Source: a virus
Reading direction: 5' to 3' (one strand)
DNA: 64,000 bases
Virus record (IMG/VR): IMGVR_UViG_3300029448_000015
Coordinates: 8,477-72,476 of that record
Shown: one piece after another, positions 1 through 64,000 of the stretch
Layout: every line of letters starts with the position of its first letter
Position numbering within the stretch: position 1 is the first letter of the stretch
The notes under the pieces: generated by a model
Database searches by the model: none
What the model was told of the DNA's origin: nothing
The model's input: the letters and a program-made list of their open reading frames with translations, nothing else
Translations under genes and position numbers: made by a program

Positions 1-2
1 TT

Positions 3-2783
3 ATAATTAAAGCTGCTGTTCCTGTTTTATCTGGTGGAATTGGATTTGATGGAACAATCGTTACTCCTTCAAAAGTTTTTGGTACTGAAAATTATAGTGA
101 TTTGTCTTTTGATGAAAGAAGAAAAATACTACTAGAGCAAAGACAATCAAAAGCAAATAAAGATAATCGTAAAGCAGCTACTTTATATGCAGAAAACCCT
201 AATAAAAAATCTAACGAACTGTCTTCATTTTTAGGACAAGTAGCTGGATCGTTAATGTCTCCTACTACTCTTGCTCCGACATTAAGACTAACAAAAAGTG
301 CTAGTGCAGCTTTAGCAGGACGGCCAGTATTAAAAAGAACTGCTGAAGATATTGGAACAGGGGCTATTTACGGAGGTCAATATAGTATATTAGATCAAGT
401 TGCCAAAGAAGGAGAGGTAGACCCTTCAAAAACAATAAGAGATACAGGTGTAGGGGGATTAGCAGGACTTTTCCCAGTAGGAGTTTCTGGAGTTTCTCAA
501 GTAGCTAAAGCTGCTGTAACTTCAAAACCAGTATCTTTTATTACGGATGCTGCTACTGTTCAAATTAAATTAAAAGCCGTACAAAACAAAACAAAAGTCT
601 TACAAAAAGAAATAGCTGAAAGAATAGTTACTCAAACTCCTGATGTTCCTGCTTCACAAATAATACAACAAGCTAAAAATTCTTTAGGAATGACTAATGC
701 AGAATTAAGAGATATCTACGCTTATGGAGATTTCCAATATCCTAGTGCGGAAGATGCTTTAAAAATTACTGCTGCAAAAGAAAATCCTATTTCTTCTAAA
801 ATAAAACTTGGAGAAACAATAGACGAGTTTATAACTCCTATAAGTACAAGAATAAAAAATTTATCTCTTCCTGTTTTTGGAAGTTTAAGACAAATGGAAT
901 TTAACTTATCTGTCAATAAAGCACGATACCTTAAACAAAGTGAAGACTTTATAGACAGTCTCACAAAACTTAAAAGATCTAAATTAATAGGTGGAGGCTC
1001 AACAAAAGTTAAAGAAAATTTAAAAAAATTTGAAGTTAAATTATTTAACGGAGATTTTGTTGGAGCTAAAAAAATAGCTTCAGATAATTTTCCAGAACTG
1101 TTAAAGCCTTTAGATAAAATTATTAATAATAAAACTGGAGTTTTGCCTAAATTATATAAAGCTTTAAAGAAGTCAGGCTCTTCCGTAGCGTTTAGAGAAA
1201 ATTATTTTCCTAGAGTAGTAAAAGATTTAAAAGGATTAAATTCTGTTTTAGAAAAAGATCCTAAAAATGATGCAGTTAAATTTTTAGATAAAATTGCTTT
1301 AGCTTCTAAAAGAACTAGTTGGAAAGAATTAACTAATGAGGAACAAATAGAAGGGTTAAATAAATTTTTTCAAGTTAGAAATTTACAAGCAGCAAAAAAA
1401 GGATTTAATGCACAAAGAAAAATAGAAACTCTTGATGAATCTTTGTCAGAATTTTATCACTCTCCTAGTGAATCTTTGTATATGTACATTAATTCAGCAG
1501 TTACCGATATTGAGTTAAGAAATTTTTTAGGGACAAAAAGCACTATAGAAGAAGGAGGTATTTTAAAAACACTAGATTTGAGTAAAAGTGTAGGTAGTAA
1601 AATTTTACAGACTGCTCCTAAAATATCTCAAGAAAATTTAGAAAAATTAAAACATCTTTTAGAAGTTAGACTTAACGCTGAAAAACTTAAAGCTTCTGAT
1701 ACTCTTATAAATATAAAAGATATTCAAACTATGGTAACTCTAGGACAAGTTGATTCTGCAATAACTCAGCTTGGAGATTTAGGAAGTGCTATTTATGTAA
1801 GTAATTTAGCTGCTGCTATTAAAGGATTAGCTAAAGCAGCTACTAATAAAACAAGAGTAAATGTTGAAGAATTAGGTTTAATAAATAATATAACAGCAGA
1901 TTTAAACTCAAATGGATTTTTTAATAAAGCTACTGATAATGTTTTAAAAGCAATTCAATTTAGAAGAGCAGATAGGTTAGGAAAAGAAACTTTAATAGAA
2001 GGTGCTTTAGAAGCTAATGCTAAACTTGCTAGAACAAACCCTCAAAAAATAGTCTCTGAATGGGGAGAAATTTTTGGTAAAGACGTAAATAAACTTATTG
2101 GAGATTTACGATCTGAAACAATTAGTGAAGAAGTTAAATTATTTTTGTTCCACAAGTTAAGTGATATACAACCTATCACTCTTTCTGAAATGCCTGAAAA
2201 ATATTTAAAGATGCCTAACGGCAGAATTTTTTATGCGTTAAAAAGTTTTACTTTAAAACAATTAGATGTTGTTAGAAGAGAAGGACTTTCTGAAATAGCT
2301 AAAGGAAATTATTCTAAAGGGTTTAAAAACTTAATGTCTTGGGGAGTTACCTTTGGATTAGTTAATGGCACAGTACAATCATTTAAAGATTCTCTTTTAA
2401 ATTTAGAAATGGATGTAGGTATAGACGCTATTTCAGATGAAGCGTTTGAATCTTTTGCTTCTTTGTTATTCTTAAACAAATACAGCAGAGAAAAATATTT
2501 TGGAGAAGGAATTATTCCTCAGGGAATAGATTTTGGACTTGGAGTTATTTCTCCACCAGCTTTAGATCTGGGAGAAGATGTAGGTAATTTTATTAATAAC
2601 CTGTACAAAGAAGTAGATGAAGATAGTGAAGCTGATCCAGAATATTTTGATAAATTTTTAACAGATAAAATCCCTCTTTTCGGAAGAGTTTGGTACAACT
2701 GGTTTGGCGGTGGATTAGAAAAACGAGCAGAGCGTAAGAAAAAAGAGGAACAAAAAGAAACAAGAAAATACTTTGCTTTGTAA
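3..2783 (+). CDS. Large internal virion (ejection/core) protein, set A; 5'-truncated by the window edge
   Basis: Frame is open from position 3, so the TTG at 102 is probably not the true start. Last gene of a structural operon; NYFPRVVKD resembles NYLPRMWSR in 32959-36543. Confidence 0.65.
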   Translation: MIKAAVPVLSGGIGFDGTIVTPSKVFGTENYSDLSFDERRKILLEQRQSKANKDNRKAATLYAENPNKKSNELSSFLGQVAGSLMSPTTLAPTLRLTKSASAALAGRPVLKRTAEDIGTGAIYGGQYSILDQVAKEGEVDPSKTIRDTGVGGLAGLFPVGVSGVSQVAKAAVTSKPVSFITDAATVQIKLKAVQNKTKVLQKEIAERIVTQTPDVPASQIIQQAKNSLGMTNAELRDIYAYGDFQYPSAEDALKITAAKENPISSKIKLGETIDEFITPISTRIKNLSLPVFGSLRQMEFNLSVNKARYLKQSEDFIDSLTKLKRSKLIGGGSTKVKENLKKFEVKLFNGDFVGAKKIASDNFPELLKPLDKIINNKTGVLPKLYKALKKSGSSVAFRENYFPRVVKDLKGLNSVLEKDPKNDAVKFLDKIALASKRTSWKELTNEEQIEGLNKFFQVRNLQAAKKGFNAQRKIETLDESLSEFYHSPSESLYMYINSAVTDIELRNFLGTKSTIEEGGILKTLDLSKSVGSKILQTAPKISQENLEKLKHLLEVRLNAEKLKASDTLINIKDIQTMVTLGQVDSAITQLGDLGSAIYVSNLAAAIKGLAKAATNKTRVNVEELGLINNITADLNSNGFFNKATDNVLKAIQFRRADRLGKETLIEGALEANAKLARTNPQKIVSEWGEIFGKDVNKLIGDLRSETISEEVKLFLFHKLSDIQPITLSEMPEKYLKMPNGRIFYALKSFTLKQLDVVRREGLSEIAKGNYSKGFKNLMSWGVTFGLVNGTVQSFKDSLLNLEMDVGIDAISDEAFESFASLLFLNKYSREKYFGEGIIPQGIDFGLGVISPPALDLGEDVGNFINNLYKEVDEDSEADPEYFDKFLTDKIPLFGRVWYNWFGGGLEKRAERKKKEEQKETRKYFAL

Positions 2784-2785
2784 AG

Positions 2786-2959
2786 CTACTGAGTAACTAC
2801 TATAGTTTTATTGTTTTTAGTTAAACAAACAGCATTAACTTCGTATCTTTTTTCTAAATCTTTTAGAAGAGTTGTACATTGGTCAGTTTGATCTGGGCCT
2901 GTAAACACTTTAAATAAAAACCAAGTGCTTATTGTTACTAGATATAAGCTAGTAGTCAT
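2786..2959 (-). CDS. Hypothetical 57-aa protein (not in ORF track)
   Basis: Read by hand: MTTSLYLVTISTWFLFKVFTGPDQ...VVTQ*; ATG overlaps the TGA of the upstream gene. Confidence 0.55.
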   Translation of the reverse strand: MTTSLYLVTISTWFLFKVFTGPDQTDQCTTLLKDLEKRYEVNAVCLTKNNKTIVVTQ

Positions 2960-3279
2960 TTAGAATCTTCAATCGTTGTAATCATTTTTTCTAAATAGTA
3001 TTGAGCTTTCTTTAAATCTTTTAAATGATCCTTATATCTCCATCTATGGAGGTACTTCATTACATTACCTTCGCAGTAAACAAAAAAGTTTTCCCCTAAT
3101 TGCTGCTCAATGTATTTGATTGCCTCCATACCTCCTTTATTGTAGTGTTCGGGCCTAGTAATTACGTCAAATTTTTCTTCTTCTTCTTTTTCTTTAGTAT
3201 CTACAATAGAGACATTCAAACTGTCTTGTTTATTTTTATCCCATTCTTCAGTAGTAACGTCATTTAATCTTTTTTTCAT
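2956..3279 (-). CDS. DUF3310 (T7 gp1.7-like nucleotide kinase family) protein, set A
   Basis: RPEHYNKGGMEAIKYI...GNVMKYLHRWRYK...DLKKAQYYL motif; start moved to the ATG after a GGAG SD. Confidence 0.8.
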   Translation of the reverse strand: MKKRLNDVTTEEWDKNKQDSLNVSIVDTKEKEEEEKFDVITRPEHYNKGGMEAIKYIEQQLGENFFVYCEGNVMKYLHRWRYKDHLKDLKKAQYYLEKMITTIEDSK

Positions 3280-3283
3280 CGTG

Positions 3284-3685
3284 TTATTCTCCTGCGGTAG
3301 CATAGTCAATTAATTCTGGAATAGTATCTAAAGTAAAAAAAGGTATTCTTTCTTTTCGACACCAATTCCCCATTGTTAATTTACTTCCTTTCCGTACTTT
3401 TTTATTAGGGTCAGCCAGTAAAAAAATAAAATCTTTGCCTTCCTCAATAAACATATCTCTTACTGCTTTGTATTTTTGTACATCCCCTTCCCTAAAAAAT
3501 CCTTTACACTCTACATATAACTTTTTGTTATAAACAAAGTCTGGAACATATATTCTAGGTATAACGTAAGGGAGGGCTTCAGGTTCAAACTTCATCCTTA
3601 TTTTATTATGGATTGCTTCAGCAAAATTCTTTTCAAATTTAGATCTATACTTATTTTTAGGGCGTACAGATTTGCTTTTTTTCAT
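3284..3685 (-). CDS. T7 endonuclease I-like resolvase, set A
   Basis: YRSKFE...YVPDF...VECKGFF motif. Confidence 0.8.
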   Translation of the reverse strand: MKKSKSVRPKNKYRSKFEKNFAEAIHNKIRMKFEPEALPYVIPRIYVPDFVYNKKLYVECKGFFREGDVQKYKAVRDMFIEEGKDFIFLLADPNKKVRKGSKLTMGNWCRKERIPFFTLDTIPELIDYATAGE

Positions 3686-3686
3686 T

Positions 3687-3896
3687 TTAAATCCTAGCTA
3701 TCCAATGAACTTTTGAAAGCTTTTGTTTTTTTAGTGCAGCAGAGTATTGCTCAAAATTAACATCTCTTGATTTTTCTGCTCTGCATTTCCGACACTCATA
3801 AAAAACTCCTGTAGTGAACTGTTCTATATCGTCACATTCACAAAATTTACATACGTACTTTTTTCTTTTTAAAGCTTTTTCTTTTTTAGAATTCAC
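3687..3896 (-). CDS. Small Cys-rich (zinc-ribbon-like) protein
   Basis: CKFCEC and CRKC pairs; fits the operon. Confidence 0.55.
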   Translation of the reverse strand: MNSKKEKALKRKKYVCKFCECDDIEQFTTGVFYECRKCRAEKSRDVNFEQYSAALKKQKLSKVHWIARI

Positions 3897-4767
3897 TGGC
3901 TAACACCTTAAAATTTTGTTCTTGTACTTTAGGTTCTTTAACTACTTTCGTTAAAAACACTGGGCCTCTAGCATAGTTAAAGACTCTTAAATTAGGGTAA
4001 CAATGATGTTTAAACTCACAATAAGAACACCCTATTGCTAATTTTCTATTTCCTAATTTACCTTCAGGGACATCTTCATAACAAAATTCTTTTGGTTCTG
4101 ATTTACTAACTACTCTTTTAATATGTTCAATCTGTTCTGCAATGTCTCCCTGAAGATTCTCATACATAGGATCTTTTTTATCTTTCAAGTCATGTTTTAA
4201 ATAAGTAATGTGTCCATTCTGTTTATCCATCGCTAACCAACCAAATTCAGTTTCATTCTCTGAATAGGCATAAGCTTTTATTTGTCCTATGTAACCAAAA
4301 GGATCGTCTTCAGCTACTTTTCTATCTTTAAATTTTTTAAAACCAAATACTGAAGCTGATTTAACGTCAGTTAAGACACCATCTATCTTACAGTCCATAG
4401 AACCCTGAACACCTCTAACTTCACAACGCTTTTGTTCATCAGTTACTTTATGTCCAGACATTCTAGTTAAAAACAAAAGCATTTCTTCTATGAGATGTCC
4501 GTACATAAATTTAAGTAAGGTGTAAGGCTGTAATTCTTCTGAAGGAGTTTCGTGGTATTTATTCCAAATGTATTTATCAGGTCTGCCAATTAAAGACATA
4601 CGGAGTTTTCTTTTATCTTTATTACGATCAACTAAAAATTGATTTCGCATTAACTCTTTAACTGATTCACCAAACAGTTCTATATTTTTTTCTATGTCTA
4701 TTTCATCAGAAGTTTCTTTTGTAGAAAGAAGACTGTATATGTCTTCTACTAATGTGTCTGTTCCCAT
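3886..4767 (-). CDS. PD-(D/E)XK (Cas4-like) exonuclease, set A
   Basis: GSMDCKIDG..DVKSAS, QIKAY, C-terminal CSYCEFKHHC; homologous to 40703-41551. Confidence 0.8.
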   Translation of the reverse strand: MGTDTLVEDIYSLLSTKETSDEIDIEKNIELFGESVKELMRNQFLVDRNKDKRKLRMSLIGRPDKYIWNKYHETPSEELQPYTLLKFMYGHLIEEMLLFLTRMSGHKVTDEQKRCEVRGVQGSMDCKIDGVLTDVKSASVFGFKKFKDRKVAEDDPFGYIGQIKAYAYSENETEFGWLAMDKQNGHITYLKHDLKDKKDPMYENLQGDIAEQIEHIKRVVSKSEPKEFCYEDVPEGKLGNRKLAIGCSYCEFKHHCYPNLRVFNYARGPVFLTKVVKEPKVQEQNFKVLASEF

Positions 4768-6473
4768 GAGTCCCCCACTTTATATTCTCCGTCCAATGGA
4801 CATTTTAAATTAAAACGATTACCTGCTGCTCTAATACAGCTAACTGCAAGCTTACCAAATTCTTCTGCTTTTTCTTCACTAACTTCAGATTGAATTTCAT
4901 CGTGTATATTACCAACAAATTTAAAATCTATTCCCCAAAGCTTTGCATATTCATCCAACAGTACCAAAGCTTTTTTCATTACTAATGCACCTGCTGATTG
5001 TAGTAATGTATTTAATGCTGAGTGTTCTGAGCGTACAAAAAGCTGTCTCCCGTCTAACCCTTTTAGTGTTCCCTTTGATCTGACCTTTTGTACAACTCTG
5101 TCTCTAAGCTCTTTAAGTGACGGGACACGATACAAAAATTGTTCTCTAAGAAATCTTCCATCCCCTTTGCTTCCTCCAACCACTGAACCAAGTCTTTCAT
5201 CTCCTGCTCCGTACAAGAAGGCATAGATAAAAGTTTTTGCTGTATCTCTTGATTTAAGTCCTGCAAGCTTTTGATTAAGGGAGTGTATATCTCCGTTAAT
5301 AATTTCATTAGTGTACCCTTCATTATTCATATAGTGGGCTAACATTCTCAGTTCTAAACCAGAGGCATCAACTCCGACTACTTTGTACCCTTCTTTAGCA
5401 ATCCAACAAGAACGACATTCTTTCCCGTAAGGTGAATAGACTGCGGGGACTTGAGCCATATTTGGTTTAGAATGAGTAAATCTGCCAGTAACTGCACCAT
5501 TAGTATTTACATACCCATGAACTCGATTGTCTTTATCTGCTACATCTAACCAACTTTGTACCTGCGCTTTTCTCTTTTGAATGGTAATGTATTCAGCAAT
5601 CAGTTTAGCTTCTGGTATATCAACATTAGCTAACGTAGATTCATCTACAATAGGGTGATTATTATCTGTAAATTTATCAGGTTCCCATCCTGCTTTTTGT
5701 AAACAAACTGCTATCTGTTGCCTAGAAGATAAATTAAAGGGGCGATATTCTATCCTGCAAAAGTCCCCAGAAACAGTCTGCCAATCGTCACCTAAGAACT
5801 TTAAACCTACCTTACTAAACTCATTAGTATTCTTTTTAATCTTTGGAGTAATGACTTTGATAAAAGTAAACATAGGTTTAAATGTTTTATGCACCTCATC
5901 TTCTATTGCGTATAGCTTCTCCTTAAATTCTGCTACTAAGGAAGTCGCTAAAGAGTGATCCAACAACCACCCATTGTTAATTTGTTCTTTAATTATGGAC
6001 TGTACTTTGTGTTCTAGCTCGATGGAATCAGGATTAAATTCCCTTAACTCTAATTCTAATTTTTTTAGAACTTGCTCTGTAACTGCGACATCTTGCTCAC
6101 AATATTTAATCATCTCACAAGATAATTTTTCCCATTCATTATGCGAACCTTTAGGAAAGTTTAGTCTTTCTCCCCAAGCACGTAAGCTATGCCCTCCTTC
6201 TCTGGATGGGTTTGCTAGTCGAGACAATACAAGACTGTCTAGTAATTGATAGGATGCCAGATCTACATTCCAAAGTTTCTGAAGAACAGGGAAATCAAAG
6301 GCAATGCCATTATGAGCAACAATAGTATCAACTTCGACAGTCGCTAAAGCAGCTTTAAATTCTGCTTCAGAATAAACTGTAGGAAATAGATTGGATGAAC
6401 AACACCATATTCTTGTAGGTGTCAGCCCATCAGTTTCTATGTCAAGAATTAATGTGTTTAGTAATAAGTTCAT
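4749..6473 (-). CDS. Family A DNA polymerase with 3'-5' exonuclease (T7 gp5-like), set A
   Basis: DIETDG, HNGIAFD, TGR, DASGLELRMLAHY, AKTFIYAFLYG, HDEIQ. Confidence 0.95.
   Translation of the reverse strand: MNLLLNTLILDIETDGLTPTRIWCCSSNLFPTVYSEAEFKAALATVEVDTIVAHNGIAFDFPVLQKLWNVDLASYQLLDSLVLSRLANPSREGGHSLRAWGERLNFPKGSHNEWEKLSCEMIKYCEQDVAVTEQVLKKLELELREFNPDSIELEHKVQSIIKEQINNGWLLDHSLATSLVAEFKEKLYAIEDEVHKTFKPMFTFIKVITPKIKKNTNEFSKVGLKFLGDDWQTVSGDFCRIEYRPFNLSSRQQIAVCLQKAGWEPDKFTDNNHPIVDESTLANVDIPEAKLIAEYITIQKRKAQVQSWLDVADKDNRVHGYVNTNGAVTGRFTHSKPNMAQVPAVYSPYGKECRSCWIAKEGYKVVGVDASGLELRMLAHYMNNEGYTNEIINGDIHSLNQKLAGLKSRDTAKTFIYAFLYGAGDERLGSVVGGSKGDGRFLREQFLYRVPSLKELRDRVVQKVRSKGTLKGLDGRQLFVRSEHSALNTLLQSAGALVMKKALVLLDEYAKLWGIDFKFVGNIHDEIQSEVSEEKAEEFGKLAVSCIRAAGNRFNLKCPLDGEYKVGDSWEQTH
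5063..5308 (-). CDS. Candidate nested +1-frame ORF (81 aa) inside polymerase A
   Basis: GAAGGG 7 nt before ATG; counterpart at the same position in polymerase B (42153-42404). Confidence 0.45.
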   Translation of the reverse strand: MKLLTEIYTPLIKSLQDLNQEIQQKLLSMPSCTEQEMKDLVQWLEEAKGMEDFLENNFCIVSRHLKSLETELYKRSDQREH

Positions 6474-7008
6474 TGATAGGGGTCAAGTCTCGAATTAGTA
6501 CGCCATAAGTATCATTTACAAATTTAAAAGAGAGTCTATTTGGATCTCGTTCTCCCTTCTCAAAAAAATCCGCTTGATTGTAAAAGTCTTCTTTTAGCAT
6601 AAACCCTAATAACCAACACTTCGTTAAATCCTTAGTGACTCTAGTAAACACATAAGCATCACAATTTTGTTGCGTATTAAAAGCAGATACTAAACAGTTG
6701 TAATGAGGCATAGGTTTAACATTTGTAACGGAAGATTTAACGTCTAATTTATTAATACTTTTTCCTTTTGAGTCTTCAACTTCTTCTATAAGAATGTCCC
6801 AATCATAACTATTGTTCCACTTTACAGATACTCTATTGTCTGCAAGATATTTATAAACGACTCCTTCCCCTATAAAACCATAAATGTTACCTGCACCTTC
6901 AGTAAGACTATTCTTTAATGTCCCCATTGTTTCAGATTTTTCTGAGGCAATGTCTATGATGTCCTGAGAAACAGTTACTTCTACAATGTCAGCAAGTTTA
7001 AAAGTCAT
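6442..7008 (-). CDS. Putative PD-(D/E)XK nuclease-fold protein between primase and polymerase
   Basis: GFIGE...YDWDIL...LDVKS spacing. Confidence 0.55.
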   Translation of the reverse strand: MTFKLADIVEVTVSQDIIDIASEKSETMGTLKNSLTEGAGNIYGFIGEGVVYKYLADNRVSVKWNNSYDWDILIEEVEDSKGKSINKLDVKSSVTNVKPMPHYNCLVSAFNTQQNCDAYVFTRVTKDLTKCWLLGFMLKEDFYNQADFFEKGERDPNRLSFKFVNDTYGVLIRDLTPINELITKHINS

Positions 7009-8656
7009 CTGAATTATCCCCAGTTGGTTTTTGTGTCTCCTGCATCCTACCTATTTCTTGATCGTACTTTAAGTAAGTCGCTGGCCCTGTTAAACCAGTG
7101 TATCTATTTTTTAATACTCTAACTGTTGTTACATTTCGTATATGTTCGGACTCATTTTGTTGATCTCGTTCTAATCCAATCACGATGTCCGATAACTGAG
7201 CAATAGCCTGAGATCCTCTTAGCTCACTAAGACTAATCCTACCTCCATCTTCATGCGCTGTTCCGTTAGATCGTCTTAAATGAGACACTAAAAACAATCC
7301 AATACCTAACTCCTGCACTAAAGATCTGAGTTTAGTCATAATGGCATCAATGTTCTTACGCTCATCTCCTCCTTCCTGCGAGGAAACAACAATAGATAAA
7401 TGATCTAAAACAATCCATTTGCACTCCAAAGCTTTAGCCATGTATCTAACGTGAGACATTAAACTGTCTTCATTAGTCGATCCCCAGTGATCTAGGAGAT
7501 AAAATCTGCCTGTTCCTAAAGTTGAATCCCAGTAAGGTTTAAAGTCTTCTGTATCTGTATCCTCGTCAAGATGAAGAGGTTTATTAGCAGCCATCGACAT
7601 GATACCCAGTGCTGTTCTAGTAATGGATTCCTCTAACGCCAATACACCAAGTTTATCTTCAGTCTCTGTAAAGAGATGGTGCTGTATTTCTCTAACCAAA
7701 TGAGACTTACCCATGCCACTACCTGAAGTAACAGTAACTAACTCAAAGGGTCTAATTCCTTTTGTTAATTTATTCAACCCTCCCCACGGATACGGGATAC
7801 TACTAATCTTTCTATCGCTAAGTAATGTGCTCCAAGTTTCTTCTCCTGCAATAATCCCGTCTGGGCGGTACTGTTTAGCAGCCCACCAACAACTAACAAA
7901 ATCCTTAATGCGATTCGCCATTAACATTTCGTTAGCGTCTTTCATTGGTAACGTACAGATCTTTAGTTTGTTGGGACTGAATAAATCTTTAACGGAATCT
8001 AGTGCGGTTTTCCCTGCTGAATCATTATCGAAACAAAGCACTACCTGTTCGTAGGATTCCTCCAACCATTTTAAATTCTCCTGCAATTCTTTCTTTGCTG
8101 CTTGCGCTCCATTGCGTAAAGAAACTACATCCCATTTCCTATCAAACATTTCACTAATAGAAAGTGCATCTAGTTCCCCTTCACAAATAGTTATAAATTT
8201 CCCTCCACCAACAGCGCAAGTCTGGTGTCCAAAGAGTCCTAAATCTCTGTTCTCTCCTGAAAAAGAAAATTGTTTATCCGCTACATAGCGAGTCTTAACT
8301 GCTAGTTCCTGTAGGGATTCTCTGGAATAGTAAGGGTAATGGTGTTTATGGATTTCACCTGTAGAGGAATACTCTACTCGTACATTAAATTTTCTACAGG
8401 TTTCTTCCGATACCCTACGTGTTTGGATTTCGGCTATAACTCCTGACATTTCGTTTTTTTCTCCTGCAAATCGTTGGTAATTCGTCTGTTTTGTTAGTTC
8501 CTCATTTGTTGCGGGTTCAAAATAATTGCAACCGGAGGAAAAACACCAAGCATGTCCATCACTATAACGTGCTAAGTTATTGGTGCTGTTACAGGACGGA
8601 CACGCCTCATGTCTAACAAACACACTCTCAGTGTTTGTTGACTCGTTCATTGGCAT
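6998..8656 (-). CDS. T7 gp4-like primase-helicase, set A
   Basis: Zn finger CPSC..WCFSSGC, TOPRIM EGELD and FDND, Walker A SGSGMGKS, DHL, LRGS, KNRYTG. Confidence 0.95.
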   Translation of the reverse strand: MPMNESTNTESVFVRHEACPSCNSTNNLARYSDGHAWCFSSGCNYFEPATNEELTKQTNYQRFAGEKNEMSGVIAEIQTRRVSEETCRKFNVRVEYSSTGEIHKHHYPYYSRESLQELAVKTRYVADKQFSFSGENRDLGLFGHQTCAVGGGKFITICEGELDALSISEMFDRKWDVVSLRNGAQAAKKELQENLKWLEESYEQVVLCFDNDSAGKTALDSVKDLFSPNKLKICTLPMKDANEMLMANRIKDFVSCWWAAKQYRPDGIIAGEETWSTLLSDRKISSIPYPWGGLNKLTKGIRPFELVTVTSGSGMGKSHLVREIQHHLFTETEDKLGVLALEESITRTALGIMSMAANKPLHLDEDTDTEDFKPYWDSTLGTGRFYLLDHWGSTNEDSLMSHVRYMAKALECKWIVLDHLSIVVSSQEGGDERKNIDAIMTKLRSLVQELGIGLFLVSHLRRSNGTAHEDGGRISLSELRGSQAIAQLSDIVIGLERDQQNESEHIRNVTTVRVLKNRYTGLTGPATYLKYDQEIGRMQETQKPTGDNSDDF

Positions 8657-9078
8657 TAGAAATCAGCCGAAGTAACTGATTCCTCCTCCTCTGCTAATTC
8701 CAAGATTTTAACCGCTGACAAATAAGTAGGGACACCATGTTCAGGATTCTCTTTTCCAAGAGTAAACTTCACTCTAACCTTAGATCCTCTAGGCAAATTA
8801 GTCCCTACAAATTCAGTGTTATCTTCATTAAGAATCGGGAAGCTGTAGCGAGTTTGAAACTTTCTCTGCAAGATAGGATCTCCTGAAGGATTCCCGCTAT
8901 CGTCAGTAGGTTGATAGGTTTTTACTTTAACCTTCGCTGATTCCAACTCACTGACTGTCTCTTTTGATAGAGACAATGTGATGTTGAAATATTCAGTAGG
9001 TCTACCCATATAAGTATCAGTCTCCCAAAGATTCTGAAAGATTGATTCTCCTTCTGCTACTAAAAAGTTTTGAGCCAT
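8656..9078 (-). CDS. Single-stranded DNA-binding protein (gp2.5-like), set A
   Basis: GSKVRV...LSAVKILEL, acidic tail ending in F; immediately upstream of primase. Confidence 0.7.
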   Translation of the reverse strand: MAQNFLVAEGESIFQNLWETDTYMGRPTEYFNITLSLSKETVSELESAKVKVKTYQPTDDSGNPSGDPILQRKFQTRYSFPILNEDNTEFVGTNLPRGSKVRVKFTLGKENPEHGVPTYLSAVKILELAEEEESVTSADF

Positions 9079-9299
9079 ATCGTTTGTTCTCCTAGTTTAC
9101 GTCTGTTTTCTATTGTAAAACTGCCGATTAACCTTAGTGAAGGTACGTCAGTCACCTTTCCTCCTACCATCCTTACATTTAGGGCTGATACGAAAAAACA
9201 TTTTGTGCATAAATTTGATGGGGTATTGTCGTTATGATCCACCAACTGCACTAATTCTTCTTCTGAGAGAATTGCATTACACCCTCTACATCTACTCAA
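9060..9299 (-). CDS. Small zinc-finger-like protein
   Basis: CRGC and CTKC. Confidence 0.55.
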   Translation of the reverse strand: MSRCRGCNAILSEEELVQLVDHNDNTPSNLCTKCFFVSALNVRMVGGKVTDVPSLRLIGSFTIENRRKLGEQTIWLKTF

Positions 9300-9304
9300 A
9301 AGTC

Positions 9305-9577
9305 TTAAAAAGGAAAATCTCCTTCATCCTCATCAAAGTAATCATCAGCTATTGTCTTATCTCTTAGATTGAATAAAGCAATATCATCTAACGATTCATA
9401 CTTCCTTCGCAAATTTTCTTTTGCATTCATTAAAACTGCATTATGAGGCATGAATACTAATTCATCCTCCACTAATTCACAGATAGCTAAATTCCTAGAT
9501 CGTTTAGGGAATGGACTGTCTTCTCTATCATCAGGAAGATTAACTAACTTTTTGTCTTTATAATCATCAAACGACAT
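9305..9577 (-). CDS. Hypothetical protein
   Basis: GGAGG SD, coupled start, operon context. Confidence 0.6.
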   Translation of the reverse strand: MSFDDYKDKKLVNLPDDREDSPFPKRSRNLAICELVEDELVFMPHNAVLMNAKENLRRKYESLDDIALFNLRDKTIADDYFDEDEGDFPF

Positions 9578-9736
9578 TAGACACTAACCTCCCAGACTAA
9601 GATTACGGCCATAGTATAAACTGCTACTGCAATAACAAGCATTGGAATGGGCCTTTCTGAGTATTGCTCAAAAGTCCAATCAATCAAATCCATAAAAGAG
9701 TTGTACACTTCTTTCCCAAATTTTTTTACGATGTTC

Positions 9737-10234
9737 TTAGTCTCCAATTTTTTGATCCTCCAAATAATTTCTAAAATTGTCATTAGCAATATCCACCATC
9801 ATTTGAACATCCCTCAAATTGGAATGATGATAGTCCGTTGTAACTGGAATTGGTTGCCACAAAAAATATTCTTCACTAGGGATTTCATCCCAATCATTAA
9901 AATAAAATGCCACTGGGGAAACTGTCATGATTCTCGACGAAAAATACCCAACTGAATCATCAATCTCTTCATCTTCCTCTAAGCTAAAATCGAACATTAG
10001 TAGACCATCAACTGCTTGATTGGCAAACAATCCCATATCAATTTTCAATGATTCAAAATCTTCTTTTTTGAATTCAACTTCGCAAAAGTCTCGAAATTGG
10101 GACTGACACAACCAAGAATTGTGATAGGACTTCAAAAGGTTTTTTTCGGTGATGTTCAATTTGCCGTTCTTGCACGCTAAGCTGAACGTCAAATGTTCCA
10201 AGATTGGTTTCATCAGTTTATTAGGGTGAGTCAT
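9737..10234 (-). CDS. Hypothetical acidic protein
   Basis: Start moved to MTHPNK after a GGAG SD. Confidence 0.55.
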   Translation of the reverse strand: MTHPNKLMKPILEHLTFSLACKNGKLNITEKNLLKSYHNSWLCQSQFRDFCEVEFKKEDFESLKIDMGLFANQAVDGLLMFDFSLEEDEEIDDSVGYFSSRIMTVSPVAFYFNDWDEIPSEEYFLWQPIPVTTDYHHSNLRDVQMMVDIANDNFRNYLEDQKIGD

Positions 10235-10566
10235 CGTTTGTTGCTCCTGCGCTTTGTCGTTAGTTTTTCGTCTGGTTTCTTTTCTTCTTAGAACTCTTAG
10301 AACAATATCCAATAATTAAATTAAATATTATCCTTCGTGTTCTAAGAGAGTTTAAAACGATTTGATTGTCTTTTGCAATGCTTTTTTTTCTTTTTCTTTT
10401 TTGATACAATTTCATTTCCCCTCGGCTGAGATGATCGACTCCTGCATGAGCTTCAGATGGGCAAGCTTCAAATTCCTTAACAAATCTCAGCCCCTTTGCT
10501 GTTGAGGAATAGCCCATCACTTCGTTTGACGACAAAATAAGAGTAAAACTCAATGTCTCAATCTCT

Positions 10567-10731
10567 ATGGTTGCTTTGAATGAAATCTACTTAACTGAAA
10601 ACCCTAATTTGTCTTTTAGGGAAGAACTTTTAGATCTTTTGGGACAACACATAGAAAAACTTGAAAGTAAAGCTAATGCTTCCATAGAAGAACGTCACAA
10701 GCTTTTCAGGGAGTCTTTGAAAAAAGAATAG
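10567..10731 (+). CDS. Possible 54-aa counter-strand protein
   Basis: MVALNEIYLTENPNLSFREELLDLL...KKE*; ends just before the hairpin at 10748; no clear SD. Confidence 0.35.
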   Translation: MVALNEIYLTENPNLSFREELLDLLGQHIEKLESKANASIEERHKLFRESLKKE

Positions 10732-10747
10732 TATAGGACTGCTAGAC

Positions 10748-10781
10748 AAAAAAAAGCCCCTAGAACTAATCTCAGGGGCTA
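10748..10781 (-). terminator. Rho-independent terminator after the set A early genes
   Basis: Minus strand AGCCCCT-N12-AGGGGCT followed by a T8 run. Confidence 0.75.
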
Positions 10782-10804
10782 TAAAGAGGAATTAAAGTAT
10801 TTGT

Positions 10805-11011
10805 CTATTGTTTCAATTTTATTCCGATGCTTTTTTGTTTCTCTTCAATCCCAAATAAGATTAAATCTCTAATCAACTGGGATCTATTTACTTTTGATGA
10901 AGGAGAGATTCTTTTGTACAACGATTCCACCTCATTCGTGTAAGCTTCCACCTCACTCCATTGTTCCTCACTGAAATTTAGCAAGATACTTTTTTTATCA
11001 CTCATCTCCAC
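10805..11011 (-). CDS. Ribbon-helix-helix (CopG/Arc-like) DNA-binding protein
   Basis: KSILLNFSEEQW strand-helix start and NRSQLIRDLI second helix. Confidence 0.6.
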   Translation of the reverse strand: MEMSDKKSILLNFSEEQWSEVEAYTNEVESLYKRISPSSKVNRSQLIRDLILFGIEEKQKSIGIKLKQ

Positions 11012-11170
11012 ACTCCCTTTTCTTTTCTATTCGATAAAATAACATTGCAAGCTTCTAGTCTTTTTGTTTCTTCCTCAGTGTTCAACCAAGTACACATACT
11101 TAAAGCTTTCTGCATATTTTTTATGGCCCATCTTGGTTGGTTTTTTCCTACGATTTTTAACGCTTCCTGT

Positions 11171-11377
11171 TTATTCATCATTTTGTAGTTCCTCCTCTAA
11201 GTCTTCTAAGAATTTATCCATGTCTGGAAGATTAGATATTTCCTTTGACACACTTGATACTGACCAGTCCATAATAAATGGTCTTATCATTTGTCCTCTT
11301 TTCCACATTTGATCTCTCGTCCCAGTCCCTTTGATTTTCCCTTTGACAATCAAGTGGTATTTTTTCCAATTAGTCAT
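11171..11377 (-). CDS. Hypothetical early protein
   Basis: ORF track; GGAG SD. Confidence 0.55.
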   Translation of the reverse strand: MTNWKKYHLIVKGKIKGTGTRDQMWKRGQMIRPFIMDWSVSSVSKEISNLPDMDKFLEDLEEELQNDE

Positions 11378-11380
11378 CTT

Positions 11381-11575
11381 TTATTGCTCCCGTATTAAAT
11401 ATTTTTTTAAGTAACAAAAACCCTCATAAGAGATATCATCTTTAACGGTCATCCTTAAAAGTTCCTCCGTTAATTCCTTTGAGGTTAAGTCTTTACGGTC
11501 TCCATAAATTGCCTCAAATGTCACTTGTAATTGTGCCAATTTGAGAGCTTCATCTGCCCAAATATTTCCTTCCAT
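11381..11575 (-). CDS. Hypothetical early protein
   Basis: ORF track; AGGAG SD. Confidence 0.55.
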   Translation of the reverse strand: MEGNIWADEALKLAQLQVTFEAIYGDRKDLTSKELTEELLRMTVKDDISYEGFCYLKKYLIREQ

Positions 11576-11677
11576 CTTTTATTACTCCTGCTATAAGTTT
11601 GTATCTGCCTACTCTTTAGAATAGACAGATAAAAACTCCCCCTAATTAAAGAGGGAGAGTGTCTAGATAATGAAGCT

Positions 11678-11917
11678 TTATTTGAAAGAATTTTCTCCGA
11701 CTAGTTGGTCTATAAAGTTTTGCTCAACTGCCCGACCAATAGCCTTACCCCCTAAATATTTATTAATGTGTCTAGTCGTTGTTTGACTGTACCATGCGTT
11801 AGTCCTGAAAGCTCCGCTATCGTCCCAACCTGCTACTGGTGTCTGATAGCTAAAGAGTATTGAGACCCCATTAATATTTAATTCGGTCATGTTTGATGCT
11901 AAAGGTTTAATGTTCAT
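11678..11917 (-). CDS. First early gene of set A, hypothetical protein
   Basis: LFSYQTPVA...YSQTTTRHINKYL; directly downstream of the promoter. Confidence 0.65.
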   Translation of the reverse strand: MNIKPLASNMTELNINGVSILFSYQTPVAGWDDSGAFRTNAWYSQTTTRHINKYLGGKAIGRAVEQNFIDQLVGENSFK

Positions 11918-11950
11918 TCTGTTACTCGTCTGTTTGTTTAAGGTGGAACC

Positions 11951-11980
11951 AATATATAACTATATACATATATATGTCAA
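11951..11980 (-). promoter_or_regulatory. Sigma70-type early promoter, set A
   Basis: TTGACA-N18-TATATT on the minus strand. Confidence 0.65.
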
Positions 11981-12123
11981 CTAATATTTAAAATTATTTT
12001 ATAGCGTTATTAACTGGGGAGTATCTGGGAGGAACTTGAGGAAATATTCTTAGGGGGTTAATAGAGGTGCTAATGGCTCCCATTGCTCCACACTCATTGT
12101 CAATCTATGGATTCACTGAGTAG

Positions 12124-12400
12124 GTTAGTGAGCACTCACTGGGGCGATAGAGTCTATAGAAATACTAAGGCGGGGTCATTTGATGGATGGGGGGACACCT
12201 AGCATACTTAGTAATATTAGTAGGTGCTACCCAGATACAAGAAAGAGTAATTTTAGAAAAATAGGTCTAATGGGAATAACTCCGTTCCCTAAACAATTCT
12301 TTTATTTCATTAATAATCAATCTGTTATTCCTTCTAAGAATAAAAAGGGTTGATATTGAAAAAGGACAGTGTAGTTAAGGGGAAGTGAGTACTCACTAAC
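12124..12400. repeat. Two palindromic AGTGAG-NN-CTCACT boxes forming a 17-bp inverted repeat
   Basis: gttagtgagcactcact (12124-12140) and agtgagtactcactaac (12384-12400), one mismatch. Confidence 0.7.
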
Positions 12401-12482
12401 TTAATCTTTTTATAAATTTAGTGTACTTTTATTTGAATGTATGATAAAAGTCAGGGCATCTAAAGGTCTGCCCACAATAACT

Positions 12483-12884
12483 ATGGAAAACTTACCTAAG
12501 AAAAAAAGGGGTAGACCCAAAAAATCTGAGTTGTCTTTAAATAAAGCAGGAAATCGAGGTCAAATAGGAAGACCTAAAGGCGATACTGCGATTATTAATG
12601 AATACAAGTCCAGAATGTTATCTTCCCCTAAGTCCAGAAAAGTATTGGACTCCATTATGGATGCTGCTTTAGACAACGAGCATAAGAATCAAGCAGCAGC
12701 ATGGAAACTGTTAATGGACAGAATGCTGCCGATTAGTTATTTTGAGAAAGACAAGACAACTGGAGGCAGGAGTAACATTTCAATTACTATCTCTGGGTTA
12801 GGAGTCAATGAGACTTCTAACGTAGAAGACTCTTTAAATTTAGAAGAAAGTGTAATTGAAGGGACTTACACGAATAATGTTTAA
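12483..12884 (+). CDS. terS: Putative terminase small subunit, set A
   Basis: KRGRPKK / GRPKG N-terminus, AAWKLLMDRMLP; first late gene, upstream of TerL. Confidence 0.6.
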   Translation: MENLPKKKRGRPKKSELSLNKAGNRGQIGRPKGDTAIINEYKSRMLSSPKSRKVLDSIMDAALDNEHKNQAAAWKLLMDRMLPISYFEKDKTTGGRSNISITISGLGVNETSNVEDSLNLEESVIEGTYTNNV

Positions 12885-13224
12885 ATACTTTGAGCTAGAT
12901 GAGTTTACTTGTTCTGAAACAGGTAAAAATGAGATGCAGGAAGGATTTATTCATTTATTAGACTCTTTAAGAGAAAGTTGTGATTTCCCTTTTAAGATTA
13001 CGTCAGGCTATAGAGACAGAACGCACTCTGCTGAGAGTAATAAAACTACAGTAGGTCAGCATACATTAGGATGTGCAGCAGATATTTACATTGATAATGG
13101 TGTGAGAAGATACGAAATTGTCCAGCAAGCAATGTTATTAGGTTTTAAAGGGATCGGTATCGCTAAAACCTTTGTTCATGTCGATACTAGGGCATCAAAC
13201 CATAAAGTTATTTGGACGTATTAA
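12877..13224 (+). CDS. Peptidase M15 family endolysin, set A
   Basis: ITSGYR...H, HTLGCAAD, FVHVD Zn motifs. Confidence 0.85.
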   Translation: MFKYFELDEFTCSETGKNEMQEGFIHLLDSLRESCDFPFKITSGYRDRTHSAESNKTTVGQHTLGCAADIYIDNGVRRYEIVQQAMLLGFKGIGIAKTFVHVDTRASNHKVIWTY

Positions 13225-13230
13225 TAAAAT

Positions 13231-13353
13231 ATGTCTCAATCTGAAGAAATTAAAAAACATTTAAAAAGATCAGTATCTCAAACAGAACTCTTAGAACGAC
13301 AAAGAAAAGTAATTAAAGAACAAACAGCATTAATTAATAAATTATTATCTTAG
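13231..13353 (+). CDS. Hypothetical 40-aa protein (not in ORF track)
   Basis: MSQSEEIKKHLKRS...KLLS*, read by hand. Confidence 0.4.
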   Translation: MSQSEEIKKHLKRSVSQTELLERQRKVIKEQTALINKLLS

Positions 13354-13384
13354 TAAATAAAAGTTGTTTGGACTTATTCGTAAA

Positions 13385-13537
13385 ATGTGGAAACTTTGGT
13401 GTCTTTCTTTAGGAGAAAAAGCAAGCGATAACTCTAAAGAAGCAGACATCGTAGCATTGTTTAGGACAGTTATTGTTTTACTTAATGCAGTAACTTGTTT
13501 ATTTATTATTAGCGGTATTATTAGGCATTGGGGATAA
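13385..13537 (+). CDS. 50-aa membrane protein (not in ORF track)
   Basis: MWKLWCLSLGEKASDNSKEADIVALFRTVIV...RHWG; close homologue at 48985-49143. Confidence 0.75.
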   Translation: MWKLWCLSLGEKASDNSKEADIVALFRTVIVLLNAVTCLFIISGIIRHWG

Positions 13538-13647
13538 TGAAAAAAGATAAACCTAAAGATAAGCGTAAACTTAATCATATAAATTGGAAGATTAAACTTT
13601 GGGCTAGTAGTAGTAATTAAACTGATTAATTTAAAAGCAATATAAAT

Positions 13648-14910
13648 ATGGCTGAAAGTGCATTAGACATTAAGCTGTTACCGTGGCAACAAGAGGTTTG
13701 GAATGATCCTGTACGCTTTAAAATTGTTGCAGCAGGAAGACGTACAGGTAAATCACGTTTAGCAGCATGGCTTTTAATTGTTAACGCTTTACAGAAAGAT
13801 CGCTCTATTGTTTTTTATGTCGCTCCAACTCAGGGGCAAGCTAGAGACATTATGTGGGATACGCTAATGGATTTAGGGCATCCCGTTATTTCTTCTAGTC
13901 ATATAAACAATTTACAAATTAAATTAATTAATGGTTCTACAATTTCATTAAAGGGTGGCGACAGGCCAGAAACTATGCGGGGTGTCTCGCTAAAGTTTTT
14001 AGTCTTAGATGAGTATGCAGACATTAAATCTGAAGTCTGGGAACAGATCCTTAGACCAGCACTTGCTGACCAAAAAGGTCAGGCATTATTTATCGGGACA
14101 CCTATGGGTAGAAATCATTTTTATGAATTATATAAATATGGTGAATTTGAAGAAGACCCTTCCTATAAGTCTTGGCACTTTACAAGTTATGACAATCCTC
14201 TTTTAGACAAAGAGGAAATTAATTCAGCAAAGAAATCTATGTCAAGTTATGCGTTTCGACAGGAATTTATGGCTTCCTTTGAAGCAAGAGGCTCTGAAGT
14301 ATTTAAAGAAGATTGGGTTAAATTTAGTGAAGAAAAACCAGAGAACTTTGATTGTTATGTTGCAGTAGATATTTCTGGTTTTCAAGATTTAATTAAAAAG
14401 AAAACAAAAAATAAACGCTTGGACAATACATCAATATGTGTTGTTTTTGTTAATGAGGATGGTTGGTACGTAGAAAATATAGTGTATGGTAGATGGACAG
14501 TTGAAGAAACAGCACAAAAGATTTTTCAAGTCGTAAAGGATTATAAACCTTTATGTGTCGGTATTGAGAGGTGTATTTCGTATCAAGCTGTTATGCCTCC
14601 TCTATTAGACATGATGAGAAGAAACAATTTCTTTTTTCATATTGAAGAACTTTTACACAACAACGTCAAAAAAATTGATAGAGTTATTTGGGCTTTACAG
14701 GGTAGGTTTGAAAACGGCATTATTACGTTAAATAAAGGGGCATGGAATAGTCGCTTTTTAGATGAGTTATTTCAGTTTCCTGATATATTAACGCATGATG
14801 ATTTAGTGGATTCTTTAGCGTACATAGATCAATTAGCAAAAGTAACTTATAGCGGTAATTATGAAGAATTATCAGACTTTGAAATAATTGATTCTGTCGC
14901 GGGGTATTAA
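13648..14910 (+). CDS. terL: Terminase large subunit, set A
   Basis: AAGRRTGKS Walker A, LVLDE Walker B, GTPMG, HDDLVD nuclease motif. Confidence 0.95.
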   Translation: MAESALDIKLLPWQQEVWNDPVRFKIVAAGRRTGKSRLAAWLLIVNALQKDRSIVFYVAPTQGQARDIMWDTLMDLGHPVISSSHINNLQIKLINGSTISLKGGDRPETMRGVSLKFLVLDEYADIKSEVWEQILRPALADQKGQALFIGTPMGRNHFYELYKYGEFEEDPSYKSWHFTSYDNPLLDKEEINSAKKSMSSYAFRQEFMASFEARGSEVFKEDWVKFSEEKPENFDCYVAVDISGFQDLIKKKTKNKRLDNTSICVVFVNEDGWYVENIVYGRWTVEETAQKIFQVVKDYKPLCVGIERCISYQAVMPPLLDMMRRNNFFFHIEELLHNNVKKIDRVIWALQGRFENGIITLNKGAWNSRFLDELFQFPDILTHDDLVDSLAYIDQLAKVTYSGNYEELSDFEIIDSVAGY

Positions 14911-14913
14911 AAT

Positions 14914-17025
14914 ATGGCTTATGGTGATGATAATAAACCTTCAATGATGCAAGAGTCATTGGAGAGTTGGGTAATATATAAGTGTGACCAGTGGAGAGAT
15001 CACTTTGAATCGAATTACTCAGAAAAGTTTGATGAGTATTATCGGTTATGGCGAGGCATCTGGGCAAAAGAAGATGTTACTAGAGATTCAGAGAGATCTA
15101 AAATTATTTCTCCTGCATTGCAACAGGCAGTTGAAAGCTCTGTTGCTGAAATAGAAGAAGCTACTTTCGGAAGAGGAAAGTTTTTTGACATTAGAGATGA
15201 CGCTGGTGATCCCGAAAATAGAGACATTGTTTTTTTAAGGGAACAATTACATAAAGACTTTCAAAAAAGTAAAGTTAGAAAGTCAGTAGCAGAGTGTTTA
15301 ATTAACTCTGCTGTATTTGGTACAGGAATTGGAGAAGTTGTTTTAGAGGAAGAAAAAGAAATGACTCCTGCTACTCAGCCCATTATGGGAGGTGAGTTAA
15401 CCGCAGTAGGAGTTAATGTTAGGGATAGAATCACCTGTAAGTTACGCCCTGTCATGCCTCAAAATTTCCTCATTGATCCTGTTGCTACTTCAATTGAGGA
15501 AGCCTCTGGTGTAGCGATTGATGAGTTTGTCTCCCTACATACAGTAGAGCAACTACAAGAATCAGGTGTCTATCGTAAAGTAAATGTTGCATCTGCTTCT
15601 TCTGATTATGACATCGAGCCAGATCAAGATTTAACTATTTACCCAGATGATAAAGTCCGTCTGACAAAATACTATGGTTTAGTCCCTCGTTATTTATTTT
15701 TAGATGCTCAAGCACAACTAGAGTTTCTTGAGGAGCAAGAAGAATTAGGGGAAGAAGGTTTAGCAGAGTTAGAACAACGTGAACAAGAAGAAGGTTTAGA
15801 AAACGAAGAAGGAACGGAAGAAGAAAGCTATTACGTAGAAGCAGTTGTTGTTATTGCAAACAATGGTACGTTATTAAAAGTTGAAATAAACCCATACATG
15901 ATGGGAGATAGACCTGTTGTAGCTTTCCCGTGGGATGTTGTTCCTTCTCGTTTTTGGGGCAGAGGGGTTTGTGAAAAAGGATACAACAGTCAAAAAGCAT
16001 TAGACGCAGAAATTAGAGCACGTATTGATGCTTTAGCTTTAACAGTACACCCTATGTTAGCAATGGACGCTACCCGAATACCTAGAGGGTCTAGGCCGGA
16101 AGTAAAAGCAGGTAAAGTTATTTTAACTAATGGTAATCCTGCTGAAGTCTTACAGCCTTTTAACTTTGGACAAGTAAATCAAATTACTTTTGCACAGGCT
16201 GATGCTTTGCAAAAGATGGTACAGACTGCTACAGGGGCTATTGATTCTGCTGGTTTTGCTGGCTCAGTCAATAAAGACTCTACAGCAGCAGGGATTAGTA
16301 TGTCTTTAGGTGCGATTATTAAACGCCACAAAAGAACGCTAATCAATTTCCAAGAATCTTTCTTAATTCCTTTTGTTACTAAAGCAGCCCATCGCTACAT
16401 GCAGTTTGATCCTGAGAACTATCCTGTAGCAGACTATCGGTTTGATGCGGTATCTACGTTAGGGCTAATGGCAAGAGAGTACGAAGTAACTCAATTAGTC
16501 CAGTTGTTACAAACTATGCAAGCAGATTCACCTATCTATGGTCAGTTAGTAGAAGCTATTATTGATAATATGAATCTCAGTAATCGGGAAGAATTGTTGA
16601 GTCGTATACAGCAAGCTTCTCAAAGTTCTCCAGAAGAACAACAAGCGGCTGCACTTTCACAACAATCTCAGATTGCTTTCCAAGAAGCTCAAACTTCTGC
16701 TCTTTCTGGACAAGCAGCAGAATCTCAAGCTAGAGCTAGGAAGATAGTTACAGAGACAGAATTAATGCCTGAAGAATTACAAATTGATCGTTTAAAAGCA
16801 GTCACTACTAATTTAAGAGCAGGTACTGAGGACGATAAAGAGTTTGAAAGAAGGCTTAAAGTAGCTAATTTATTAATTAAAGAAGGTTCTCAAACATCTT
16901 CTCCTCCTAATGGTATTGTTTCGCAACAATTTACAGAACAGCCAGAACAGCCAGAACAGCCAGAACAATCTCTTCCAGATAATATAATGGAGTTTGCTCC
17001 CGATGGTCAGCCACAGAGAACTTAA
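14914..17025 (+). CDS. Portal protein, set A
   Basis: 703 aa after TerL; SAVFGTGI and FWGRGV motifs parallel 56307-58481. Confidence 0.85.
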   Translation: MAYGDDNKPSMMQESLESWVIYKCDQWRDHFESNYSEKFDEYYRLWRGIWAKEDVTRDSERSKIISPALQQAVESSVAEIEEATFGRGKFFDIRDDAGDPENRDIVFLREQLHKDFQKSKVRKSVAECLINSAVFGTGIGEVVLEEEKEMTPATQPIMGGELTAVGVNVRDRITCKLRPVMPQNFLIDPVATSIEEASGVAIDEFVSLHTVEQLQESGVYRKVNVASASSDYDIEPDQDLTIYPDDKVRLTKYYGLVPRYLFLDAQAQLEFLEEQEELGEEGLAELEQREQEEGLENEEGTEEESYYVEAVVVIANNGTLLKVEINPYMMGDRPVVAFPWDVVPSRFWGRGVCEKGYNSQKALDAEIRARIDALALTVHPMLAMDATRIPRGSRPEVKAGKVILTNGNPAEVLQPFNFGQVNQITFAQADALQKMVQTATGAIDSAGFAGSVNKDSTAAGISMSLGAIIKRHKRTLINFQESFLIPFVTKAAHRYMQFDPENYPVADYRFDAVSTLGLMAREYEVTQLVQLLQTMQADSPIYGQLVEAIIDNMNLSNREELLSRIQQASQSSPEEQQAAALSQQSQIAFQEAQTSALSGQAAESQARARKIVTETELMPEELQIDRLKAVTTNLRAGTEDDKEFERRLKVANLLIKEGSQTSSPPNGIVSQQFTEQPEQPEQPEQSLPDNIMEFAPDGQPQRT

Positions 17026-17173
17026 TGATATTGTTGCTCAAATTAACAAACATTTTGATTTAATTTTTAGTAAACTAGAAGCATTAGAAAATGAAGTCAA
17101 ACAACAAAAAACAAGATCCAAGACTAAAAAAACTAGGTCTAAACTCCTACAATCAAACGAAGAGGACTCCTAA
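17003..17173 (+). CDS. Hypothetical 56-aa protein overlapping the portal end
   Basis: MVSHRELNDIVAQINKHFDLIFSKLEALE..., GGAG upstream; read by hand. Confidence 0.45.
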   Translation: MVSHRELNDIVAQINKHFDLIFSKLEALENEVKQQKTRSKTKKTRSKLLQSNEEDS

Positions 17174-17390
17174 CCATGCTACAAAGTCACACGTTGTTGT
17201 CGCAAAGGAGGGTGATAAAATCAAGACAATCCGCTTTGGTCAACAGGGGGCGAAGACGGCAGGGTCTTATAAGAAGGGAGAAAGCAAAGCCACTACTGCT
17301 AAACGAAAAAGTTTTAAATCCCGACACGCTAAAAATATAGCTAGAGGGAAGATGTCAGCAGCTTGGTGGGCAAATCGTGAAAAATGGTAG
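17091..17390 (+). CDS. Small basic protein (IRFGQQG type), set A
   Basis: Homologue of 38670-38963. Confidence 0.75.
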   Translation: MKSNNKKQDPRLKKLGLNSYNQTKRTPNHATKSHVVVAKEGDKIKTIRFGQQGAKTAGSYKKGESKATTAKRKSFKSRHAKNIARGKMSAAWWANREKW

Positions 17391-17580
17391 TATTTAAAAT
17401 TAACTTTAATGAAATGGAGGAAAGTAATAACTAAATGGTATTTGACATTATTTGTTTTATTGGATTATTAGGAGTAGTAGGACTAGCGTTTTTACCGGAA
17501 GAATTGAGCAGACAACAGAAGTTCAGATCAAATCCATTTAATTTTTATTTTCATAATTATTTTTAGATAGGAGAAGATAA

Positions 17581-17685
17581 ATGCCAAAAGGTAAAGGAAC
17601 TTATGGTTCAACCAGAGGAAGACCGCCAATGAAAGGTACAAAGAAAAAGAATAAAAAGAAAAAAATGATTAATCGGACTTACTAA
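17581..17685 (+). CDS. 34-aa Lys-rich protein (not in ORF track)
   Basis: AGGAG SD; MPKGKGTYGSTRGRPPMK... Confidence 0.6.
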   Translation: MPKGKGTYGSTRGRPPMKGTKKKNKKKKMINRTY

Positions 17686-17843
17686 TGGCTACAACAAAGT
17701 TAACTGCTAGACAAAAAACTACGTTAGAAAAACATTCTAAACATCATTCTGCTAAACACATGGCGATGATGAGAAAAGAAATGAAAGCAGGTCTAACTTT
17801 TACACAGGCGCATAAGAAAGCTCAAAAGAAAGTAGGGACATAA
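17685..17843 (+). CDS. 52-aa basic His-containing protein (not in ORF track)
   Basis: TAATG-coupled at both ends; LEKHSKHHSAKHM...TFTQAHKKAQKKVG. Confidence 0.65.
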   Translation: MATTKLTARQKTTLEKHSKHHSAKHMAMMRKEMKAGLTFTQAHKKAQKKVGT

Positions 17844-18049
17844 TGACTAGAACAAAAACCCCAGTTAAAAAGAAAAGTAAATCTAGGGTTAATGAAGCTG
17901 GTAATTATACAAAACCTACTATGCGTAAAAACTTGTTTAATAAAATTAAAGCAGGTTCTAAAGGAGGGAGTGCTGGTCAATGGTCTGGGCGTAAAGCACA
18001 AATGTTAGCAAAAGAATACAAAGCTAAAGGTGGAGGTTACAGGAGTTAA
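17843..18049 (+). CDS. Small basic protein (YTKP..GQWS.RKAQ type), set A
   Basis: Homologue of 38101-38289. Confidence 0.75.
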   Translation: MTRTKTPVKKKSKSRVNEAGNYTKPTMRKNLFNKIKAGSKGGSAGQWSGRKAQMLAKEYKAKGGGYRS

Positions 18050-18303
18050 TGACTCTTAAAAAATCTCAAAAAAGTCTTAAAAACTGGACTTCCCAAAATT
18101 GGAAGACTAAAAGCGGAAAACCTAGCACTCAGGGTAAGTCTGCTACTGGAGAGAGATACCTTCCTGCTGCTGCGATTAAGTCTTTGTCGGATAAAGAGTA
18201 CGCTGCTACTACAAGAAAAAAACGTGCTGATACTAAAAAAGGTAAAAAGACTAGCAAGCAACCTAAGAAGATTGCAAAGAAAACGAGATCTTACAGAAAA
18301 TAA
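18049..18303 (+). CDS. Small basic protein (SQKSL..W..GERYLP type), set A
   Basis: Homologue of 38289-38537. Confidence 0.75.
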   Translation: MTLKKSQKSLKNWTSQNWKTKSGKPSTQGKSATGERYLPAAAIKSLSDKEYAATTRKKRADTKKGKKTSKQPKKIAKKTRSYRK

Positions 18304-18378
18304 AAGCTTTACAGGGTATTTTCTTTTTGGTAGGCTCGGCTAAATCTAACTTATCTGTCCTTTGTAGGAAAAACGGAT

Positions 18379-18642
18379 ATGGAACAAGTAGAAGAAGACA
18401 AGAAATTTGAAGAATACGTGTTTGAAATGCGTAACTTATTTAGATCTGAAGGGTGGAAGTATTTTATAAATGATGTAGAAACATCTATAAAAAATATAAA
18501 CTCTTTAGAAACAACTAAAGATTCAGAAGATTTATTTTTTAAGAAAGGGCAACTCTTAGTAATGAATAACTGCCTTAATCTTGAAACTCAACTTGAAACT
18601 TTAGTAACGCAAAGAAACTCTGAACCCTCAGAAGAGGTATAA
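18379..18642 (+). CDS. Head-module hypothetical protein
   Basis: W...LFFKKGQL pattern resembles W...MFRSQGKM in 58285-58509. Confidence 0.6.
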   Translation: MEQVEEDKKFEEYVFEMRNLFRSEGWKYFINDVETSIKNINSLETTKDSEDLFFKKGQLLVMNNCLNLETQLETLVTQRNSEPSEEV

Positions 18643-18876
18643 ATGAGAATGTTGTTTGACTTCAGGTGTTCTGAAGGTCATGTAACAGAACATTTTACTA
18701 CTAAGGATACTTCAGAAGTTTCCTGTCTTATTTGTGGTAAAGCTGCAAATAGGATTATATCTCCTGTTAGGAGTGTTTTAGACCCAATAAGCGGTGATTT
18801 TTTAGGTGCTACACGTAAATGGGCAAAGCACAGAGAGCAGCAGATTAAAAAAGAACGTAAGGAAGAGTACCAATAA
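18643..18876 (+). CDS. FmdB-like zinc-ribbon protein
   Basis: FDFRCSEGH...CLICG...RIIS. Confidence 0.7.
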   Translation: MRMLFDFRCSEGHVTEHFTTKDTSEVSCLICGKAANRIISPVRSVLDPISGDFLGATRKWAKHREQQIKKERKEEYQ

Positions 18877-18927
18877 CTTCCTTATTTATTCCACAATACT
18901 CTTTAGAAGTACGGAATCCTATAAATT

Positions 18928-19749
18928 ATGGCTAGATTCATAGACGATAATATTGCAGAGCGTCCTGAACAAGAGGAACTAACTTTAAATTCTCCAGAAG
19001 AAAACACTGAACCTGTAGATATAGCGCAGCAAATTCAGCAAGATAGTGAAGAACAGCCCACTGAGCTAGGACTTCCTGATAAATACCAAGATAAATCGGT
19101 ACAGGATTTAGTTCAGATGCACCAAGAAGCTGAAAAGCTTTTAGGTAGACAAAGTTCTGAAGTAGGAGAATTAAGAAAAGTAGTTGATACTTATATTCAG
19201 ACACAACTCTCAGAACAACAGAAAGCACCAGAAACCACTCCTGTTGAAGAAGAGATTGATTATTTTTCTGATCCAGAGAAAGCAGTAAATAAAGCTATTG
19301 AGAATCATCCTAAGATTCGAGAAGCAGAGGAATTAAGCCAACAGTACAAAAAAACAAATGCTTTGGCTACATTATCTCAAAAACATCCTGATATGGAGAA
19401 TATCCTAAAGGATGATGGCTTTGCGAAATGGATTAAAGATTCTAGTATTCGTACTAAGCTTTATGTACAAGCAGACAAGCAGTTTGATTATGAAGCTGCT
19501 GATGAGCTTTTCTCGCTTTGGAAAGATAGGAAACAAGTAGTTGCTCAGACTGTTCAGAATGAAAAGAACACTAGGAAGCAAGCATTAAAGACTGCTTCTA
19601 CTGGTTCAGTTTCTGGAAGTTCAGAGAAACCTACGAGAAAAATCTATCGAAGACAGGATATTATTGATCTAATGAAAAATGATCCTGACCGATATATGGC
19701 TTTATCAGATGAAATCTTAACGGCATATGCGGAAAAAAGGGTCAAGTAA
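18928..19749 (+). CDS. Capsid scaffolding protein, set A
   Basis: Acidic coiled-coil protein just before the capsid gene; ends EILTAYAEKRVK. Confidence 0.75.
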   Translation: MARFIDDNIAERPEQEELTLNSPEENTEPVDIAQQIQQDSEEQPTELGLPDKYQDKSVQDLVQMHQEAEKLLGRQSSEVGELRKVVDTYIQTQLSEQQKAPETTPVEEEIDYFSDPEKAVNKAIENHPKIREAEELSQQYKKTNALATLSQKHPDMENILKDDGFAKWIKDSSIRTKLYVQADKQFDYEAADELFSLWKDRKQVVAQTVQNEKNTRKQALKTASTGSVSGSSEKPTRKIYRRQDIIDLMKNDPDRYMALSDEILTAYAEKRVK

Positions 19750-19772
19750 CCAGTTATAGGAGAAATTAACTA

Positions 19773-20726
19773 ATGGCTACTTCAACTTATCCTGCTACTG
19801 GCGGGTTCGTCGGTAATACAGATGCTGCTACTTTTATCCCTGAAATTTGGAGTGATGAAGTTGTAGCTGCATATCAAGCTAATCTTGTTCTTGCAAATCT
19901 TGTTAAAAAGATTTCAATGCAGGGCAAGAAAGGTGACACTCTTCATATACCAAAACCTGTTCGTGGTTCAGCTAATGCTAAAGCTGAGAACACAGCAGTT
20001 ACAGTACAAAATGCTACTGAAGGTGAAGTACAAGTTTCAGTAAATAAGCACTTTGAATACTCTCGTATTATTGAAGACATTACTGAAGCTCAAGCTTTGT
20101 CTTCCCTCCGTCAATTCTACACTGGTGATGCTGGCTATGCTTTGGCAAAACAAGTAGACACTGATATTTTTGCTTTAGGCAAAGACTTAGGTGACAGCGA
20201 TGGAGCAGACTACGTACACTCCGCTTCTTTTTACATTGACGCTTCCAGTGGTTTGTCTGCTTATGCAGTAGATACTGTAGCGGCTGCTGATGTATTCACA
20301 GATGCAGGGTTTCGTGCTTTGATTCAAAAGATGGATGATGCTGATGTCCCTATGGACAACAGAGCGTTTGTCGTTCCTCCCTCATTACGTAATGCTATCA
20401 TGGGCATTGATCGTTACGTATCTTCCGACTTTGTAGATAACAGAGGTGTTGATAGCGGTAAAATCGGTAATCTTTATGGTATCGATATTTACGTATCTAC
20501 TAATGTACCGATTATCGAAACTGCGTCTGCTAACAGTGCTGGCGGTGACGTTAAAGGTGCAATGTTAATCCACAAAGATACTTTTGTTCTTGCAGAGCAA
20601 CAGGGCATACGCTCTCAAACTCAGTACAAGCAAGAGTGGCTTGGAACTTTGTATACTGCGGATATGTTGTATGGCGTTAAAGTCTTACGAACAGACGCAG
20701 GTTTTGTTTTGGCTGTTAACGGCTAA
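19773..20726 (+). CDS. Major capsid protein, set A
   Basis: FIPEIWS..., GDTLHIP, DMLYGVKVLR; AGGAG SD; position after scaffold. Confidence 0.9.
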   Translation: MATSTYPATGGFVGNTDAATFIPEIWSDEVVAAYQANLVLANLVKKISMQGKKGDTLHIPKPVRGSANAKAENTAVTVQNATEGEVQVSVNKHFEYSRIIEDITEAQALSSLRQFYTGDAGYALAKQVDTDIFALGKDLGDSDGADYVHSASFYIDASSGLSAYAVDTVAAADVFTDAGFRALIQKMDDADVPMDNRAFVVPPSLRNAIMGIDRYVSSDFVDNRGVDSGKIGNLYGIDIYVSTNVPIIETASANSAGGDVKGAMLIHKDTFVLAEQQGIRSQTQYKQEWLGTLYTADMLYGVKVLRTDAGFVLAVNG

Positions 20727-20729
20727 GAC

Positions 20730-20792
20730 TTTCTCTTTATAGAGATTAAGTGTGGAGAGAATTTTTATGGTTCTCTCTGCACTACTCTATAA
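20730..20792 (+). terminator. Stem-loop after capsid gene A (terminator or attenuator)
   Basis: gtgtggagagaa / ttctctctgcac stem; weak U tail. Confidence 0.4.
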
Positions 20793-20822
20793 ATAATAAT
20801 CTGATAGTTTTAGGATGTTTTA

Positions 20823-22229
20823 ATGCCTACTCAAATTATTACTAAAAACTCTAGTACAGGTTCCTCCGTACCTTCTGCCTCTGATCTAGTTCAGGGAGAA
20901 CTTGCAGTTAATGTTACTGACAAGAGATTATTTACAGAAAATTCTAGTGGAGCAGTTGTAGAGTTAGCGACTAATCCTTCTACCTTAACAATAGGTTCTG
21001 TTTCCGTAACCGCTATTCTTGATGAAGATAATTTTGCTAGTAATTCAGCAACATCATTAGCTACCCAACAATCTATAAAAGCTTATGTAGACAGCACTGG
21101 TTCTGGAACAATGACTAGCTGGATACTAGAAGATGGAGATGGTACTGAAGTATCAGTTTCAAATGCTAAAGAAGTTAAGTTTGTTGAAGGTGGCGGTTTA
21201 GACATTAATTGGACTGATACTGATAATGGCACAGACGGAGATCCCTACGATTTAACTTTTACTGTCAATGCTGCTCAAACTGGAATTACAAGTCTTCTTG
21301 CTACGGATATAAAAATCGGTGAAGACGATCAAACTAAGATTGACTTTGAAACAGCAGACACAATTAATTTTTATGCAGGAAATACAAAACAACTTTCTTT
21401 GACTGATGGTGCTTTAAACATTATGGCACAGGGGGATCTAAGGTTAGAAGATTCCAGTGGCGGTGAATACGTCGCTCTGCAAGCCCCATCAAGTTTAAGC
21501 TCGTCATATACCTTAACGCTGCCAGCAGATGATGGGGCGAGTTCTCAAATTCTTAGCACTGACGGCTCTGGGGTCTTATCGTGGGCTAGTGTGTCCACCG
21601 CAGGATTAACAGACGGTTCTGTCACTACAGCAAAACTAGCTGATGACGCAGTTACTTCTGCAAAACTCGCTCATGCTTTAGACATTACTACTTCTGTATC
21701 TGTTGGAGGAAGTTCTGACGGTGTAGCAATTAGTCAAGGCGCAATAGCTCTAAAGAATGGTGGCGCTCAGTCCCGTATAGATTTTTATTGTGAAAGCAGT
21801 AATGCTCACTATACAAGAGTACAAGCGGCTGCTCATAGTGCCTACTCAGGAAATATAACCCTAACTTTGCCAGCTTCAACGGGTACGTCTGGACAAGCAA
21901 TGGTTACAGATGGATCAGGAAATCTTAGTTTTGCTACAGTAGAAGGAGCGTATAGTGCGTGGGCTATTAAAGCTGCAAGCGATCATCCTTATACCGCATC
22001 TCACAAAGATCAATTAATTATTAACAGTGCTTCTGCATTTACAGTGACACTACCAGCAGGATCATCAGGAAACACAGTCATTATATGTAATGCTGGGGCT
22101 GGGGCTGTAACAATAGGAAGAAACGGTAGTGAAAAAATAAATTCAGCAGCAGAAGACGGTTCATTACCACAGGGTAATTCAGTTCAACTTGTTTATGTCG
22201 ATGGTACTATCGGCTGGTTTGAGATTTAG
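20823..22229 (+). CDS. Tail fibre protein (mosaic)
   Basis: N-terminal LVQGELAVNVTDKRLF domain, ILDEDNFASNSATSLATQQSIKAYVD, two TLTLPA..G..GQ..TDGSG.LS modules, VTTAKLADDAVT repeat. Confidence 0.8.
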   Translation: MPTQIITKNSSTGSSVPSASDLVQGELAVNVTDKRLFTENSSGAVVELATNPSTLTIGSVSVTAILDEDNFASNSATSLATQQSIKAYVDSTGSGTMTSWILEDGDGTEVSVSNAKEVKFVEGGGLDINWTDTDNGTDGDPYDLTFTVNAAQTGITSLLATDIKIGEDDQTKIDFETADTINFYAGNTKQLSLTDGALNIMAQGDLRLEDSSGGEYVALQAPSSLSSSYTLTLPADDGASSQILSTDGSGVLSWASVSTAGLTDGSVTTAKLADDAVTSAKLAHALDITTSVSVGGSSDGVAISQGAIALKNGGAQSRIDFYCESSNAHYTRVQAAAHSAYSGNITLTLPASTGTSGQAMVTDGSGNLSFATVEGAYSAWAIKAASDHPYTASHKDQLIINSASAFTVTLPAGSSGNTVIICNAGAGAVTIGRNGSEKINSAAEDGSLPQGNSVQLVYVDGTIGWFEI

Positions 22230-22238
22230 GAGAAGAGT

Positions 22239-24212
22239 ATGGCAGTTTTAGGTGGTGGTGGTGGAGCAGGTGATACCTACACAGCTTCAACAGCAGTAGC
22301 AGACATTCCTGTAGAAAGCGGTAAAAGTTATGCTTTATCGTCAGATGGCAAACTTGTCCCCTCTGATTTAATAGTTACAAAAAGACAAGCACTAACTGTT
22401 CCTGCAAGCAATGTTTATGGTGGTTCGGGCTATGCCTATGCTTTTAACGTATATGGCGACATGGTTACTCCAGATGGAAAAGCAACTTTTCACTTTATTG
22501 GTGATAACGGTAACGGTAATTACGGCATATTTTATATTTCTTTAGATAGAGGACTCACCAGCAATGGCCCTGTAATGGATTCTACTACAGGAAATCCATT
22601 TGATAGAAGTATCGGATGGGGTGGTAGTACGGGTGCTAGGATGTATATGAGATTGCTTGGTGAAGATGATACTTATTACTATTATACTTTGTTCTGTGAT
22701 TTTTATGAAGCTTCAACGTCTTCTACTAACTATAGTGTTGGTAGAGGTATTATGGTTAAAAAAGCTGACTATACCTTTAATACTACTGGAACAGATGATG
22801 TAGCAGGTGCTCAATCTCCTATATGGCGAACAAGAACTGCAACTAATGTAAGCAACTATCAACACGATCACGACTATTCAAGACAAAGTAAACAATTCTT
22901 TTTTACCTGTAGAAATAAAGATATTTTTGTTTGGACAGAAGGGCTTAATTCAGTGTCTGAATATGGATTCGTTTTAAATGCGGTAGACACTTATAGATCA
23001 AGTGATAGTACATATTGGGGTGGAACAAGCATGGGGCTTCCAAAAACCTCTGGTGTTGAACAGTCAAATAATACTCATAGAGATAACGTAACAGCACAAC
23101 AACATCTGCCTTTATTTAAAGTAGATGATGCCAATGGTATATTTATAGCTCAGTATTATGCTGCCAGTGGAAGCAATAGTGGTCAGCATGTATTTTTAAA
23201 GTACACCATAGCTGCTGACCATACAATTACAACATCCTCTGAAGTCCTTATAGGAGGAACTGATCCTGCTCAAGGTCAAGCAGGAAACGGACATTGGATA
23301 GCAACTTCAAATCCTTTAATTTACTACTACCTTTACCATGATAGTGGGTCTTCTTTGTATTATACCCCATGTACTTGGAACTCAGATTGGACTACTGCTA
23401 CATGGGGAACACAGGTTCAACTTACTCTGCCAATAGCAATGACTGATGGTTATGGAACGAGTAATTGGGCTAACGATTACGATGATATATTGATGGGTGT
23501 AAAACACAGCGTTCCTGAAAAAGAACTCTTTTTTATGACAGGTAATAGTGGTCACACAGATAGATCAGCACTTGCTCTTTCTTTTCCTGCTTCAGGTACT
23601 CCCTCAGTTTTAGGTACAGTTGCTCTTAATAAAGTACTTGATCATTCTTCTGCTGATTATAATGCTATGCACATGCAGTCTATGAACAATGGCACTATGT
23701 TTTCAGTTCAAGCTCAGGGAGGAACTCATGAAACCTATGGGTATGCTATTCATTACACAGATTACTGGAATCCTAACTTTAAAAAAACTACGTCTAAACC
23801 TGCCATTGCAAGAGCAGACGGAGACATAGGAGATACAGTAAATATTGATTTAAAGACAGGGGATACTGCTACTGCTACTTTATCTAGTAATTTTTATCTA
23901 ACGAAAGAAAATATGTCTTATCCTCTGGATTCTGGAGATACATCCCCAGACCAGCCTAGTGTTATTAAATCTATTCAACGTGGTATAGCTTATCTTGATA
24001 ACAATACTCAAGTTGGATACGCAGGAGCAAACATAACAATATCGCCAGTTAATACAAGTAAAGCTTTTCTTAATGTAAGTATGGGGCCAACATATAATAA
24101 TGTTACTTCTATAGGAAGAGGGTTTTTATCTGGTTCTAATACAATTACATTTAATTTAGTTGCAGATAATACTGCTGCTTACTGGAACTGGGAGGTAATT
24201 GAGTATGTCTAG
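22239..24212 (+). CDS. Putative receptor-binding / tail-fibre-associated protein
   Basis: G/S/T/Y-rich 657 aa after the fibre gene; ends VIKSIQRG...WEVIEY. Confidence 0.6.
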   Translation: MAVLGGGGGAGDTYTASTAVADIPVESGKSYALSSDGKLVPSDLIVTKRQALTVPASNVYGGSGYAYAFNVYGDMVTPDGKATFHFIGDNGNGNYGIFYISLDRGLTSNGPVMDSTTGNPFDRSIGWGGSTGARMYMRLLGEDDTYYYYTLFCDFYEASTSSTNYSVGRGIMVKKADYTFNTTGTDDVAGAQSPIWRTRTATNVSNYQHDHDYSRQSKQFFFTCRNKDIFVWTEGLNSVSEYGFVLNAVDTYRSSDSTYWGGTSMGLPKTSGVEQSNNTHRDNVTAQQHLPLFKVDDANGIFIAQYYAASGSNSGQHVFLKYTIAADHTITTSSEVLIGGTDPAQGQAGNGHWIATSNPLIYYYLYHDSGSSLYYTPCTWNSDWTTATWGTQVQLTLPIAMTDGYGTSNWANDYDDILMGVKHSVPEKELFFMTGNSGHTDRSALALSFPASGTPSVLGTVALNKVLDHSSADYNAMHMQSMNNGTMFSVQAQGGTHETYGYAIHYTDYWNPNFKKTTSKPAIARADGDIGDTVNIDLKTGDTATATLSSNFYLTKENMSYPLDSGDTSPDQPSVIKSIQRGIAYLDNNTQVGYAGANITISPVNTSKAFLNVSMGPTYNNVTSIGRGFLSGSNTITFNLVADNTAAYWNWEVIEYV

Positions 24213-24432
24213 TTATACAATGGTTGTTAAAAACATGGAGTATGAAATAGGTGAAGGCGAAGATAAAGTTAAAAAAACCTATCCAACTGTTGTTGAAGTA
24301 AAAGATACAGTTAGTAATTTAAGCAGTCAAAGTGAACATTATGCACTTGACAGTTATGACATTACACTAGTTTCTAAAATCTATATAGATGGTAAATTTT
24401 ACGATACAGCAGCAGACGTTCCAACGGAGTAA
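24199..24432 (+). CDS. Small fibre-associated protein
   Basis: GGAGG SD; coupled to the previous gene. Confidence 0.55.
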   Translation: MSMSSYTMVVKNMEYEIGEGEDKVKKTYPTVVEVKDTVSNLSSQSEHYALDSYDITLVSKIYIDGKFYDTAADVPTE

Positions 24433-24435
24433 TTA

Positions 24436-24471
24436 ATGCTGGCAGAAGTAGCAACCTGTATTGAAGACTGA
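24436..24471 (+). pseudogene. 11-codon remnant of a homologue of 37303-37758
   Basis: MLAEVATCIED* versus MIAEVAACISL; 24 of the first 27 nt match. Confidence 0.6.
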
Positions 24472-24474
24472 CTA

Positions 24475-24666
24475 ATGAAAGTTGCTAATACACCTATGCA
24501 AATTAACTGGAAGCAAGTTGCTATACAAAAGCAACAAAGGCTTGAGACAGGAGGTAAAGGAGAAACATTGAAGCAAATGTCTGATATTCAAATAGATGTT
24601 TATAGTAAGCAAGCTAAAAAGATAGAAGTGCATAGTATGCCTTCTTCTGTTAATTATTCTGTTTAA
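24475..24666 (+). CDS. Hypothetical protein
   Basis: ORF track, operon context. Confidence 0.55.
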   Translation: MKVANTPMQINWKQVAIQKQQRLETGGKGETLKQMSDIQIDVYSKQAKKIEVHSMPSSVNYSV

Positions 24667-24679
24667 AGGTAGCTATTAA

Positions 24680-24955
24680 ATGTATACACAATTAGTTATA
24701 GATTTTTTTAAAAAAGTTTTAGAAACTATAAAATCTTGGATTCTATTAGCTTGGAAAACTGTAAGTTCTGCTGAGTTTTGGATAGTTCCTCCTAAAGATA
24801 TAGAAGTTTGTACTACTCCTTTAGAAGTAATTGCAGATAAAGGAATAGAGCCTGAAACAGGTGAATTATATATAGATCCTAAAACTAATGCTCCTTATAT
24901 AGATCCTATGACTAATAAACCTTATCCAGAGATTAATTTAAATGGAAAAGATTGA
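24680..24955 (+). CDS. Hypothetical protein with short YIDP.T repeats
   Basis: IEPETGEL-YIDPKTNAP-YIDPMTNKP. Confidence 0.55.
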   Translation: MYTQLVIDFFKKVLETIKSWILLAWKTVSSAEFWIVPPKDIEVCTTPLEVIADKGIEPETGELYIDPKTNAPYIDPMTNKPYPEINLNGKD

Positions 24956-25166
24956 AGCTTTAGAAGTGGCCTTAGAAGCCCTTGAAAAAATCGCTAAACA
25001 TGAAAAAGAGTGTGGCGAAAGATGGGCAGAGGCTTTAACAGAATTAAAAAATTTAAAAGTAGCTACTGACAATCATGCACAAAGATGGGAAAAAGTAGCA
25101 TGGCTTGTTATAGGTACAGTTATTACTACTGGTGCTGCTGCATCAGTTACATTATTAAGTATTTAA
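24942..25166 (+). CDS. Coiled-coil protein with a C-terminal transmembrane segment
   Basis: HEKECGERW...VAWLVIGTVITTGAAASVTLL. Confidence 0.6.
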   Translation: MEKIEALEVALEALEKIAKHEKECGERWAEALTELKNLKVATDNHAQRWEKVAWLVIGTVITTGAAASVTLLSI

Positions 25167-25178
25167 ACGGAGTAAATT

Positions 25179-25448
25179 ATGCAACCTAGTAATCCTAATA
25201 CACCTAGTTCTATTTCAAATAAATTATCTGGTGGAGTTAACGATATTTATTTATCAGAAAATTCTAAAGTTTCTGGAGGAAACAGTAATATATATCTTAC
25301 AGATGGGCAACAAGTTCCCGGTGGGGCTAACGATATTTATATTACTGAAAATATTAAAATAGCAGGAGGAGCTAACGATATTTATCTTTCTGATAATCAA
25401 GCTACTCCTCGTTCAGGTATTTATTTACAAGATAATAAACCTGTATAA
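25179..25448 (+). CDS. 89-aa protein built from 15-residue GGxNDIYL repeats
   Basis: Four full repeats and one partial; GGAG SD. Confidence 0.6.
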   Translation: MQPSNPNTPSSISNKLSGGVNDIYLSENSKVSGGNSNIYLTDGQQVPGGANDIYITENIKIAGGANDIYLSDNQATPRSGIYLQDNKPV

Positions 25449-25465
25449 GTAAAAAGGTTAAAGTT

Positions 25466-28400
25466 ATGGCTAGAAAGTCTGCAAAAAATAAAAAAGCTTT
25501 AAAAAGAAAAAATGAAGCTATGAAGCGTAGTCGTGTTTTAAGACAGGATTATACTGTGGGTGGCAGAGTAAAAGCCTTTAATGGTCTTCCAGATGGTGTT
25601 CAGGAAGCTATAGATGCTGCACGGAAAGCAGAAGAGGAAGCAAGAAGAAAAGCTTCTGTAGATCAAGATAAGTCACCTCAAGAAGCACAACAAGCTCAAG
25701 TGCAACCTATTTCTACCCCCACAGCAACTCCTGTTACACGCCAAGTACAAGAAGATATTACACCTACTCCTTTTACGCAAAGAGTAGTTCCTGTTCGTAG
25801 AAAGCCTACTATTGTTTCAGATCCTAGAAAAGAGTTTATTCCTGATGAAACAATTATAAATCCAAGAACAGGACAAAGTGTAACGCCTCCTCCAATTACT
25901 ACTAGACGTACTACTACACCTACTACATCTACTACATCTACTACAGAAGATTCTGATACTACAACAGTAAAAAAAGATGAACAAACAATATTACCAGTAG
26001 AACCTGACGATTATGGTTCTAGATATGATGGTAAACAATATTCGGAAGGTGACTACGATATTATTAGGCGTGGTGGTGGAGATAAAAATTCTGATAATTT
26101 TATTACAGAAGAAGAGTGGGCTACGTGGATGCTTAATAAAGGCCCAACTCCCGGTTTTGAAGAAGGATGGACAAATAAATTAAAAGAAGTTGCTGCACAA
26201 GGAGATTTAAGACCTTCAACTGTTACAGCTATTTATGAAAAATTAGGTATTGCTAATGAAGATAGACCATTAATAGATTTCAGTGGGCCTTACCCTGTTA
26301 CTGCATTAACTAGAAAAGATTTTAATTCTGACTCAGCTTTTGGTACTTATAAAGACGAGTATGATAAAACTGTAAAAGTTTGGGAAAATATGACTCCTTT
26401 AAGGAGAACTCAATATTTTTCATCTTTAGGCCCACCTGACAGAGATAAACTTGATGTAACTTTAGAAGGTAGAAAAGTAGTTGGTGATCCTGCTAAAGAC
26501 GTTTTAAAAAGAATAAAAGATGATTTACCTAAAGTAGATGATCCTGAAGCTATTGATACAACAAAAACTGATTTAGATACAGATAAAAGTACATTAACTT
26601 CTGATGAACAAATTCAAAAAATAAGTGCTCCTGTTGATGTAGGCACACGAACAATAAGTCCCGGTAGTATTGATGTTACTACTGCAGAAGTTAGTCAAGC
26701 AAGTGATCCTACAATAGATGCTATTTCTAAATTAAATATTGATAGAAGTACAACTAGTAAAACTCCTTTTGCTACAACTGAATTTGAAAGAGAAGCTGAA
26801 GCTATCAGAGGTGATTTATCAGAACGTGCTTCTCCTGCTGAAATAGATGCTATTAGAGAAGAATTATCTAAAGGTCAAAGAGTAGTTTTTAGAGGAGAAC
26901 CTGTTGTTGTAGATCCTGTTACAGGCAACCCTGTTGTAATGTCTCCTGTAACTGCAGCAGAAAAACAAAGAAGAGAAGCAATTTTAGATGAAACTCCTGC
27001 TGAAGGGGAAGAAGCTATTATAGTAAATAACTTAGGTTATGAAGCTTCTCAAAGAAGAGAGTTAACAGGTGAAGCTGCTAAAGGTGATGCAGTTTCTTTT
27101 ATAGAAGATATTTCATCTAGAGGTGATGTTTCTGCTATTCCTTCAAGAATAGTAGAGACTATTCTAGACAATCCTGCTCAAGTAACTGCTCAAATAGATC
27201 AAAATCCTGTAGAAGTACAAGCAGCTATAGCAGCTTTACCCGAAGAAGCTTTAGTATCTGCACAACTTGAAAATCTTTTAGCAGGAATTGATGAAGGTGT
27301 TACTCCTGCATGGGCTAGACCTGCTGTTCAATTAGTAGAATCTAGGATGAGTGCTAGAGGTTTAAGTGTTTCTACAGTAGGAAGAGATGCATTATTTAAT
27401 GCTATTATTCAAACAGCTTTACCTATAGCTCAAAGTAATGCAACAGCTTTACAACAAAGAGCTACTCAAAATTTATCTAATGAGCAGCAAGCTAATATAC
27501 AGCAAGCTTCTCAAGATATGCAATTAAGACTTACTAATTTAGGTAATAGACAAGCATCGGGATCTCAAACTGCTCAGTTAGCACAACAAATAAATTTAGC
27601 TCAAGGTGACATTACTAAACAAACTGTTTTAACTGAAGCTCAACAAACACAACAATTAAGATTACAAAGTCTTCAAAATGAGCAACAAGCAGCTATAGCT
27701 AATTTAGGTAATGATCAACAAATAGAAGTAGCTAATTTACAAGTAGAGGCAGCTAGACTTGGAGCTAACCAAAGTGCAGTAAATCAAGAAAGACTTGCTG
27801 AAATGCAAGTAGCTGCTAATTTCTTACAAAAGAATGGTGAGTTTGCTCAACAAATGGAAGTAGCTAACTTATCTAACGATCAACAAATGAGGTTAGCTTT
27901 TCTTACATCTAAGAATCAAGCGGAGTCTCAGAACCTTACTGCTGCACAACAAACAGAATTAGCAAATCTTAATAGTCGTTTAGAGTTAAATAAAATAAAT
28001 TCAAATTTAGCTCAACAGATGGGATTAGCTCAGTTAAATGTTGATCAACAACAAGCAATGCAGAATGCTTCTGTAGTAGCTAATATGGACTTATCGGAGT
28101 TCAATGCTGAACAACAAATGGAAATAGCTAATAGTAAGTTTATGCAGACTATATCTTTGCAAGATTTTTCTCAAAGACAACAATCTACTATGCAAAATGC
28201 AACAACATTAGCTTCTATGGATTTACAAGTTGCAGATGCATTAACTAAAGTAAGTATTGAAAATGCTAGAAACTTTTTACAAGTAGATATGGCTAATTTA
28301 AATACTGAACAACAAGCTTATATATTAGATTCTCAACAATCACAGCAAGTAATGTTAAGTAATACGGCTGCTGAAAATGCTGCAAGACAATTTAATGCTA

Positions 28401-29029
28401 CTAGTGATAATCAAAGAGATCAATTCATGACTAGTTTAGGAGCACAACTAGAACAATTTAATACTAGTCAAAATAATGCTATGTCACAATTTAATGCTAC
28501 TGAAGCTAATCGTTTAGCTGCAATTGATGCCGGGAATATTTTGGATGCTTCAAAAGCTGAAGCAAGTTTGAATAGCCAAATAGATCAATTTAATACTCAA
28601 ATGGATTTACAAAGAGATCAATGGAATGCTCAGAATGAGCAAGCTGTTATTCAATCTAATATAAACTGGAGAAGACAACTTAACTTAGCTGAAACTGCTG
28701 CTGAGAATGGTGCGAATCAACAAGCAGCTAATCAAACTTTTCAATTAAGTGCTGCTGAACAATCTTTTGTATGGCAAACTTTAAGAGATGAAGCTACTTA
28801 TCTAAGACAACAATATGAGTCTGAAGAAACTAGAAAAACTAATTTATATGCTACTGCTCTTAGCAATGAGTCAGATAAAGCTATAAACGCTCAAAATAGT
28901 ACATTTAGTAGAATTGATAATTTAATAGGTGTTAGTGGTTCAAATACAAGCCCTAGATCAAATTATAGTCCTGCTATTGATACTATGAGCAATGAAGATT
29001 TAGAAAGAATAAAACAATTTACAGGATAA
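25466..29029 (+). CDS. Large Gln/Asn/Ala-rich virion (probable ejection) protein, set B
   Basis: 1187 aa with long ANLxNxQQ-type repeats; first of five coupled large ORFs. Confidence 0.6.
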   Translation: MARKSAKNKKALKRKNEAMKRSRVLRQDYTVGGRVKAFNGLPDGVQEAIDAARKAEEEARRKASVDQDKSPQEAQQAQVQPISTPTATPVTRQVQEDITPTPFTQRVVPVRRKPTIVSDPRKEFIPDETIINPRTGQSVTPPPITTRRTTTPTTSTTSTTEDSDTTTVKKDEQTILPVEPDDYGSRYDGKQYSEGDYDIIRRGGGDKNSDNFITEEEWATWMLNKGPTPGFEEGWTNKLKEVAAQGDLRPSTVTAIYEKLGIANEDRPLIDFSGPYPVTALTRKDFNSDSAFGTYKDEYDKTVKVWENMTPLRRTQYFSSLGPPDRDKLDVTLEGRKVVGDPAKDVLKRIKDDLPKVDDPEAIDTTKTDLDTDKSTLTSDEQIQKISAPVDVGTRTISPGSIDVTTAEVSQASDPTIDAISKLNIDRSTTSKTPFATTEFEREAEAIRGDLSERASPAEIDAIREELSKGQRVVFRGEPVVVDPVTGNPVVMSPVTAAEKQRREAILDETPAEGEEAIIVNNLGYEASQRRELTGEAAKGDAVSFIEDISSRGDVSAIPSRIVETILDNPAQVTAQIDQNPVEVQAAIAALPEEALVSAQLENLLAGIDEGVTPAWARPAVQLVESRMSARGLSVSTVGRDALFNAIIQTALPIAQSNATALQQRATQNLSNEQQANIQQASQDMQLRLTNLGNRQASGSQTAQLAQQINLAQGDITKQTVLTEAQQTQQLRLQSLQNEQQAAIANLGNDQQIEVANLQVEAARLGANQSAVNQERLAEMQVAANFLQKNGEFAQQMEVANLSNDQQMRLAFLTSKNQAESQNLTAAQQTELANLNSRLELNKINSNLAQQMGLAQLNVDQQQAMQNASVVANMDLSEFNAEQQMEIANSKFMQTISLQDFSQRQQSTMQNATTLASMDLQVADALTKVSIENARNFLQVDMANLNTEQQAYILDSQQSQQVMLSNTAAENAARQFNATSDNQRDQFMTSLGAQLEQFNTSQNNAMSQFNATEANRLAAIDAGNILDASKAEASLNSQIDQFNTQMDLQRDQWNAQNEQAVIQSNINWRRQLNLAETAAENGANQQAANQTFQLSAAEQSFVWQTLRDEATYLRQQYESEETRKTNLYATALSNESDKAINAQNSTFSRIDNLIGVSGSNTSPRSNYSPAIDTMSNEDLERIKQFTG

Positions 29030-29032
29030 TGT

Positions 29033-30082
29033 ATGGGATTTTTTAAAAAAATTTTTAAAGGTATTGGTAAATTTTTCAAGAAAATTGGAAAAGGTATAAA
29101 GAAAACCTTTAAAGGTTTTGGAAAATTTATGGACAAGATAGGCATCGTAGGCCAAATAGGTATGATGTTTATTTTACCTCACATGGCAGGTGCTTTATTT
29201 AAAGGTATAGGTGGTGCAGCTTCTTATGTAGGTACAGGTATTACAGGTGCTGCAGGACAAGGAACAGGATTGCTTTCTCAGTTAGCTAGAGGAGCAGGGC
29301 ATGTCATTAATGGAGCAGGTAAGTTTGCAACAAACATAGGAGCTAAATTTACTAGTATTGGAAATGGAATAAGAGAGTTTGGAAAAACTGCTGCAAATGC
29401 ACTTCTTCCCGGTAAGCCTTTTGAAGCAGCTAGTAGTAATTTTTTTGGAGCTAATAGTGCGTGGGGTAAAGCAGTAGCAGATTTTCAAGCTACTCCCGAT
29501 TTATTTAGTGGTGTTTTTAAACAAGGAGCTAAAGTTGGAGTTGATACAGCTACTGAAAGTTTAATAGATGTTGCAGTAAGTCCTTCAAGAATTACTCCAC
29601 CAGAATTTTTATCTAAAGATCCACTTACATTAACTGGATCAAAAGATGCTTTAGCACAATTTTCTTTCGATTATGCAGATGCTGCTACAACAGGACTTTC
29701 TAAAACTAGTGAAGAAGTTTCTAAATCTTTATTAACCAAAGGATTTGATAAATTAAAAACTAATTTTCAAGAAGCTCCAATTAAAACAGTTAAAGATGCT
29801 GTAAGTACAGCAGGTCTAGTAAGCCAAGCTATAGGGGGATCAGATGAAGTAATCATGGATGATGATTATGATTATGGATATGGAAGTGGCTCAGTTTCTC
29901 TTACTGCGAATCCTATAGTAACAGAAGCAGAGTCTGTAGATAATTCTCTTCTTAATCAATACGCTCTTACAACAGTAAATAATTCTTATAATCCAAATTA
30001 TTATGGTGGTAATTCACCAAGTCCTTCAGATCCTTATTGGCTTCAGTGGATGAACTCAAACGGGAATCTTTCTTATGGATAA
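29033..30082 (+). CDS. Probable ejection protein with an amphipathic Lys/Phe/Gly N-terminus
   Basis: MGFFKKIFKGIGKFFKKIGKGIKK then a Gly/Ala-rich hydrophobic stretch. Confidence 0.6.
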   Translation: MGFFKKIFKGIGKFFKKIGKGIKKTFKGFGKFMDKIGIVGQIGMMFILPHMAGALFKGIGGAASYVGTGITGAAGQGTGLLSQLARGAGHVINGAGKFATNIGAKFTSIGNGIREFGKTAANALLPGKPFEAASSNFFGANSAWGKAVADFQATPDLFSGVFKQGAKVGVDTATESLIDVAVSPSRITPPEFLSKDPLTLTGSKDALAQFSFDYADAATTGLSKTSEEVSKSLLTKGFDKLKTNFQEAPIKTVKDAVSTAGLVSQAIGGSDEVIMDDDYDYGYGSGSVSLTANPIVTEAESVDNSLLNQYALTTVNNSYNPNYYGGNSPSPSDPYWLQWMNSNGNLSYG

Positions 30083-30587
30083 TATTACAAAAAAATATTT
30101 TTCAAATATGGCAAGACCTATACCCGGTCAAGGTTTACTAAATGATCCTGAAAATCCGTACCCTTGGGAAAAACCTCCAAGATTTACAGATATTACAAGG
30201 GCTTCAGAGTATATATTTGAAACATTCATAGATGAAGAATTGTATCCCGATTTAATTGAATCCTTAGATAATGATGTACCTATAATGGATATTACAAGGT
30301 TTATGTTATTTAAAGGGTTTACAGAAGGTTTATGGAATCCTGATTTACTATTAAGGTTAATAGAGCCTACAGGTTATATTCTTCTTGCGTTAGCTGAAAG
30401 GTGTTCTATAGATCCTATTTTTTATGCAGAAGAAATGGAAGATGAAGCTATTGAAGAAGCTGAAAATCCAACTTTATTTTCTGAATATAAAGAAACAAAA
30501 AAAATACCTGCAGGTAAGCTATCTAAAGATATAGAAGAAAAAATTAAAGACTTACCATCTCCATCTCTTCTAGCGAGGGAAGAATAA
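30075..30587 (+). CDS. Hypothetical virion-module protein
   Basis: RPIPGQGL...YPWEKPP...GLWNPDL; coupled ORF. Confidence 0.6.
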   Translation: MDNITKKYFSNMARPIPGQGLLNDPENPYPWEKPPRFTDITRASEYIFETFIDEELYPDLIESLDNDVPIMDITRFMLFKGFTEGLWNPDLLLRLIEPTGYILLALAERCSIDPIFYAEEMEDEAIEEAENPTLFSEYKETKKIPAGKLSKDIEEKIKDLPSPSLLAREE

Positions 30588-32953
30588 TGGCAACAGGAAT
30601 AGATAATTTAGGCCAAAGTTTACTTGTTGGTCGAGATCAAGGAAGGGCTGAAAAGGAAGAAAGAAAAGAAGCTCAAAGAAGAACTAGAGCTAGAGAAAGA
30701 GATCAAGCAGCTAGGAAAGGTGCTTTACTTACGTTAGGAGGTAACTTACTTAATAGTTACTTTTCTAATAAATATGAAGACTTTTCAAAACGAGAAGAGT
30801 TACAGATAGCAAAACGATTATCTGATCAAAATAAAAAAGAAAGAGATAAGTTTGAAAATATTGCTATAGCAGCACAATCAGCTAATTTAACAGTGCCTGA
30901 GTATTTAGTACAAAATACTAAAGAAAATTATAATACATTAAAAGATAAAGGTCTTATTAATTCAACTACACTTATGGGGCCAGACCAAGATAAATTATTT
31001 GAAACAACTGTAGATAGACACGTAAATAATTATGTTTATGGAGAAAACTATGAAGTTGGAAAAGACGATACTATAGATTCAAATAGTTTATTTGGTAAAT
31101 ATAAAGCAACTCAAGAAGCTTTAAAGGGAGTAGATCCTGAAGATTTTAATACATCTGCTGACCTTCTAAAACAAATGCAAGAATCTAATCCGAATGCTAA
31201 AAATGTACAACAAAAGTTTTTAAGACTTTTAAATTTTAAAGGTATGAATAGCACTGATAGAAAAGAAGCTGCTGAACAAATTATTGCAACTAATTTAGGA
31301 GATTTAAAATCTAGGAACGAAGCTTTAACATTATTTAATCAAGGTTTTAGTCTTCAAGATAGTGTAGGAATGGCTCAAGCAGAAAAAGATTTTATAAATT
31401 CTAATATACCTCTAAAAAAAGATGTGACCAAAACAGAAATAGTTCCTCAACATACAATATATATTGGAGGTAAACCTGTTATTGTACGTGCATTAAAAAC
31501 AGAATCTAGGTTGTTAAATGGTGCTATAGCAATAGATTTTAGTGCAGATGAAACATCTAAACGATCAGTGGCAGCTTTTAATTCTCAAGATAAAAGTCTT
31601 ACTACAACTGAAAAAAAAGAATTTGATATATTTGGTAGAGAACTAAAAGTTGAAACTACTCATAAACTTGTTGAAAAGCCAGATGGAACTTCTAGTCTTG
31701 TTGCTGTTAAACAAACTAAAAACTATCTCCCTGTAACACCGGGTAATTTAATATCTGATCAAAAGTTACAAGCACAAGCATTTCTAGATTATGACAACGC
31801 AAAGCCCTTATTGCCTGAAGATACTAGGGACATATTAACAAATAACCTTACTAAAACAGCAGAGGGTATTATAAATTATAATTCAAATATTGTAAAAGAG
31901 GAAATAGCTGCACAAAGAGGAAGTATTCACATGGGTGCAAGATTTTTAAATCTTTCAGAATATGTTCCTCAAATTGTTGAAGGTCAAGATACAGCACTTT
32001 CTGCAATAATGATGTCTCTTGATATGAATTATAAGCAAGGAATTTTAAGTGGTTCTAATCCTATGCGACAATTTTTAGCAAAAGTTAATGAAGCTTATCA
32101 AACTAAAACAAGTATTTCACAAGAAGATTTTCAAGACGTAACTATTAATCCTTTTGTAATGTTAGCTGCACTAGATCAATTACAATTAAAATTAAATAAT
32201 CCTGAGAAATCACAAATTTTAAAAACTTTTATTGAAGAAAATAAAACTAAATTTGGGTTAGAAGGTAATCCAAATGAATACTTTGCTAATTCTTCTCTTC
32301 AAGAAAGAGAGTATATGTTGAGCATAGTTAAAGCACAGAGTATGAATGAAAATTCTATTTTTAATAACGAAATAATTTCTGGAAGAACTGCTGATGGTAC
32401 TGACATATCTCTTCCTATAGGTATTCAACTTTTAGGTGCAGAAGCAAGTAATCCAGTTGTAGAAGAAGAAAAAGATTTTATTGATTCAATCACTGATTAT
32501 TTCTCTGGTTCAGATGACACACAGGGAACAGAAAAGAAAATAGAAAATAAAAAGGTAGAAACAACACAGGTAGAAAATACTTCAAATACTTCACTATTAA
32601 ATCCTACATCTAATCAAAGTGATTATAGTGCAGAAGATTATAAACGCTTTTCAAGACCTGTAACTGGGAGTGCAAAAAAAGTACCTGCAGATGAATATTT
32701 TGTAAATAGGGATGGAGATTTAGTATATGAAACTGGTAGAGGAACAAAAAGAGTTTATACAGCCAGAACTTCACCTGCATTAAGATTTTTTGAAAGAAAG
32801 AAAGAAAAAATAAATGAAAAATCTCCAGAAGAACTTTTTAAATCTTTTGAATCTTACTTAAAGGAAGGTGATTTTTCTATTCAAGAAATGGAATCTATGG
32901 GCTATCCACCTAATTATATCCAATACGCTATTGATTATGTAAAAGGAAGATAG
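30587..32953 (+). CDS. Probable internal virion protein
   Basis: 788 aa; position in the ejection-protein block. Confidence 0.55.
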   Translation: MATGIDNLGQSLLVGRDQGRAEKEERKEAQRRTRARERDQAARKGALLTLGGNLLNSYFSNKYEDFSKREELQIAKRLSDQNKKERDKFENIAIAAQSANLTVPEYLVQNTKENYNTLKDKGLINSTTLMGPDQDKLFETTVDRHVNNYVYGENYEVGKDDTIDSNSLFGKYKATQEALKGVDPEDFNTSADLLKQMQESNPNAKNVQQKFLRLLNFKGMNSTDRKEAAEQIIATNLGDLKSRNEALTLFNQGFSLQDSVGMAQAEKDFINSNIPLKKDVTKTEIVPQHTIYIGGKPVIVRALKTESRLLNGAIAIDFSADETSKRSVAAFNSQDKSLTTTEKKEFDIFGRELKVETTHKLVEKPDGTSSLVAVKQTKNYLPVTPGNLISDQKLQAQAFLDYDNAKPLLPEDTRDILTNNLTKTAEGIINYNSNIVKEEIAAQRGSIHMGARFLNLSEYVPQIVEGQDTALSAIMMSLDMNYKQGILSGSNPMRQFLAKVNEAYQTKTSISQEDFQDVTINPFVMLAALDQLQLKLNNPEKSQILKTFIEENKTKFGLEGNPNEYFANSSLQEREYMLSIVKAQSMNENSIFNNEIISGRTADGTDISLPIGIQLLGAEASNPVVEEEKDFIDSITDYFSGSDDTQGTEKKIENKKVETTQVENTSNTSLLNPTSNQSDYSAEDYKRFSRPVTGSAKKVPADEYFVNRDGDLVYETGRGTKRVYTARTSPALRFFERKKEKINEKSPEELFKSFESYLKEGDFSIQEMESMGYPPNYIQYAIDYVKGR

Positions 32954-32958
32954 CTTAA

Positions 32959-35900
32959 ATGACTCCTGAACAATTAAAATATTTAAAAGAAAATCAAAAA
33001 AGTAGTTCTTATTCTTCCTCAAGTTCTTCTTACTCATCTCCTAGTAAAATTATGAGTGTTACTGAATTTAATAAAAATAAAAAAGTTCAAAGGTTAGCTG
33101 ATAGTGTTTTTGGTTATTTAAGTTCAGAAAATAAAATTCCATTTAGAGAAAGTTCTGCTTTTAAAGAAGATATTGCAGAAGCAATGCGAGATGATTATGA
33201 CTTAACTGTACTAGCACAAAGAGCTTTAACTCTTTCAAATGCTCCAGATAAAGTTAAAAAAGACTATGCTGAATTACTAGACATCTGGAATAATAAAACT
33301 GAAGTTAAAGGATGGTTAGAAAGTTTAGATGCTGCTAAAGATATAGGAATAGATTTAATAACTGATCCTACTGTTGCTTTATCACTAGCTTCTGGAACTG
33401 TTGTTGCTAGGACAGCAGCACAAAGAGCTTTGCAAGGTAAAGCACAATCAGCTATAGGTAAATTTATACTCTCTGATTCTATTAAAAGTAATACTGCTAA
33501 AGCAGGGTTAGCAGGTGCAACTTGGGGAGGAGGTGAAAACTTCTTAGAACAGTGGAGAGATGTTTCTATAGAAGAAAAAGAAAAGATAGATAAAGGAGAA
33601 GTTTTAGAAAGTGCTTTAATAGTAGGAGCAGTAGGTGCTGCAATCCCCGGAGCAGGTAAAGCAATTTCTAAAAGTTATAAAAAGGTTAAAGAGTTAGGTC
33701 AAAAACCTAAAACTAAAAAAACTGATGAAGCTTCTAATGTAGGAGAGTCTCCAAGACCTGTTAGAAAAATAATAGAAGAAGAAGAAGTTGAACCTTTACA
33801 AGCTAGTACAGATGGAAAAGTTACCCCCGAAGTAGAAAAGTTATCTTCTAAAGTTGGAGGAGGTACAAAGACTGCTGAAGAACTTCAAGATGTTGTAGAT
33901 GAATCTTCTAGAACTAAAGATCCTAATTTATTTGAAGAAACTCAAAGACTTTTGTTAAAAACAGGAACTTCTTTACTTTTAAAACCTTCTTCATATTTAA
34001 ATACACCTACTTTAAAAGGTTCTGCAACAGTTAAAATGCTGCAGAGTCTTTTTCGTTATGACGTAGGTAAAGGTGCTAAAGGTGGAGAAAAGGTAGGCAA
34101 AGATTTTAATGAAAATTATGTAAGTATTCAGGGAAGTTTTTTAACTCCTTTTAAAAAACTTATAGATCCTCTTAAAAGCACTGGTTTTATACGTGGTAGA
34201 TTTAATTTTAGAGATAAAGTTACAGACGATACTATTATGAAAGGTCTAAGAGGTGGAGATATTTCAAAGGCAGACTCTCAAATACAAGAAGCTACAGTAG
34301 GCGTTAGAAGTATTTTAAATGTTTTAGGACAAGAGTTAAAAAAATCAGGTTTTATAGAAGAAGTTTTACCTAACTATCTTCCTAGAATGTGGAGTCGCAA
34401 AGCAATAAAAAAGAATGAAAGAGGGTTTAGAGAAATTTTAATTAAATCTAAACAAGCTAAAAATGAAGAAGAAGCAAAAGAAATAATAAATGGTATGCTT
34501 GATATTAAAAATAATTTAGATGGTAATGGAGCATCTAACAATTTTTTTTACAACAGATCGTTAGGTAAAGTTGATGATATTGATGCTGAAGAATTTATAA
34601 TTGATACACCTTTAGATGAATTAGTTACAGATTATATTATGCATGCTTCTAAGCATTTAGCTAAAACAAAAACTTTTGGAGTTAGAAATTTAGACGAGTT
34701 TCAAAAAAAATATTTACCTATGATTGAGAATGAACTTGCTGCAAAAAATAAAACTTTTATAGGAGAAGATAAAGAAAATATTCTTCATTTATATAAGATG
34801 GCTACAGGAGAAGGGATTACTGGTGAAAGATTTTTGGGTGGTCATCCTGCAGATGCGTATTCTACTTTAACAAGAATGGCTTTACTTCCTTTATCTACAA
34901 TTTCTAGTATTACAGAAATATTTCTTAACTTTCAAAAAGCAGGAATATTCAATACTGCTGCGTATAAAGGATTTGGAAAAGCTTTAGCTGTTTCTAGTAA
35001 AAGTTTAAAAGACTCTACTTTTCAAGTATTACTAAACAAAAAATATACAAAACAAGAAGCTTGGAGAGAACTAGAAGAATTTTCAATGGCTTTAGATTCT
35101 GCAGCTTTAGATGTTGGAGAAAGATTAGGTGGATATATACAAGGTAAAGGCTATCAAAAAGCCAATAATCTTTTCTTTAAAACAAATTTACTAGATCAAT
35201 GGACTAGATTTGTTCAATTAGCTTCCTTTGGTACTGGAAAAAATTTAATAAAAAGGAATTTAGAATCTATTGCACGAAGAAGAAAGTCAGGGTTAGAACC
35301 TTCAGGACGAATTGAAAAACAAATAGAGGAACTAAACGAACTTAATATTGATATAGATGCAGGAGTGTCTTGGATAAATAAAGGAGCTAACGTAGATGAC
35401 TCTTTTTATAAAGATTTAAAATTTGGAGCAGCTAGATATACAGGAGAAGTTATTTTACAACCTACAGCTACTTCAGGTATTAAACCTGCTTTACAAGCTA
35501 ATCCAAACACACAGTTATTTTTTCAATTGCTTTCTTATCCAACTGCTTTTACTAATACAGTTTTATACAATGTAGGTAAAGACCTAGCAAGAGATCCTTT
35601 AGGTAAACTTCCCGGTACACTTGCTGCAGGTTTAATAATGACTGAAACTGCTAGGTACACTAATTGGGTTAGAAGTAGAGGAGAATCAGAAAAAAATAAA
35701 ACTGAAGCTGAAATATATGAAGATGCTATAAGACGATGGGGCGGTAATGGAGTTCTTTTTGATATGCATGAAAGAGCTACTAGAGGAGCACAAGCGTGGC
35801 AAAATCCTATTATGTATCCTACAGGAATGTTTGGCCCAGTTGTAGGAGATGTAGCTACCTCATTATTAACTAGGTCAGTAGGAACTGTATTAGCTGATAA

Positions 35901-36543
35901 AGTTCCCGGCATGTCAGCTTTTAATACAGTTGAAAAATTTACAGGTTTTAATCCTAGAGAACCTATTGATGAATACTTTGCTGATCCTTTAGATGAATTT
36001 TTAAAAGCTCAAGTTCCTGAAAGAAAAAAGAAAGTTAATCAATCTAATTACAGACCTTTTAAAATAGGTGGAGAAGTAAATGTTCCTAATGCCCCTAAAG
36101 AACCTGATGAAAGAATAGATAAATTTACTGGCTTGCCTTATAACGAACAGGCAGGAATAGCTTTTAAAGATGAAGAAGATCCTCTTAAAAGACTAGGACT
36201 TGCAGGTGGAGGAACTCTAGACTCTTTAGAAAGGTTAGGATTTAAAGAAGGTTCAGAGGTTACAGGAAAAGTTACACTTGCAGGAAGACCTGTATTTAAA
36301 AATAAAAAAGGTGAAATTTATTCTGAAGTAACCACTACTCTACAACTTGAAAAAAATAAATGGGTTACTTTTCCTACTGTAGATGAGAAAGGAGAATCTT
36401 TATCAGATGCAAAGGTTATGAAGTATTTAAAAGAAAATGGGCCTATTGACCCTATTACAGGAGAAGAGTTCCCTGTATTTGAAAATGAAAAAGAAGCTTC
36501 TGAATATGCAAGAATTAGAACTAAAGTTCTTCTGGATAATTAA
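32959..36543 (+). CDS. Large internal virion protein, set B
   Basis: 1194 aa; last large structural ORF; positional counterpart of <3-2783. Confidence 0.65.
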   Translation: MTPEQLKYLKENQKSSSYSSSSSSYSSPSKIMSVTEFNKNKKVQRLADSVFGYLSSENKIPFRESSAFKEDIAEAMRDDYDLTVLAQRALTLSNAPDKVKKDYAELLDIWNNKTEVKGWLESLDAAKDIGIDLITDPTVALSLASGTVVARTAAQRALQGKAQSAIGKFILSDSIKSNTAKAGLAGATWGGGENFLEQWRDVSIEEKEKIDKGEVLESALIVGAVGAAIPGAGKAISKSYKKVKELGQKPKTKKTDEASNVGESPRPVRKIIEEEEVEPLQASTDGKVTPEVEKLSSKVGGGTKTAEELQDVVDESSRTKDPNLFEETQRLLLKTGTSLLLKPSSYLNTPTLKGSATVKMLQSLFRYDVGKGAKGGEKVGKDFNENYVSIQGSFLTPFKKLIDPLKSTGFIRGRFNFRDKVTDDTIMKGLRGGDISKADSQIQEATVGVRSILNVLGQELKKSGFIEEVLPNYLPRMWSRKAIKKNERGFREILIKSKQAKNEEEAKEIINGMLDIKNNLDGNGASNNFFYNRSLGKVDDIDAEEFIIDTPLDELVTDYIMHASKHLAKTKTFGVRNLDEFQKKYLPMIENELAAKNKTFIGEDKENILHLYKMATGEGITGERFLGGHPADAYSTLTRMALLPLSTISSITEIFLNFQKAGIFNTAAYKGFGKALAVSSKSLKDSTFQVLLNKKYTKQEAWRELEEFSMALDSAALDVGERLGGYIQGKGYQKANNLFFKTNLLDQWTRFVQLASFGTGKNLIKRNLESIARRRKSGLEPSGRIEKQIEELNELNIDIDAGVSWINKGANVDDSFYKDLKFGAARYTGEVILQPTATSGIKPALQANPNTQLFFQLLSYPTAFTNTVLYNVGKDLARDPLGKLPGTLAAGLIMTETARYTNWVRSRGESEKNKTEAEIYEDAIRRWGGNGVLFDMHERATRGAQAWQNPIMYPTGMFGPVVGDVATSLLTRSVGTVLADKVPGMSAFNTVEKFTGFNPREPIDEYFADPLDEFLKAQVPERKKKVNQSNYRPFKIGGEVNVPNAPKEPDERIDKFTGLPYNEQAGIAFKDEEDPLKRLGLAGGGTLDSLERLGFKEGSEVTGKVTLAGRPVFKNKKGEIYSEVTTTLQLEKNKWVTFPTVDEKGESLSDAKVMKYLKENGPIDPITGEEFPVFENEKEASEYARIRTKVLLDN

Positions 36544-36917
36544 TGTATAAATACTTTAAAACCTCTGAATTAATTTGTAGCCATACTGGTGAAGATGGTA
36601 TGCAAGAAGACTTTATGTTAAAGCTTGATGCATTACGAGAAGAACTTGGCTTTCCTTTTAAAATAAGTAGTGCTTATCGTTCTCCTAAACATCCTATAGA
36701 AAGTGCTAAGAAAACACCGGGAGCACATACAGAAGGTAGAGCAGTAGATATTAGAGTTTATGGTTCTAATGCTATTAAGCTTGTAGAGGCAGGTATAAAA
36801 GCAGGTATGACAGGAGTAGGTATAAGTCAAAAAGGAAGTATAGGTTTAAGATTTATACATCTAGATGATCTTGAAGAAGGAGGTACTAGACCTAGACCTT
36901 GGATATGGAGTTATTGA
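36543..36917 (+). CDS. Peptidase M15 family endolysin, set B
   Basis: ISSAYRSPKH, HTEGRAVD, FIHLD. Confidence 0.85.
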   Translation: MYKYFKTSELICSHTGEDGMQEDFMLKLDALREELGFPFKISSAYRSPKHPIESAKKTPGAHTEGRAVDIRVYGSNAIKLVEAGIKAGMTGVGISQKGSIGLRFIHLDDLEEGGTRPRPWIWSY

Positions 36918-37301
36918 ATGGTTAATATTTTAAGTACTATTCTTGGCCCTGTAGGTAATGTAGCTACTACGTTTCTTAAAAATAAAGCTGCTCAGAGTCA
37001 GGCTAAACATGATGCTAAAATGTCTGTTATTCAGAACAATGCTGATTGGGAAGCTAAGATGGCTGACGCTTCAGCAAACTCATGGAAAGACGAATTTTGG
37101 ACTCTTGTGTTAAGTGCTCCTATTTTTATGATTAGTTACTCTATTATTGTAGACGATCCATCAGTTATAGATAGAACTAAACAAGCTTTTACAGTTTTAT
37201 CTGAGCTTCCAGAATGGTATCAATATTTACTTTTTGTATGTATCTCAGCTTCATTTGGAATTAAAGGTGTTGATCGTCTTCTTTCGTTAAAGAAGAAATA
37301 A
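36918..37301 (+). CDS. Putative holin
   Basis: Follows endolysin; SWKDEFWTLVL and LPEWYQYLLF..SFGIK hydrophobic segments. Confidence 0.65.
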   Translation: MVNILSTILGPVGNVATTFLKNKAAQSQAKHDAKMSVIQNNADWEAKMADASANSWKDEFWTLVLSAPIFMISYSIIVDDPSVIDRTKQAFTVLSELPEWYQYLLFVCISASFGIKGVDRLLSLKKK

Positions 37302-37302
37302 A

Positions 37303-37758
37303 ATGATAGCAGAAGTAGCAGCCTGTATTTCGCTTGTTAAAGGTTTAAACGATGCTATATCAGTAGCTAAAGAAGCTAGTGGAAATGCTTCTGCTTTTGC
37401 AAATATTGTAGGAAAGTTTGCTAAAGCTAATGATGCAGTTTTAGAAACAGAAGCAAAGCATGTTGGAAAGATGACTGTTCAAGATTCTTTACAACTTCAA
37501 GTAGCTAAAAGACAACTTACTACTTTTAATCAACAGTTAAAAGATATGATGTTAATGCAAGGATTAGCAGGTGATTATCAAGAGATAATGAATCGTGTTG
37601 AAGAATCTAGACTTGCTCACGAAAAACGTATTAAACAACTTAAACTAGCAAAGCTTAAAAGAGATAAAGAACTTAAAGAAGTACTACAAGTTTTAGGTTA
37701 TTTTACTTTAATTGTTTCTCTTATTGGATCTATTATTTTTATTTATATGGTAGTTTAA
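37303..37758 (+). CDS. Coiled-coil protein with a C-terminal TM segment
   Basis: ORF track; hydrophobic C-terminus. Confidence 0.6.
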   Translation: MIAEVAACISLVKGLNDAISVAKEASGNASAFANIVGKFAKANDAVLETEAKHVGKMTVQDSLQLQVAKRQLTTFNQQLKDMMLMQGLAGDYQEIMNRVEESRLAHEKRIKQLKLAKLKRDKELKEVLQVLGYFTLIVSLIGSIIFIYMVV

Positions 37759-37760
37759 AT

Positions 37761-38111
37761 ATGAACCCACCTAAACAACTTGAACCCGGCTCTAGTTACG
37801 CTAAGTATGATACAGATGGTGATGGTATTGTAAGTGATGATGAACTAAAAGCTTCTGAAAAACTTATGCAATTAGAATTACAAAATGAAAAAGCTGATGC
37901 TCAAAAGAATATGTGTTGGATAACTTTATTGGGTATGATGTTATATCCTTTATTAGTTGTAATAGCAGATTTTTTAGGACTAGATAAGTCTAGTGATATT
38001 TTAGGAGCAATGAGTAGTATTTATTATGTTAGTGCAGCAGGTATCTTATCAGTATGGTTTGGATCTACCGCCTATACAAATACTAAGAATGGAAATAAAA
38101 ATGGCAACTAA
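37761..38111 (+). CDS. Membrane protein with an EF-hand-like loop
   Basis: DTDGDGIVSDDE plus two hydrophobic helices. Confidence 0.6.
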   Translation: MNPPKQLEPGSSYAKYDTDGDGIVSDDELKASEKLMQLELQNEKADAQKNMCWITLLGMMLYPLLVVIADFLGLDKSSDILGAMSSIYYVSAAGILSVWFGSTAYTNTKNGNKNGN

Positions 38112-38289
38112 AAAGAAGAAGAGTACAGTTAATAAAGCAGGTAATTATACTAAACCTACGATGCGTAAAAGATTATTTAATAAAATTAAATCAGGCACTA
38201 AAGGTGGTAAGGCAGGACAGTGGAGTGCAAGAAAGGCACAGATGCTTGCCAAGCAATATAAAGACGCAGGTGGAGGATATAAAAGTTAA
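38101..38289 (+). CDS. Small basic protein, set B
   Basis: Start moved to MATKKKK by homology with 17843-18049. Confidence 0.75.
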   Translation: MATKKKKSTVNKAGNYTKPTMRKRLFNKIKSGTKGGKAGQWSARKAQMLAKQYKDAGGGYKS

Positions 38290-38537
38290 TGGCTCTTAAA
38301 AAATCTCAGAAGTCTTTAAAGGATTGGACTAAGCAGAAGTGGCGTACTAAATCAGGTAAGCCTAGTGCTAAGACAGGTGAAAGATATCTACCTGAGAAAG
38401 CAATCAAAGCACTTAGTAATAAAGAGTATGCAGCTACTACTAAAAAGAAAAGAGAAGATACAAAGAAAGGTAAGCAACACTCTAAGCAACCTAAGAAAGT
38501 AGCAGCTAAAACTAGAAAGTATCGTAAAAAAAGATGA
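38289..38537 (+). CDS. Small basic protein, set B
   Basis: Homologue of 18049-18303. Confidence 0.75.
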   Translation: MALKKSQKSLKDWTKQKWRTKSGKPSAKTGERYLPEKAIKALSNKEYAATTKKKREDTKKGKQHSKQPKKVAAKTRKYRKKR

Positions 38538-38669
38538 CAGAAGTTACTAAACAACAAAAAGAAAGAATTAAGTTTCAAGATAAAAAAATAAAACACCAAG
38601 CTTATTTAATTGAAATACAACAAAACCAAATTAAAGAGTGGATAGAAAAACAAAAAGAGGATAGAATAC

Positions 38670-38963
38670 ATGGCTCATGAGGATAGAAAAAAAGCTATGC
38701 TTAAAAAGCATAGACTTAAAGGAGTTAATAAACCTAAAAGAACTCCTGATCATAAAACTAAATCTCATGTTGTTTTAGCTCAAGATGGTCATAAGCTAAA
38801 ATTAATACGCTTCGGTCAGCAAGGCGTTAGAGGGGCAGGTAAAAACCCTCAGACTGCTAAAGACAAAGCTAGAAAAAAATCATACTATGCTAGACATAAT
38901 GCTCAAGATGCAAAGCCATCTAAGATGAGTGCTCGTTATTGGTCGCATAGAACTAAATGGTAA
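38670..38963 (+). CDS. Small basic protein (IRFGQQG type), set B
   Basis: Homologue of 17091-17390. Confidence 0.75.
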   Translation: MAHEDRKKAMLKKHRLKGVNKPKRTPDHKTKSHVVLAQDGHKLKLIRFGQQGVRGAGKNPQTAKDKARKKSYYARHNAQDAKPSKMSARYWSHRTKW

Positions 38964-39172
38964 TTTAATTATAGGAGATAAGTAAAAGTAAGTGGAAAGA
39001 ACTAATAACCCCCTACCCGAAACAGAAAATAAATTTTATATACCTTCAGAACAACAAAGACTTTTAAAATCTAATTCTTTAGAAATTAAAAAATCTAATA
39101 GAACAAATAAGATTAATCGTAGACCTACCCATTTAAATTGGAAAGTTAATCTTTGGACGGCTTATTTGTAAC

Positions 39173-39385
39173 TTACTTAACTCTTTTAAGATGAAGTTTA
39201 GTAGTAGCAGATATTTGCTTAGATGTTTCAAGAATAAATTCAGAGTGTGCGTTTATTCTTTCTACCATCAAAGGGAATAAATCTTCATAGCAATCCATAT
39301 TAGTTAAATGTTTTATTACTTCAGCATTCACTCTAAGTGAAGAAACTACTGGATGTTCAAAACTTAATATTTCATCATCTATCAT
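39173..39385 (-). CDS. Hypothetical protein
   Basis: ORF track; ATGA-coupled. Confidence 0.55.
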   Translation of the reverse strand: MIDDEILSFEHPVVSSLRVNAEVIKHLTNMDCYEDLFPLMVERINAHSEFILETSKQISATTKLHLKRVK

Positions 39386-39591
39386 AATAAAGCATTTAAC
39401 TCATTTTCTAGTTTTTTATGTAATGCATTAAAAGCTATTGTGCTTTCTCGCACTATTGTTTTAACACGCTGTTGAGAATACACATCTTTAAAAACTGTAT
39501 CTACTTTATCTATAGGCAGCATAGATATTTCTGTTACTAGTTTATTTTTACTAGTAATAACAATTTTACAACTTGCTAAGTTAGCTTCCAT
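39382..39591 (-). CDS. Hypothetical protein
   Basis: ORF track; overlaps the DUF3310 stop region. Confidence 0.55.
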   Translation of the reverse strand: MEANLASCKIVITSKNKLVTEISMLPIDKVDTVFKDVYSQQRVKTIVRESTIAFNALHKKLENELNALL

Positions 39592-39934
39592 TTTCTTCTG
39601 AAGGAGAATATTTTTCTCTTAATTTTATTAACAATTTTCTTTCATAAAATTCAGCTTTATATATATCTTTCATACCATGCTTGTAAGGAAACCTCCATCT
39701 ATACTTTAAAGAGTTTCCACGTAGATAACCTATGTATTCTTCTGGAGTTAACATAGCTTCAATGCCTTCAATACATTCCACATTACCTTGATTATAATGT
39801 AAAGGTTTTTGTATCTCAGCATCAGTACGTTTAACTTCTTGAGTTTCAGGAAAGAGATCAGGCTGCATTTGTTTAGCTCTATCTAAGATAGTTATCTCAT
39901 TCCACTCTTCAGGTGTTGCATCATTTATTGACAT
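39581..39934 (-). CDS. DUF3310 protein, set B
   Basis: KPLHYNQGNVECIEGI...GNSLKYRWR..YK...DIYKAEFY. Confidence 0.8.
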   Translation of the reverse strand: MSINDATPEEWNEITILDRAKQMQPDLFPETQEVKRTDAEIQKPLHYNQGNVECIEGIEAMLTPEEYIGYLRGNSLKYRWRFPYKHGMKDIYKAEFYERKLLIKLREKYSPSEENGS

Positions 39935-39952
39935 AAGGTTTCCTTTTTATTT

Positions 39953-40456
39953 TTACTCTGATTCTTCTGGATAATCTTCATTTTCTAAAATAATACTTTT
40001 AGGGTCTATCCACTCTGGAGGTAAAGAATATTTACCAAACCATCTAAATCCATTAGCTTCTGCCCACTCTGCATGGCTACGTTTAGTACCATCTTTTCTT
40101 CTTTTAGCTTGAGGCATAGGGGCTGAAGGATTAGCAAATAAAAATACTAATTCTGTATTTTTAGGTAAAGCTTTTCTTATCCATACATATTTATTGTACT
40201 CTTGATAATCCCAAAAACGTCCTTTGGCTTCTAAATAAATTAATTTATCATCTAACTTTTTAATAAAGTCAGGAGTATAAGAATGATTGGTAACGTAATA
40301 TACTTTATCAGTATGGATACTCCAATCTTTTAATGGGCCTACATGAAGTTCATATTCCCAATTAGAGTCATAACCAGTAATTAAATTCTTTTCCACTGGT
40401 CTTTTAACTCTACGTTTCCTTGCACCAGATTTAACTTTTCTTTTAGGTTGCGTCAT
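39953..40456 (-). CDS. Endonuclease I-like resolvase, set B
   Basis: YDSNWE, YTPDF, LEAKGRF. Confidence 0.8.
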   Translation of the reverse strand: MTQPKRKVKSGARKRRVKRPVEKNLITGYDSNWEYELHVGPLKDWSIHTDKVYYVTNHSYTPDFIKKLDDKLIYLEAKGRFWDYQEYNKYVWIRKALPKNTELVFLFANPSAPMPQAKRRKDGTKRSHAEWAEANGFRWFGKYSLPPEWIDPKSIILENEDYPEESE

Positions 40457-40713
40457 ATTATTTCAATAACTACCTTTGTTGTTACTGGTCTATATTTAAA
40501 TTCTTTTTTTAATTGGTTTACAGCCCACTTAGGAGTGTAAAAATTATTGCATCTAGAACCTTCAGCATTAATAAAATATCTATCTTTAGGTAAGTAAGAC
40601 TTTATATTTTTTATATTTATTTCTGTAGAGTCTGTAGGTAATTTATTTTTTAATCCTTCTAGTAATAAATCTAATGCAATATTCCTAATTTTTTTAGCTT
40701 TTTTACCATTCAT
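40453..40713 (-). CDS. Hypothetical protein
   Basis: Start moved to MNGKKAKKIR. Confidence 0.55.
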   Translation of the reverse strand: MNGKKAKKIRNIALDLLLEGLKNKLPTDSTEINIKNIKSYLPKDRYFINAEGSRCNNFYTPKWAVNQLKKEFKYRPVTTKVVIEII

Positions 40714-41551
40714 AAATTTCTTCAACATTTGGAGTTGATCTAACATTTGTCAAGTATACTAAACCTCTAGCATATTTAAAAACTCTAAGTCCTTCTCCAC
40801 CATTTGAATCTTTGTAACATTCTTTTTTGAATGAACAGTACGCACAATTTTTATGTATTTTTCTGTTACCTTTCTTTCCTTCTTCTACAGTAGGATAACA
40901 ATAATCAGGTGGTTGCTCCCTATCTAACATAACTTTTAAATCTTTAATAGTTTCAGCAGCATTAGGTTTATCTAACTCTTCTGGAGTATACGTACATAAC
41001 TCACCAGTTTCTTTGTCGATAACTAAGAAATAACTGTCTTCTCCTTCTTCTGCTTGTTCATAAGCAGCTAACTGTGTTATGTATCCAAAGGGGTCATCAT
41101 CTCTTAAACCACCACTTTTAAATTTATTAAAAGAAAACTTAGAAGCAGATTTAATATCTACTACTTTGTTATTTATTTTACAATCCATGTGACCTTTAAT
41201 ACCGCCTATCTCTACCTCTTTCTGTTCTGCAGAAATTCCATTACCTGAAAGCTTTACTAAAAATAAAAGTAGTTGTTCTAGTAAATGTCCGTATAAAAAT
41301 TTAATTTGTAAAGTAGGTGAGGGTTGATTTTGTTTTGCAGGACTTCTTTTTTCAAACCATAATTGTCTAGCAGGTTTACCAATGTTAGAAAACCTAAGTG
41401 TAAAGTCTTTGTTTTCTCTGGGCTTTGACCATTCTAATAAAGCTTGACCCATAGATTCTGAAAACTCTGTTATATATTTCTCAGGTATATGTAAAGAATT
41501 AGAATTAATCTCATCAATTTTTTTATAAATATCTTCTACAATTTCTTTCAT
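40703..41551 (-). CDS. PD-(D/E)XK (Cas4-like) exonuclease, set B
   Basis: GHMDCKI..DIKSAS, QLAAY, CAYCSFKKEC. Confidence 0.8.
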   Translation of the reverse strand: MKEIVEDIYKKIDEINSNSLHIPEKYITEFSESMGQALLEWSKPRENKDFTLRFSNIGKPARQLWFEKRSPAKQNQPSPTLQIKFLYGHLLEQLLLFLVKLSGNGISAEQKEVEIGGIKGHMDCKINNKVVDIKSASKFSFNKFKSGGLRDDDPFGYITQLAAYEQAEEGEDSYFLVIDKETGELCTYTPEELDKPNAAETIKDLKVMLDREQPPDYCYPTVEEGKKGNRKIHKNCAYCSFKKECYKDSNGGEGLRVFKYARGLVYLTNVRSTPNVEEIYEW

Positions 41552-41564
41552 TTAGTTACTTCCT

Positions 41565-41897
41565 TTATTTCTTGTGATGTTTTATAAAATGAAATCCTCC
41601 TTTTGCAGAGGGTCTTAATGCAACAACACCTAATTCTTTTTGTATCTCTGAGCGTTTCTTGGGCTTATAATTAGTTTTAACATCTATAAATTTAATTTCT
41701 CCTGTATCTGAAATAGCAATTAAATCTATAGGGCCAGTACATTCACTGTTTTTAAATACTTTAAAATTATTTTCTATTAACCATATAACAGCTTTATACT
41801 CAGTAATATCTCCTATAGAGCAAGTAGATAGTTTACTTGAAGGTTCAGTAATCTTAGTGAGTTTCACTCCAGTTTTTCCCAACCTTATACTCCCCAT
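41565..41897 (-). CDS. Small PD-(D/E)XK endonuclease-like protein
   Basis: GDITEYKAV...GPIDLIAI...IDVKT. Confidence 0.65.
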   Translation of the reverse strand: MGSIRLGKTGVKLTKITEPSSKLSTCSIGDITEYKAVIWLIENNFKVFKNSECTGPIDLIAISDTGEIKFIDVKTNYKPKKRSEIQKELGVVALRPSAKGGFHFIKHHKK

Positions 41898-43596
41898 CTA
41901 AAGGACATCTAAGCTTTAAAAGCTCACCTGCTTGTATAATACATTCTACTCCTAACTTACCTACAGTATCAGCCATATCTTCTTTTACTTCTATTTGCCA
42001 TTCATCATGAACATTAGCTACAAAATGAGCATCTATATTATGTAACTTTTCATTTAAAAGAATTAAAGCTTTCTTCATTACAATAGAACCTGCTCCCTGT
42101 AGTAAAGTATTCAAAGCTGAATGTTCACTTCTAATTATTAACTTGCGTCCATCTAATGCTTTAATGAATCCTTTCCGTGCTTCTCTGCTAACTCTTGTTT
42201 TAAGATCATTGAATGATGGGAGATTATTAATAAATGATTTTCTAAGGTGTGCACCAGTACGTTTAGTTCCTCCGAGAATCTCCCCAAGTCTTGAATCTCC
42301 TGCTCCGTAGAGTAATGCATAGATGAAAGTCTTTGCCTGATTTCTTGATTCAAGCCCTGCAAGTCTTTGATTAGTGGAGTGTATGTCTCCATTAACGATT
42401 TCATTTACATACTCCTCATCATTCATGTAGTGAGCTAACATTCTTAATTCTAATCCACTAGCGTCTACACCAACTAATTTATAATTAGGTTTAACAATCC
42501 AACAAGATCTACATTCTTTACCATACTTACTATACACACTAGGAGTTTGTGCTAGGTTAGGATTTCTATGGGTCATCCTACCAGTAATAGTTCCATTATG
42601 ATTTACAAACCCTCTAACTCTATTATCATCTTCTACATCAGATAACCAAGAATCTACTTGGGCTATTCTTTTTTGGAGCATTAAAAACTCAGCTAATATT
42701 TTAGCTTCTTTAATATTTTTAATAGATGCTAATATTTTTTCATCTACTTTAGCTTGTCCGGTAGGCGTAAATTCTTTTGGTTTCCATCCTAAATCTTGTA
42801 GACGTTCACCAATTTGTTTTCGTGAACCGGGATTAAATTCTGTTTCTATTACTCTCGTAATAAAAGTTTGTTGTTCAATTAAATTAAATTCTTTATCTGT
42901 TAATCGTACATTAGTACCATAATTAGTCTTACCTGTTTTTAATAACTTTTTAAGTTTATTATGGCGTGGGAATATTTTTAATACTTCTTTAGCAGGTAAA
43001 AATACTTTTCTTATTTGTCTTTGAATCTCACTCATTCTTTCATTTAAAGTAGCAACTAACTTCATAGCTTCTTCTATGTTAAAAAGAAAACCATAGTTTC
43101 TTTGTTCATTCATAATCTTAGCTACTGCGTGCTCTATCTCAACACTTTGTCGAGAGAACCCTAGAGATTCTTGCTTTAATCTTTCATAGACTTTGTAATT
43201 CAATAAGACATCTTGTTCGCAATACTTCAGCATATCAGGAGTAAACTTACTGTATTCATGAAAATCTATTTTGTGACTCTTTAATATATACCCCCATCTT
43301 TCTAACCCATGTCCCCCTTCTCTTACTGGATTAAAAAGACGGGATAAAACTAATGTATCTACTATTATTTTATTTGATAAATCTATAGAGGTAAGATTTT
43401 TTATTACAGGTATATCATATCCTATAATGTTATGACCAATTAAAGTACCTGCCTCCATTAAAGCAGAAAGCCCTTGTTCTAATTCAGAAGGGCCATAAGA
43501 TTTTTGTTCTTGAGTAGAGGTGTCTAAAATAGAAAGACACCAAAGTTTAGTAGCTTCTATGCCATCTGTTTCTATATCAAATACTAAAGATTTCAT
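41854..43596 (-). CDS. Family A DNA polymerase, set B
   Basis: FDIETDG, HNIIGYD, TGR, DASGLELRMLAHY, AKTFIYALLYG, HDEWQ. Confidence 0.95.
   Translation of the reverse strand: MKSLVFDIETDGIEATKLWCLSILDTSTQEQKSYGPSELEQGLSALMEAGTLIGHNIIGYDIPVIKNLTSIDLSNKIIVDTLVLSRLFNPVREGGHGLERWGYILKSHKIDFHEYSKFTPDMLKYCEQDVLLNYKVYERLKQESLGFSRQSVEIEHAVAKIMNEQRNYGFLFNIEEAMKLVATLNERMSEIQRQIRKVFLPAKEVLKIFPRHNKLKKLLKTGKTNYGTNVRLTDKEFNLIEQQTFITRVIETEFNPGSRKQIGERLQDLGWKPKEFTPTGQAKVDEKILASIKNIKEAKILAEFLMLQKRIAQVDSWLSDVEDDNRVRGFVNHNGTITGRMTHRNPNLAQTPSVYSKYGKECRSCWIVKPNYKLVGVDASGLELRMLAHYMNDEEYVNEIVNGDIHSTNQRLAGLESRNQAKTFIYALLYGAGDSRLGEILGGTKRTGAHLRKSFINNLPSFNDLKTRVSREARKGFIKALDGRKLIIRSEHSALNTLLQGAGSIVMKKALILLNEKLHNIDAHFVANVHDEWQIEVKEDMADTVGKLGVECIIQAGELLKLRCPLDGEYKVGKNWSETH
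42153..42404 (-). CDS. Candidate nested +1-frame ORF (83 aa) inside polymerase B
   Basis: GAGGAG 7 nt before ATG; counterpart in polymerase A. Confidence 0.5.
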   Translation of the reverse strand: MKSLMETYTPLIKDLQGLNQEIRQRLSSMHYSTEQEIQDLGRFSEELNVLVHTLENHLLIISHHSMILKQELAEKHGKDSLKH

Positions 43597-45266
43597 AATT
43601 CAAACTCATCATTATCATCATTATCATCTAAGAAAACTTCAAGTAATCTCCCTGTAGTTTTGTCATATCTTAGATGTGCAGCCATACCAACATCTCCAGT
43701 GTATCTAGACTTTAATATTCTTAAATGTGTAGTTAAAGCTTCAACTGGATCATCAGCTTGCTGATTTCTTTCTAAAGCTATAACACAATCTGATATCTGT
43801 GCTATACCTCCAGAGCCTCTTAGATGACTAAGCCCTACAGTAGCTCCATTCTCATGTCCTCTATTACCTTCTAGACGTTTTAAATGAGAGACTAGTAAAA
43901 CACCTGCTCCAGTTTCTTCTACTATCTTACGGAGATCAGTCATCATTCTATCTATTAATGCACGTTCATTAGTTTGTTCAGCACTGGCAGATACAATCAT
44001 TTGTAAGTGATCTAAAATAATCCATTTACAATCACAACCTACAATCATATATTTTATTTTGGCTAAGATGTCATCAAAGTCACTAGCTCCAAAATGTGCA
44101 TGAACCCACATTCTATTTTTATTATTACCACCTAATACTTTTTGAGCTAACTTTTCATAATTCTCCTGACCATATTCATCTCTAATATGTTCTATATCTA
44201 ATTTTTTATTAGCTTCTATAGATAGAATACCATCAGCAGTTCTTGTCCAATCTTCTTCTAGAGCTACAATACCAAGATTGTCTTCAGTTCTAGTAATAAG
44301 CCAGTGTTCTATTTCTCTAATAATACTTGTCTTACCTAGCCCTGTACCTCCAGTAAATGTAACTAACTCTCCTTGTCTAAGACCAAATAATTTTTCATTT
44401 AAACCCTGCCAAGGGTAAGGAATAGAATCTTTCTTTTCACGTTTAAATAACTTATCAAAGTTATCTGATATGTTTAATACTCCAGAAGGAGTGTAGATAC
44501 TTGAAGCCCACCAAGAACTTACATATAAATTATGTAACCCTTGGCGTAGCATATCATTAGCATCTTTATACTCTTCAGGCATTTGAAGTATCTTTGCTTT
44601 GCCGGGAGTAATTAACTTAGCTACTGCTCTAGCAGCTTTTCTACCTTCCTTATCATTATCAAAGGAAATAATAATAGTTTGAAACTTTTCAATAAATTCT
44701 AAGTTAGCTTTGAAATCTCTTTCGGCCCCTGCAGCACCATTCTTAATTGATACTACTGGATACTGACTACCCATTAATTCATAAGCAGCCATTGCATCAC
44801 ATTCACCTTCAACTACTGTTAGAAATCTACCTCCTTCTTGGCATAGCTGTTGACCAAAGAACCCTGTACTTCTACTATCACCTTCCCAAGCAAAGTTTTT
44901 AGGATCAGTGCCTATAGTCTTTCTAACTTTATAACCTGAAATTTCATTTGCGGTATAGTAAGGATAGTAATGTTTAACTACTTCACCATCTTCTTTAATG
45001 GCTTTAACTCCATACTTCTTAGCAGTTTGTAAGCTAATAGATCTATCAGTTAGTTCTATAAACTCACCTTCAACAACATTAACTTTATTATTTTTATATT
45101 GTTTAAAGTCTGCTACAGAGTTATCTCCATTCATTGATTCCTCATAATTTTTAAATCTTGTATTACAAGAAAAACAAAATGCAGAACCATCATCATTAAT
45201 TCCACAAGCATCACTACTTGCACAATCAGGACTAGGACAGGGTTGATGTCTTTTTATAAAAGCCAT
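43593..45266 (-). CDS. T7 gp4-like primase-helicase, set B
   Basis: CPSPDC..CFSC, EGECD, FDND, GGTGLGKT, DHL, LRGS, KSRYTG. Confidence 0.95.
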   Translation of the reverse strand: MAFIKRHQPCPSPDCASSDACGINDDGSAFCFSCNTRFKNYEESMNGDNSVADFKQYKNNKVNVVEGEFIELTDRSISLQTAKKYGVKAIKEDGEVVKHYYPYYTANEISGYKVRKTIGTDPKNFAWEGDSRSTGFFGQQLCQEGGRFLTVVEGECDAMAAYELMGSQYPVVSIKNGAAGAERDFKANLEFIEKFQTIIISFDNDKEGRKAARAVAKLITPGKAKILQMPEEYKDANDMLRQGLHNLYVSSWWASSIYTPSGVLNISDNFDKLFKREKKDSIPYPWQGLNEKLFGLRQGELVTFTGGTGLGKTSIIREIEHWLITRTEDNLGIVALEEDWTRTADGILSIEANKKLDIEHIRDEYGQENYEKLAQKVLGGNNKNRMWVHAHFGASDFDDILAKIKYMIVGCDCKWIILDHLQMIVSASAEQTNERALIDRMMTDLRKIVEETGAGVLLVSHLKRLEGNRGHENGATVGLSHLRGSGGIAQISDCVIALERNQQADDPVEALTTHLRILKSRYTGDVGMAAHLRYDKTTGRLLEVFLDDNDDNDEFEL

Positions 45267-45286
45267 AAGAGATTCCTATTAAATAA

Positions 45287-45330
45287 GTGAATACCTAGCT
45301 TTGGCTCTACTGCTAGGCAAAGTAGTTCAC
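45287..45330 (-). promoter_or_regulatory. H-type pseudoknot candidate in the primase 5' leader
   Basis: GUGAA CUACU UUG CCUAGC AGUAG AGCCAAA GCUAGG UA UUCAC. Confidence 0.5.
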
Positions 45331-45349
45331 AAGGGAAGGAAATAACCCT

Positions 45350-45613
45350 TTAGCCAGTAGTCTTTTCTTCTGTAGTTTCGCTTTCAGCTATTACTGCAGT
45401 ATCATCCAAGAAACTTTCTAATTGATTTTGTAGAGTTTCTTGGGCTGCAGTTAATATAAAAGCTTCCTTTTGATATGAATTTTTTTTAGCCAATACATTT
45501 TTTAAAGCTTCAAAGATTAATAAAGCTTGTTCAGAGTTAGGTAACTTAGAAATATCGTAAGTTATATCTCCTTTGGTATAAGTTGCATTAGTCACCGAAT
45601 ATTGCCTCCCCAT
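45350..45613 (-). CDS. Hypothetical protein
   Basis: Start moved to MGRQYS. Confidence 0.55.
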   Translation of the reverse strand: MGRQYSVTNATYTKGDITYDISKLPNSEQALLIFEALKNVLAKKNSYQKEAFILTAAQETLQNQLESFLDDTAVIAESETTEEKTTG

Positions 45614-46022
45614 CTTCTTCTTCAACTTCAAACTCTGAACCATCAGGAGCATCATATTGTACAAGATCTAGTATCTGAACAGCTTGAAGTTCTAGACCTT
45701 GGAATGCTTTACCTTTCCAATTAGATTCCCATTCTTTATATTGAACTTTAACAGTAGATCCATTACCTACCATAACATCTACTGCTTTATTAAACTTATC
45801 TACAAGTCTAGGTGCAGGTCTAACCTTACCATTAGCTTGATTAACTTTACGTTTAATTACAATGGTAGGCCCATATTCTTTATCTTTAACTACATACCCT
45901 TTTGATCTAAAGCCATCTGCAGTTTTTTCATCTACTACTAGATCTACTGTATAGACAGGATCAAAGCGAGTGTTAGGTGATGTTATGGAAGCCCAATAAG
46001 CAGTCCCATTTACTGTAGCCAT
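45588..46022 (-). CDS. Single-stranded DNA-binding protein, set B
   Basis: GTAYWA...VGNGSTVKV...LQAVQILDLVQY plus acidic tail. Confidence 0.75.
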   Translation of the reverse strand: MATVNGTAYWASITSPNTRFDPVYTVDLVVDEKTADGFRSKGYVVKDKEYGPTIVIKRKVNQANGKVRPAPRLVDKFNKAVDVMVGNGSTVKVQYKEWESNWKGKAFQGLELQAVQILDLVQYDAPDGSEFEVEEEDGEAIFGD

Positions 46023-46057
46023 AAATATTTACCTCTTCTCTTTTTGTTTGTTAATTT

Positions 46058-46085
46058 ATTATACCAATGTCAACTAGAGTGTCAA
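46058..46085 (-). promoter_or_regulatory. Sigma70-type promoter for the SSB/replication operon
   Basis: TTGACA-N16-TATAAT with a TGn extended -10. Confidence 0.7.
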
Positions 46086-46405
46086 CTTCTTAATCCATAA
46101 ACCTTACGCCAGTTCTTAGGTTTGCGATCTATTTCTCCATGAAGAACTTGTCTACCTAACTCAGCCCTAACTGCATTCTCATATGTTATATATAAATCTT
46201 TTTTTAATGCAGATAAGTTAAAAGTTTTGGTAGGACTATTCCCATACAAAGGTTTAACTTTTGCCTTTTTATTTCCAATAGTAAAAGAACATACTCTCCA
46301 TCCTGAAAGATAAAAAAAAGATTCAAACCTATCAGATCTTTTAGGGGTTAAAAAATAATTTCTTTTTGAAATTATGTCGGCTGATATATTTTTAATTTTA
46401 TTCAT
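46082..46405 (-). CDS. Hypothetical protein
   Basis: ORF track; coupled start. Confidence 0.55.
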   Translation of the reverse strand: MNKIKNISADIISKRNYFLTPKRSDRFESFFYLSGWRVCSFTIGNKKAKVKPLYGNSPTKTFNLSALKKDLYITYENAVRAELGRQVLHGEIDRKPKNWRKVYGLRS

Positions 46406-46619
46406 GCATACCTCTAAACTTTTCTAAAGCTTGTAAACCTTCAACAGAAATATCTAAATTAGTACAATCAGAAAAAATTAAATTTACATAACTATCATCT
46501 TTAGTTCTTACACCTATTCGTAGATCTGTTAACCCTTCTTTATTAGAAAAATAATCTTTAACTAATTCAAATTGTATTCTTGCTGCATCATAAATAAATA
46601 TGTTGTCGCTGATTGCCAT
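46398..46619 (-). CDS. Hypothetical protein
   Basis: Start moved to MAISDN after AAGGA. Confidence 0.5.
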   Translation of the reverse strand: MAISDNIFIYDAARIQFELVKDYFSNKEGLTDLRIGVRTKDDSYVNLIFSDCTNLDISVEGLQALEKFRGMHE

Positions 46620-46797
46620 TTCATTTCCTTCATTTTGATGAATATTCTTCGTTACAAAATTCACATTTTTCTTTTTTATCTAGAATTAAATATAATCGTT
46701 TAACTTCACAATCATGTTCCCAAGACTCTATTATTTTTGGTTTTGGATTAAACAATTCTTTTATGTAGTCAAAGATTATATTTAACATAACTAACTC

Positions 46798-47736
46798 CTA
46801 TGCTGCTATTTGAGTTTCAAAAGTTTTAGTTACTTGCTTTTTAACTTTTTGACTTCTTAGATAAACAATATTAGAAGTATTATTAGAAGCTCTAGTAGGA
46901 GCATGAGTAGACCAATCGGTAAATGTATTAAACAAAGCCCACCGATTCTTACCCATTCTTGAAGAGTAATTAATCCACTTTTCTAACAGATATTTAAAAG
47001 CTTTGTTAGGTTTATAATCTCCTTGAAAATACTTTAGTGATACATCTAATGATTTTTGAAACTTAAAAAAGTCTTTAGCTTCAGTACAATTAGATAGAGT
47101 TGCTATTTCTCTAGCCGCATCTAGATCTGTAATTACTTTATCACTCCACTCAAACCATTTATTTACTTCAGATTGGAATGTTTCAGTAACTTCTAGTATT
47201 AACTTAGCTCCATGATCTATATCTAAAAGTCTGTTATGTCTATTTTTATATAGAGTAGCAGCACCAGATATAAACACTTGTCCATTTAAACAAGCTCCTT
47301 GTTCAGCCCCTGCTGACATTATAAAAGGTAATGTTCCATCTAAAGAAGTTGCAGATAAAAATGATAAAGATGCTCTATCACCATCAGGAGTAATTAAAGT
47401 TTCTTCAGGTAAGACATTGGTAACAAAACATCTTTTACCATTTCCTGATACAGCTATATTTTCTTTCATATTAGTAGTATTTAAATTAGCTTTCTCAAAA
47501 ATACTACGTTGATTATCAATCATTCTTTTATAAGATAACTGACTAGGATCAGAATAATTTTTACCATGAACTCCTAACTCTTCACCTGTATCAGTTCTAT
47601 AAATACTATGTTTAGCAGACTCTCTAGAGTTACCTTCATTGTCTACATAAAACAAAGGACTTGAATCAATTTCAAAATCTGCATTACCATAAGATGATTT
47701 TTTATTTATTGGGAAATCTAAAATAATTTTACTCAT
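46798..47736 (-). CDS. DUF932-like protein
   Basis: YRTDTGEELGV, SLDGT, CLNG, NRWALFNTFTDWSTH. Confidence 0.7.
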   Translation of the reverse strand: MSKIILDFPINKKSSYGNADFEIDSSPLFYVDNEGNSRESAKHSIYRTDTGEELGVHGKNYSDPSQLSYKRMIDNQRSIFEKANLNTTNMKENIAVSGNGKRCFVTNVLPEETLITPDGDRASLSFLSATSLDGTLPFIMSAGAEQGACLNGQVFISGAATLYKNRHNRLLDIDHGAKLILEVTETFQSEVNKWFEWSDKVITDLDAAREIATLSNCTEAKDFFKFQKSLDVSLKYFQGDYKPNKAFKYLLEKWINYSSRMGKNRWALFNTFTDWSTHAPTRASNNTSNIVYLRSQKVKKQVTKTFETQIAA

Positions 47737-47893
47737 GTTTTACTTTCCTTTTTTGTGTTTTCTAAATGTTTATAAACAGCTTGATCTTTTAAAGCTTCTT
47801 TAATTTCATACTCCTCCCTTTCTTTTTGTGACATACTTTCTAGTTTTTTAATATATAAATCATTAACCTTACCCATACTTTGCTACCTCTCTA

Positions 47894-47953
47894 AGTCTCT
47901 CTAAGCTTTAAAGACTTTCACTATCGTTAAAGTCTTTAAAGCTAAGAGAGACT
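47894..47953. repeat. Long hairpin (24 bp, one mismatch) with a loop related to the early cassette hairpins
   Basis: agtctctct-a-agctttaaagacttt [cactatcgtt] aaagtctttaaagct-a-agagagact. Confidence 0.75.
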
Positions 47954-48392
47954 AAAAGCTTCCCTCTGCTACTTGTAAACAAGTTAGATTTAAATTTCTC
48001 CACATTTGTACTACAGAATTTCTATCTTCAAATACATATTCAATATCATAGTAATCTGCAATATCTTCTCTATATATTCTTTCTTTAACTGTACAATCTC
48101 TTTCGTTATTACCTTCAGGACGAGAAAAACATAGATCAAAATTAATTTTATTTTCATCTAACCATTCAATAGTTAAGTGTTCGTACTTTGAATCTCTAGC
48201 AGTAATAATTAAAACTTTAAACCCTTTTGAATATAAATTGTTTACTAAATCTACAATTGGTTTATTAGGTAAGTCTTCATTTACTCTAGCCCAATCATAA
48301 GGTGTTCTACAATTTTCTAATGCTGTATTTCTTAAAGCTAATGTACCATCTACATCTACAATTAATCCTTTCATTTTATTTACCATTAACAT
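47952..48392 (-). CDS. HAD phosphatase, T4 polynucleotide kinase 3'-phosphatase domain-like
   Basis: DVDGTLA, ITAR, FEDR..VVQMWR...CLQV; no kinase domain. Confidence 0.8.
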   Translation of the reverse strand: MLMVNKMKGLIVDVDGTLALRNTALENCRTPYDWARVNEDLPNKPIVDLVNNLYSKGFKVLIITARDSKYEHLTIEWLDENKINFDLCFSRPEGNNERDCTVKERIYREDIADYYDIEYVFEDRNSVVQMWRNLNLTCLQVAEGSF

Positions 48393-48696
48393 TTCCCCTT
48401 TGTTTTTTTGACAAATAACTAGGTTTATCTACTGGTTTTAATAAACCTTTTTGTAAGGTATAAACACTATGAACTTCTTCAAATTGATTTTTTTCTGAAT
48501 GAATATTATTTAAGTAAACATAAATTCTTTTATTTGTTTTCTTTGATTGCCAAAAATTACATACATCATTCATATCTTTATGAATGTAAAAAGTTCTTTT
48601 AGGTTTTTCAAAAGTAGGACGCAAATCTAAAGTTGATTTATAATAATTTTTAGTAGGCATAAGATTCATCCTCATATAAAGGCGACCAAGAATCAT
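48376..48696 (-). CDS. Hypothetical protein
   Basis: ORF track; start uncertain. Confidence 0.5.
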   Translation of the reverse strand: MILGRLYMRMNLMPTKNYYKSTLDLRPTFEKPKRTFYIHKDMNDVCNFWQSKKTNKRIYVYLNNIHSEKNQFEEVHSVYTLQKGLLKPVDKPSYLSKKQRGNVNGK

Positions 48697-48973
48697 TGTA
48701 ATTTTTAATGATTTGTTCTTTTAAAAAGACTTCATCACTTTCAAAAATTATTATTGAGGATGCATCATAGTTACCATGAGTTTCATCTTCTATATATCTG
48801 TATTGAATAGGATTAATTTCAATTTCATTTATATCGTTCATAGCAGCATTAGGATTTAATCTTAAATATTCTTTCAAATATTCAGAAGGTTCCCATTCAT
48901 AATCTAGATCTACATCTACCCATGAGTTATGTATTTTTTTATTCTTTATACGAATATCTAGTTCTGTATCCAT
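48650..48973 (-). CDS. Hypothetical acidic protein
   Basis: Start moved to MDTELD after AAGGAG. Confidence 0.6.
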   Translation of the reverse strand: MDTELDIRIKNKKIHNSWVDVDLDYEWEPSEYLKEYLRLNPNAAMNDINEIEINPIQYRYIEDETHGNYDASSIIIFESDEVFLKEQIIKNYNDSWSPLYEDESYAY

Positions 48974-48984
48974 TAAAATCTCCT

Positions 48985-49143
48985 TTACCAGTGACGAAAA
49001 ATTCCTGACATAATAAAAAAACAAGTTACAAAATTAACTAAAACTATTATTGTTCTAAATAAAGCTACGATATCTGCTTCCTTACTATTATCAGATGCTT
49101 TTTCACCTAAAGATTTACACCATAAGCTCCATAGTTTTTTCAT
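48985..49143 (-). CDS. 52-aa membrane protein (not in ORF track)
   Basis: MKKLWSLWCKSLGEKASDNSKEADIVALFRTII...RHW*; GAGGG SD; homologue of 13385-13537. Confidence 0.75.
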   Translation of the reverse strand: MKKLWSLWCKSLGEKASDNSKEADIVALFRTIIVLVNFVTCFFIMSGIFRHW

Positions 49144-49154
49144 TTTTATACCCT

Positions 49155-49344
49155 CAAATAAAAAGGCAGGTGGTACTAAATATATACAGGGGAAGGAATT
49201 TATATATTTAATACCTTTAGGACTCTGCCTAGCCCTTTATTAATTAGTGGTAGAGTGATACTTTAACCATTATGATAAGGTTCTTATTAAGTTAAAGTAT
49301 CTAAAGAGATCTACCAATCCCTGCAGGAGGTCAATAAGAACCTT
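49155..49344 (-). ncRNA. Candidate structured non-coding RNA or 5' leader
   Basis: Starts at a predicted TSS; 12-, 11- and 7-bp interleaved helices, then a long hairpin with a U-rich tail. Confidence 0.45.
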
Positions 49345-49349
49345 TAAAT

Positions 49350-49380
49350 ATTATAATCATGTAAGTATGTAACTTGTCAA
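49350..49380 (-). promoter_or_regulatory. Sigma70-like promoter
   Basis: TTGACA-N19-TATAAT (long spacer). Confidence 0.55.
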
Positions 49381-49383
49381 CTA

Positions 49384-50025
49384 CTATAAAGAATTATTTA
49401 ACATCCTTTCTCTGCTTAATATCCTGTCAATATAGTTAATAGATTTTAAAGAAATAATTTTATTTTTACTTACTTTAGTTGGCCCTTCAAAGTAAGCTGC
49501 TAAAGCTAATAATTTACTATTAAATCTATCTTCAAGCATTGCTAGATATTTAGCTCCTAAGTCTATGTTTTTACAAGGATTATATAACTCTTCTATGTTA
49601 GTAATCCCTAACTCTTGGGCAGTTATGGGCCATTTAATTTGCATTAACCCAATAGCATTTGCAGAGGATTTTGCTAAAGGATTAAAACTACTCTCTACAC
49701 TTGCAATAGCTGCTAAATATTCTGGATCCATCCCATATCTTTCAGCAGTAATTACAAAACATTTTTTATATGGGTAAGTGTTAACAATAGGGTCAGGTAT
49801 AGAAATTAAACAAGGTTTTCCGTGTATACTTTCCAATTTTTCTATTGTTAAACCTTTCCAATTTGGAATAGCTGTATTACAAACATTATCAGCGTAGATT
49901 TTTTCCATTAAAACTTCATGTTTATAATCAGATTCGCACCCACTTAGTAAAAAAAAAATTAATAAAACTAAAACAGTTAATGGGTAAATAGATAAAGCTA
50001 TTTTAAAAACATTTTTAGTTTTCAT
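49384..50025 (-). CDS. Lytic transglycosylase (SLT domain) with a lipoprotein-like signal
   Basis: AIASVESSFNP.AKS..AIGLMQI, NIDLGAKYL, ALAAY; lipobox LSGC after a hydrophobic stretch. Confidence 0.8.
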   Translation of the reverse strand: MKTKNVFKIALSIYPLTVLVLLIFFLLSGCESDYKHEVLMEKIYADNVCNTAIPNWKGLTIEKLESIHGKPCLISIPDPIVNTYPYKKCFVITAERYGMDPEYLAAIASVESSFNPLAKSSANAIGLMQIKWPITAQELGITNIEELYNPCKNIDLGAKYLAMLEDRFNSKLLALAAYFEGPTKVSKNKIISLKSINYIDRILSRERMLNNSL

Positions 50026-50290
50026 TATTCCCCCTCATAAGTTGTTGTTGTTCTGTTGGCGTTAAACATTCTTCGTGAACTCGCCATGCTTGATCCTCGA
50101 ACGCTTCTACTCCGCATTGGTTCGCGGTGATGTCTTCGTCTAATGGAATCAGCTTGTCACATCTGTCACAGTCTAGTTCCATGCATTTTGCACATGAATA
50201 CCCATTGTCCGAAGGGATGCGATTAACAAATCGACCATTACCAAACGAAGTATCTTCTCCGCAATGCACACAGTTGTTATCCATTTTCAT
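50015..50290 (-). CDS. Cys-rich early protein
   Basis: CVHCGEDTSFGNGRFVNRIP; three CxxC pairs. Confidence 0.6.
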   Translation of the reverse strand: MKMDNNCVHCGEDTSFGNGRFVNRIPSDNGYSCAKCMELDCDRCDKLIPLDEDITANQCGVEAFEDQAWRVHEECLTPTEQQQLMRGNNEN

Positions 50291-50446
50291 CTTAGTTCTT
50301 CCTCATCTGGATTTTCATCTAGAACAAAACAAATTTTTATTTCTGGCATATTATCACCTTCTATAAACCATGTTTTATCTGGACAGGTTCCCATCCATTC
50401 CCATAATTCGGATCTGGTCATATTATTACCTCCATTAAATTAAAGG

Positions 50447-50475
50447 GCGTTACTAGGGAGTTAACCTAGTAACGC
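50447..50475. repeat. Perfect 11-bp hairpin between early genes
   Basis: gcgttactagg-gagttaa-cctagtaacgc. Confidence 0.7.
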
Positions 50476-50483
50476 TTTAGAAT

Positions 50484-50858
50484 TTAAATATTAATCTGTG
50501 TACCATCCGGCATTGAGCCATTATTAAAATCAGTATTCAGACTTACTGTGTTACCATTCCAAGGTAATACTTCATCAGCAGTTGATACAAACCATTGCCA
50601 ATTTTTTTGGAATATACCTACATTAGGAGCAAATTCAGAACATATAGCGTTTAATCTAGATTTAGTAGTATTACTTTGAAAACCCCCATCTACTAGCCAG
50701 ATCTCATTGTTATTACAATCAAATTCAGCTATTAAATTATCATGTAAAAATACTTTAGTACCATCATCATTAGGTAATATTTCAACCCTAGTATTATTTA
50801 AACTAAAGTTTGTTCTAGATTTTATTGCCATATTCATCATCTTTTCTATTAATCTCAT
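50484..50858 (-). CDS. Hypothetical early protein
   Basis: LHDNLIA...DGGFQSNTTKSRLNA; GGAGG SD. Confidence 0.7.
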   Translation of the reverse strand: MRLIEKMMNMAIKSRTNFSLNNTRVEILPNDDGTKVFLHDNLIAEFDCNNNEIWLVDGGFQSNTTKSRLNAICSEFAPNVGIFQKNWQWFVSTADEVLPWNGNTVSLNTDFNNGSMPDGTQINI

Positions 50859-50931
50859 AATCAGCCTCCACAGCTTAAAAGGATTTATGTAAGTCTTTCA
50901 CTACGTAAAAGACTTACTAAATCTTTTATAT

Positions 50932-51141
50932 TTATTTAACTTTAACAATTACATCGTCTTTTAAAGTAACTTGACCAAACCATTCTCTCCCTAGTCCAGT
51001 CATATGAGGTCTATTACATACAGTAAGCTCCCCATTAGATTGATATTCAAGACCAAACATAGAAGTCTCTTCATAGCTAAGTCGCTGACCTATGTGTTCC
51101 TTCATGTTTTTCTTAGATGGATATAGTGCTAGTAATGTCAT
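50932..51141 (-). CDS. Hypothetical early protein
   Basis: YPSKK...ETSMFGLEY; repeat-type SD. Confidence 0.7.
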   Translation of the reverse strand: MTLLALYPSKKNMKEHIGQRLSYEETSMFGLEYQSNGELTVCNRPHMTGLGREWFGQVTLKDDVIVKVK

Positions 51142-51162
51142 ACTTTGCCTCCTACGGCTTAT

Positions 51163-51333
51163 TTAAATTAATTGATCTATATCTTGCATGATATCTTCCG
51201 CTTCACTTTGAAGCTTTCTAATTTTATTTATTAAAATATCACTATCCCTAATATTATTAAGTAAGTCTTGATACAGTTCTTCACAGTATGCTTGTAAATT
51301 TTCAAGGTTTTCTTGATCTTGATGATTACTCAT
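51163..51333 (-). CDS. Hypothetical early protein
   Basis: Start moved to MSNHQD after AGGAG. Confidence 0.6.
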   Translation of the reverse strand: MSNHQDQENLENLQAYCEELYQDLLNNIRDSDILINKIRKLQSEAEDIMQDIDQLI

Positions 51334-51349
51334 AATTGCTCCTAATGAA

Positions 51350-51487
51350 TTAGTGATTAATAACCTTACGATCTGCATGGATATTAACAGGACAGTCATT
51401 AGGTTTATTTCTAATTTCATCAATAGAAAATAAATCTATAACAGCATTGTCTGCAAATATTTCTTCTTGGATTTCTTCTATACTCAT
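51350..51487 (-). CDS. 45-aa early protein (not in ORF track)
   Basis: MSIEEIQEEIFADNAVIDLFS...; preceded by hairpin repeat and repeat-type SD. Confidence 0.6.
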   Translation of the reverse strand: MSIEEIQEEIFADNAVIDLFSIDEIRNKPNDCPVNIHADRKVINH

Positions 51488-51568
51488 AATTTGCCTCCTA
51501 CGGCTTAAATGATTTATGTAAGTCTTTCACTACGTAAAAGACTTACTAAATCTTTTATATATATATAT

Positions 51569-51841
51569 TTAAATAATACTAATATGACCAGTAAGTTTTA
51601 CGTATTGTTTATTGAAATTAATACATTCTTTTTTTGGCAATTTTTCCTTTATTAAAAATAAACGATTGAATAACTTTTCTTCTTTTCTGTCTTGACGTTC
51701 CTTTTTTCTGTAACCAGAGGCACTATATTCATCTTCGGTATCCCAAACTCTTAGGTGTTCATCTAAGAGATTCTCGTACTGACAATGTAATTTATACAGG
51801 CGATTAATTTTGTTTGTATACTTTGGATTTAATGCTTCCAT
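51569..51841 (-). CDS. Hypothetical early protein
   Basis: Repeat-type SD; promoter upstream. Confidence 0.65.
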   Translation of the reverse strand: MEALNPKYTNKINRLYKLHCQYENLLDEHLRVWDTEDEYSASGYRKKERQDRKEEKLFNRLFLIKEKLPKKECINFNKQYVKLTGHISII

Positions 51842-51871
51842 AATTGCCTCCTACGGCATTTGCGTTGAATT

Positions 51872-51902
51872 ATTATAAACACAGTTAAATGTAATATGTC
51901 AA
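51872..51902 (-). promoter_or_regulatory. Sigma70-like promoter
   Basis: TTGACA-N19-TATAAT. Confidence 0.55.
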
Positions 51903-51910
51903 CTACCTAA

Positions 51911-52114
51911 TTAATGAAATATGCCAGAATTAAATCCAACAAATAAAACTGATACTGTAAAAATTATTGGCAATATAATTGATACTAAAAACTGTTCTCT
52001 GTATCTTTCAGCTTTACATCGAACAGCAAAACGAGGTGAAGTTTTTATTACAAAATAAACTGTAGCCATTGTTATTGAAAATGTAACCAGTGAACATAAT
52101 ATTAATTCGATCAT
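51911..52114 (-). CDS. Small two-TM membrane protein
   Basis: Two hydrophobic segments; preceded by hairpin repeat. Confidence 0.55.
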   Translation of the reverse strand: MIELILCSLVTFSITMATVYFVIKTSPRFAVRCKAERYREQFLVSIILPIIFTVSVLFVGFNSGIFH

Positions 52115-52235
52115 ATCGGTAAAACTCCTGCAGTTTTAAAAGGATTTAATAAGTCTTTCACTACGTAAAAGACTTATAAAATCTTTTATTAATTAAAATT
52201 TGGGAGGCTATCAAAGGATAACCTCCCGTTTAAAG

Positions 52236-52652
52236 CTACTTTGTTAGTAGCTTCTGAAGAAGATCTTTAATATCGTTTTGTGTTTCTTCGATATTATTCA
52301 TTCGTTCTTCTAGACCTTTGAGTCGGCCTGTGGGTGAAGTTTTCACTTCTTGAACTTCTTGAACTTCTTGAACCTTCGCTTTCGCTTTGGAAGCTTTCGG
52401 AGTTGATTTTAATTTCACGGGGATTAATTCTTTATTTGAAATCGCAAGGAACTCTTTAATATCACCCTGAGTAACAAATTGGTTATTGTTACTTGCATTT
52501 GCAATCAAACCTGCCCGAAATGAGCGTGAAGTCCAATATCTCTTAGGATCATTTTGTTTGATTCCGATCAAATCACAAAAGTGATGAGCTACCAACCATA
52601 CAGCTTTTTGGTTTGCAGGATATGACGAGTAATCGATTGTTGAATTTTCCAT
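52236..52652 (-). CDS. First early gene of set B, hypothetical protein
   Basis: Repeat-type SD; VQE x3 repeat; C-terminal coiled coil. Confidence 0.65.
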   Translation of the reverse strand: MENSTIDYSSYPANQKAVWLVAHHFCDLIGIKQNDPKRYWTSRSFRAGLIANASNNNQFVTQGDIKEFLAISNKELIPVKLKSTPKASKAKAKVQEVQEVQEVKTSPTGRLKGLEERMNNIEETQNDIKDLLQKLLTK

Positions 52653-52687
52653 AATTTGCCTCCTTCGGCAGTTTTAAAAGTTACTAA

Positions 52688-52735
52688 GTCTTTTTACGCT
52701 CTTCTTACATAAAGAGTAAGAAGAGCTAAAAAGAC
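52688..52735. repeat. 20-bp bulged hairpin upstream of the first early gene
   Basis: gtcttttta-c-gctcttcttac [ataaaga] gtaagaagagc-taaaaagac. Confidence 0.75.
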
Positions 52736-52784
52736 GTAAGGCTCCAGAGCATCGTCATCGTCATGGGGGAATCAAAGGGGGAAA

Positions 52785-53260
52785 GGTTTTAAAGATCAGT
52801 TAATCTTGGTAAATCTTTAGAACCTAAAAGAATTGATCAAAAGAAAAAAGAAAATCTTTTAAGTTTTTGAAACTTAAAAGATTTTAGAAGTTTTAAAGTA
52901 ATTTAAGTTTACATTTAAATTCTTTAAAACTTTATCAAGTTCTTAAAAACTTTTACTTTAAAAGTTTTTAAAACTTTAAAAGATTATAAATCTTTTAAAT
53001 CTTGAACTCTGTCTCAGAAATTTTAAAAGACTTGAAAGACTTTTAAGTATTAAAAGTCTTTCAAAGGCTTCCAAAGTTTAAAGGGGTAGGCAGGTGACCA
53101 TGCCCCCACCCTACTATATATACTAATACTCATACATTTTTAGAAACTTTGAAATGTCAACAAGACTACAAAGACTACAAGGGGAGGAGGAAGGTTTTAT
53201 AAGTTTATAGATTTATAAGATTTTTGTCGGGGCTTTTAAAGTCTTTAAAGTCTTAATTAA
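52785..53260. repeat. AT-rich short-repeat tract; probable terminus/packaging region of set B
   Basis: Many aaag(a/t)(c/t)ttt and tttaaa words, no ORF, between divergent early and late arms. Confidence 0.5.
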
Positions 53261-53296
53261 CTTACTACTAAATTAACTTACACAAGCTGTTTGCGT

Positions 53297-53325
53297 ATTG
53301 TAGAGTCATAATTGAGAATTGTCAA
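53297..53325 (-). promoter_or_regulatory. Leftward sigma70-type promoter
   Basis: TTGACA-N17-TACAAT. Confidence 0.6.
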
Positions 53326-53331
53326 TACAAG

Positions 53332-53360
53332 TTGACAGATCTCAATTATATCTCTATAAT
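53332..53360 (+). promoter_or_regulatory. Consensus sigma70 promoter for TerS of set B
   Basis: TTGACA-N17-TATAAT; ATG at 53370. Confidence 0.8.
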
Positions 53361-53369
53361 TTATCCATA

Positions 53370-53759
53370 ATGTCTAAAAAAGAATTAACAACTAAACAAC
53401 AATGTTTCTTAGACCATCTTGTTAAAACAGGAGGTGATCCAAAGTCTGCTGCGGAGTTGGCTGGATATAGTAATCATTATCAAGTTGTACATTCCTTAAA
53501 AAGGGAAATATTAGACTTAGCTGAAGGTATTTTAGCTCAGTCGGCTCCCCAAGCGGCTTTTAGACTTGTTCATGTAATGAACTCTGATACACCTATACCT
53601 CAAGCTAATATGCGTTTACAAGCAGCACAAACTATATTAGATAGAGTAGGTTTAGCTAAAACAGATCGAGTAGATGTTACTCATAAAACTGAAAATGGTT
53701 TATTTATTTTACCTGCTAAGAAGGACACAGTTATTGATGGAGAATACAAGGAAGCTTAA
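53370..53759 (+). CDS. terS: Putative terminase small subunit, set B
   Basis: LTTKQQCFL...AAELAGYS HTH-like start, AAQTILDRVGL; start moved to MSKKEL. Confidence 0.65.
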   Translation: MSKKELTTKQQCFLDHLVKTGGDPKSAAELAGYSNHYQVVHSLKREILDLAEGILAQSAPQAAFRLVHVMNSDTPIPQANMRLQAAQTILDRVGLAKTDRVDVTHKTENGLFILPAKKDTVIDGEYKEA

Positions 53760-53964
53760 AGGTCGAATACCTTTTGGATATGAAAAAGATCCAGAAGATA
53801 TAAAACTTTTACAGCCCATACCAGAACAACTAGAAGTTTTAGAAGAAATAAAAAGTATGGTTAAAAATAAAGTTTTATCCCTACGTGAGGGTTCTTCTTG
53901 GATAGAGCATAAAACAGGTAGAAGTCTAAGTTATCAAGGCTTAAAAAATCTTATTGATGGATAA
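53737..53964 (+). CDS. Small protein resembling the DNA-binding recombinase domain of large serine recombinases
   Basis: GRIPFGY...PIPEQLEVL...SLRE; no catalytic domain. Confidence 0.55.
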   Translation: MENTRKLKGRIPFGYEKDPEDIKLLQPIPEQLEVLEEIKSMVKNKVLSLREGSSWIEHKTGRSLSYQGLKNLIDG

Positions 53965-55627
53965 TTGGGAAAGTAATCCTGAAAGATATTTAAAGGATGA
54001 AGAAGGTAATTTCCTTTTAAAGAAGGATGGAACCCCTAAGAAGAAAGCAGGGAGGCTAAAAGGTTCTAAAGGTCGGGGATATAATTACCATAGTAAAACT
54101 AAAGCTGAGTTAAGTGCTAAACGATCCATCCGTTATAAAGAAAAAAAGATATCTCAAGCAGAATCTAAACTTAAAGCATATAAAAAGTCTTTAAAGAATA
54201 CTAAAGAGACTATAAATAAATTAAATAATAATGATGCTCCAAAAATTACAACGCCTGAAGAGTTGTCAAATACTCCTGAAAGTGTTCAAGAAGATGCGAA
54301 TGTTATTTTTTCTCCTAATAAAGGGCCACAAGAAGATTTCTTAGCTGCAGGAGAGACAGATGTTTTATATGGTGGAGCAGCAGGAGGGGGTAAGTCTTAT
54401 GCTATGTTGGTCGATCCACTCAGGTATGCACATAGGTCAGCACATAGGGCATTAATTCTTAGACGTTCTATGCCAGAACTTCGTGAGTTAATAGATAAAT
54501 CGAGGGAGTTATATCCCAAAGCTTTTCCGGGTTGTAAATATAGAGAAGTAGAGAAGCTTTGGAATTTTCCTTCAGGGTCTAAAATAGAGTTTGGGTTTCT
54601 TGAGCGAGATGCAGATGTTTATCGTTACCAAGGACAAGCATACAGTTGGATAGGTTTTGATGAAATTACTCACCTACCTACTGAATTTTCTTGGAACTAT
54701 CTAGCATCTAGGCTACGTACAACCGATAGTGAAATTGTACCTTATATGCGGTGTACGGCAAACCCCGGTGGGGTGGGGGCGCATTGGGTCAAAAAAAGGT
54801 ACATTGACTCAGCCCCACCTAACCAAAGCTTTGAAGGTGAAGATGGACTTACAAGAAAGTTCATTCCTGCACGTTTAGAAGATAATCCTTACCTAGCTTA
54901 TGATGGCAGGTATGAGCAAATGTTGAAAGCTCTACCACCTACACAACGTAGACAGCTATTAGAAGGTAATTGGGATGTTAATGAAGGGGCTGCATTTACT
55001 GAATTTAATTTAGATCACCATGTTATTCCTCCTTTTGAAATACCTATAAATTGGGAAAGACTTAAAGGGATTGACTATGGCTATGCAAGTGAATCTGCTT
55101 GTGTATGGGTTGCAATAGATCCTAGCGATAGTACATTAATAGTATATCGTGAATTATATCGTAAAAATTTGACAGGTTTAGATTTGGCTCGTATACTATC
55201 AGAGATGGAGATTCCTGATCCTTTTTCTGTATCAGGAGTCTTAGACACAGCAGCTTGGAACAGAACAGGAACTACTGGCCCTACAGTAGGTGAAACCTTA
55301 GTACGTTACGGGCATAAACTGCGTAGATCAGATAAAAATAGAATACAGGGAAAGATTCAGATACACGAATACTTAAAATTACAACCTAGTGGCAGACCAA
55401 GATTACAAATATTTAATAGTTGCCCTAGTTTAATAAAAGAATTACAAAGTATTCCATTAGATAAATCTAACCCTGAAGATGTAGATACTAAAGCTCCAGA
55501 TCATGCTTATGATGCTTTAAGGTATCTTATTATGTCTAGACCGAGGGTAAATGATCCTTTGAATCAATTAAGACATTTAAGGTTAGAACAAGCTTACACA
55601 CCATCAGATAATGTATTTGGATATTAA
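53954..55627 (+). CDS. terL: Terminase large subunit with a basic N-terminal extension, set B
   Basis: YGGAAGGGKS, GFDEIT, TANPGG, IDYGY, DHAYDALRY. Confidence 0.95.
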   Translation: MMDNWESNPERYLKDEEGNFLLKKDGTPKKKAGRLKGSKGRGYNYHSKTKAELSAKRSIRYKEKKISQAESKLKAYKKSLKNTKETINKLNNNDAPKITTPEELSNTPESVQEDANVIFSPNKGPQEDFLAAGETDVLYGGAAGGGKSYAMLVDPLRYAHRSAHRALILRRSMPELRELIDKSRELYPKAFPGCKYREVEKLWNFPSGSKIEFGFLERDADVYRYQGQAYSWIGFDEITHLPTEFSWNYLASRLRTTDSEIVPYMRCTANPGGVGAHWVKKRYIDSAPPNQSFEGEDGLTRKFIPARLEDNPYLAYDGRYEQMLKALPPTQRRQLLEGNWDVNEGAAFTEFNLDHHVIPPFEIPINWERLKGIDYGYASESACVWVAIDPSDSTLIVYRELYRKNLTGLDLARILSEMEIPDPFSVSGVLDTAAWNRTGTTGPTVGETLVRYGHKLRRSDKNRIQGKIQIHEYLKLQPSGRPRLQIFNSCPSLIKELQSIPLDKSNPEDVDTKAPDHAYDALRYLIMSRPRVNDPLNQLRHLRLEQAYTPSDNVFGY

Positions 55628-55705
55628 TATATAATAATAATAACTTCGGCTAATAGTTTATCTATTAGTAAAATAATTAAATAACTTAAACGAGGCAATA
55701 TTAGA

Positions 55706-56296
55706 ATGGCAAATCCAGTTTATAACGTAAGAGATACTGGAAGGAACTCAGCAAGGACATCAGATGTTCGTGAGATTGCTGATAATATAATTACTTCCAT
55801 GACTTCAGTAACTACAGGTACTATTGCAGTAACTGATGATACAAATACAGATGTTTCATTTACTCAACCTGCAGATACTATTATAAGAAATCTTATTGCT
55901 ATCCCTGCAGGTAACATTGTTACTGGTGGTAGTTCTGGCAATGACGTAGATTTTAGTTTAGGTACTGCTGCAGGTGGTGGTCAAATTATTGCTACAGAAG
56001 CTATCCTTGATGATGGTGGATCAGCAGTAACTTGGACAGCTAATGCACCTTTGTATATTATTCAAGATTCGCATGGGCATGGAGCTAATGCTTTTGTAGG
56101 TACTGGCGTGACTGCCGGTGTCGTAGGTGGCCCTGCTACAAGTGAAGCAATAGTAATTGCATCTACTTTGTATACTGCGGCTGCACGTACACTACACGCT
56201 AGACTTACTCCAATCGGAGCAGACTTAGCAACTGCTGCAACAACTGTTACTTATATTGTAGAGTTTTTGCACCTTGGAGCTACACCTGATCAATAG
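55706..56296 (+). CDS. Putative minor virion protein
   Basis: T/A/G-rich 196 aa between TerL and portal. Confidence 0.5.
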   Translation: MANPVYNVRDTGRNSARTSDVREIADNIITSMTSVTTGTIAVTDDTNTDVSFTQPADTIIRNLIAIPAGNIVTGGSSGNDVDFSLGTAAGGGQIIATEAILDDGGSAVTWTANAPLYIIQDSHGHGANAFVGTGVTAGVVGGPATSEAIVIASTLYTAAARTLHARLTPIGADLATAATTVTYIVEFLHLGATPDQ

Positions 56297-56306
56297 AGAT
56301 TAGTTC

Positions 56307-58481
56307 ATGGCTGAAGAAAACAGTTTAACGGCAAATGAACTCTATTTTGAGCAATCAGAGGATGAGCAAGGACTAGAGCTTACTCTAGAAGAATCTTTGC
56401 AAAATAATCTGGTTGCTCTGTTAGTAGATAGATATCAAGCTGCTGAGAGTGCTAGAGATTTAGATGAAAGTAGGTGGATAACCTCTTATCAGAATTATCG
56501 TGGTCTTTATAATAAAGACGTTAAGTTTAGAGAATCTGAAAAGTCTAGAGTCTTTGTTAAAGTAACTAAAACAAAAGTTCTAGCTGCTTTCGGTCAGCTT
56601 GTAGATGTAATCTTTGGATCAAATAAATTTCCTATAGGTATTTCAGAAACTAAAATGCCTGAAGGTGTATCTAAACACGCTCATTTAGATACTCAAAATC
56701 CTTTACCGGGAATTGAAACTACTCAAGCTCAAGAAGCAGAAACTGAAAATCCTTTTGATGTAGGTTATGAAGGAGATGGAAGGGTACTTAAACCCGGAGC
56801 TACCTTTGGTTCTGGAAAGTTTGATGTAACTCCTATAGATAAAAAGTTACAGGAAAATGTTGTAGAAGGTGCAGGAATTACTCTTGAAGAGTTTAGTATA
56901 TCTCCTGCTAAAGAATCTTCTAGAAGGATGGAAAAACTTATCCATGATCAAATAGAAGAATCTAATGGCTCTAGTGAAATTAGAAATGCTTTATTTGAAT
57001 CTGCTTTATTTGGTACAGGTATTGTTAAAGGCCCATTTAACTTTAATAAAACATTAAATAAATGGAATGAGGAAAACGGAGAAAGGGTTTATAACCCAAT
57101 AGACGTTAGAGTTCCTCGTATAGAGTTTGTATCTATCTGGGATTTCTTCCCTGATCCTAATGCGACTAACATAGATGAATGTGAATATATATTTCATCGT
57201 CATAAGATGAATAAGACTAAAGTACGTGCATTAGCTAAAATGCCTTATTTTAATAAGAATGCTATAAGAGAAGCATTAGAATTAGGGCCAAACTACGAAG
57301 AAAAAGAATATGAAACTGCTTTAAAAGATGATCAACGTAGTGAAGCTTATGGTAGTGGAATGTTTGAAGTTGTTGAGTATTGGGGTGTCATGGATGCTGA
57401 ATATGCTCGACAAGTTGGTATGGAAATATCAGAAGATGTTGATGATCTAGATGAAGTACAGATTAATGCTTGGATGTGTAATGGAAAACTTTTAAGAGCA
57501 GTTATTAATCCCTTTACCCCTTTTAGATTGCCTTACCACGCATTTCCATACGAAAGAAATCCCTATAGCTTTTTTGGTATTGGTGTAGCTGAGAACATGG
57601 ATGACTCTCAAAAGATTATGAATGGTCATGCAAGAATGGCGATTGATAATCTTGCACTTTCAGGGTCACTTGTTTTTGATGTTGATGAGACTGCTCTTGT
57701 AGGTGGTCAGAATATGGAAATATATCCGGGTAAGATATTTAGGCGACAAGCAGGTGTACCCGGAACAGCTATCAATGGTTTGAAGTTTCCTAATACATCA
57801 AATGAAAACATGATGATGTTTGATCGCTTTAGACAGCTTGCAGATGAACAAACAGGTATTCCTAGTTACTCACATGGCATGACAGGTGTACAGAGTATGA
57901 CTCGTACTGCTTCAGGGATGTCAATGTTGCTAGGTGCTGCCTCTTTAAATATTAAAACAGTTATTAAAAATCTAGATGACTTTCTTTTAAAGCCTTTAGG
58001 AGAATCTTATTTTCAATGGAATATGCAATTCTTAGATAGTGATATAGGTGTTGAAGGTGATTTAGAAGTTAAAGCAACAGGTACAAATAGTTTGATGCAA
58101 AAAGAAGTTAGAAGTCAAAGGCTAACTACTTTCTTACAAACTATACAAAATCCTGCTGTAGCTCCTTTTATTAAAATACAAAAATTAATTACAGAGTTAG
58201 CAATTAGTTTAGAGCTAGATCCTGATGAATTAATGAATGATCCAGAAGAAGCTGCTTTAATGGCTAAAATTATAGGAATGCAGAATGTTGGACAAGCAAC
58301 TGGCGAAGAAACTAGCCCCCTTGGTGAACAACAAGGAGCTATGGGAAGCCCTACAGGAGCACCTAACCAACCTCAAAACCTTGGAGTTACAGGTACTGGT
58401 GGGGGCAACATCGGAACAGGAAATGTTCCGCAGCCAAGGGAAGATGAATTTGCTGGTACGCCTAGAGCAGTTGAAGGCTAA
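56307..58481 (+). CDS. Portal protein, set B
   Basis: 724 aa; SALFGTGIVKGP, FFGIGV, G-rich tail. Confidence 0.85.
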   Translation: MAEENSLTANELYFEQSEDEQGLELTLEESLQNNLVALLVDRYQAAESARDLDESRWITSYQNYRGLYNKDVKFRESEKSRVFVKVTKTKVLAAFGQLVDVIFGSNKFPIGISETKMPEGVSKHAHLDTQNPLPGIETTQAQEAETENPFDVGYEGDGRVLKPGATFGSGKFDVTPIDKKLQENVVEGAGITLEEFSISPAKESSRRMEKLIHDQIEESNGSSEIRNALFESALFGTGIVKGPFNFNKTLNKWNEENGERVYNPIDVRVPRIEFVSIWDFFPDPNATNIDECEYIFHRHKMNKTKVRALAKMPYFNKNAIREALELGPNYEEKEYETALKDDQRSEAYGSGMFEVVEYWGVMDAEYARQVGMEISEDVDDLDEVQINAWMCNGKLLRAVINPFTPFRLPYHAFPYERNPYSFFGIGVAENMDDSQKIMNGHARMAIDNLALSGSLVFDVDETALVGGQNMEIYPGKIFRRQAGVPGTAINGLKFPNTSNENMMMFDRFRQLADEQTGIPSYSHGMTGVQSMTRTASGMSMLLGAASLNIKTVIKNLDDFLLKPLGESYFQWNMQFLDSDIGVEGDLEVKATGTNSLMQKEVRSQRLTTFLQTIQNPAVAPFIKIQKLITELAISLELDPDELMNDPEEAALMAKIIGMQNVGQATGEETSPLGEQQGAMGSPTGAPNQPQNLGVTGTGGGNIGTGNVPQPREDEFAGTPRAVEG

Positions 58482-58509
58482 CGTAAAGGAGCAATTAGAT
58501 AATGGGTAA
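58285..58509 (+). CDS. Head-module protein overlapping the portal 3' end
   Basis: AGGA SD; resembles 18379-18642. Confidence 0.6.
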   Translation: MLDKQLAKKLAPLVNNKELWEALQEHLTNLKTLELQVLVGATSEQEMFRSQGKMNLLVRLEQLKANVKEQLDNG

Positions 58510-60424
58510 AAAGAAAGTAATTGATAATGTTCTGTCGCTTTTAGGTGCTCAAGAAGACAAAGTTATTAAAAAAGAAAGACAAAAAAGGGCTAAAGATTTT
58601 TCTTCTGAAGATACTTTAAAAGAAGATCTTAATGAATTAAATGAATTAGAATTAGAAGAATATCTAGAAGAACAAGGTTTAGATGAATTTGATCTAATGA
58701 ATATGGGAGTTCTTGATTTAGATGATGAAAGTGTACAAATAGCAGAAAAAGGTGCTTTATCTTTCTTTTCCTATAGTCCTAAAGAAGCAGGTAAAAATTG
58801 GATTGATAGTGGTAATACTGCCAATCTTTTAGAATATATGTCTACAGAACTAGATGATCCTAAAAAACTTAGAGATTTTATGGATGGTCTTTCTGATGAC
58901 ACAGTTACTTTTGATGATTATGCAAATGAAGATATTCAAAATCATGCAGATAAATTATTAGAAGAAATGAAAACTTTAAGAGTTATAAAAAATGAAGGTT
59001 CTTTACTAGGAGATATTCCTAAGTCTCAATTTGCAGATAAAGATATTAAAGCTGCAGAAAAATCTATAGAAAAACGTAGAGAATTTTTTGAAAGAGATGG
59101 TGAAGTATTTGAAAGAGTTCCTTTAGATAGTGGAGAAGATATGCCTTCTTCCTTTCTAAGGAGAGCTACTTCAGAAGAAACTTCTAATTTTAAAAAAGGC
59201 AGAGAAAACTTTAGAGTAGGTAAACTTGTAAAAGGTTTATTTGGTGATAAACCTACAGCAATCTCTGAACTTTTACATTTTATGGTAGAAAGACGAGTAG
59301 ATAAAGGAGCAACTAAAAAAGAAGCTTTTAAAGAGATTAGTGAAAATACAAAACTTCCTATAAAAGAAATAGAAGAAAATGAAAAAATATTTTCTCGTTT
59401 GAGTGGTGGAGGAGCTTCTAAAGATATGGTTGATGAAGTTATGCTAACAGGCAAATCTTTATTGAGAAGACCTACTGCATTACAAGAAGCTGCTGAAAAC
59501 ATTGCAGGTGGTAAAGGAACTAAATCAACACGCATAGCTAGAAGAAAAGCAGGGAAAGCTGCAATAGGTGGAGGAGTTTTAGGATATCTTCTAGGTGAAC
59601 TAGATTTACCTCCAGAAAAAGCTTCAGAGTTTGAACAAGCTTTTAGTGAAGCTCATAACGCAGGAGAAGAAACTTTTACTTTTGATGGTAAAGAGTTTTC
59701 AACTGAAGTTAAAAAAGGTAAAGCTATGGGCGGTACAATGTATAACAAAGGCTCATTAGTAGGTAATCAAACTACACTAGATGCTAATAAAGATGGTGAT
59801 ATAACAGGAGAAGACTTTGCTATGCTGCGTAATAAAAAACAAGAAGGTGGCTCTATGCTAGTTCCTCCTGAAATGGAAGCAATGGCAGAGGATATGCCAG
59901 TAGATACCTATCCTAATATTCCACCTGAAGAGATGGCAGAAGTAGAAGCATCACAATTACCTGATGCAGACATGGAAAAAGACTATATGGATTTTGTAGT
60001 AGGAGAATCCTTAGATAGTGAAGAACAAAATTATTTAATGAATGCTTTAGAAGCAGACCCTCAACTGAGTCAAATTTTTGGTAAAGTTGTAACGACTGCT
60101 TCTGAGTTTACTGGTTCTGGAGAAGTTTCCGGGCCGGGAACAGGTGTATCAGACTCAATACCTGCACGATTGTCAGATGGAGAGTTTGTATTCACCAAAA
60201 AAGCTACCGATCAAATGGGGGCAGATAATCTTCAGATGATGATGGATGATGCTGAACGTGCATTTGATGGTGGCGAAATGAGAATGCCTAAACAAGAAGG
60301 CGGTAGCATGATGATGTATAAACAAAAGGATGAAGATCCTCTTGCTTATGAAAAAATAGCTCAAGACGAGATTAAAAAATCTATGTTAAGAGCTAATCGT
60401 GCACCAAGTTTAATGATGTCTTAG
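58502..60424 (+). CDS. Acidic head-module protein
   Basis: GPGTGVSDSIPARLSDGEFV, DANKDGDITGED loop, repeated xxGG motifs. Confidence 0.6.
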   Translation: MGKKKVIDNVLSLLGAQEDKVIKKERQKRAKDFSSEDTLKEDLNELNELELEEYLEEQGLDEFDLMNMGVLDLDDESVQIAEKGALSFFSYSPKEAGKNWIDSGNTANLLEYMSTELDDPKKLRDFMDGLSDDTVTFDDYANEDIQNHADKLLEEMKTLRVIKNEGSLLGDIPKSQFADKDIKAAEKSIEKRREFFERDGEVFERVPLDSGEDMPSSFLRRATSEETSNFKKGRENFRVGKLVKGLFGDKPTAISELLHFMVERRVDKGATKKEAFKEISENTKLPIKEIEENEKIFSRLSGGGASKDMVDEVMLTGKSLLRRPTALQEAAENIAGGKGTKSTRIARRKAGKAAIGGGVLGYLLGELDLPPEKASEFEQAFSEAHNAGEETFTFDGKEFSTEVKKGKAMGGTMYNKGSLVGNQTTLDANKDGDITGEDFAMLRNKKQEGGSMLVPPEMEAMAEDMPVDTYPNIPPEEMAEVEASQLPDADMEKDYMDFVVGESLDSEEQNYLMNALEADPQLSQIFGKVVTTASEFTGSGEVSGPGTGVSDSIPARLSDGEFVFTKKATDQMGADNLQMMMDDAERAFDGGEMRMPKQEGGSMMMYKQKDEDPLAYEKIAQDEIKKSMLRANRAPSLMMS

Positions 60425-60439
60425 GCATATTTAAATTAA

Positions 60440-60697
60440 GGCTACCTTGTACATACAAGCCCCAAATTCTTTAGACGTTTAGAATTGGCTACCTTGCAAG
60501 AAAAACAAGCCCCTTAGAAAAGGAGTAATGATGTCCGAAACAGAAATTTTAGAAGAAGAACAAGCTAATCCATATAATATGAAGAAAGCTTGGCATCAGC
60601 CTGACGGCAAACGTATGCCACAAGCAAATGAATTATATTATGAAGAAGAAGACGCTCCTGTTCAAAAGGCTACCCGTTCTCGAAAGAAAACGGCCCC
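60440..60697 (+). promoter_or_regulatory. Three GGCTAC-[hairpin]-CCCC elements at the scaffold gene
   Basis: Two upstream of the SD and one inside the ORF; stems differ but stay paired. Confidence 0.6.
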
Positions 60698-61382
60698 TAC
60701 TTCTGATGAGACTAATTATAAAAAAAGATACGATGATTTAAAAAAGCATTATGATAATAAACTTTCTGAATTTAAAGAGAGAGAACAGCAGTTAATATCT
60801 GAAGTTAAATCTCAAGAGCCTGAGTATCAAGCTCCTAAGTCTGTAGAAGATTTAGAAAAATTTAGAAATGATTATCCTGATTTGTATGAAACAGTTGAAA
60901 CTGTTGCTCATCAAAGAACTGAAGAACAACTTTCTAAAGTGCATGAAAAACTTTCTGTTTTGGAAGAAAGAGAAAATGCTATTGCACAAAAGGAAGCTGA
61001 ATCAGCTTTATCAGAACGTCATCCAGATTTTGATGATATTCGAGGTTCAGATGATTTTCATTCTTGGGCAAAAGAACAACCTGAACAAATACAAGGTTGG
61101 GTTTATGAGAACCCAAATAATGTTTCTTTAGCTATCAAAGCTCTTGATCTTTATAAATTAGAAACTGGAAAAGGACAAAGTTCTCAAAAATCTAGTTCAA
61201 ATAATAAACAACGTAGAGTTTCTGCTGCTGATATGGTTTCTACTAAAACCACAAATGTAGAACCTCGACAAGATAAAATTTGGACTGAAACTGAAATTGC
61301 GAAAATGTCCTTAGATCAATTTGATAAATATGAAGAAGATATTCGTCAAGCCATTGATGAAGGAAGGATTCGTAAAATATAA
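60528..61382 (+). CDS. Capsid scaffolding protein, set B
   Basis: YKKRYDDLKKHY coiled coil, HPDF, ends IRQAIDEGRI; precedes capsid gene. Confidence 0.8.
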   Translation: MMSETEILEEEQANPYNMKKAWHQPDGKRMPQANELYYEEEDAPVQKATRSRKKTAPTSDETNYKKRYDDLKKHYDNKLSEFKEREQQLISEVKSQEPEYQAPKSVEDLEKFRNDYPDLYETVETVAHQRTEEQLSKVHEKLSVLEERENAIAQKEAESALSERHPDFDDIRGSDDFHSWAKEQPEQIQGWVYENPNNVSLAIKALDLYKLETGKGQSSQKSSSNNKQRRVSAADMVSTKTTNVEPRQDKIWTETEIAKMSLDQFDKYEEDIRQAIDEGRIRKI

Positions 61383-61405
61383 CTTTTCTAGGAGTAATAT
61401 AAAAA

Positions 61406-62395
61406 ATGGCTTTTAACCAATCAGATCAGTTTTTTGAACAGAGTACAGATACCAATGGTAACTTTGGTAATTCTGTATCCGGTCAAAATAACTCTTTTTT
61501 CTTACCGAAGGTATATTCCAAGCAAGTTCTAAACTTTTTTCGTAAAGCGTCTGTAGCAGAAGCTATAACAAATACGGATTATGCAGGTGAAATTTCTGCT
61601 TTTGGAGACACAGTAAGAATAATTAAAGAACCCGAAATTACTGTTTATCAGTATGAGCGTGGTGCAGATGTAACGCAGACTAAGTTGACTGACCAAGAAG
61701 TTAGTTTGACTGTAGATATTGCTAATGCATTTAAGTTTATTGTTGATGACATAGAAACAAATATGTCTCACGTAAACTTTCGTGACGTAGCAACTTCATC
61801 TGCTGCTTATGCTCTCCGTGATGCTTTTGACGCAGGTGTTATTGCGACAATGATAGCAGGTGTTTCTGCATCGAGTCCTAATCATATATTGGGATCTGAT
61901 AATGCTACCGATCTTGCCGAAGGTACTTTTGATGGTACTGGTAATCTTGATATCGGTTTTGGAACGAATGAGCATGATCCTATTGATGTCCTTAGTCGTA
62001 TGGCTCGTCTTTTGGATGAGCAAAATGTTCCTGAAGAAGGTCGATGGTTCTTGGCAAGTCCTGAGTTCTATGAAGTTTTGGCTTCAAGTTCTTCTAAGTT
62101 GCTTTCCGTTGACTACAATGCAGGACAAGGATCTATACGAAATGGTCTAGTATCTTCTGGACTGTTGCGTGGATTTAATATGTATAAAACTAACAACATT
62201 GCAGCTACTACTAATGCAGCAGGACAATGTTTGGCAGGTCATATTTCATCTACAGCTACAGCACAAACGATTACTAGCACTGAAGTAATTCGTGATCCTG
62301 ACAGCTTTGGTGACATTGTACGTGGACTTCATGTTTATGGTACGAAGGTTCTCCGTGGTGAAGCATTGGTTTCTGCCTTTTATGGCATTGACTAA
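61406..62395 (+). CDS. Major capsid protein, set B
   Basis: FLPKVYSK, GDTVRII, DIVRGLHVYGTKVLR. Confidence 0.9.
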   Translation: MAFNQSDQFFEQSTDTNGNFGNSVSGQNNSFFLPKVYSKQVLNFFRKASVAEAITNTDYAGEISAFGDTVRIIKEPEITVYQYERGADVTQTKLTDQEVSLTVDIANAFKFIVDDIETNMSHVNFRDVATSSAAYALRDAFDAGVIATMIAGVSASSPNHILGSDNATDLAEGTFDGTGNLDIGFGTNEHDPIDVLSRMARLLDEQNVPEEGRWFLASPEFYEVLASSSSKLLSVDYNAGQGSIRNGLVSSGLLRGFNMYKTNNIAATTNAAGQCLAGHISSTATAQTITSTEVIRDPDSFGDIVRGLHVYGTKVLRGEALVSAFYGID

Positions 62396-62404
62396 TATAA
62401 GTTT

Positions 62405-62437
62405 GGGAGGGTCGTTATGCGGCCCTTCCGTTCTTTT
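62405..62437 (+). terminator. Rho-independent terminator after capsid gene B
   Basis: gggagggtcg-ttatg-cggcccttcc then gttctttt. Confidence 0.7.
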
Positions 62438-62449
62438 ATAGGATAAATA

Positions 62450-62641
62450 ATGGCTCAGATAGGTTCAAATGAAAATCCTGTTATGTTTCGTAAAGCGATT
62501 GTAAGTAAAAATAGTCGTTTTAGAAAAGGATTTGATAAATCAAAATATGATGAAAATTACGATAAAATTTTTAATAAAAATAAATCTGAGTTCGATATCT
62601 GTCGTGAGAAAAGTAAACCTTTTTGTAGTGAACAGGAATAA
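62450..62641 (+). CDS. Hypothetical protein
   Basis: ORF track; AGGA SD. Confidence 0.55.
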   Translation: MAQIGSNENPVMFRKAIVSKNSRFRKGFDKSKYDENYDKIFNKNKSEFDICREKSKPFCSEQE

Positions 62642-62647
62642 CAAATT

Positions 62648-62842
62648 ATGAAAAAAATGATGTATGGTGGGATGTCTAAAAAGAAAAACATGATGGGTGG
62701 CGGTAGAGCTATGTATGGTCATGGTGGTATGTATAAAAATGTACAAGACATGGAGAAACATTGTTACAAAGGTCTTAATGTTGCTAAAGGTTATGGAACT
62801 AAAAATGCTTTAGAAGTATCTATTTCAATAGAGAAAGTATAA
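62648..62842 (+). CDS. Small Met/Gly/Lys-rich protein
   Basis: MMYGGM, MMGGGR, YGHGGM. Confidence 0.55.
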   Translation: MKKMMYGGMSKKKNMMGGGRAMYGHGGMYKNVQDMEKHCYKGLNVAKGYGTKNALEVSISIEKV

Positions 62843-62985
62843 TGAAAGTTCCTGCTCCTAAAGGACATCATTGGATGAAACAAAAAAATGGTAGTTACAA
62901 ATTAATGAAACATCAGGGGAAATTTGTTAAACATAAAGGTGCTAGTTTAGCAGTTGATTTTCCTATCCAAAAAAAACATACATAG
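62842..62985 (+). CDS. 47-aa basic protein (not in ORF track)
   Basis: MKVPAPKGHHWMK...; TAATG-coupled. Confidence 0.55.
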   Translation: MKVPAPKGHHWMKQKNGSYKLMKHQGKFVKHKGASLAVDFPIQKKHT

Positions 62986-63002
62986 ATAACTAGTAGACCA
63001 TT

Positions 63003-63773
63003 ATGGCTGAAACATTTCTTAATTTATCAAATGAACTTTTAAGAGAGCTTAATGAAGTTTCTTTAAGTAGCACTACATTTTCATCAGCTATTGGTGTTCA
63101 AGCTCACGTTAAAGATGCTGTTAATAGAGCTTATCTAGATATTGTAAATGAAGAACCTCAATGGCCTTTTCTTGCTACAGGACTTAGTGGTGCCACAGAT
63201 CCTATGTATGGAAATGTTTATGTAGAAACAGTTGCAGGTACAAGATGGTATCTATTAAAAACTAGTAGTTCTAGTTTAACTACTGATTATGGTTATATAG
63301 ATTGGGGAAACTTTCTTTTAACTACAGTAGGAGTATCAGGAGAATCTGCTCCTCACACAATTCGTAATTTAAGATTTACAACTACGGAAGAGTGGAAAGA
63401 TTTTTTTAGGATTTCTCAAAATAAAGATGATTCAGATACTCAAAATTATGGAGTACCTTCTAGAGTTATTAAAAGTCCTGATAATAGAAAGTTTGGATTA
63501 AGTCCTATTCCAGATAAAGTCTATCGTATTTGGTTTTATGCTTATGATTTACCAACTGAACTTTCAGCACATGGAGATCAAATAGTATTTCCTAATATCT
63601 ATAAGCCTGTTCTTTTAGCAAGGGCTAGATATTATGTACATCAATTTAAAGAAAATCCTCAAGCATCTGCTTTTGCATTAGAAGATTATCGTAGAGGATT
63701 AAAATTAATGAAACTTCATCTTTTAGAACCTACTCCGGGTTATTTTAAAGATGACAGAATAAGGTTCGTTTAG
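63003..63773 (+). CDS. Head-tail adaptor / tail tubular protein A-like
   Basis: FLNLSNELLRELNE...AVNRAY..I...WPFL; LSPIPDKVY; position after capsid. Confidence 0.7.
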   Translation: MAETFLNLSNELLRELNEVSLSSTTFSSAIGVQAHVKDAVNRAYLDIVNEEPQWPFLATGLSGATDPMYGNVYVETVAGTRWYLLKTSSSSLTTDYGYIDWGNFLLTTVGVSGESAPHTIRNLRFTTTEEWKDFFRISQNKDDSDTQNYGVPSRVIKSPDNRKFGLSPIPDKVYRIWFYAYDLPTELSAHGDQIVFPNIYKPVLLARARYYVHQFKENPQASAFALEDYRRGLKLMKLHLLEPTPGYFKDDRIRFV

Positions 63774-64000
63774 TGTCTCAACCTTTCGCCCTAGCTTGTC
63801 GAGGTGGTTTAAATGTTAATTTAAATCAACTTGAAATAATGCGTCAGCCCGGATTAGCTACAGAGTTATTAAACTTTGAAGTAGATCCTGATGGTGGCTA
63901 TAGGCGTATTAGTGGCTTTACTTTATTTGGTGGAGGTTCTTCTGCAAGACCTAACTCTAGTAATAGAATACTTGGACTAGCTGTATATGCAGATGGCTTA
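63773..64000 (+). CDS. Tail nozzle / head-stabilisation protein, 3'-truncated
   Basis: GTG start overlapping TAG; GGLN...NFEVDPDGGYRRISGF; open to the window end. Confidence 0.65.
   Translation, partial: MSQPFALACRGGLNVNLNQLEIMRQPGLATELLNFEVDPDGGYRRISGFTLFGGGSSARPNSSNRILGLAVYADGL

Follow-up and report, generated by a model that had tools for sequence, protein, structure and literature searches.

The window analysed here is a stretch of 64,000 nucleotides covering bases 8477-72476 of IMG/VR record IMGVR_UViG_3300029448_000015, which is 72,476 bp long. The sequence is of marine origin with a GC content of 28-41%, and the record carries no host information. Two podophage gene sets lie in it one after the other, and are referred to below as phage 1 (set A) and phage 2 (set B) (Table 1). 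That the window holds two diverged but colinear sets, A then B, had been proposed from the letters alone, and Pfam, PHROGs and blastp searches bore this out. Between the window ORFs, blastp gave A-to-B protein identities of 50% for polA, 40% for the primase-helicase, 40% for the exonuclease, 24% for the portal and 22% for the capsid, and the two TerL proteins gave no match to each other at E 1e-3. The spacing between paired genes was 36.6-37.1 kb for replication, 40.3-41.6 kb for packaging and head, and 23.7 kb for the M15 pair. The TerS of B had only weak PHROG matches, and the putative TerS of A, with no family match in PHROGs or Pfam, is named from its position. PHROGs likewise gave no match for the late proteins of 657, 1187, 349, 170 and 788 aa or for the phage-1 proteins of 588, 400, 470 and 1041 aa.

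Table 1. Modules, shared sequence and paired genes, in window coordinates (A, phage 1; B, phage 2).
Feature	Position	Strand	Basis or remark
Phage 1 last late gene, 3' part	1..2783	+	1041 aa, start at record 8134; ORF list
Phage 1 replication/early: DUF3310, endonuclease I, Cas4-like exonuclease, polA, primase-helicase, Gp2.5-like SSB, small ORFs	2786..11917	-	Pfam, PHROGs
Phage 1 packaging/head/fibre: putative TerS, M15, TerL, portal, scaffold-like, capsid, fibres	12180..24432	+	PHROGs, Pfam
Phage 1 fibre genes	20823-22229 and 22239-24212	+	
Shared block, 345 bp, site of the join	24454..24798	.	L170, L183 and X5 comparisons
Exact 77-mer, same as record bases 1-77	24713..24789	.	Last shared vertex before the phage paths would split
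Phage 2 late: virion/ejection-type proteins of 1187, 349, 170, 788 and 1194 aa, M15 peptidase, small ORFs	24790..39171	+	PHROGs; G008 colinear
Phage 2 replication/early: DUF3310, endonuclease I, exonuclease, polA, primase-helicase, SSB	39173..52652	-	Pfam, PHROGs; G008 colinear
Further genes of the same phage 2 module: DUF932, polynucleotide-kinase-like, SLT transglycosylase, small ORFs with hairpin repeats	39173..52652	-	
Phage 2 packaging/head: TerS-like, TerL, portal, 640-aa protein, scaffold-like, capsid, tail protein (63003-63773)	53319..64000	+	PHROGs
DUF3310	A 2956-3309; B 39581-39934		Pfam
Endonuclease I (resolvase)	A 3284-3685; B 39953-40456		Pfam
Cas4-domain exonuclease	A 3886-4767; B 40703-41551		PHROGs
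DNA polymerase A	A 4749-6473; B 41854-43596		Pfam
Toprim+DnaB primase-helicase	A 6998-8656; B 43593-45266		Pfam
Gp2.5-like SSB	A 8656-9078; B 45588-46022		PHROGs; A weak, E 3e-5
Putative TerS of A	A 12441-12884		Position
Peptidase M15	A 12856-13224; B 36543-36917		Pfam
TerL	A 13648-14910; B 53954-55627		PHROGs
Portal	A 14914-17025; B 56307-58481		PHROGs
Scaffold-like phrog_13678	A 18928-19749; B 60528-61382		PHROGs
Major head protein phrog_267	A 19773-20726; B 61406-62395		PHROGs

A PHROG scan of record 1-8476 placed the remaining late/tail module of phage 1 upstream of the window, with its adaptor and nozzle at record 2670-4842, so that the earlier note's picture of a half lacking both did not hold. 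At the other end, the phage-2 gene starting at 63773 is cut off by the end of the record. Its homologue continues in G008, a complete relative of phage 2 with a terminal repeat of 127 bp, where about 5-7 kb more follow before the late module. Most of the nozzle-like gene of B and its fibres are therefore absent because the record ends.

Record bases 1-77 were identical to window 24713-24789, and identity fell to only about 70-80% directly after. No exact repeat in the record exceeds this 77-mer in length, and the second longest measures 50 bp; the self-overlap begins at base 1, and record 1-33188 thus closes on itself like a circular path at k=77. The 77-mer lies within a 345-bp block, longer than the presumed k, in which independent contigs of the two lineages agree at about 98.6%. 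The block contains a 63-aa ORF (24475-24666) and the 5' end of the ORF at 24680-24955, and comes shortly after the variable fibre genes. Contigs L183 (phage 1) and L170 (phage 2) gave one ungapped 345-bp alignment and no other similarity. L170 aligned to the window only from 24454 onward, with unrelated sequence of its own upstream, and was 99% identical to the window over 25899-29633; in run X5, record 25 also begins at 24454. On the phage-1 side, record 11 of run X2 spans 19117-24798 and continues with 2051 letters unlike the window, and the first indel between the phage-1 and phage-2 copies is at 24798. The join, at 24454-24798, falls inside the interval of 20.8-25.4 kb given for it previously. 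Position 24734 is G in L183 and in the phage-1-depth contigs of X1, X2 and X3, and T in both copies in the record, whose 77-mer therefore carries either the phage-2 allele or a minor phage-1 allele. The exact 43-mer directly left of the block had no match in the viral-contig collection, from which the record itself was possibly excluded.

The position of the join also bears on the idea of tandem prophages, or of one phage integrated in the other, carried on the chromosome or a plasmid of a host. Head-to-tail order and a single orientation would suit such an arrangement, but the join lies within a coding block and not at an att-like site, host genes are absent, no tRNA was found in the window (record 8477-72476), no integrase family appeared among the 63 of 108 ORFs scanned (the remaining 45 being mostly <100 aa), and several runs containing these sequences are labelled viral metagenomes. 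We regard this arrangement as extremely improbable.

Phage 1 was also found closed and on its own. In L183, a contig from an independent metagenome, the phage-1 fibre is followed by the block and then by the sequence of record 78-377, with 14 mismatches in 1454 positions over window 23336-24789 and none in 300 over record 78-377; against the phage-2 branch, the same 300 positions gave 195 ungapped mismatches. Record 1-2154 was 99.95% identical to L183. Two IMG/VR relatives of phage 1, G011 and L186, have the same order, with fibre first, then the block, then a homologue of the record start. All four near-complete TerL-A relatives (35-37 kb, 95-100% complete) had the 506-aa late protein encoded there, and none of the five records searched had the 1194-aa protein of phage 2, which upholds the assignment of genes to A and B. 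The separate closed form of A, given by the 77-bp overlap and L183, is one of the signs of an artefact named in the earlier note. Complete relatives are 35-37 kb long for phage 1 and 45-53 kb for phage 2.

Three other layouts were considered, of which the first two were rejected. First, a full phage at window 2.8-38.5 kb (replication A, head A and the phage-2 late module), with pieces of B flanking it and joins at the convergent points near 2.8 and 38.5 kb, was rejected because near-complete TerL-A relatives have the late module found at the record start, not the phage-2 one, and the 77-mer puts the join at 24.7 kb. Second, a circular A+B record with its end joined to its start was rejected; the last bases match nothing else in the record, and G008 has the additional 5-7 kb between its homologue of the last ORF and the late module. 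Third, the join could coincide with physical ends of a genome or with a DTR; the starts of the four near-complete phage-1 relatives lie 1.5-9.1 kb ahead of the 506-aa gene, so that no end is common to them, and contigs cannot show molecule ends.

A further reading is a stably fused genome, 72 kb or more in size, with two head modules in one replicon and possibly packaged as two halves. The record itself, rated 100% complete by CheckV, is all that speaks for it, and this rating is expected for any contig that exceeds the length of its relatives. Against it, phage 1 closes on itself in an independent contig, relatives of each half are complete at their own lengths, part B is truncated at the record end, and the halves vary independently among runs (see below). 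The probability of a stable fusion is accordingly close to nil in our view. The suggested packaging as two hybrid halves was not supported either; the adaptor and nozzle of A lie upstream, and the nozzle region of B is cut by the record end.

Depth was compared over window 14713-34712 as one mean per Logan contig, summed over the contigs placed, rather than from raw reads. In X1, the possible source run, depth was 30.4-54.6 left of 24717 versus 11.4-20.5 right of it, a step of about 2.5-fold; this coverage step at the join is another of the signs of an artefact named in the earlier note. Left and right values were 10.3-29.8 versus 0-5.0 in X2 and 9.9-15.8 versus 0-1.9 in X3, except for one spike bin of 210.7; in X5 they were 0-8.1 versus at least 12 in 12 of 15 bins. 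Phage 1 thus occurs in X3 nearly without phage 2, and X5 shows the opposite. The comparison covers these four runs; X4 and X6-X20, with word shares of 0.28-0.40, lie outside it. Among the X1 pieces listed, none bridges 24483-25680 in either configuration. A depth step would also arise if a minority of the molecules were genuinely joined and phage 1 occurred free as well.

Alternatively, the record could be a real heteroconcatemer or cointegrate, in which co-infecting phages recombined at the 345-bp block and the intracellular product was assembled. The length and similarity of the block would suffice for homologous recombination, X1 contains both phages, and the join has the orientation that recombination would produce. 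However, depth is unequal across the join in X1 (by contig means), and the record starts exactly at the junction 77-mer, which is explained by graph traversal and not by biology. A single crossover would lead to hybrids or to a circle with a reciprocal junction; the B-to-A junction that had been proposed as a check is found nowhere in the full record, which opens with the 77-mer of the join and breaks off within a phage-2 gene, its end matching nothing else in it. Moreover, the succession of phage-1 fibre, block and phage-2 late genes occurred in none of the five independent contigs that carry the block or the 63-aa gene in it (L183, L170/L184, G011/L185, L186 and L187). A cointegrate is accordingly highly improbable, though somewhat less so than a stable fusion or prophages.

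These results argue that the 72.5-kb record arose as an assembly chimera between the genomes of two separate marine podophages and is not one fused virus, a reading to which we assign a probability of roughly 0.93. It draws on direct observations, namely the 77-bp self-overlap, the shared block, the step in depth, and phage 1 occurring and closing on its own. Among the options of chimera, cointegrate and stable fusion raised earlier, with the chimera held at least as likely as the others, the first is supported; the depth step, the separate closure and the missing reciprocal junction speak against the other two. The genome of phage 1, a marine podophage, is complete at about 33.2 kb (record 1-33188; window up to 24712). 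Phage 2 is a second, different podophage, of which about 39.5 kb (window 24454-64000) are present out of the 45-47 kb expected.

In a de Bruijn graph, a block common to both phages would form a single shared path. The assembler would have begun at the last shared 77-mer, gone once round phage 1, re-entered the block and then taken the phage-2 branch, so far unused, rather than completing the circle, and the path would have ended where the assembly of phage 2 broke, in the nozzle/fibre region. Both the k of 77 and this choice of path are our inference. According to the CheckV paper, the terminal repeats seen in IMG/VR contigs at 55, 77 or 99 bp correspond to common assembler k-mer lengths and come from broken circular templates, and over-long concatenated contigs, with the same genome repeated 2.0-6.8 times, are regarded as assembly artefacts (PMC8116208). 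The 127-bp repeat of G008 is of this kind. As in the contigs described there, an exact 77-bp repeat marks a circular closure and the record is about twice the length expected from relatives; unlike in them, a complete genome is joined to most of another via a short common block (PMC8116208). Since the two parts differ, a k-mer-frequency test for repeated genome copies would not flag the record.

Judged by TerL similarity, phage 2 appears to have its closest cultured relatives among the HTVC103P-type pelagiphages. The best cultured matches of its TerL were HTVC103P, HTVC104P and HTVC115P (63-66% identity over 93-94% of the length), and polA of phage 1 was 47-48% identical to phages of this type. 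According to their description, these marine phages combine a T7-like replication module with an HMO-2011-like structural module, and the isolates have genomes of 54-55 kb (bioRxiv 10.1101/2019.12.14.876532). The two-module architecture and the habitat agree with our phages, whereas the complete genomes of uncultured phage-2 relatives measure 45-53 kb and identity is well below genus level. With HMO-2011-type phages (SAR116, RCA roseophages), similarity to CRP roseophages and related phages reached 45-47% identity for TerL of phage 2 and 27-29% over about 29% of the portal for phage 1; the similarity is low, however, and phage 1, at 33 kb, is much smaller. The best cultured matches of its capsid were cyanopodophages (28-34%), and phage 1 belongs to a group without a close cultured relative.

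With respect to data quality, a record rated 100% complete consists of one complete genome and about 85% of another, and taken at face value it would distort statistics of genome size, gene content and taxonomy. Splitting it at 24712|24713 yields a closed podophage genome of 33,188 bp and a large HTVC103P-like fragment. Phage mosaicism can proceed through short shared sequences at module boundaries. The 345-bp block, about 99% identical between otherwise dissimilar genomes and lying beside variable fibre genes, resembles such sequences, and is real but ordinary phage mosaicism. Near identity over about 345 bp between distant phages would indicate recent exchange, and phages 1 and 2 probably share a host. 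A bolder proposal, which we consider unlikely, is that the block is no mere leftover of chance and serves as a recombination linker by the fibre genes, through which two co-infecting podophage genera exchange late/fibre cassettes, with transient heteroconcatemers in doubly infected cells; by analogy with the relatives of phage 2, the common host could then be SAR11. If true, this would provide a host link for the uncultured group of 33-37 kb phages and a defined point of exchange.

The 72,476-bp IMG/VR record is classed there as 'linear' with a CheckV completeness rating of 100%, and its coordinates equal those of the window plus 8476. GC content spans 28-41% within the window, with shifts in strand skew near 2.9, 12.2, 39.2 and 53 kb. 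An ORF listing together with family scans confirmed the two colinear gene sets that the earlier note had described, hereafter A (phage 1) and B (phage 2). Their proteins are diverged, with blastp identities of 50% for polA, 40% for the primase-helicase, 24% for the portal and 22% for the capsid, and no blastp match between the two TerL proteins at E 1e-3. The putative TerS of A is so named from gene position only. A tRNA search of the window found none, and the 63 ORFs scanned (of 108) gave no match to an integrase family. In addition, the M15 peptidase gene of phage 1 is located between TerL and the putative TerS, and not among late or lysis genes; in phage 2 it is found at the late-module end.

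Paired genes of the two sets, in window coordinates, with the family source of each name
Feature	A	B	Source
DUF3310	2956-3309	39581-39934	Pfam
Endonuclease I	3284-3685	39953-40456	Pfam
Cas4-domain exonuclease	3886-4767	40703-41551	PHROGs
DNA polymerase A	4749-6473	41854-43596	Pfam
Toprim+DnaB primase-helicase	6998-8656	43593-45266	Pfam
Gp2.5-like SSB	8656-9078	45588-46022	PHROGs
M15 peptidase	12856-13224	36543-36917	Pfam
TerL	13648-14910	53954-55627	PHROGs
Portal	14914-17025	56307-58481	PHROGs
Scaffold-like protein	18928-19749	60528-61382	PHROGs
Major head protein	19773-20726	61406-62395	PHROGs

The distribution of late proteins among IMG/VR relatives assigned the modules to their phages. A 506-aa late protein (record 3322-4842, upstream of the window) had a homologue at 50-52% identity in all four near-complete (95-100%) records with a TerL of type A, and none in a fifth such record that is 87% complete. 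The 1194-aa protein at window 32959-36543 was present in five of five TerL-B records and in none of the five TerL-A records. Therefore, phage 1 combines replication A and head A with the late module from the beginning of the record, and phage 2 occupies window ~24.5-64 kb, which agrees with the partition drawn in the earlier note. Our first reading, of window 2.8-38.5 kb as a single phage, was ruled out by the gene content of the relatives, which reach 35-37 kb for the TerL-A type and 45-53 kb for the TerL-B type.

Window 24713-24789 is identical to record bases 1-77, the match beginning at the very first base of the record; past base 77 the two copies drop to ~70-80% identity with indels. Record 1-33188 therefore closes on itself with a 77-bp overlap. 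No other exact repeat of the record exceeds 50 bp, the length of the second longest, and self-blastn of the record revealed no further near-identical repeat between the halves. According to the CheckV paper (PMC8116208), many IMG/VR terminal repeats are 55, 77 or 99 bp or the like, lengths that reflect assembler k-mers left after a circular template is broken. A k of 77 is our inference for this record. G008, a complete relative of phage 2, has a repeat of this type that measures 127 bp.

Independent contigs support the closure. L183, a metagenome contig retrieved through a 43-mer specific to the phage-1 side, differed from window 23336-24789 at 14 of 1454 positions and then followed record bases 78-377 with no mismatch in 300, against 195 ungapped mismatches to the phage-2 branch over the same 300 bases; record 1-2154 was 99.95% identical to it. 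Since L183 passes from the phage-1 side into the record start, a closed form of phage 1 exists in nature. Just one other viral contig, the IMG/VR contig L170 from elsewhere, contained the 77-mer exactly; its identity to the window was 98.8% over 24454-25719 and 99.1% over 25899-29633. The 478 bases of L170 that lie upstream of 24454 are unrelated to the window. L183 and L170 align solely over 345 ungapped bases (window 24454-24798, ~98.6%), so this block is common to both lineages, each with its own flanks. The 63-aa gene of the block is carried by four IMG/VR contigs: two are of phage-1 type (L185, the same contig as G011, and L186), running from fibre through block to record start, and two are phage-2-like (L184, which is the L170 contig, and L187). 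G011, ~85-92% identical to phage 1, has the order fibre, block homologue, homologue of record 3-933. Among the five independent contigs with the block or its gene (L183, L170/L184, G011/L185, L186 and L187), none showed the chimeric arrangement, in which the block follows phage-1 fibre and leads into phage-2 late genes.

We consider the fusion of phage 1 and phage 2 in this record to be an assembly artefact, with a probability of about 93%. A real heteroconcatemer of the two phages, formed at the block they have in common, is very improbable: no observation requires one, and graph traversal is favoured because the first base of the record coincides with the start of the junction 77-mer.

Parts of window 19713-29712 were found in 20 sequencing runs, all marine or viral metagenomes, and run X1, with 98% of the sampled words of that interval, may be the source of the record. 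We placed Logan contigs of four runs on window 14713-34712, in 15 bins on each side of 24717, where the depths are means per contig and not counts of reads. Depth on the phage-1 and phage-2 sides was 30.4-54.6 and 11.4-20.5 in X1, 10.3-29.8 and 0-5.0 in X2, and 9.9-15.8 and 0-1.9 in X3, the last apart from a single bin at 25385-26051 whose depth of 210.7 we attribute to unrelated sequence; in X5 the phage-1 side had 0-8.1 (four bins at 0) and the phage-2 side at least 12 in 12 of 15 bins. Among the matches listed, X1 pieces left 24483-25680 uncovered. One X2 contig (record 11, 7733 letters) spans 19117-24798, and its next 2051 letters do not resemble the window. Position 24798 is equivalent to record base 86, at which the first indel separates the phage-1 and phage-2 copies, and we infer closure of phage 1 in this contig as well. 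An X5 contig (record 25) spans 24454-25213, and the phage-1 fibre is without depth in that run. At position 24734, both 77-mer copies of the record and L170, of the phage-2 lineage, have T, and the phage-1-depth contigs of X1, X2 and X3 and L183 have G. Judged from these bases, the 77-mer at the record start may carry the phage-2 allele, or the T may stem from a minor phage-1 variant.

Phage 2 is incomplete in the record, with ~5-7 kb absent according to two distance comparisons. The 48,686-bp G008, rated complete, shares the gene order of phage 2 over the replication genes, TerL, portal, capsid (85% identity), tail protein (78%) and the last ORF. This ORF, cut by the record end at 64000, matched at 62% over 76 aa a G008 homologue that extends further, includes a stretch similar to the 506-aa protein of phage 1 and is followed by fibre genes ahead of the late module. 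The adaptor and nozzle which the earlier note had reported missing are thus accounted for, because their equivalents in A are found ahead of the window (record 2670-4842), and B has its tail protein (63003-63773) followed by a truncated gene.

Regarding affinities, TerL of phage 2 showed 63-66% identity to the Pelagibacter phages HTVC115P, HTVC103P and HTVC104P, and the HTVC103P-type group is described as joining an HMO-2011-like structural module to a T7-like replication module (10.1101/2019.12.14.876532). PolA of phage 1 was 47-48% identical to the same three phages, and its other cultured matches were distant (TerL ≤45%, capsid ≤34%, portal ≤29%).

The early region of phage 2 contains hairpin-type repeats (window 50843-52189 and 47894-47953), comprising the 50-bp exact repeat at record 59358 and 59987, related copies at ~52136-52189 of the window and a 60-bp palindrome at 47894-47953. 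The best-conserved late protein of the two phages (151 aa; window 37303-37758 and record 6247-6702; 67% identity) matched phrog_32327, of unknown function, weakly and had no Pfam match. A gene of 52-57 aa (79% aa identity) is placed differently in the two phages: phage 1 has it between TerS and TerL (13364-13537, plus strand), phage 2 in its early region (48985-49143, minus strand). Two small-gene pairs, of phrog_7595 and phrog_14910, are also common to both (17091-18303 and 38128-38963; 49% and 74% aa identity): 17091-17390 is homologous to 38670-38963, and 18049-18303 to 38289-38537. They lie between portal and scaffold in phage 1 and at the late-module end in phage 2, and the copies in G008 (138-1124) are nearer the phage-1 versions (70-88% aa); these small genes look like a mobile cassette. 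L187 (6620 bp) displays a third arrangement: after the 63-aa block gene (91% nucleotide identity) come homologues first of window 37797-38111 and then of 24955-25576, so genes near the block are rearranged among relatives.

What the first reader, a model, noticed from the sequence alone, without database searches (positions are those of the whole stretch)
5063..5321. Nested +1-frame ORF inside DNA polymerase A
Seen: an 81-codon ORF (MKLLTEIYTPLIKSLQDLNQEIQQKL...) overlapping the polymerase motif B region, with GAAGGG 7 nt before its ATG. Start and stop align, within two codons, with the nested ORF in polymerase B. Inference: a conserved overprinted helical protein. Some similarity between the two products is forced by the polymerase frame, so the evidence is the open frame and the SD.
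Basis: partly seen in the sequence, partly recalled or inferred. Interest (0 to 1): 0.7.

Follow-up and report, generated by a model that had tools for sequence, protein, structure and literature searches.

The report
Hidden gene inside phage DNA polymerase

Summary
ATG 5308..5306 opens an 81-codon +1-frame ORF that ends at TAA 5065..5063. It lies inside the family-A DNA polymerase gene (4749..6473, -), with GAAGGG 7 nt upstream.

It is far more than chance:
- With the polymerase protein and codon usage held fixed, 6.4 +1 stops are expected here. 0 of 400 shuffles were open.
- 138 of 157 homologous polymerase genes, many only about 50% identical, have no +1 stop in the aligned interval.
- Codons that would create a +1 stop make up 1 of 777 at-risk sites inside the interval and 48% outside it.
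- The ATG (86 of 87) and a GAGG/AGGA Shine-Dalgarno 7-9 nt upstream (85 of 87) are conserved.
- Synonymous change is halved in 32 of 33 independent close pairs.
- The +1 product is 51% identical between distant pairs, against 27% forced by the polymerase frame.
- No other frame is open, and no RNA structure was found.

The product is an orphan and is predicted to be a helical hairpin (pLDDT 91.6). Cultured Pelagibacter phages HTVC104P and HTVC115P carry an unannotated equivalent.

Verdict: a real overprinted gene whose function is unknown. It is a new member of a known kind. An overlapping report on the polymerase B copy exists in this scan.

The parts
5063..5308 (-). Nested +1-frame gene in polymerase A: ATG 5308..5306, 81 codons, stop TAA 5065..5063
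   Evidence: Open in 0 of 400 codon shuffles. Homologous ORF intact in 138 of 157 relatives.
5316..5321 (-). Shine-Dalgarno-like GAAGGG, 7 nt before the ATG at 5308
   Evidence: The equivalent GAGG/AGGA/AAGGAG core sits at 7-9 nt spacing in 85 of 87 focal relatives, against 61% of shuffles. The codon supplying it is GAG or AAG in 82 of 87, although GAA and AAA are the commoner synonyms gene-wide.
5321..5323 (-). Upstream in-frame ATG (would give 86 aa); probably not the start
   Evidence: No SD upstream. Not conserved: in polymerase B and in L112, L114, L138 and L155 a +1 stop lies directly before the shared ATG.
4749..6473 (-). Host gene: family-A DNA polymerase A (574 aa), 3'-5' exonuclease plus polymerase domains
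   Evidence: Pfam PF00476 E 2.3e-51. Best cultured relatives are Pelagibacter phages HTVC104P, HTVC103P and HTVC115P at 47-48% identity.
42153..42404 (-). Homologous nested +1-frame gene in polymerase B (83 codons plus stop)
   Evidence: Its ATG is in the same alignment column as the ATG at 5308. Open in 0 of 400 shuffles.
42412..42417 (-). Shine-Dalgarno GAGGAG, 7 nt before the ATG of the polymerase B nested gene
41854..43596 (-). Host gene: family-A DNA polymerase B (580 aa), 50% identical to A

Best explanation
This is a real protein-coding gene created by overprinting. The family-A DNA polymerase frame is the old one. A second, younger reading frame, shifted by +1, lies wholly inside it across the fingers region (DIH motif, motif B/O helix and the helices that follow).

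Shown here: the +1 frame, its ATG and its Shine-Dalgarno are kept by purifying selection in many very divergent phages. That selection also suppresses synonymous change in the polymerase.

Inferred mechanism: ribosomes start internally on the polymerase mRNA at the SD-N7-ATG and make an 80-97-residue, mildly acidic two-helix hairpin. The protein would therefore appear together with the replication proteins.

Inferred function, with low confidence: the hairpin acts by binding another protein. About 40%: a host-directed accessory factor of the kind that T7-like phages encode as small genes next to their polymerase gene. About 25%: an accessory of the phage replisome. The rest: something else.

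The confidence given is for 'real, selected, translated overlapping gene', not for the function.
For: 1. Open frame beyond what the polymerase forces. Codon shuffles that keep each protein and its codon usage predict a mean of 4.05 +1 stops in the interval, with a median P(no stop) of 0.005 and a maximum of 0.09. Observed: 138 of 157 genes have none. The null is validated by the 17 genes that do carry stops: 5.35 observed against 5.87 expected.

2. At sites where a synonymous codon would create a +1 stop, such codons are used at 1 of 777 sites inside the interval. Outside it the share is 3152 of 6561, and directly downstream it is 201 of 400. In the closed lineages the share inside is at background, 83 of 193.

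3. Only the +1 frame is open. The +2 frame and the three antisense frames average 3.4-9.8 stops, and 0 of 87 genes are open in any of them. In a sliding scan the interval is the only 80-codon window open in most genes: 133 of 157, with the next best at 52.

4. Start signals. xAT|G is kept in 86 of 87 although the polymerase residue varies among N, Y, D and H and the gene-wide AAT share is 0.55. An SD core at 7-9 nt is present in 85 of 87.

5. Synonymous constraint. Codon identity at conserved residues is 1.49 times expectation inside and 1.07 outside. Third-position identity is 0.64 inside and 0.38-0.41 outside. In 33 non-overlapping close pairs, synonymous differences are 0.168 inside and 0.357 outside, and 32 of 33 pairs are lower inside.

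6. Protein-level conservation of the +1 product. Identity is 0.51 against 0.27 in shuffles. Control regions with equal polymerase conservation give 0.28-0.32 against 0.26-0.29. Several nested residues are more conserved than the polymerase residue that shares their codons, for example His64 at 0.99 against Ser at 0.67.

7. Breadth. There are 18 open lineages that are mutually 65% identical or less. Cultured phages HTVC104P and HTVC115P are open, while five other cultured relatives are closed.

8. Structure. A confident helical-hairpin model, pLDDT 91.6.
Against: - There is no direct evidence of translation (no Ribo-seq, no proteomics).
- The relatives are phylogenetically related and were retrieved with peptide patterns taken from the two window polymerases, so the counts are not independent events. 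I count 18 mutually distant lineages and 33 independent pairs.
- The N-terminal half of the product overlaps the most conserved polymerase motifs, so part of its conservation is forced (0.34 expected against 0.63 observed).
- About a tenth of relatives carry stops here: 17 of 157 have two or more. The gene is therefore dispensable in some lineages.
- The function is unsupported. There is no Pfam, PHROG, NCBIfam or PDB sequence match, and fold matches are generic coiled-coil hairpins with Z of 8 or less.
- In the two more distant open clades (L011-L055 and L057-L080) the product is longer, very basic and only weakly conserved (0.33 against 0.25, and 0.28 against 0.22). Whether it is the same protein there is open.
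Confidence: 0.88

Rival explanations
1. The +1 frame is reached by programmed +1 ribosomal frameshifting. This would give a truncated polymerase (exonuclease domain plus part of the polymerase domain) with an alternative helical C-terminus, rather than an independent small protein.
For: The frame is open and conserved, which a frameshift product would also require. Four database proteins are polymerase/nested-frame chimeras (P0127, P0138, P0168, P0136).
Against: The ATG (86 of 87) and an SD at the correct spacing (85 of 87) are conserved through synonymous choices in the polymerase, which a frameshift would not need. A +1 stop lies 1-7 codons upstream of the ATG in nearly all genes. The chimeras switch frame at different places and in both directions and are single records, as expected of indel errors. 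I did not search for a conserved shift site.
Confidence: 0.04
2. The ORF is translated and kept open, but the peptide itself does nothing. The act of internal initiation or translation would tune polymerase expression, as a regulatory overlapping ORF.
For: The start signals and the open frame are conserved. No function or partner could be assigned.
Against: The amino-acid sequence of the product is conserved well beyond the forced level over its whole length, including the C-terminal half (0.45 against 0.23). Single residues are more conserved than the polymerase residues they overlap. The alignment yields a confident fold. A purely regulatory ORF would not need any of this, nor a conserved length of 80-89 codons.
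Confidence: 0.04
3. The synonymous constraint comes from a non-coding element in the DNA or mRNA (an RNA structure, internal promoter, origin or packaging signal), and the open frame is a by-product.
For: Third positions are conserved, which any embedded element would cause. One weak promoter-like match lies at 5351..5322.
Against: Stop avoidance is specific to one of five alternative frames and is absolute at at-risk sites (1 of 777). No Rfam family matches. The RNA folds no better than shuffles (z +1.09, 171 of 200 shuffles fold at least as well). Promoter-like matches are fewer than in shuffles (2 against 5.9). The constraint starts and ends at the ORF boundaries.
Confidence: 0.02
4. Chance plus inheritance: an accidentally open frame in a conserved stretch, inherited from one ancestor or spread by recombination of this polymerase segment, without selection.
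For: Single off-frame ORFs of this length occur elsewhere in the window (for example 5974..6249 + at 91 aa and 7713..8054 + at 113 aa). The relatives share ancestry.
Against: Distant pairs differ at 36% of third positions inside the interval, yet no stop has arisen in 86 of 87 focal genes. Lineages that did acquire stops sit at the neutral expectation. 32 of 33 independent pairs show slower synonymous change inside.
Confidence: 0.02

Closest known systems
Lambda Rz1 embedded in the +1 register of Rz, and phiX174 genes E in D and B in A (recalled from general knowledge; no paper was read for this)
   Same: A complete small gene with its own start signal lies on the same strand, wholly inside a larger phage gene, in another frame. 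It arose by overprinting.
   Different: Those are lysis or morphogenesis genes in small or compact genomes, and they are experimentally proven. Here the host gene is the catalytic core of a replicative polymerase, the product is a soluble helical hairpin of unknown role, and translation is not shown.
T7 small ORFs 4.1 and 4.2 overlapping the primase-helicase gene 4, and the small class II genes 5.5, 5.7 and 5.9 next to polymerase gene 5
   Same: Small accessory proteins are encoded within or beside the replication genes of a T7-like podophage and are expressed with them. Several of the T7 proteins act on host proteins.
   Different: There is no sequence or fold similarity. The net charge (median -2, pI 5.8) is not that of a strongly acidic DNA mimic. 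T7 gene 5 itself is not known to hold a nested gene.
Hidden 135-aa gene overprinted on the exonuclease domain of a phage DNA polymerase
   Same: An out-of-frame ORF inside a phage DNA polymerase gene is kept open, with its start signal, in about a hundred relatives.
   Different: It lies in a different domain (exonuclease, not fingers/motif B), has a different length and is in another genome. I did not test it. P0002 found no look-alike among earlier findings.
Inteins in phage DNA polymerase genes with an out-of-frame homing endonuclease
   Same: Dual coding inside a phage polymerase gene.
   Different: Here there is no intein and no nuclease. The overlapped polymerase segment is the conserved catalytic sequence itself (invariant R409, K413, Y417, Y421, G422), not an insert.

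Membership tests
Same-strand overprinted (nested) protein-coding gene | The alternative frame is open for longer than the host protein and its codon usage allow | tested here: met
   0 of 400 shuffles were open for either window gene. 138 of 157 relatives are open, against a median P of 0.005. Unsafe codons: 1 of 777 sites against 48%.
Same-strand overprinted (nested) protein-coding gene | Own conserved start codon and ribosome-binding site | tested here: met
   ATG in 86 of 87. SD core at 7-9 nt in 85 of 87, against 61% of shuffles.
Same-strand overprinted (nested) protein-coding gene | Reduced synonymous variation of the host gene, confined to the overlap | tested here: met
   The effect begins and ends at the ORF.
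Same-strand overprinted (nested) protein-coding gene | Amino-acid conservation of the second product beyond what the host frame forces | tested here: met
   0.51 observed against 0.27 forced. Control regions show no excess. Per-residue table.
Same-strand overprinted (nested) protein-coding gene | The product is made in infected cells | not testable with these tools
   No Ribo-seq or proteome of these phages was at hand.
Programmed +1 frameshift product | A conserved shift site and no need for an internal start | tested here: inconclusive
   An internal ATG and SD are conserved, which argues against this. A shift site was not searched for.
Family-A DNA polymerase (the host gene) | Pfam DNA_pol_A domain with motif A, motif B and motif C residues | tested here: met
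   PF00476 E 2.3e-51. Invariant D369, R409, K413, Y417, Y421, H524 and D525 in a 54-sequence alignment. The motif names are from my own knowledge.
Acidic DNA-mimic inhibitors (T7 gp5.9 / Ocr / lambda Gam type) | Strongly acidic surface, and a fold or sequence match to a known member | tested here: inconclusive
   Net charge median -2 (range -6 to +2) and pI median 5.8. No such protein appears among the fold-search rows, which does not exclude one.

The most novel reading that the evidence does not exclude
The nested gene is an ancient, de novo-born partner of the polymerase. It would have arisen once, before the split of all three open clades (polymerases under 50% identical, including the cultured SAR11 phages HTVC104P and HTVC115P). 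It has since co-evolved with the O-helix region and been lost repeatedly. Its product would work with the replisome, so the same DNA would encode an enzyme and its own regulator or subunit. One consequence is that the codon of the O-helix tyrosine (Tyr417, which I take from memory to be the equivalent of E. coli Pol I position 762, used in marine viral ecology as a biochemical marker) is locked by nested Met29.
Probability: 0.15. Interest if true: 0.85.

Novelty: new member of a known kind. Interest (0 to 1): 0.7.

Why it matters
1. It adds an unannotated protein family to a polymerase lineage that is abundant in marine viromes. A search with polymerase B found at least 598 IMG/VR stretches that encode a relative. 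128 clusters at 50% identity match the nested protein profile. The GenBank records of HTVC104P and HTVC115P annotate only 'DNA polymerase' there.

2. It shows that even the catalytic core of an essential enzyme can carry a second gene. This gives a clean natural system for gene birth and loss, because the ancestral frame is certain, there are open and closed sister lineages, and polymerase-synonymous knock-outs are possible.

3. The polymerase gene is used as a marker in viral ecology. Over about 250 nt its synonymous sites are not neutral, which biases rates, dN/dS and trees built from this segment.

4. Standard gene callers and annotators miss such genes.

Tried and rejected
Function and partner leads:
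- Function by homology: Pfam, PHROGs and NCBIfam gave only sub-threshold hits. A PDB sequence profile search gave nothing below E 0.37.
- Fold searches: Foldseek against the PDB gave 0 matches and BFVD gave nothing below E 6.8. VIA-align wide gave a best Z of 8.0 (cohesin coiled coil) among generic helical hairpins, which is within the range the tool calls uninformative. The ESM Atlas gave one lead at 0.76, an unnamed cluster that is half viral and below the tool's own threshold.
- Binding to its own polymerase: complex prediction with alignments A2 and A1 returned 'no answer' (score 0.00). This is neither support nor evidence against.
- Free-standing copy: an hmmsearch of the A1 profile against all six-frame ORFs of the window and 168 loci found exactly two hits in the window (the two nested ORFs). 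It found no second hit in any locus. Flanks were only about 1.5 kb.

Gene context and literature:
I therefore could not confirm that each of the 117 or 128 proteins lies inside a polymerase gene. Their lengths, and the near-identity of P0170 to the HTVC115P ORF, suggest that they do. The listing of cluster members gave no names.
- Literature: four full-text searches listed no paper describing a gene nested in a phage family-A polymerase. I saw only listings and the beginnings of abstracts. In the pelagiphage preprint 10.1101/2019.12.14.876532 I read 'find' passages only: 'overlap' and 'nested' occur 0 times. Its supplementary annotation tables were not seen and could list the ORF.

Other checks:
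- RNA explanations: no Rfam match and no excess folding stability.
- Rows dropped: of the 160 loci, 5 were left out because the polymerase ORF was cut by the contig end or was shorter than 540 codons (L015, L063, L075, L139, L151). Each related-loci run kept the best 80 of 113 and of at least 598 confirmed stretches.
Full report
**What is there.**
- The finding's coordinates hold an ORF on the minus strand. ATG 5308..5306 is followed by 81 sense codons and TAA at 5065..5063.
- GAAGGG lies at 5321..5316, 7 nt before the ATG. A second in-frame ATG at 5323..5321 would add five residues, but it has no ribosome-binding site.
- The ORF is in the +1 frame of a 574-residue family-A DNA polymerase gene, 4749..6473 (-) (PF00476, E 2.3e-51).
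- That gene sits in a phage replication module between a primase-helicase (6998..8656) and a Cas4-domain exonuclease (3886..4767).
- The overlapped polymerase residues, about 389-470, include the DIH motif and motif B (R409, K413, Y417, Y421, G422; these are invariant).
- A second, 50%-identical polymerase gene (41854..43596 -) holds an 83-codon +1 ORF at 42153..42404, preceded by GAGGAG-N7. The two ATGs fall in the same alignment column and the stops are three columns apart.

**Is it more than chance?** A single off-frame ORF of this length is not rare in the window, so I tested it against relatives.
- Two scans of IMG/VR with the two polymerases gave 160 loci. I used 155 of them. Five had cut or short polymerase ORFs and were dropped (L015, L063, L075, L139, L151). 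With the two window genes this makes 157 sequences, aligned as protein and threaded back to codons.
- In the aligned interval, 138 of 157 genes have no +1 stop, although each gene carries about 30-70 +1 stops overall.
- I shuffled synonymous codons within each gene, which keeps the protein and the codon usage. This predicts a mean of 4.05 stops in the interval (6.4 for polymerase A, 5.5 for polymerase B), with a median probability of no stop of 0.005 and a maximum of 0.09.
- The same null fits the 17 genes that do carry two or more stops: 5.35 observed against 5.87 expected.
- At sites where some synonymous codon would make a +1 stop, that codon is used at 1 of 777 sites inside the interval in the 87-gene focal clade. 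The share is 3152 of 6561 elsewhere and 201 of 400 in the 28 columns just downstream. In the closed lineages the inside share is at background, 83 of 193.
- The +2 frame and all three antisense frames carry 3.4-9.8 stops on average and are never open (0 of 87).
- In a sliding scan, the interval is the only 80-codon window open in most genes: 133 of 157, with the next best at 52, in a gap-rich region where those genes have only 55-56 codons.

**Start signals.**
- The ATG is present in 86 of 87 focal genes. The polymerase codon that supplies its A and T is AAT, TAT, GAT or CAT, so the polymerase residue varies (N, Y, D, H) while the T-ending codon is always used. Gene-wide, AAT makes up only 0.55 of Asn codons.
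- Three codons upstream, the polymerase uses GAG or AAG in 82 of 87 genes and GAA or AAA in 3, although GAA (0.59) and AAA (0.52) are the commoner synonyms. This produces GAGG, AGGA or AAGGAG at 7-9 nt from the ATG in 85 of 87 genes, against 61% of shuffles.
- A +1 stop forced by the polymerase's conserved Met codon lies 1-7 codons upstream of the ATG in almost all genes, so the frame cannot start earlier.

**Constraint on the polymerase.**
- Among distant focal pairs (62% polymerase identity or less), third-position identity is 0.64 inside the interval and 0.38-0.41 elsewhere.
- Codon identity at conserved residues is 1.49 times expectation inside and 1.07 outside, with the peak exactly over the ORF.
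- In 33 non-overlapping close pairs, synonymous differences are 0.168 inside and 0.357 outside, and 32 of 33 pairs are lower inside. For polymerase A against L002 the counts are 4 of 74 against 108 of 419. For polymerase B against L081 they are 11 of 68 against 161 of 419.

**The product.**
- Between distant pairs the +1 translation is 0.51 identical, against 0.27 when synonymous codons are shuffled. Three control regions with the same polymerase conservation give 0.28-0.32 against 0.26-0.29.
- The excess holds in the C-terminal half, which overlaps a variable part of the polymerase (0.45 against 0.23).
- Some nested residues are more conserved than the polymerase residues that share their codons: His64 0.99 against Ser 0.67, Asn56 0.83 against Gln 0.52, and Glu46 0.93 against Gly 0.73.
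- Nested Met29 is built from the TAT codon of the O-helix Tyr417 plus the first base of Ala418. TAT is used in 98% of genes, against a gene-wide share of 0.59.
- The proteins are 80-97 residues long and mildly acidic (median pI 5.8, net charge -2).
- AlphaFold2 on a 54-sequence alignment (A1) gives helices 2-31 and 34-80 with pLDDT 91.6.
- Nothing specific matches the protein by sequence or fold.
- A test for binding to the polymerase gave no answer.

**Distribution.**
- The ORF is intact in 18 lineages that are mutually 65% identical or less in the polymerase.
- On a FastTree of the polymerases, the closed genes form five small clades. At least one of them (L056, L061, L069) is nested among open ones, which looks like loss.
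- Two genes with a stop just after the usual ATG (L010, L142) keep the frame from a Met four codons downstream.
- Two more distant clades (L011-L055, 39 genes; L057-L080, 14 genes) are also free of stops (0 of 351 and 0 of 138 unsafe codons). Their product is longer, very basic and only weakly conserved, so I leave open whether it is the same protein.
- Among cultured phages, Pelagibacter phages HTVC115P (107 codons) and HTVC104P (99 codons) are open from the same ATG, with AAGGAG or AAGGA upstream. Their GenBank records annotate only the polymerase there.
- Slicky01, CRP-143, MedDCM-S45-C18, LUZ100 and RsoP1EGY carry 2-4 stops.
- Gene callers have predicted unnamed proteins of this kind: 117 in one database, and 128 clusters at 50% identity in another.
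- Four longer hits switch between the polymerase frame and the nested frame, at different points and in both directions. I read these as indel artefacts.
- No free-standing copy was found in the window or in the flanks of any locus.

**Rivals.**
- An RNA or DNA element would not spare one frame only. In addition, no Rfam family, no excess folding stability (z +1.09) and no excess of promoter-like sites were found.
- Frameshifting does not explain the conserved ATG and SD.
- Inheritance without selection is contradicted by the 36% third-position divergence without a single new stop, and by the neutral behaviour of the closed lineages.

**What is known.**
- Four full-text searches (listings only) and 'find' passages of the pelagiphage preprint turned up no description of this gene.
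- That preprint places HTVC103P-type polymerases in an abundant marine 'clade I'.
They also hold notes that the window is a contig joining two podophage genomes (e1-6187720, e1-6187711).
- The comparisons with Rz1, phiX174, the T7 small genes and the '762' marker position are from my own knowledge and were not checked here.

**Verdict.** This is a real, selected, very probably translated overprinted gene. It is a new member of a known kind and its function is unknown.

Noticed in passing
Loci L014-L053 (27 of them), polymerase alignment columns about 60-179: In one clade of relatives (GC 42-45%) the +2 frame of the polymerase exonuclease domain is open for 81-100 codons and gives a shared product. 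It is not present in the window's own polymerases. The clade is closely related, so this may be inheritance only.
   Followed up: no
Loci L011-L055 and L057-L080, polymerase alignment columns 554-686: These clades keep the +1 frame open for 95-131 codons, running past the end of the window-type gene, with a very basic product. Unsafe codons are also depleted in the extension (37 of 179 and 11 of 49, against 0.42 and 0.39 background).
   Followed up: partly
window 1-64000: The window holds two colinear sets of podophage genes: two polymerases, two primase-helicases and two Cas4-domain exonucleases.
   Followed up: partly
window 5063-5100 (-) compared with L001-L005: The polymerase A nested ORF ends three codons earlier, and with a different C-terminal tail, than in its 87-89%-identical relatives L001-L005. 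The last dozen or so residues appear free to vary.
   Followed up: no
Proteins P0127, P0138, P0168, P0136: These database proteins begin in the polymerase frame and end in the nested frame, or the reverse. They are probably indel errors in metagenome assemblies, but I could not inspect their contigs.
   Followed up: partly
L166 (Pseudomonas phage LUZ100) 1365-1464: The GenBank record annotates a transcription terminator (T10) inside the polymerase gene of this distant relative, in the region equivalent to the nested gene. That phage has 3 +1 stops there.
   Followed up: no

What the first reader, a model, noticed from the sequence alone, without database searches (positions are those of the whole stretch)
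42153..42417. Nested +1-frame ORF with a strong SD inside DNA polymerase B
Seen: GAGGAG-N7-ATG starts an 83-codon ORF (MKSLMETYTPLIKDLQGLNQEIRQRL...). The SD uses GAG GAG where this genome mostly uses GAA, and across the overlap the polymerase uses CTT/CTC/ATC/GTT rather than the usual TTA/ATA/GTA that create +1-frame stops. The same ORF occurs at the same position in the diverged polymerase A. Inference: a selected, probably unannotated overlapping gene.
Basis: partly seen in the sequence, partly recalled or inferred. Interest (0 to 1): 0.75.

Follow-up and report, generated by a model that had tools for sequence, protein, structure and literature searches.

The report
Hidden gene inside phage DNA polymerase
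A small, previously unannotated gene is written in a second reading frame inside the DNA polymerase gene of a widespread group of marine phages, and comparison of many relatives shows that evolution has preserved it.

Summary
On the minus strand, GAGGAG-N7-ATG (42417-42402) opens an 83-codon +1-frame ORF (42153-42404). It lies inside a T7-type family-A DNA polymerase gene (41854-43596), over the fingers/O-helix region. The window's second polymerase, 50% identical, carries the same ORF (5063-5323).

It is not chance:
- Codon shuffles of the polymerase reach 83 open codons in 1-2 of 5000 trials.
- The frame is open at the same aligned place in 141 of 160 homologues, against 1.6 expected.
- Synonymous codon identity rises only across the overlap (1.32, against 0.89-0.97 elsewhere) and only in lineages that keep the ORF (1.01 in those that lost it).
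- The ATG and Shine-Dalgarno are kept by synonymous codon choice (AAT 26/26, GAG 17/18).
- The +1 protein is far more conserved than polymerase constraint predicts (0.415 against 0.270).

The cultured pelagiphages HTVC103P and HTVC115P carry it, unannotated. AlphaFold2 predicts a confident helical hairpin (pLDDT 93.7). A dimer model passes its controls (0.71 against 0.01).

Best reading: a real overprinted gene for a small dimeric helical protein, translated from the polymerase mRNA. Its function is unknown and translation is not shown. Support is strong in the two marine subclades and weak in a sister group. The scan had noted this same stretch before, from another window of this genome.

The parts
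42153..42404 (-). Nested +1-frame ORF in polymerase copy B: 83 codons plus TAG stop; predicted 9.7-kDa acidic helical-hairpin protein
   Evidence: pI 6.1; AF2 pLDDT 93.7, helices 4-31 and 34-82
42412..42417 (-). Shine-Dalgarno GAGGAG, 7 nt before the nested ATG; formed by polymerase codons GAG GAG
   Evidence: An SD-like AGGAG/AAGGAG/GAGG lies 7-9 nt upstream of the homologous ATG in most representatives of the two marine subclades. Codon choice at that column: GAG 17 of 18 Glu, AAG 5 of 5 Lys
42402..42404 (-). Nested start codon ATG, made from polymerase codons AAT-GAA (Asn-Glu); a +1-frame TAA lies immediately upstream
   Evidence: The Asn codon is AAT in 26 of 26 representatives, against 0.59 gene-wide
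41854..43596 (-). Host gene: family-A (T7 gp5-like) DNA polymerase, copy B, 580 aa. The overlap covers about codons 398-481 (fingers, O-helix/motif B)
5063..5323 (-). Homologous nested +1-frame ORF in polymerase copy A: 86 codons from the first ATG (5323-5321), 81 codons from the ATG at 5308-5306 that aligns with copy B's start
5316..5320 (-). Weaker SD-like AAGGG, 7 nt before the ATG at 5308-5306 in copy A
4749..6473 (-). Host gene: family-A DNA polymerase, copy A, 574 aa, 50% identical to copy B

Best explanation
This is a genuine overprinted protein-coding gene. It is embedded in the +1 frame of the fingers-coding part of a T7-type family-A DNA polymerase gene. It is old: it dates to the base of a polymerase clade that includes the HTVC103P-type pelagiphages. 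It is kept by purifying selection in the two marine subclades to which both window copies belong.

Mechanism, inferred: ribosomes start independently on the polymerase mRNA at an internal Shine-Dalgarno plus ATG, both built from polymerase codons. They make an acidic protein of about 83 aa alongside the replication genes. The protein is predicted to be an antiparallel helical hairpin that pairs into a four-helix-bundle homodimer.

What it does is not known. My committed guess is a protein-binding accessory of the replication or early-takeover programme, acting on a host factor or on the replisome, and not an enzyme.

Shown here: open-frame conservation, overlap-specific synonymous constraint, start-signal conservation and protein-level conservation. 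Inferred only: translation, the fold, dimerisation and function.
For: 1. Shuffles. The longest +1 run reached 83 or more in 1/5000 and 2/5000 trials for copy B, and 87 or more in 42/5000 and 17/5000 for copy A.

2. Open-frame conservation. 160 usable sequences were examined: 158 of 160 IMG/VR loci, plus the window's two. L075 and L099 were dropped for lacking the region. The region is stop-free in +1 in 141. The expected number is 1.6, given each polymerase's amino-acid sequence and its own codon usage (median P 0.0056, maximum 0.09). In most of them it is the longest +1 run of the gene.

3. Synonymous constraint. Among 39 ORF-bearing representatives (under 80% aa identity), synonymous codon identity observed/expected is 1.32 in the overlap and 0.94 in the rest. 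The 47 other 84-codon windows range 0.89-0.97. Among the 8 representatives without the ORF it is 1.01. Leaving out L, I, V, R and S, the residues whose codons can create or avoid +1 stops, it is still 1.20 against a maximum of 0.99 elsewhere. It is 1.43 within the copy-B subclade, 1.38 within the copy-A subclade and 1.41 between them.

4. Start signals kept by synonymous choice. In 26 representatives, the Asn codon that makes the ATG is AAT in 26/26 (gene-wide 0.59). The Glu codon that makes the SD is GAG in 17/18 (gene-wide 0.40) and Lys is AAG in 5/5. An SD-like motif lies 7-9 nt upstream.

5. Protein-level conservation. Pairwise identity of the +1 translation is 0.415, against 0.270 in codon resamplings conditioned on no stops (z 41). 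Control windows exceed their simulations by only 0.013-0.039. In the 31 representatives of the two marine subclades, both halves exceed expectation: 0.62 against 0.36, and 0.41 against 0.24. In the second half the polymerase itself is only 48% identical.

6. Phylogeny. All ORF-bearing polymerases fall in one clade (SH-aLRT 100) and occur in all four of its subclades. Absences are scattered.

7. Cultured phages. HTVC115P and HTVC103P carry it (107 and 99 codons from the ATG), with AAGGAG or AAGGA 7 nt upstream. P(open) is 8e-6 and 3e-6.

8. Structure. AF2 on 74 nested proteins gives pLDDT 93.7 and pTM 0.72, a two-helix hairpin.

9. Dimer. The two-copy model scores 0.71, with the best of 3 controls at 0.01. 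The runs agree in at least 98% of contacts and the partner pLDDT is at least 83. In calibration, that mark was reached by 20 of 30 proteins solved as pairs of one chain and 1 of 23 solved as single chains. The tool says these counts hold only roughly here, because my own alignment was used. The tool's verdict is that the model supports binding but does not show it.
Against: - No direct evidence of translation exists. No Ribo-seq or proteomics was available here.
- In the sister groups (loci L095-L164) the frame is open but the rest of the case is weak. Synonymous identity is not raised (0.95 overall, and 0.67-0.89 in the overlap within group 3). Group 2 has no SD. Its 108-aa basic version folds poorly (pLDDT 58, a different predicted topology).
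- 19 of 160 homologues fail the open-frame criterion, so the gene is dispensable in some lineages. Two of these, L066 and L094, still keep 79-80-codon ORFs with a shifted start.
- Copy A's SD is weak (AAGGG).
- The sequences are related by descent, so the counts are not independent events. The control windows also show a small residual excess (z 6-11).
- High AF2 confidence for a helix-prone sequence is weak evidence, and coevolution in the alignment is confounded by the polymerase frame.
- Fold, family and atlas searches gave no functional lead.
Confidence: 0.85

Rival explanations
1. Programmed +1 ribosomal frameshifting. Ribosomes translating the polymerase slip into the +1 frame. The product is a truncated polymerase (exonuclease, thumb and motif A) with an 80-residue alternative C-terminus, not a free small protein.
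For: The +1 frame is open and selected. An SD-like element upstream of a shift site is known to stimulate frameshifting in prfB and dnaX (recalled knowledge). Gene callers have produced polymerase-to-nested-frame fusions in metagenome assemblies (P0027, P0041).
Against: A +1-frame stop lies directly before the ATG in copy B. In most relatives a stop lies six codons upstream, forced by the polymerase's Met followed by Asn or Lys (ATG A.. reads TGA). Any shift would therefore have to happen inside the ORF. The ATG is kept by synonymous choice in 26/26 representatives, with an SD at initiation spacing of 7-9 nt. Frameshifting predicts neither. There is no zero-frame stop or other pause codon of the prfB type. 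The fusion calls switch frame at different points and look like assembly indels.
Confidence: 0.06
2. A non-coding constraint. A DNA or RNA element inside the polymerase gene, such as a structure, a binding site or codon-level translational tuning of the conserved fingers region, explains the synonymous conservation, and the open frame is a by-product.
For: Synonymous constraint alone does not prove coding. The first half of the overlap is the most conserved part of the polymerase (83% aa identity).
Against: Such an element would not remove stops from one frame only (141/160 against 1.6 expected), nor keep an ATG and an SD. Lineages without the ORF show no constraint in the same conserved region (1.01). 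The other conserved motif windows show none either (0.97 and 1.02). The RNA around the start folds no better than shuffles (z -0.59). Promoter-like sites are no more frequent than in shuffles (10 against 15.2).
Confidence: 0.03
3. The ORF is translated, but the act of translation is what matters and not the peptide. For example, internal initiation could modulate ribosome traffic or polymerase mRNA stability.
For: It accounts for the SD, the ATG and the open frame. In groups 2 and 3 the frame stays open without clear sequence constraint.
Against: In the two marine subclades the +1 amino-acid sequence is conserved well beyond stop-avoidance (0.62 against 0.36 and 0.41 against 0.24). The stop position is conserved. 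The sequences give a confident, amphipathic, self-pairing fold.
Confidence: 0.04
4. A chance open frame inherited from a common ancestor, with no function.
For: A window of 31 long genes has four +1 runs of 80 codons or more. The homologues share ancestry.
Against: Shuffle odds are 1-2 in 5000. The frame has been kept across lineages whose polymerases are only 46-60% identical, where synonymous sites are saturated. All the other lines of evidence above also argue against it.
Confidence: 0.02

Closest known systems
Embedded out-of-frame phage genes such as lambda Rz1 inside Rz (+1 frame) and phiX174 E inside D or B inside A (recalled from general knowledge; not retrieved here)
   Same: A complete small ORF lies in an alternative sense frame wholly inside a larger phage gene, has its own start signals, and is expressed from the host gene's mRNA.
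   Different: The host gene is an essential replicative DNA polymerase, and the overlap lies over its catalytic fingers/O-helix. The product has no lipobox, signal peptide or transmembrane segment and is not in a lysis cassette. It has no sequence relationship to these proteins.
POLGARF, the conserved ORF overlapping the mammalian POLG (family-A DNA polymerase gamma) coding sequence. Seen only as search listing and abstract start of bioRxiv 10.1101/2020.03.06.980391
   Same: A conserved second protein is encoded out of frame within a family-A DNA polymerase mRNA.
   Different: POLGARF is eukaryotic, starts at a CUG in the 5' leader, is 260 codons long and lies at the 5' part of the mRNA. This one is bacterial-type, with internal SD-ATG initiation and about 83 codons over the fingers region. 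They arose independently.
Overprinted (de novo) accessory proteins of viruses, as reviewed in PMC8227390 (search listing and abstract start only)
   Same: The gene is restricted to one clade, has no homologues outside the overlap, and was born inside an older conserved gene.
   Different: It occurs in a dsDNA tailed phage, not a small RNA or ssDNA virus. It is predicted to be well ordered, whereas many overprinted proteins are described as disordered (recalled).
Helical-hairpin homodimers forming four-helix bundles, such as Rop or histidine-kinase DHp domains
   Same: The predicted architecture is two long antiparallel helices with a symmetric dimer model. The atlas's third hit is a HisKA cluster at score 0.88, which is a lead only.
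   Different: No sequence or specific structural match was found. Foldseek against PDB gave 0 matches. VIA-align gave a best Z of 6.9 among generic coiled coils, below the tool's stated noise level for helical models.

Membership tests
Functional overlapping (overprinted) protein-coding gene | The alternative frame is kept open across diverged relatives far more often than codon usage predicts | tested here: met
   141 of 160 open against 1.6 expected. Shuffles gave 1-2 of 5000.
Functional overlapping (overprinted) protein-coding gene | Synonymous change in the host gene is reduced, and only across the overlap | tested here: met
   Observed/expected codon identity is 1.32 in the overlap, against 0.89-0.97 in 47 other windows. 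It is 1.01 in lineages without the ORF. It is met in the copy-A and copy-B subclades (1.38-1.43) but not in groups 2 and 3 (0.95).
Functional overlapping (overprinted) protein-coding gene | Conserved start codon and ribosome-binding site | tested here: met
   AAT 26/26, GAG 17/18 and AAG 5/5, with an SD 7-9 nt upstream. 118 loci have an ATG at the aligned column. The SD is absent in group 2.
Functional overlapping (overprinted) protein-coding gene | The alternative-frame protein is conserved beyond what the host frame imposes | tested here: met
   0.415 against 0.270 simulated. Both halves of the protein exceed expectation.
Functional overlapping (overprinted) protein-coding gene | Direct evidence of translation (ribosome footprints, peptides) | not testable with these tools
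   No Ribo-seq or proteome data were available. RNA reads could not separate the nested ORF from the polymerase mRNA, so the sequencing-run tools were not used.
Programmed +1 ribosomal frameshift site | A shift-prone site with a zero-frame pause (stop or rare codon), and a +1 frame open from that site | tested here: not met
   There is no zero-frame stop. A +1 stop lies directly before the ATG or six codons before it. The conserved ATG is not explained by frameshifting. No exhaustive search for slippery motifs was made.
Rz/Rz1-type embedded spanin | The nested ORF encodes a lipoprotein (signal peptide with lipobox) and lies inside a lysis-cassette gene | tested here: not met
   The host gene is a DNA polymerase. 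The nested protein starts MKSLMETYTPLIK, has no Cys, and is hydrophilic (GRAVY -0.56).
Any curated protein family (Pfam, PHROGs) | A profile match above the family threshold | tested here: not met
   The best Pfam hit is DUF7491 at 19.3 bits, against a cut-off of 30. No PHROG matched copy B, and copy A scored only E 0.06-0.1.

The most novel reading that the evidence does not exclude
A replicative polymerase gene acts as a cradle for new genes. A protein born de novo inside the O-helix-coding segment of a family-A DNA polymerase has co-evolved with the polymerase in the same nucleotides across a globally abundant marine phage clade, and it forms a dimeric four-helix bundle with a role of its own. 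A sister subclade of the same polymerase independently carries a second nested ORF, in the +2 frame over the exonuclease domain. That ORF is open in 61 of 162 sequences against 0.16 expected, with raised synonymous constraint there. Overprinting in this gene would then be recurrent.
Probability: 0.45. Interest if true: 0.78.

Novelty: new member of a known kind. Interest (0 to 1): 0.66.

Why it matters
Long out-of-frame genes wholly embedded in essential, highly conserved enzyme genes are rarely documented in tailed dsDNA phages, and gene callers forbid them by design. This one sits over the catalytic fingers of the replicative polymerase, so two proteins have shared about 250 nt through deep divergence.

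It occurs in an abundant marine phage group. It is also present in two cultured pelagiphages, so it can be tested directly.

It adds an unannotated protein family to pelagiphage genomes. It also cautions against treating the synonymous sites of this polymerase region as neutral, which bears on its use as a marker gene. It is a clean natural case for studying dual-coding constraint and de novo gene birth.

I found no paper describing it in four full-text searches.

Tried and rejected
- tblastn of the 83-aa protein against 50,697 phage records found no match at E 1e-3. HTVC115P and HTVC103P nevertheless carry the ORF, so that search was simply too insensitive.
- Pfam and PHROGs gave nothing above threshold.
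- Foldseek against PDB gave 0 matches. Against BFVD the best E was 6.9. VIA-align wide gave a best Z of 6.9 among generic coiled coils, within the tool's stated noise for helical models.
- The ESM Atlas gave a best score of 0.89, below its 0.9 guide, with no structure search possible.
- A profile search of 1.84 billion representatives found 128 hits at E 1e-3 or better (71 at 1e-10 or better). Most are 44-181 aa and begin at or near the profile's start. Several longer ones are chimeric frame-switch calls (P0027, P0041, P0037, P0073). One, P0116, is an unrelated repeat protein. I could not inspect their genomic context, so whether a free-standing homologue exists remains untested.
- An internal promoter: promoter-like sites are no more frequent than in shuffles (10 against 15.2) and none lies just upstream on the minus strand.
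- RNA structure at the start: z -0.59.
- Shared fold between the marine 83-aa form and the 108-aa group-2 form: not supported (pLDDT 58, different topology).
- The 'hypothetical protein' listed under the polymerase match in GenBank records is the next gene downstream, not the nested ORF.
- The sequencing-run and read-laying tools were not used. RNA coverage cannot distinguish the nested ORF from the polymerase mRNA.
Full report
**What is there.** The finding lies on the minus strand. GAGGAG is at 42417-42412. After a 7-nt spacer comes ATG at 42404-42402, and an 83-codon ORF runs to TAG at 42155-42153. It sits at nucleotide offset 1192, frame +1, of the 580-codon gene 41854-43596(-). That gene is a family-A DNA polymerase (Pfam DNA_pol_A, E 9.6e-53) and aligns end to end with T7 gp5 (E 1.6e-81). 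The overlap covers polymerase codons of about 398-481. This is the stretch from just after motif A through the O-helix (NQ..AGL.SR..AKTFIYA.LYGAG). From memory, the conserved Lys there corresponds to T7 K522, once the 6-residue deletion in that crystal construct is allowed for. The next gene upstream, 43593-45266(-), is a Toprim/DnaB primase-helicase.

**The record.** The window is part of a 72,476-bp IMG/VR virus record. It holds two diverged, complete T7-like gene sets. Exonuclease is 40% identical between them, polymerase 50%, primase-helicase 40%, portal 24% and capsid 22%. It carries an 86-codon +1 ORF at 5063-5323(-) at the aligned position. The nearest cultured relatives of the polymerase are the HTVC103P-type pelagiphages, at 49% identity.

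**Is it more than chance?** The +1 frame of polymerase B has 74 stops. Its longest open run is these 83 codons and the next longest is 25. Keeping the protein and shuffling synonymous codons gave a run of 83 or more in 1 of 5000 within-gene permutations and 2 of 5000 resamplings from window-wide usage. For polymerase A (87 or more) the counts were 42 and 17 of 5000. GAA:GAG is 907:207 in the window. In the overlap, 0 of 11 at-risk L/I/V codons make a +1 stop, against 65 of 87 elsewhere in the gene. As a baseline, the window's 31 long ORFs contain four +1 runs of 80 codons or more: these two, plus runs of 91 and 97 codons in two late genes. Length alone would therefore not be convincing.

**Comparative test.** I fetched 160 polymerase loci from IMG/VR, 80 with each window polymerase as query and spanning 43-89% identity. 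I aligned them with the two window genes. Two loci, L075 and L099, lacked the region. Of the remaining 160 sequences, 141 have no +1 stop across the aligned region. For each sequence I computed the exact probability of that outcome, given its amino-acid sequence and its own gene's codon usage. The median is 0.0056, the maximum is 0.09, and the expected total is 1.6. The open stretch usually begins and ends at the same alignment columns, and in most sequences it is the longest +1 run in the gene. The upstream boundary is forced by the polymerase's Met followed by Asn or Lys, because ATG A.. reads TGA in +1. The 19 failures are L066, L091-L094, L102, L118, L121, L132, L134, L140, L142, L145, L149, L150, L153, L158, L160 and L161. 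Of these, L066 and L094 still have 79-80-codon ORFs with a shifted start.

**Synonymous constraint.** I took 39 ORF-bearing representatives with under 80% aa identity to each other. For pairs that share an amino acid, I measured how often they also share the codon, relative to the gene-wide rate for that residue. The ratio is 1.18-1.42 in the 20-codon windows that begin between codons 391 and 461. It is 0.84-1.04 everywhere else. Over the whole overlap it is 1.32, against 0.94 for the rest, and the 47 other 84-codon windows range 0.89-0.97. In the 8 representatives without the ORF the same region gives 1.01. This control also answers the objection that a highly conserved protein segment might simply have stronger codon bias. 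Windows over two other well-conserved stretches (codons 371-390 and 521-540; from memory near motifs A and C) show no rise either, at 0.97 and 1.02. Because I selected on openness, I repeated the test without L, I, V, R and S, the residues whose codons can create or avoid +1 stops. The overlap is still 1.20, against a maximum of 0.99 elsewhere.

**Start signals.** In 26 representatives that share the Asn-Glu pair, the Asn codon that supplies the AT of the ATG is AAT in 26 of 26 (gene-wide AAT share 0.59). The Glu three codons upstream of the start is GAG in 17 of 18 (gene-wide 0.40). Where that residue is Lys it is AAG in 5 of 5. The result is AGGAG, AAGGAG, GAGGA or GAGG 7-9 nt before the ATG. 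118 loci have an ATG at that column. These features fit independent initiation. They do not fit frameshifting, which would also have to occur downstream of a +1 stop that abuts the ATG in copy B.

**Protein-level conservation.** The mean pairwise identity of the +1 translation among the 39 representatives is 0.415. Resampling synonymous codons while conditioning on a stop-free frame gives 0.270 (sd 0.004). Five control windows exceed their simulations by only 0.013-0.039, which measures residual shared ancestry. In the 31 representatives of the two marine subclades, the first half of the nested protein is 0.62 identical against 0.36 expected. The second half is 0.41 against 0.24, and there the polymerase itself is only 48% identical.

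**Distribution.** On a polymerase tree of 55 rows (quick maximum-likelihood search), every ORF-bearing sequence falls in one clade (SH-aLRT 100; 41 rows with the ORF, 9 without). That clade is separate from Autographiviridae-like polymerases that lack the ORF (CRP-804, LUZ100, S2B, HTVC031P). The ORF occurs in all four subclades. Parsimony needs 8 changes, of which 4 are forced by well-supported branches, consistent with one gain and several losses. The cultured pelagiphages HTVC115P and HTVC103P carry it, at 107 and 99 codons from the ATG. They have AAGGAG or AAGGA 7 nt upstream, and P(open) is 8e-6 and 3e-6. Their GenBank records annotate no nested CDS.

**Limits of the claim.** The case is strong for the subclades of the two window polymerases. 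Constraint is 1.43 and 1.38 within them and 1.41 between them. It is weak for the sister groups (loci L095-L164):
- The frame is open, and longer (108-131 codons).
- Synonymous identity is not specifically raised: 0.95 overall, and 0.67-0.89 within group 3.
- Group 2 has no SD.
- Its basic 108-aa product folds poorly (pLDDT 58, a beta-rich guess).

There the ORF may have diverged in function or be decaying. Three close relatives in group 3 have already acquired 4-5 stops.

**The product.** The copy-B protein is 9.7 kDa with pI 6.1. Copy A's is 9.7 kDa with pI 4.9. Both are hydrophilic and have no hydrophobic N-terminus typical of a signal peptide. AlphaFold2 on an alignment of 74 nested proteins gives a mean pLDDT of 93.7 and pTM of 0.72, with helices at 4-31 and 34-82, an antiparallel hairpin. 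A two-copy complex model scored 0.71 in all three runs (0.70-0.71), with the best of three controls at 0.01. The runs agree in at least 98% of contacts and the partner pLDDT is at least 83. In the tool's calibration that mark was reached by 20 of 30 proteins solved as pairs of one chain and 1 of 23 solved as single chains. The tool says those counts hold only roughly here, because my own alignment was used. Its verdict is that the model supports binding but does not show it. The symmetric interface runs along both helices, consistent with a four-helix bundle.

No family, fold or atlas search gave a functional lead. Gene callers have already called the ORF in metagenome assemblies: 9 clusters at 90% identity and 128 representatives at E 1e-3 or better. 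Some of these are chimeric calls that switch between the two frames.

**How it most likely works.** Shown: the frame, its start signals and its amino-acid sequence are under selection. Inferred: the polymerase mRNA is dual-coding. I found no internal promoter beyond chance and no special RNA structure at the start. Ribosomes would initiate at the internal SD-ATG and make the small protein together with the replication genes. Its helical-hairpin dimer architecture suggests a binding protein and not an enzyme. I guess at a host-takeover or replisome-accessory role, with low confidence in the specific target.

**Comparison and novelty.** This works like the classic embedded phage genes (Rz1 in Rz, phiX174 E in D; recalled). 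It parallels POLGARF in mammalian POLG (abstract only). It is unrelated to all of them, and it fails the spanin criteria. Four full-text searches found no description of it. Supplements were closed and subscription journals are not covered. I class it as a new member of a known kind. I found no note of it on other DNA.

Noticed in passing
related loci L095-L164, polymerase codons equivalent to about 26-109 of window gene 41854-43596: A second candidate nested gene. A +2-frame ORF of 72-96 codons over the 3'-5' exonuclease domain is open in 61 of 162 homologues, against 0.16 expected. It occurs only in the sister subclade, including the L102-type sequences that lack the +1 ORF. Synonymous codon identity is raised there (1.2-1.57). 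It is absent from both window polymerases, whose longest +2 runs are 28 and 50 codons.
   Followed up: partly
related loci (for example L095, L098, L139, L041), polymerase codons equivalent to about 155-300: +1 open stretches of 78-119 codons over the variable thumb region recur in about 36-44% of homologues. They were not tested against a null, and many of these sequences are close relatives.
   Followed up: no
L168 (uncultured phage Deep1-GF2-KM23-C739, Chosvirus), polymerase gene: This polymerase lies outside the ORF-bearing clade. It has a 137-codon +1 open stretch spanning motif A to the O-helix at only 33% GC. This may be an independent case.
   Followed up: no
window 60528-61382 (+) and 61406-62395 (+): Two late genes each contain a long +1 open run, of 91 and 97 codons. 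One, 61406-62395, is 22% identical to copy A's 19773-20726, which I take to be the capsid gene. The other is a neighbouring gene that I take to be the scaffold gene. These are the only other +1 runs of 80 codons or more among the window's 31 long ORFs. They are untested.
   Followed up: no
whole window (record G000:C1, 72,476 bp): The record holds two diverged, complete T7-like phage gene sets head to tail, each with a minus-strand replication arm and a plus-strand structural arm. Identities between the sets are 22-50%. It is either two phage genomes joined in assembly or a tandem arrangement. CheckV's '100% complete' should be read with that in mind.
   Followed up: partly
proteins P0027, P0041, P0037, P0073 (metagenome gene calls): Public gene calls fuse polymerase-frame and nested-frame segments at varying points. 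These are most likely indels in assemblies. They show how the nested frame surfaces in databases when the polymerase frame is broken.
   Followed up: partly
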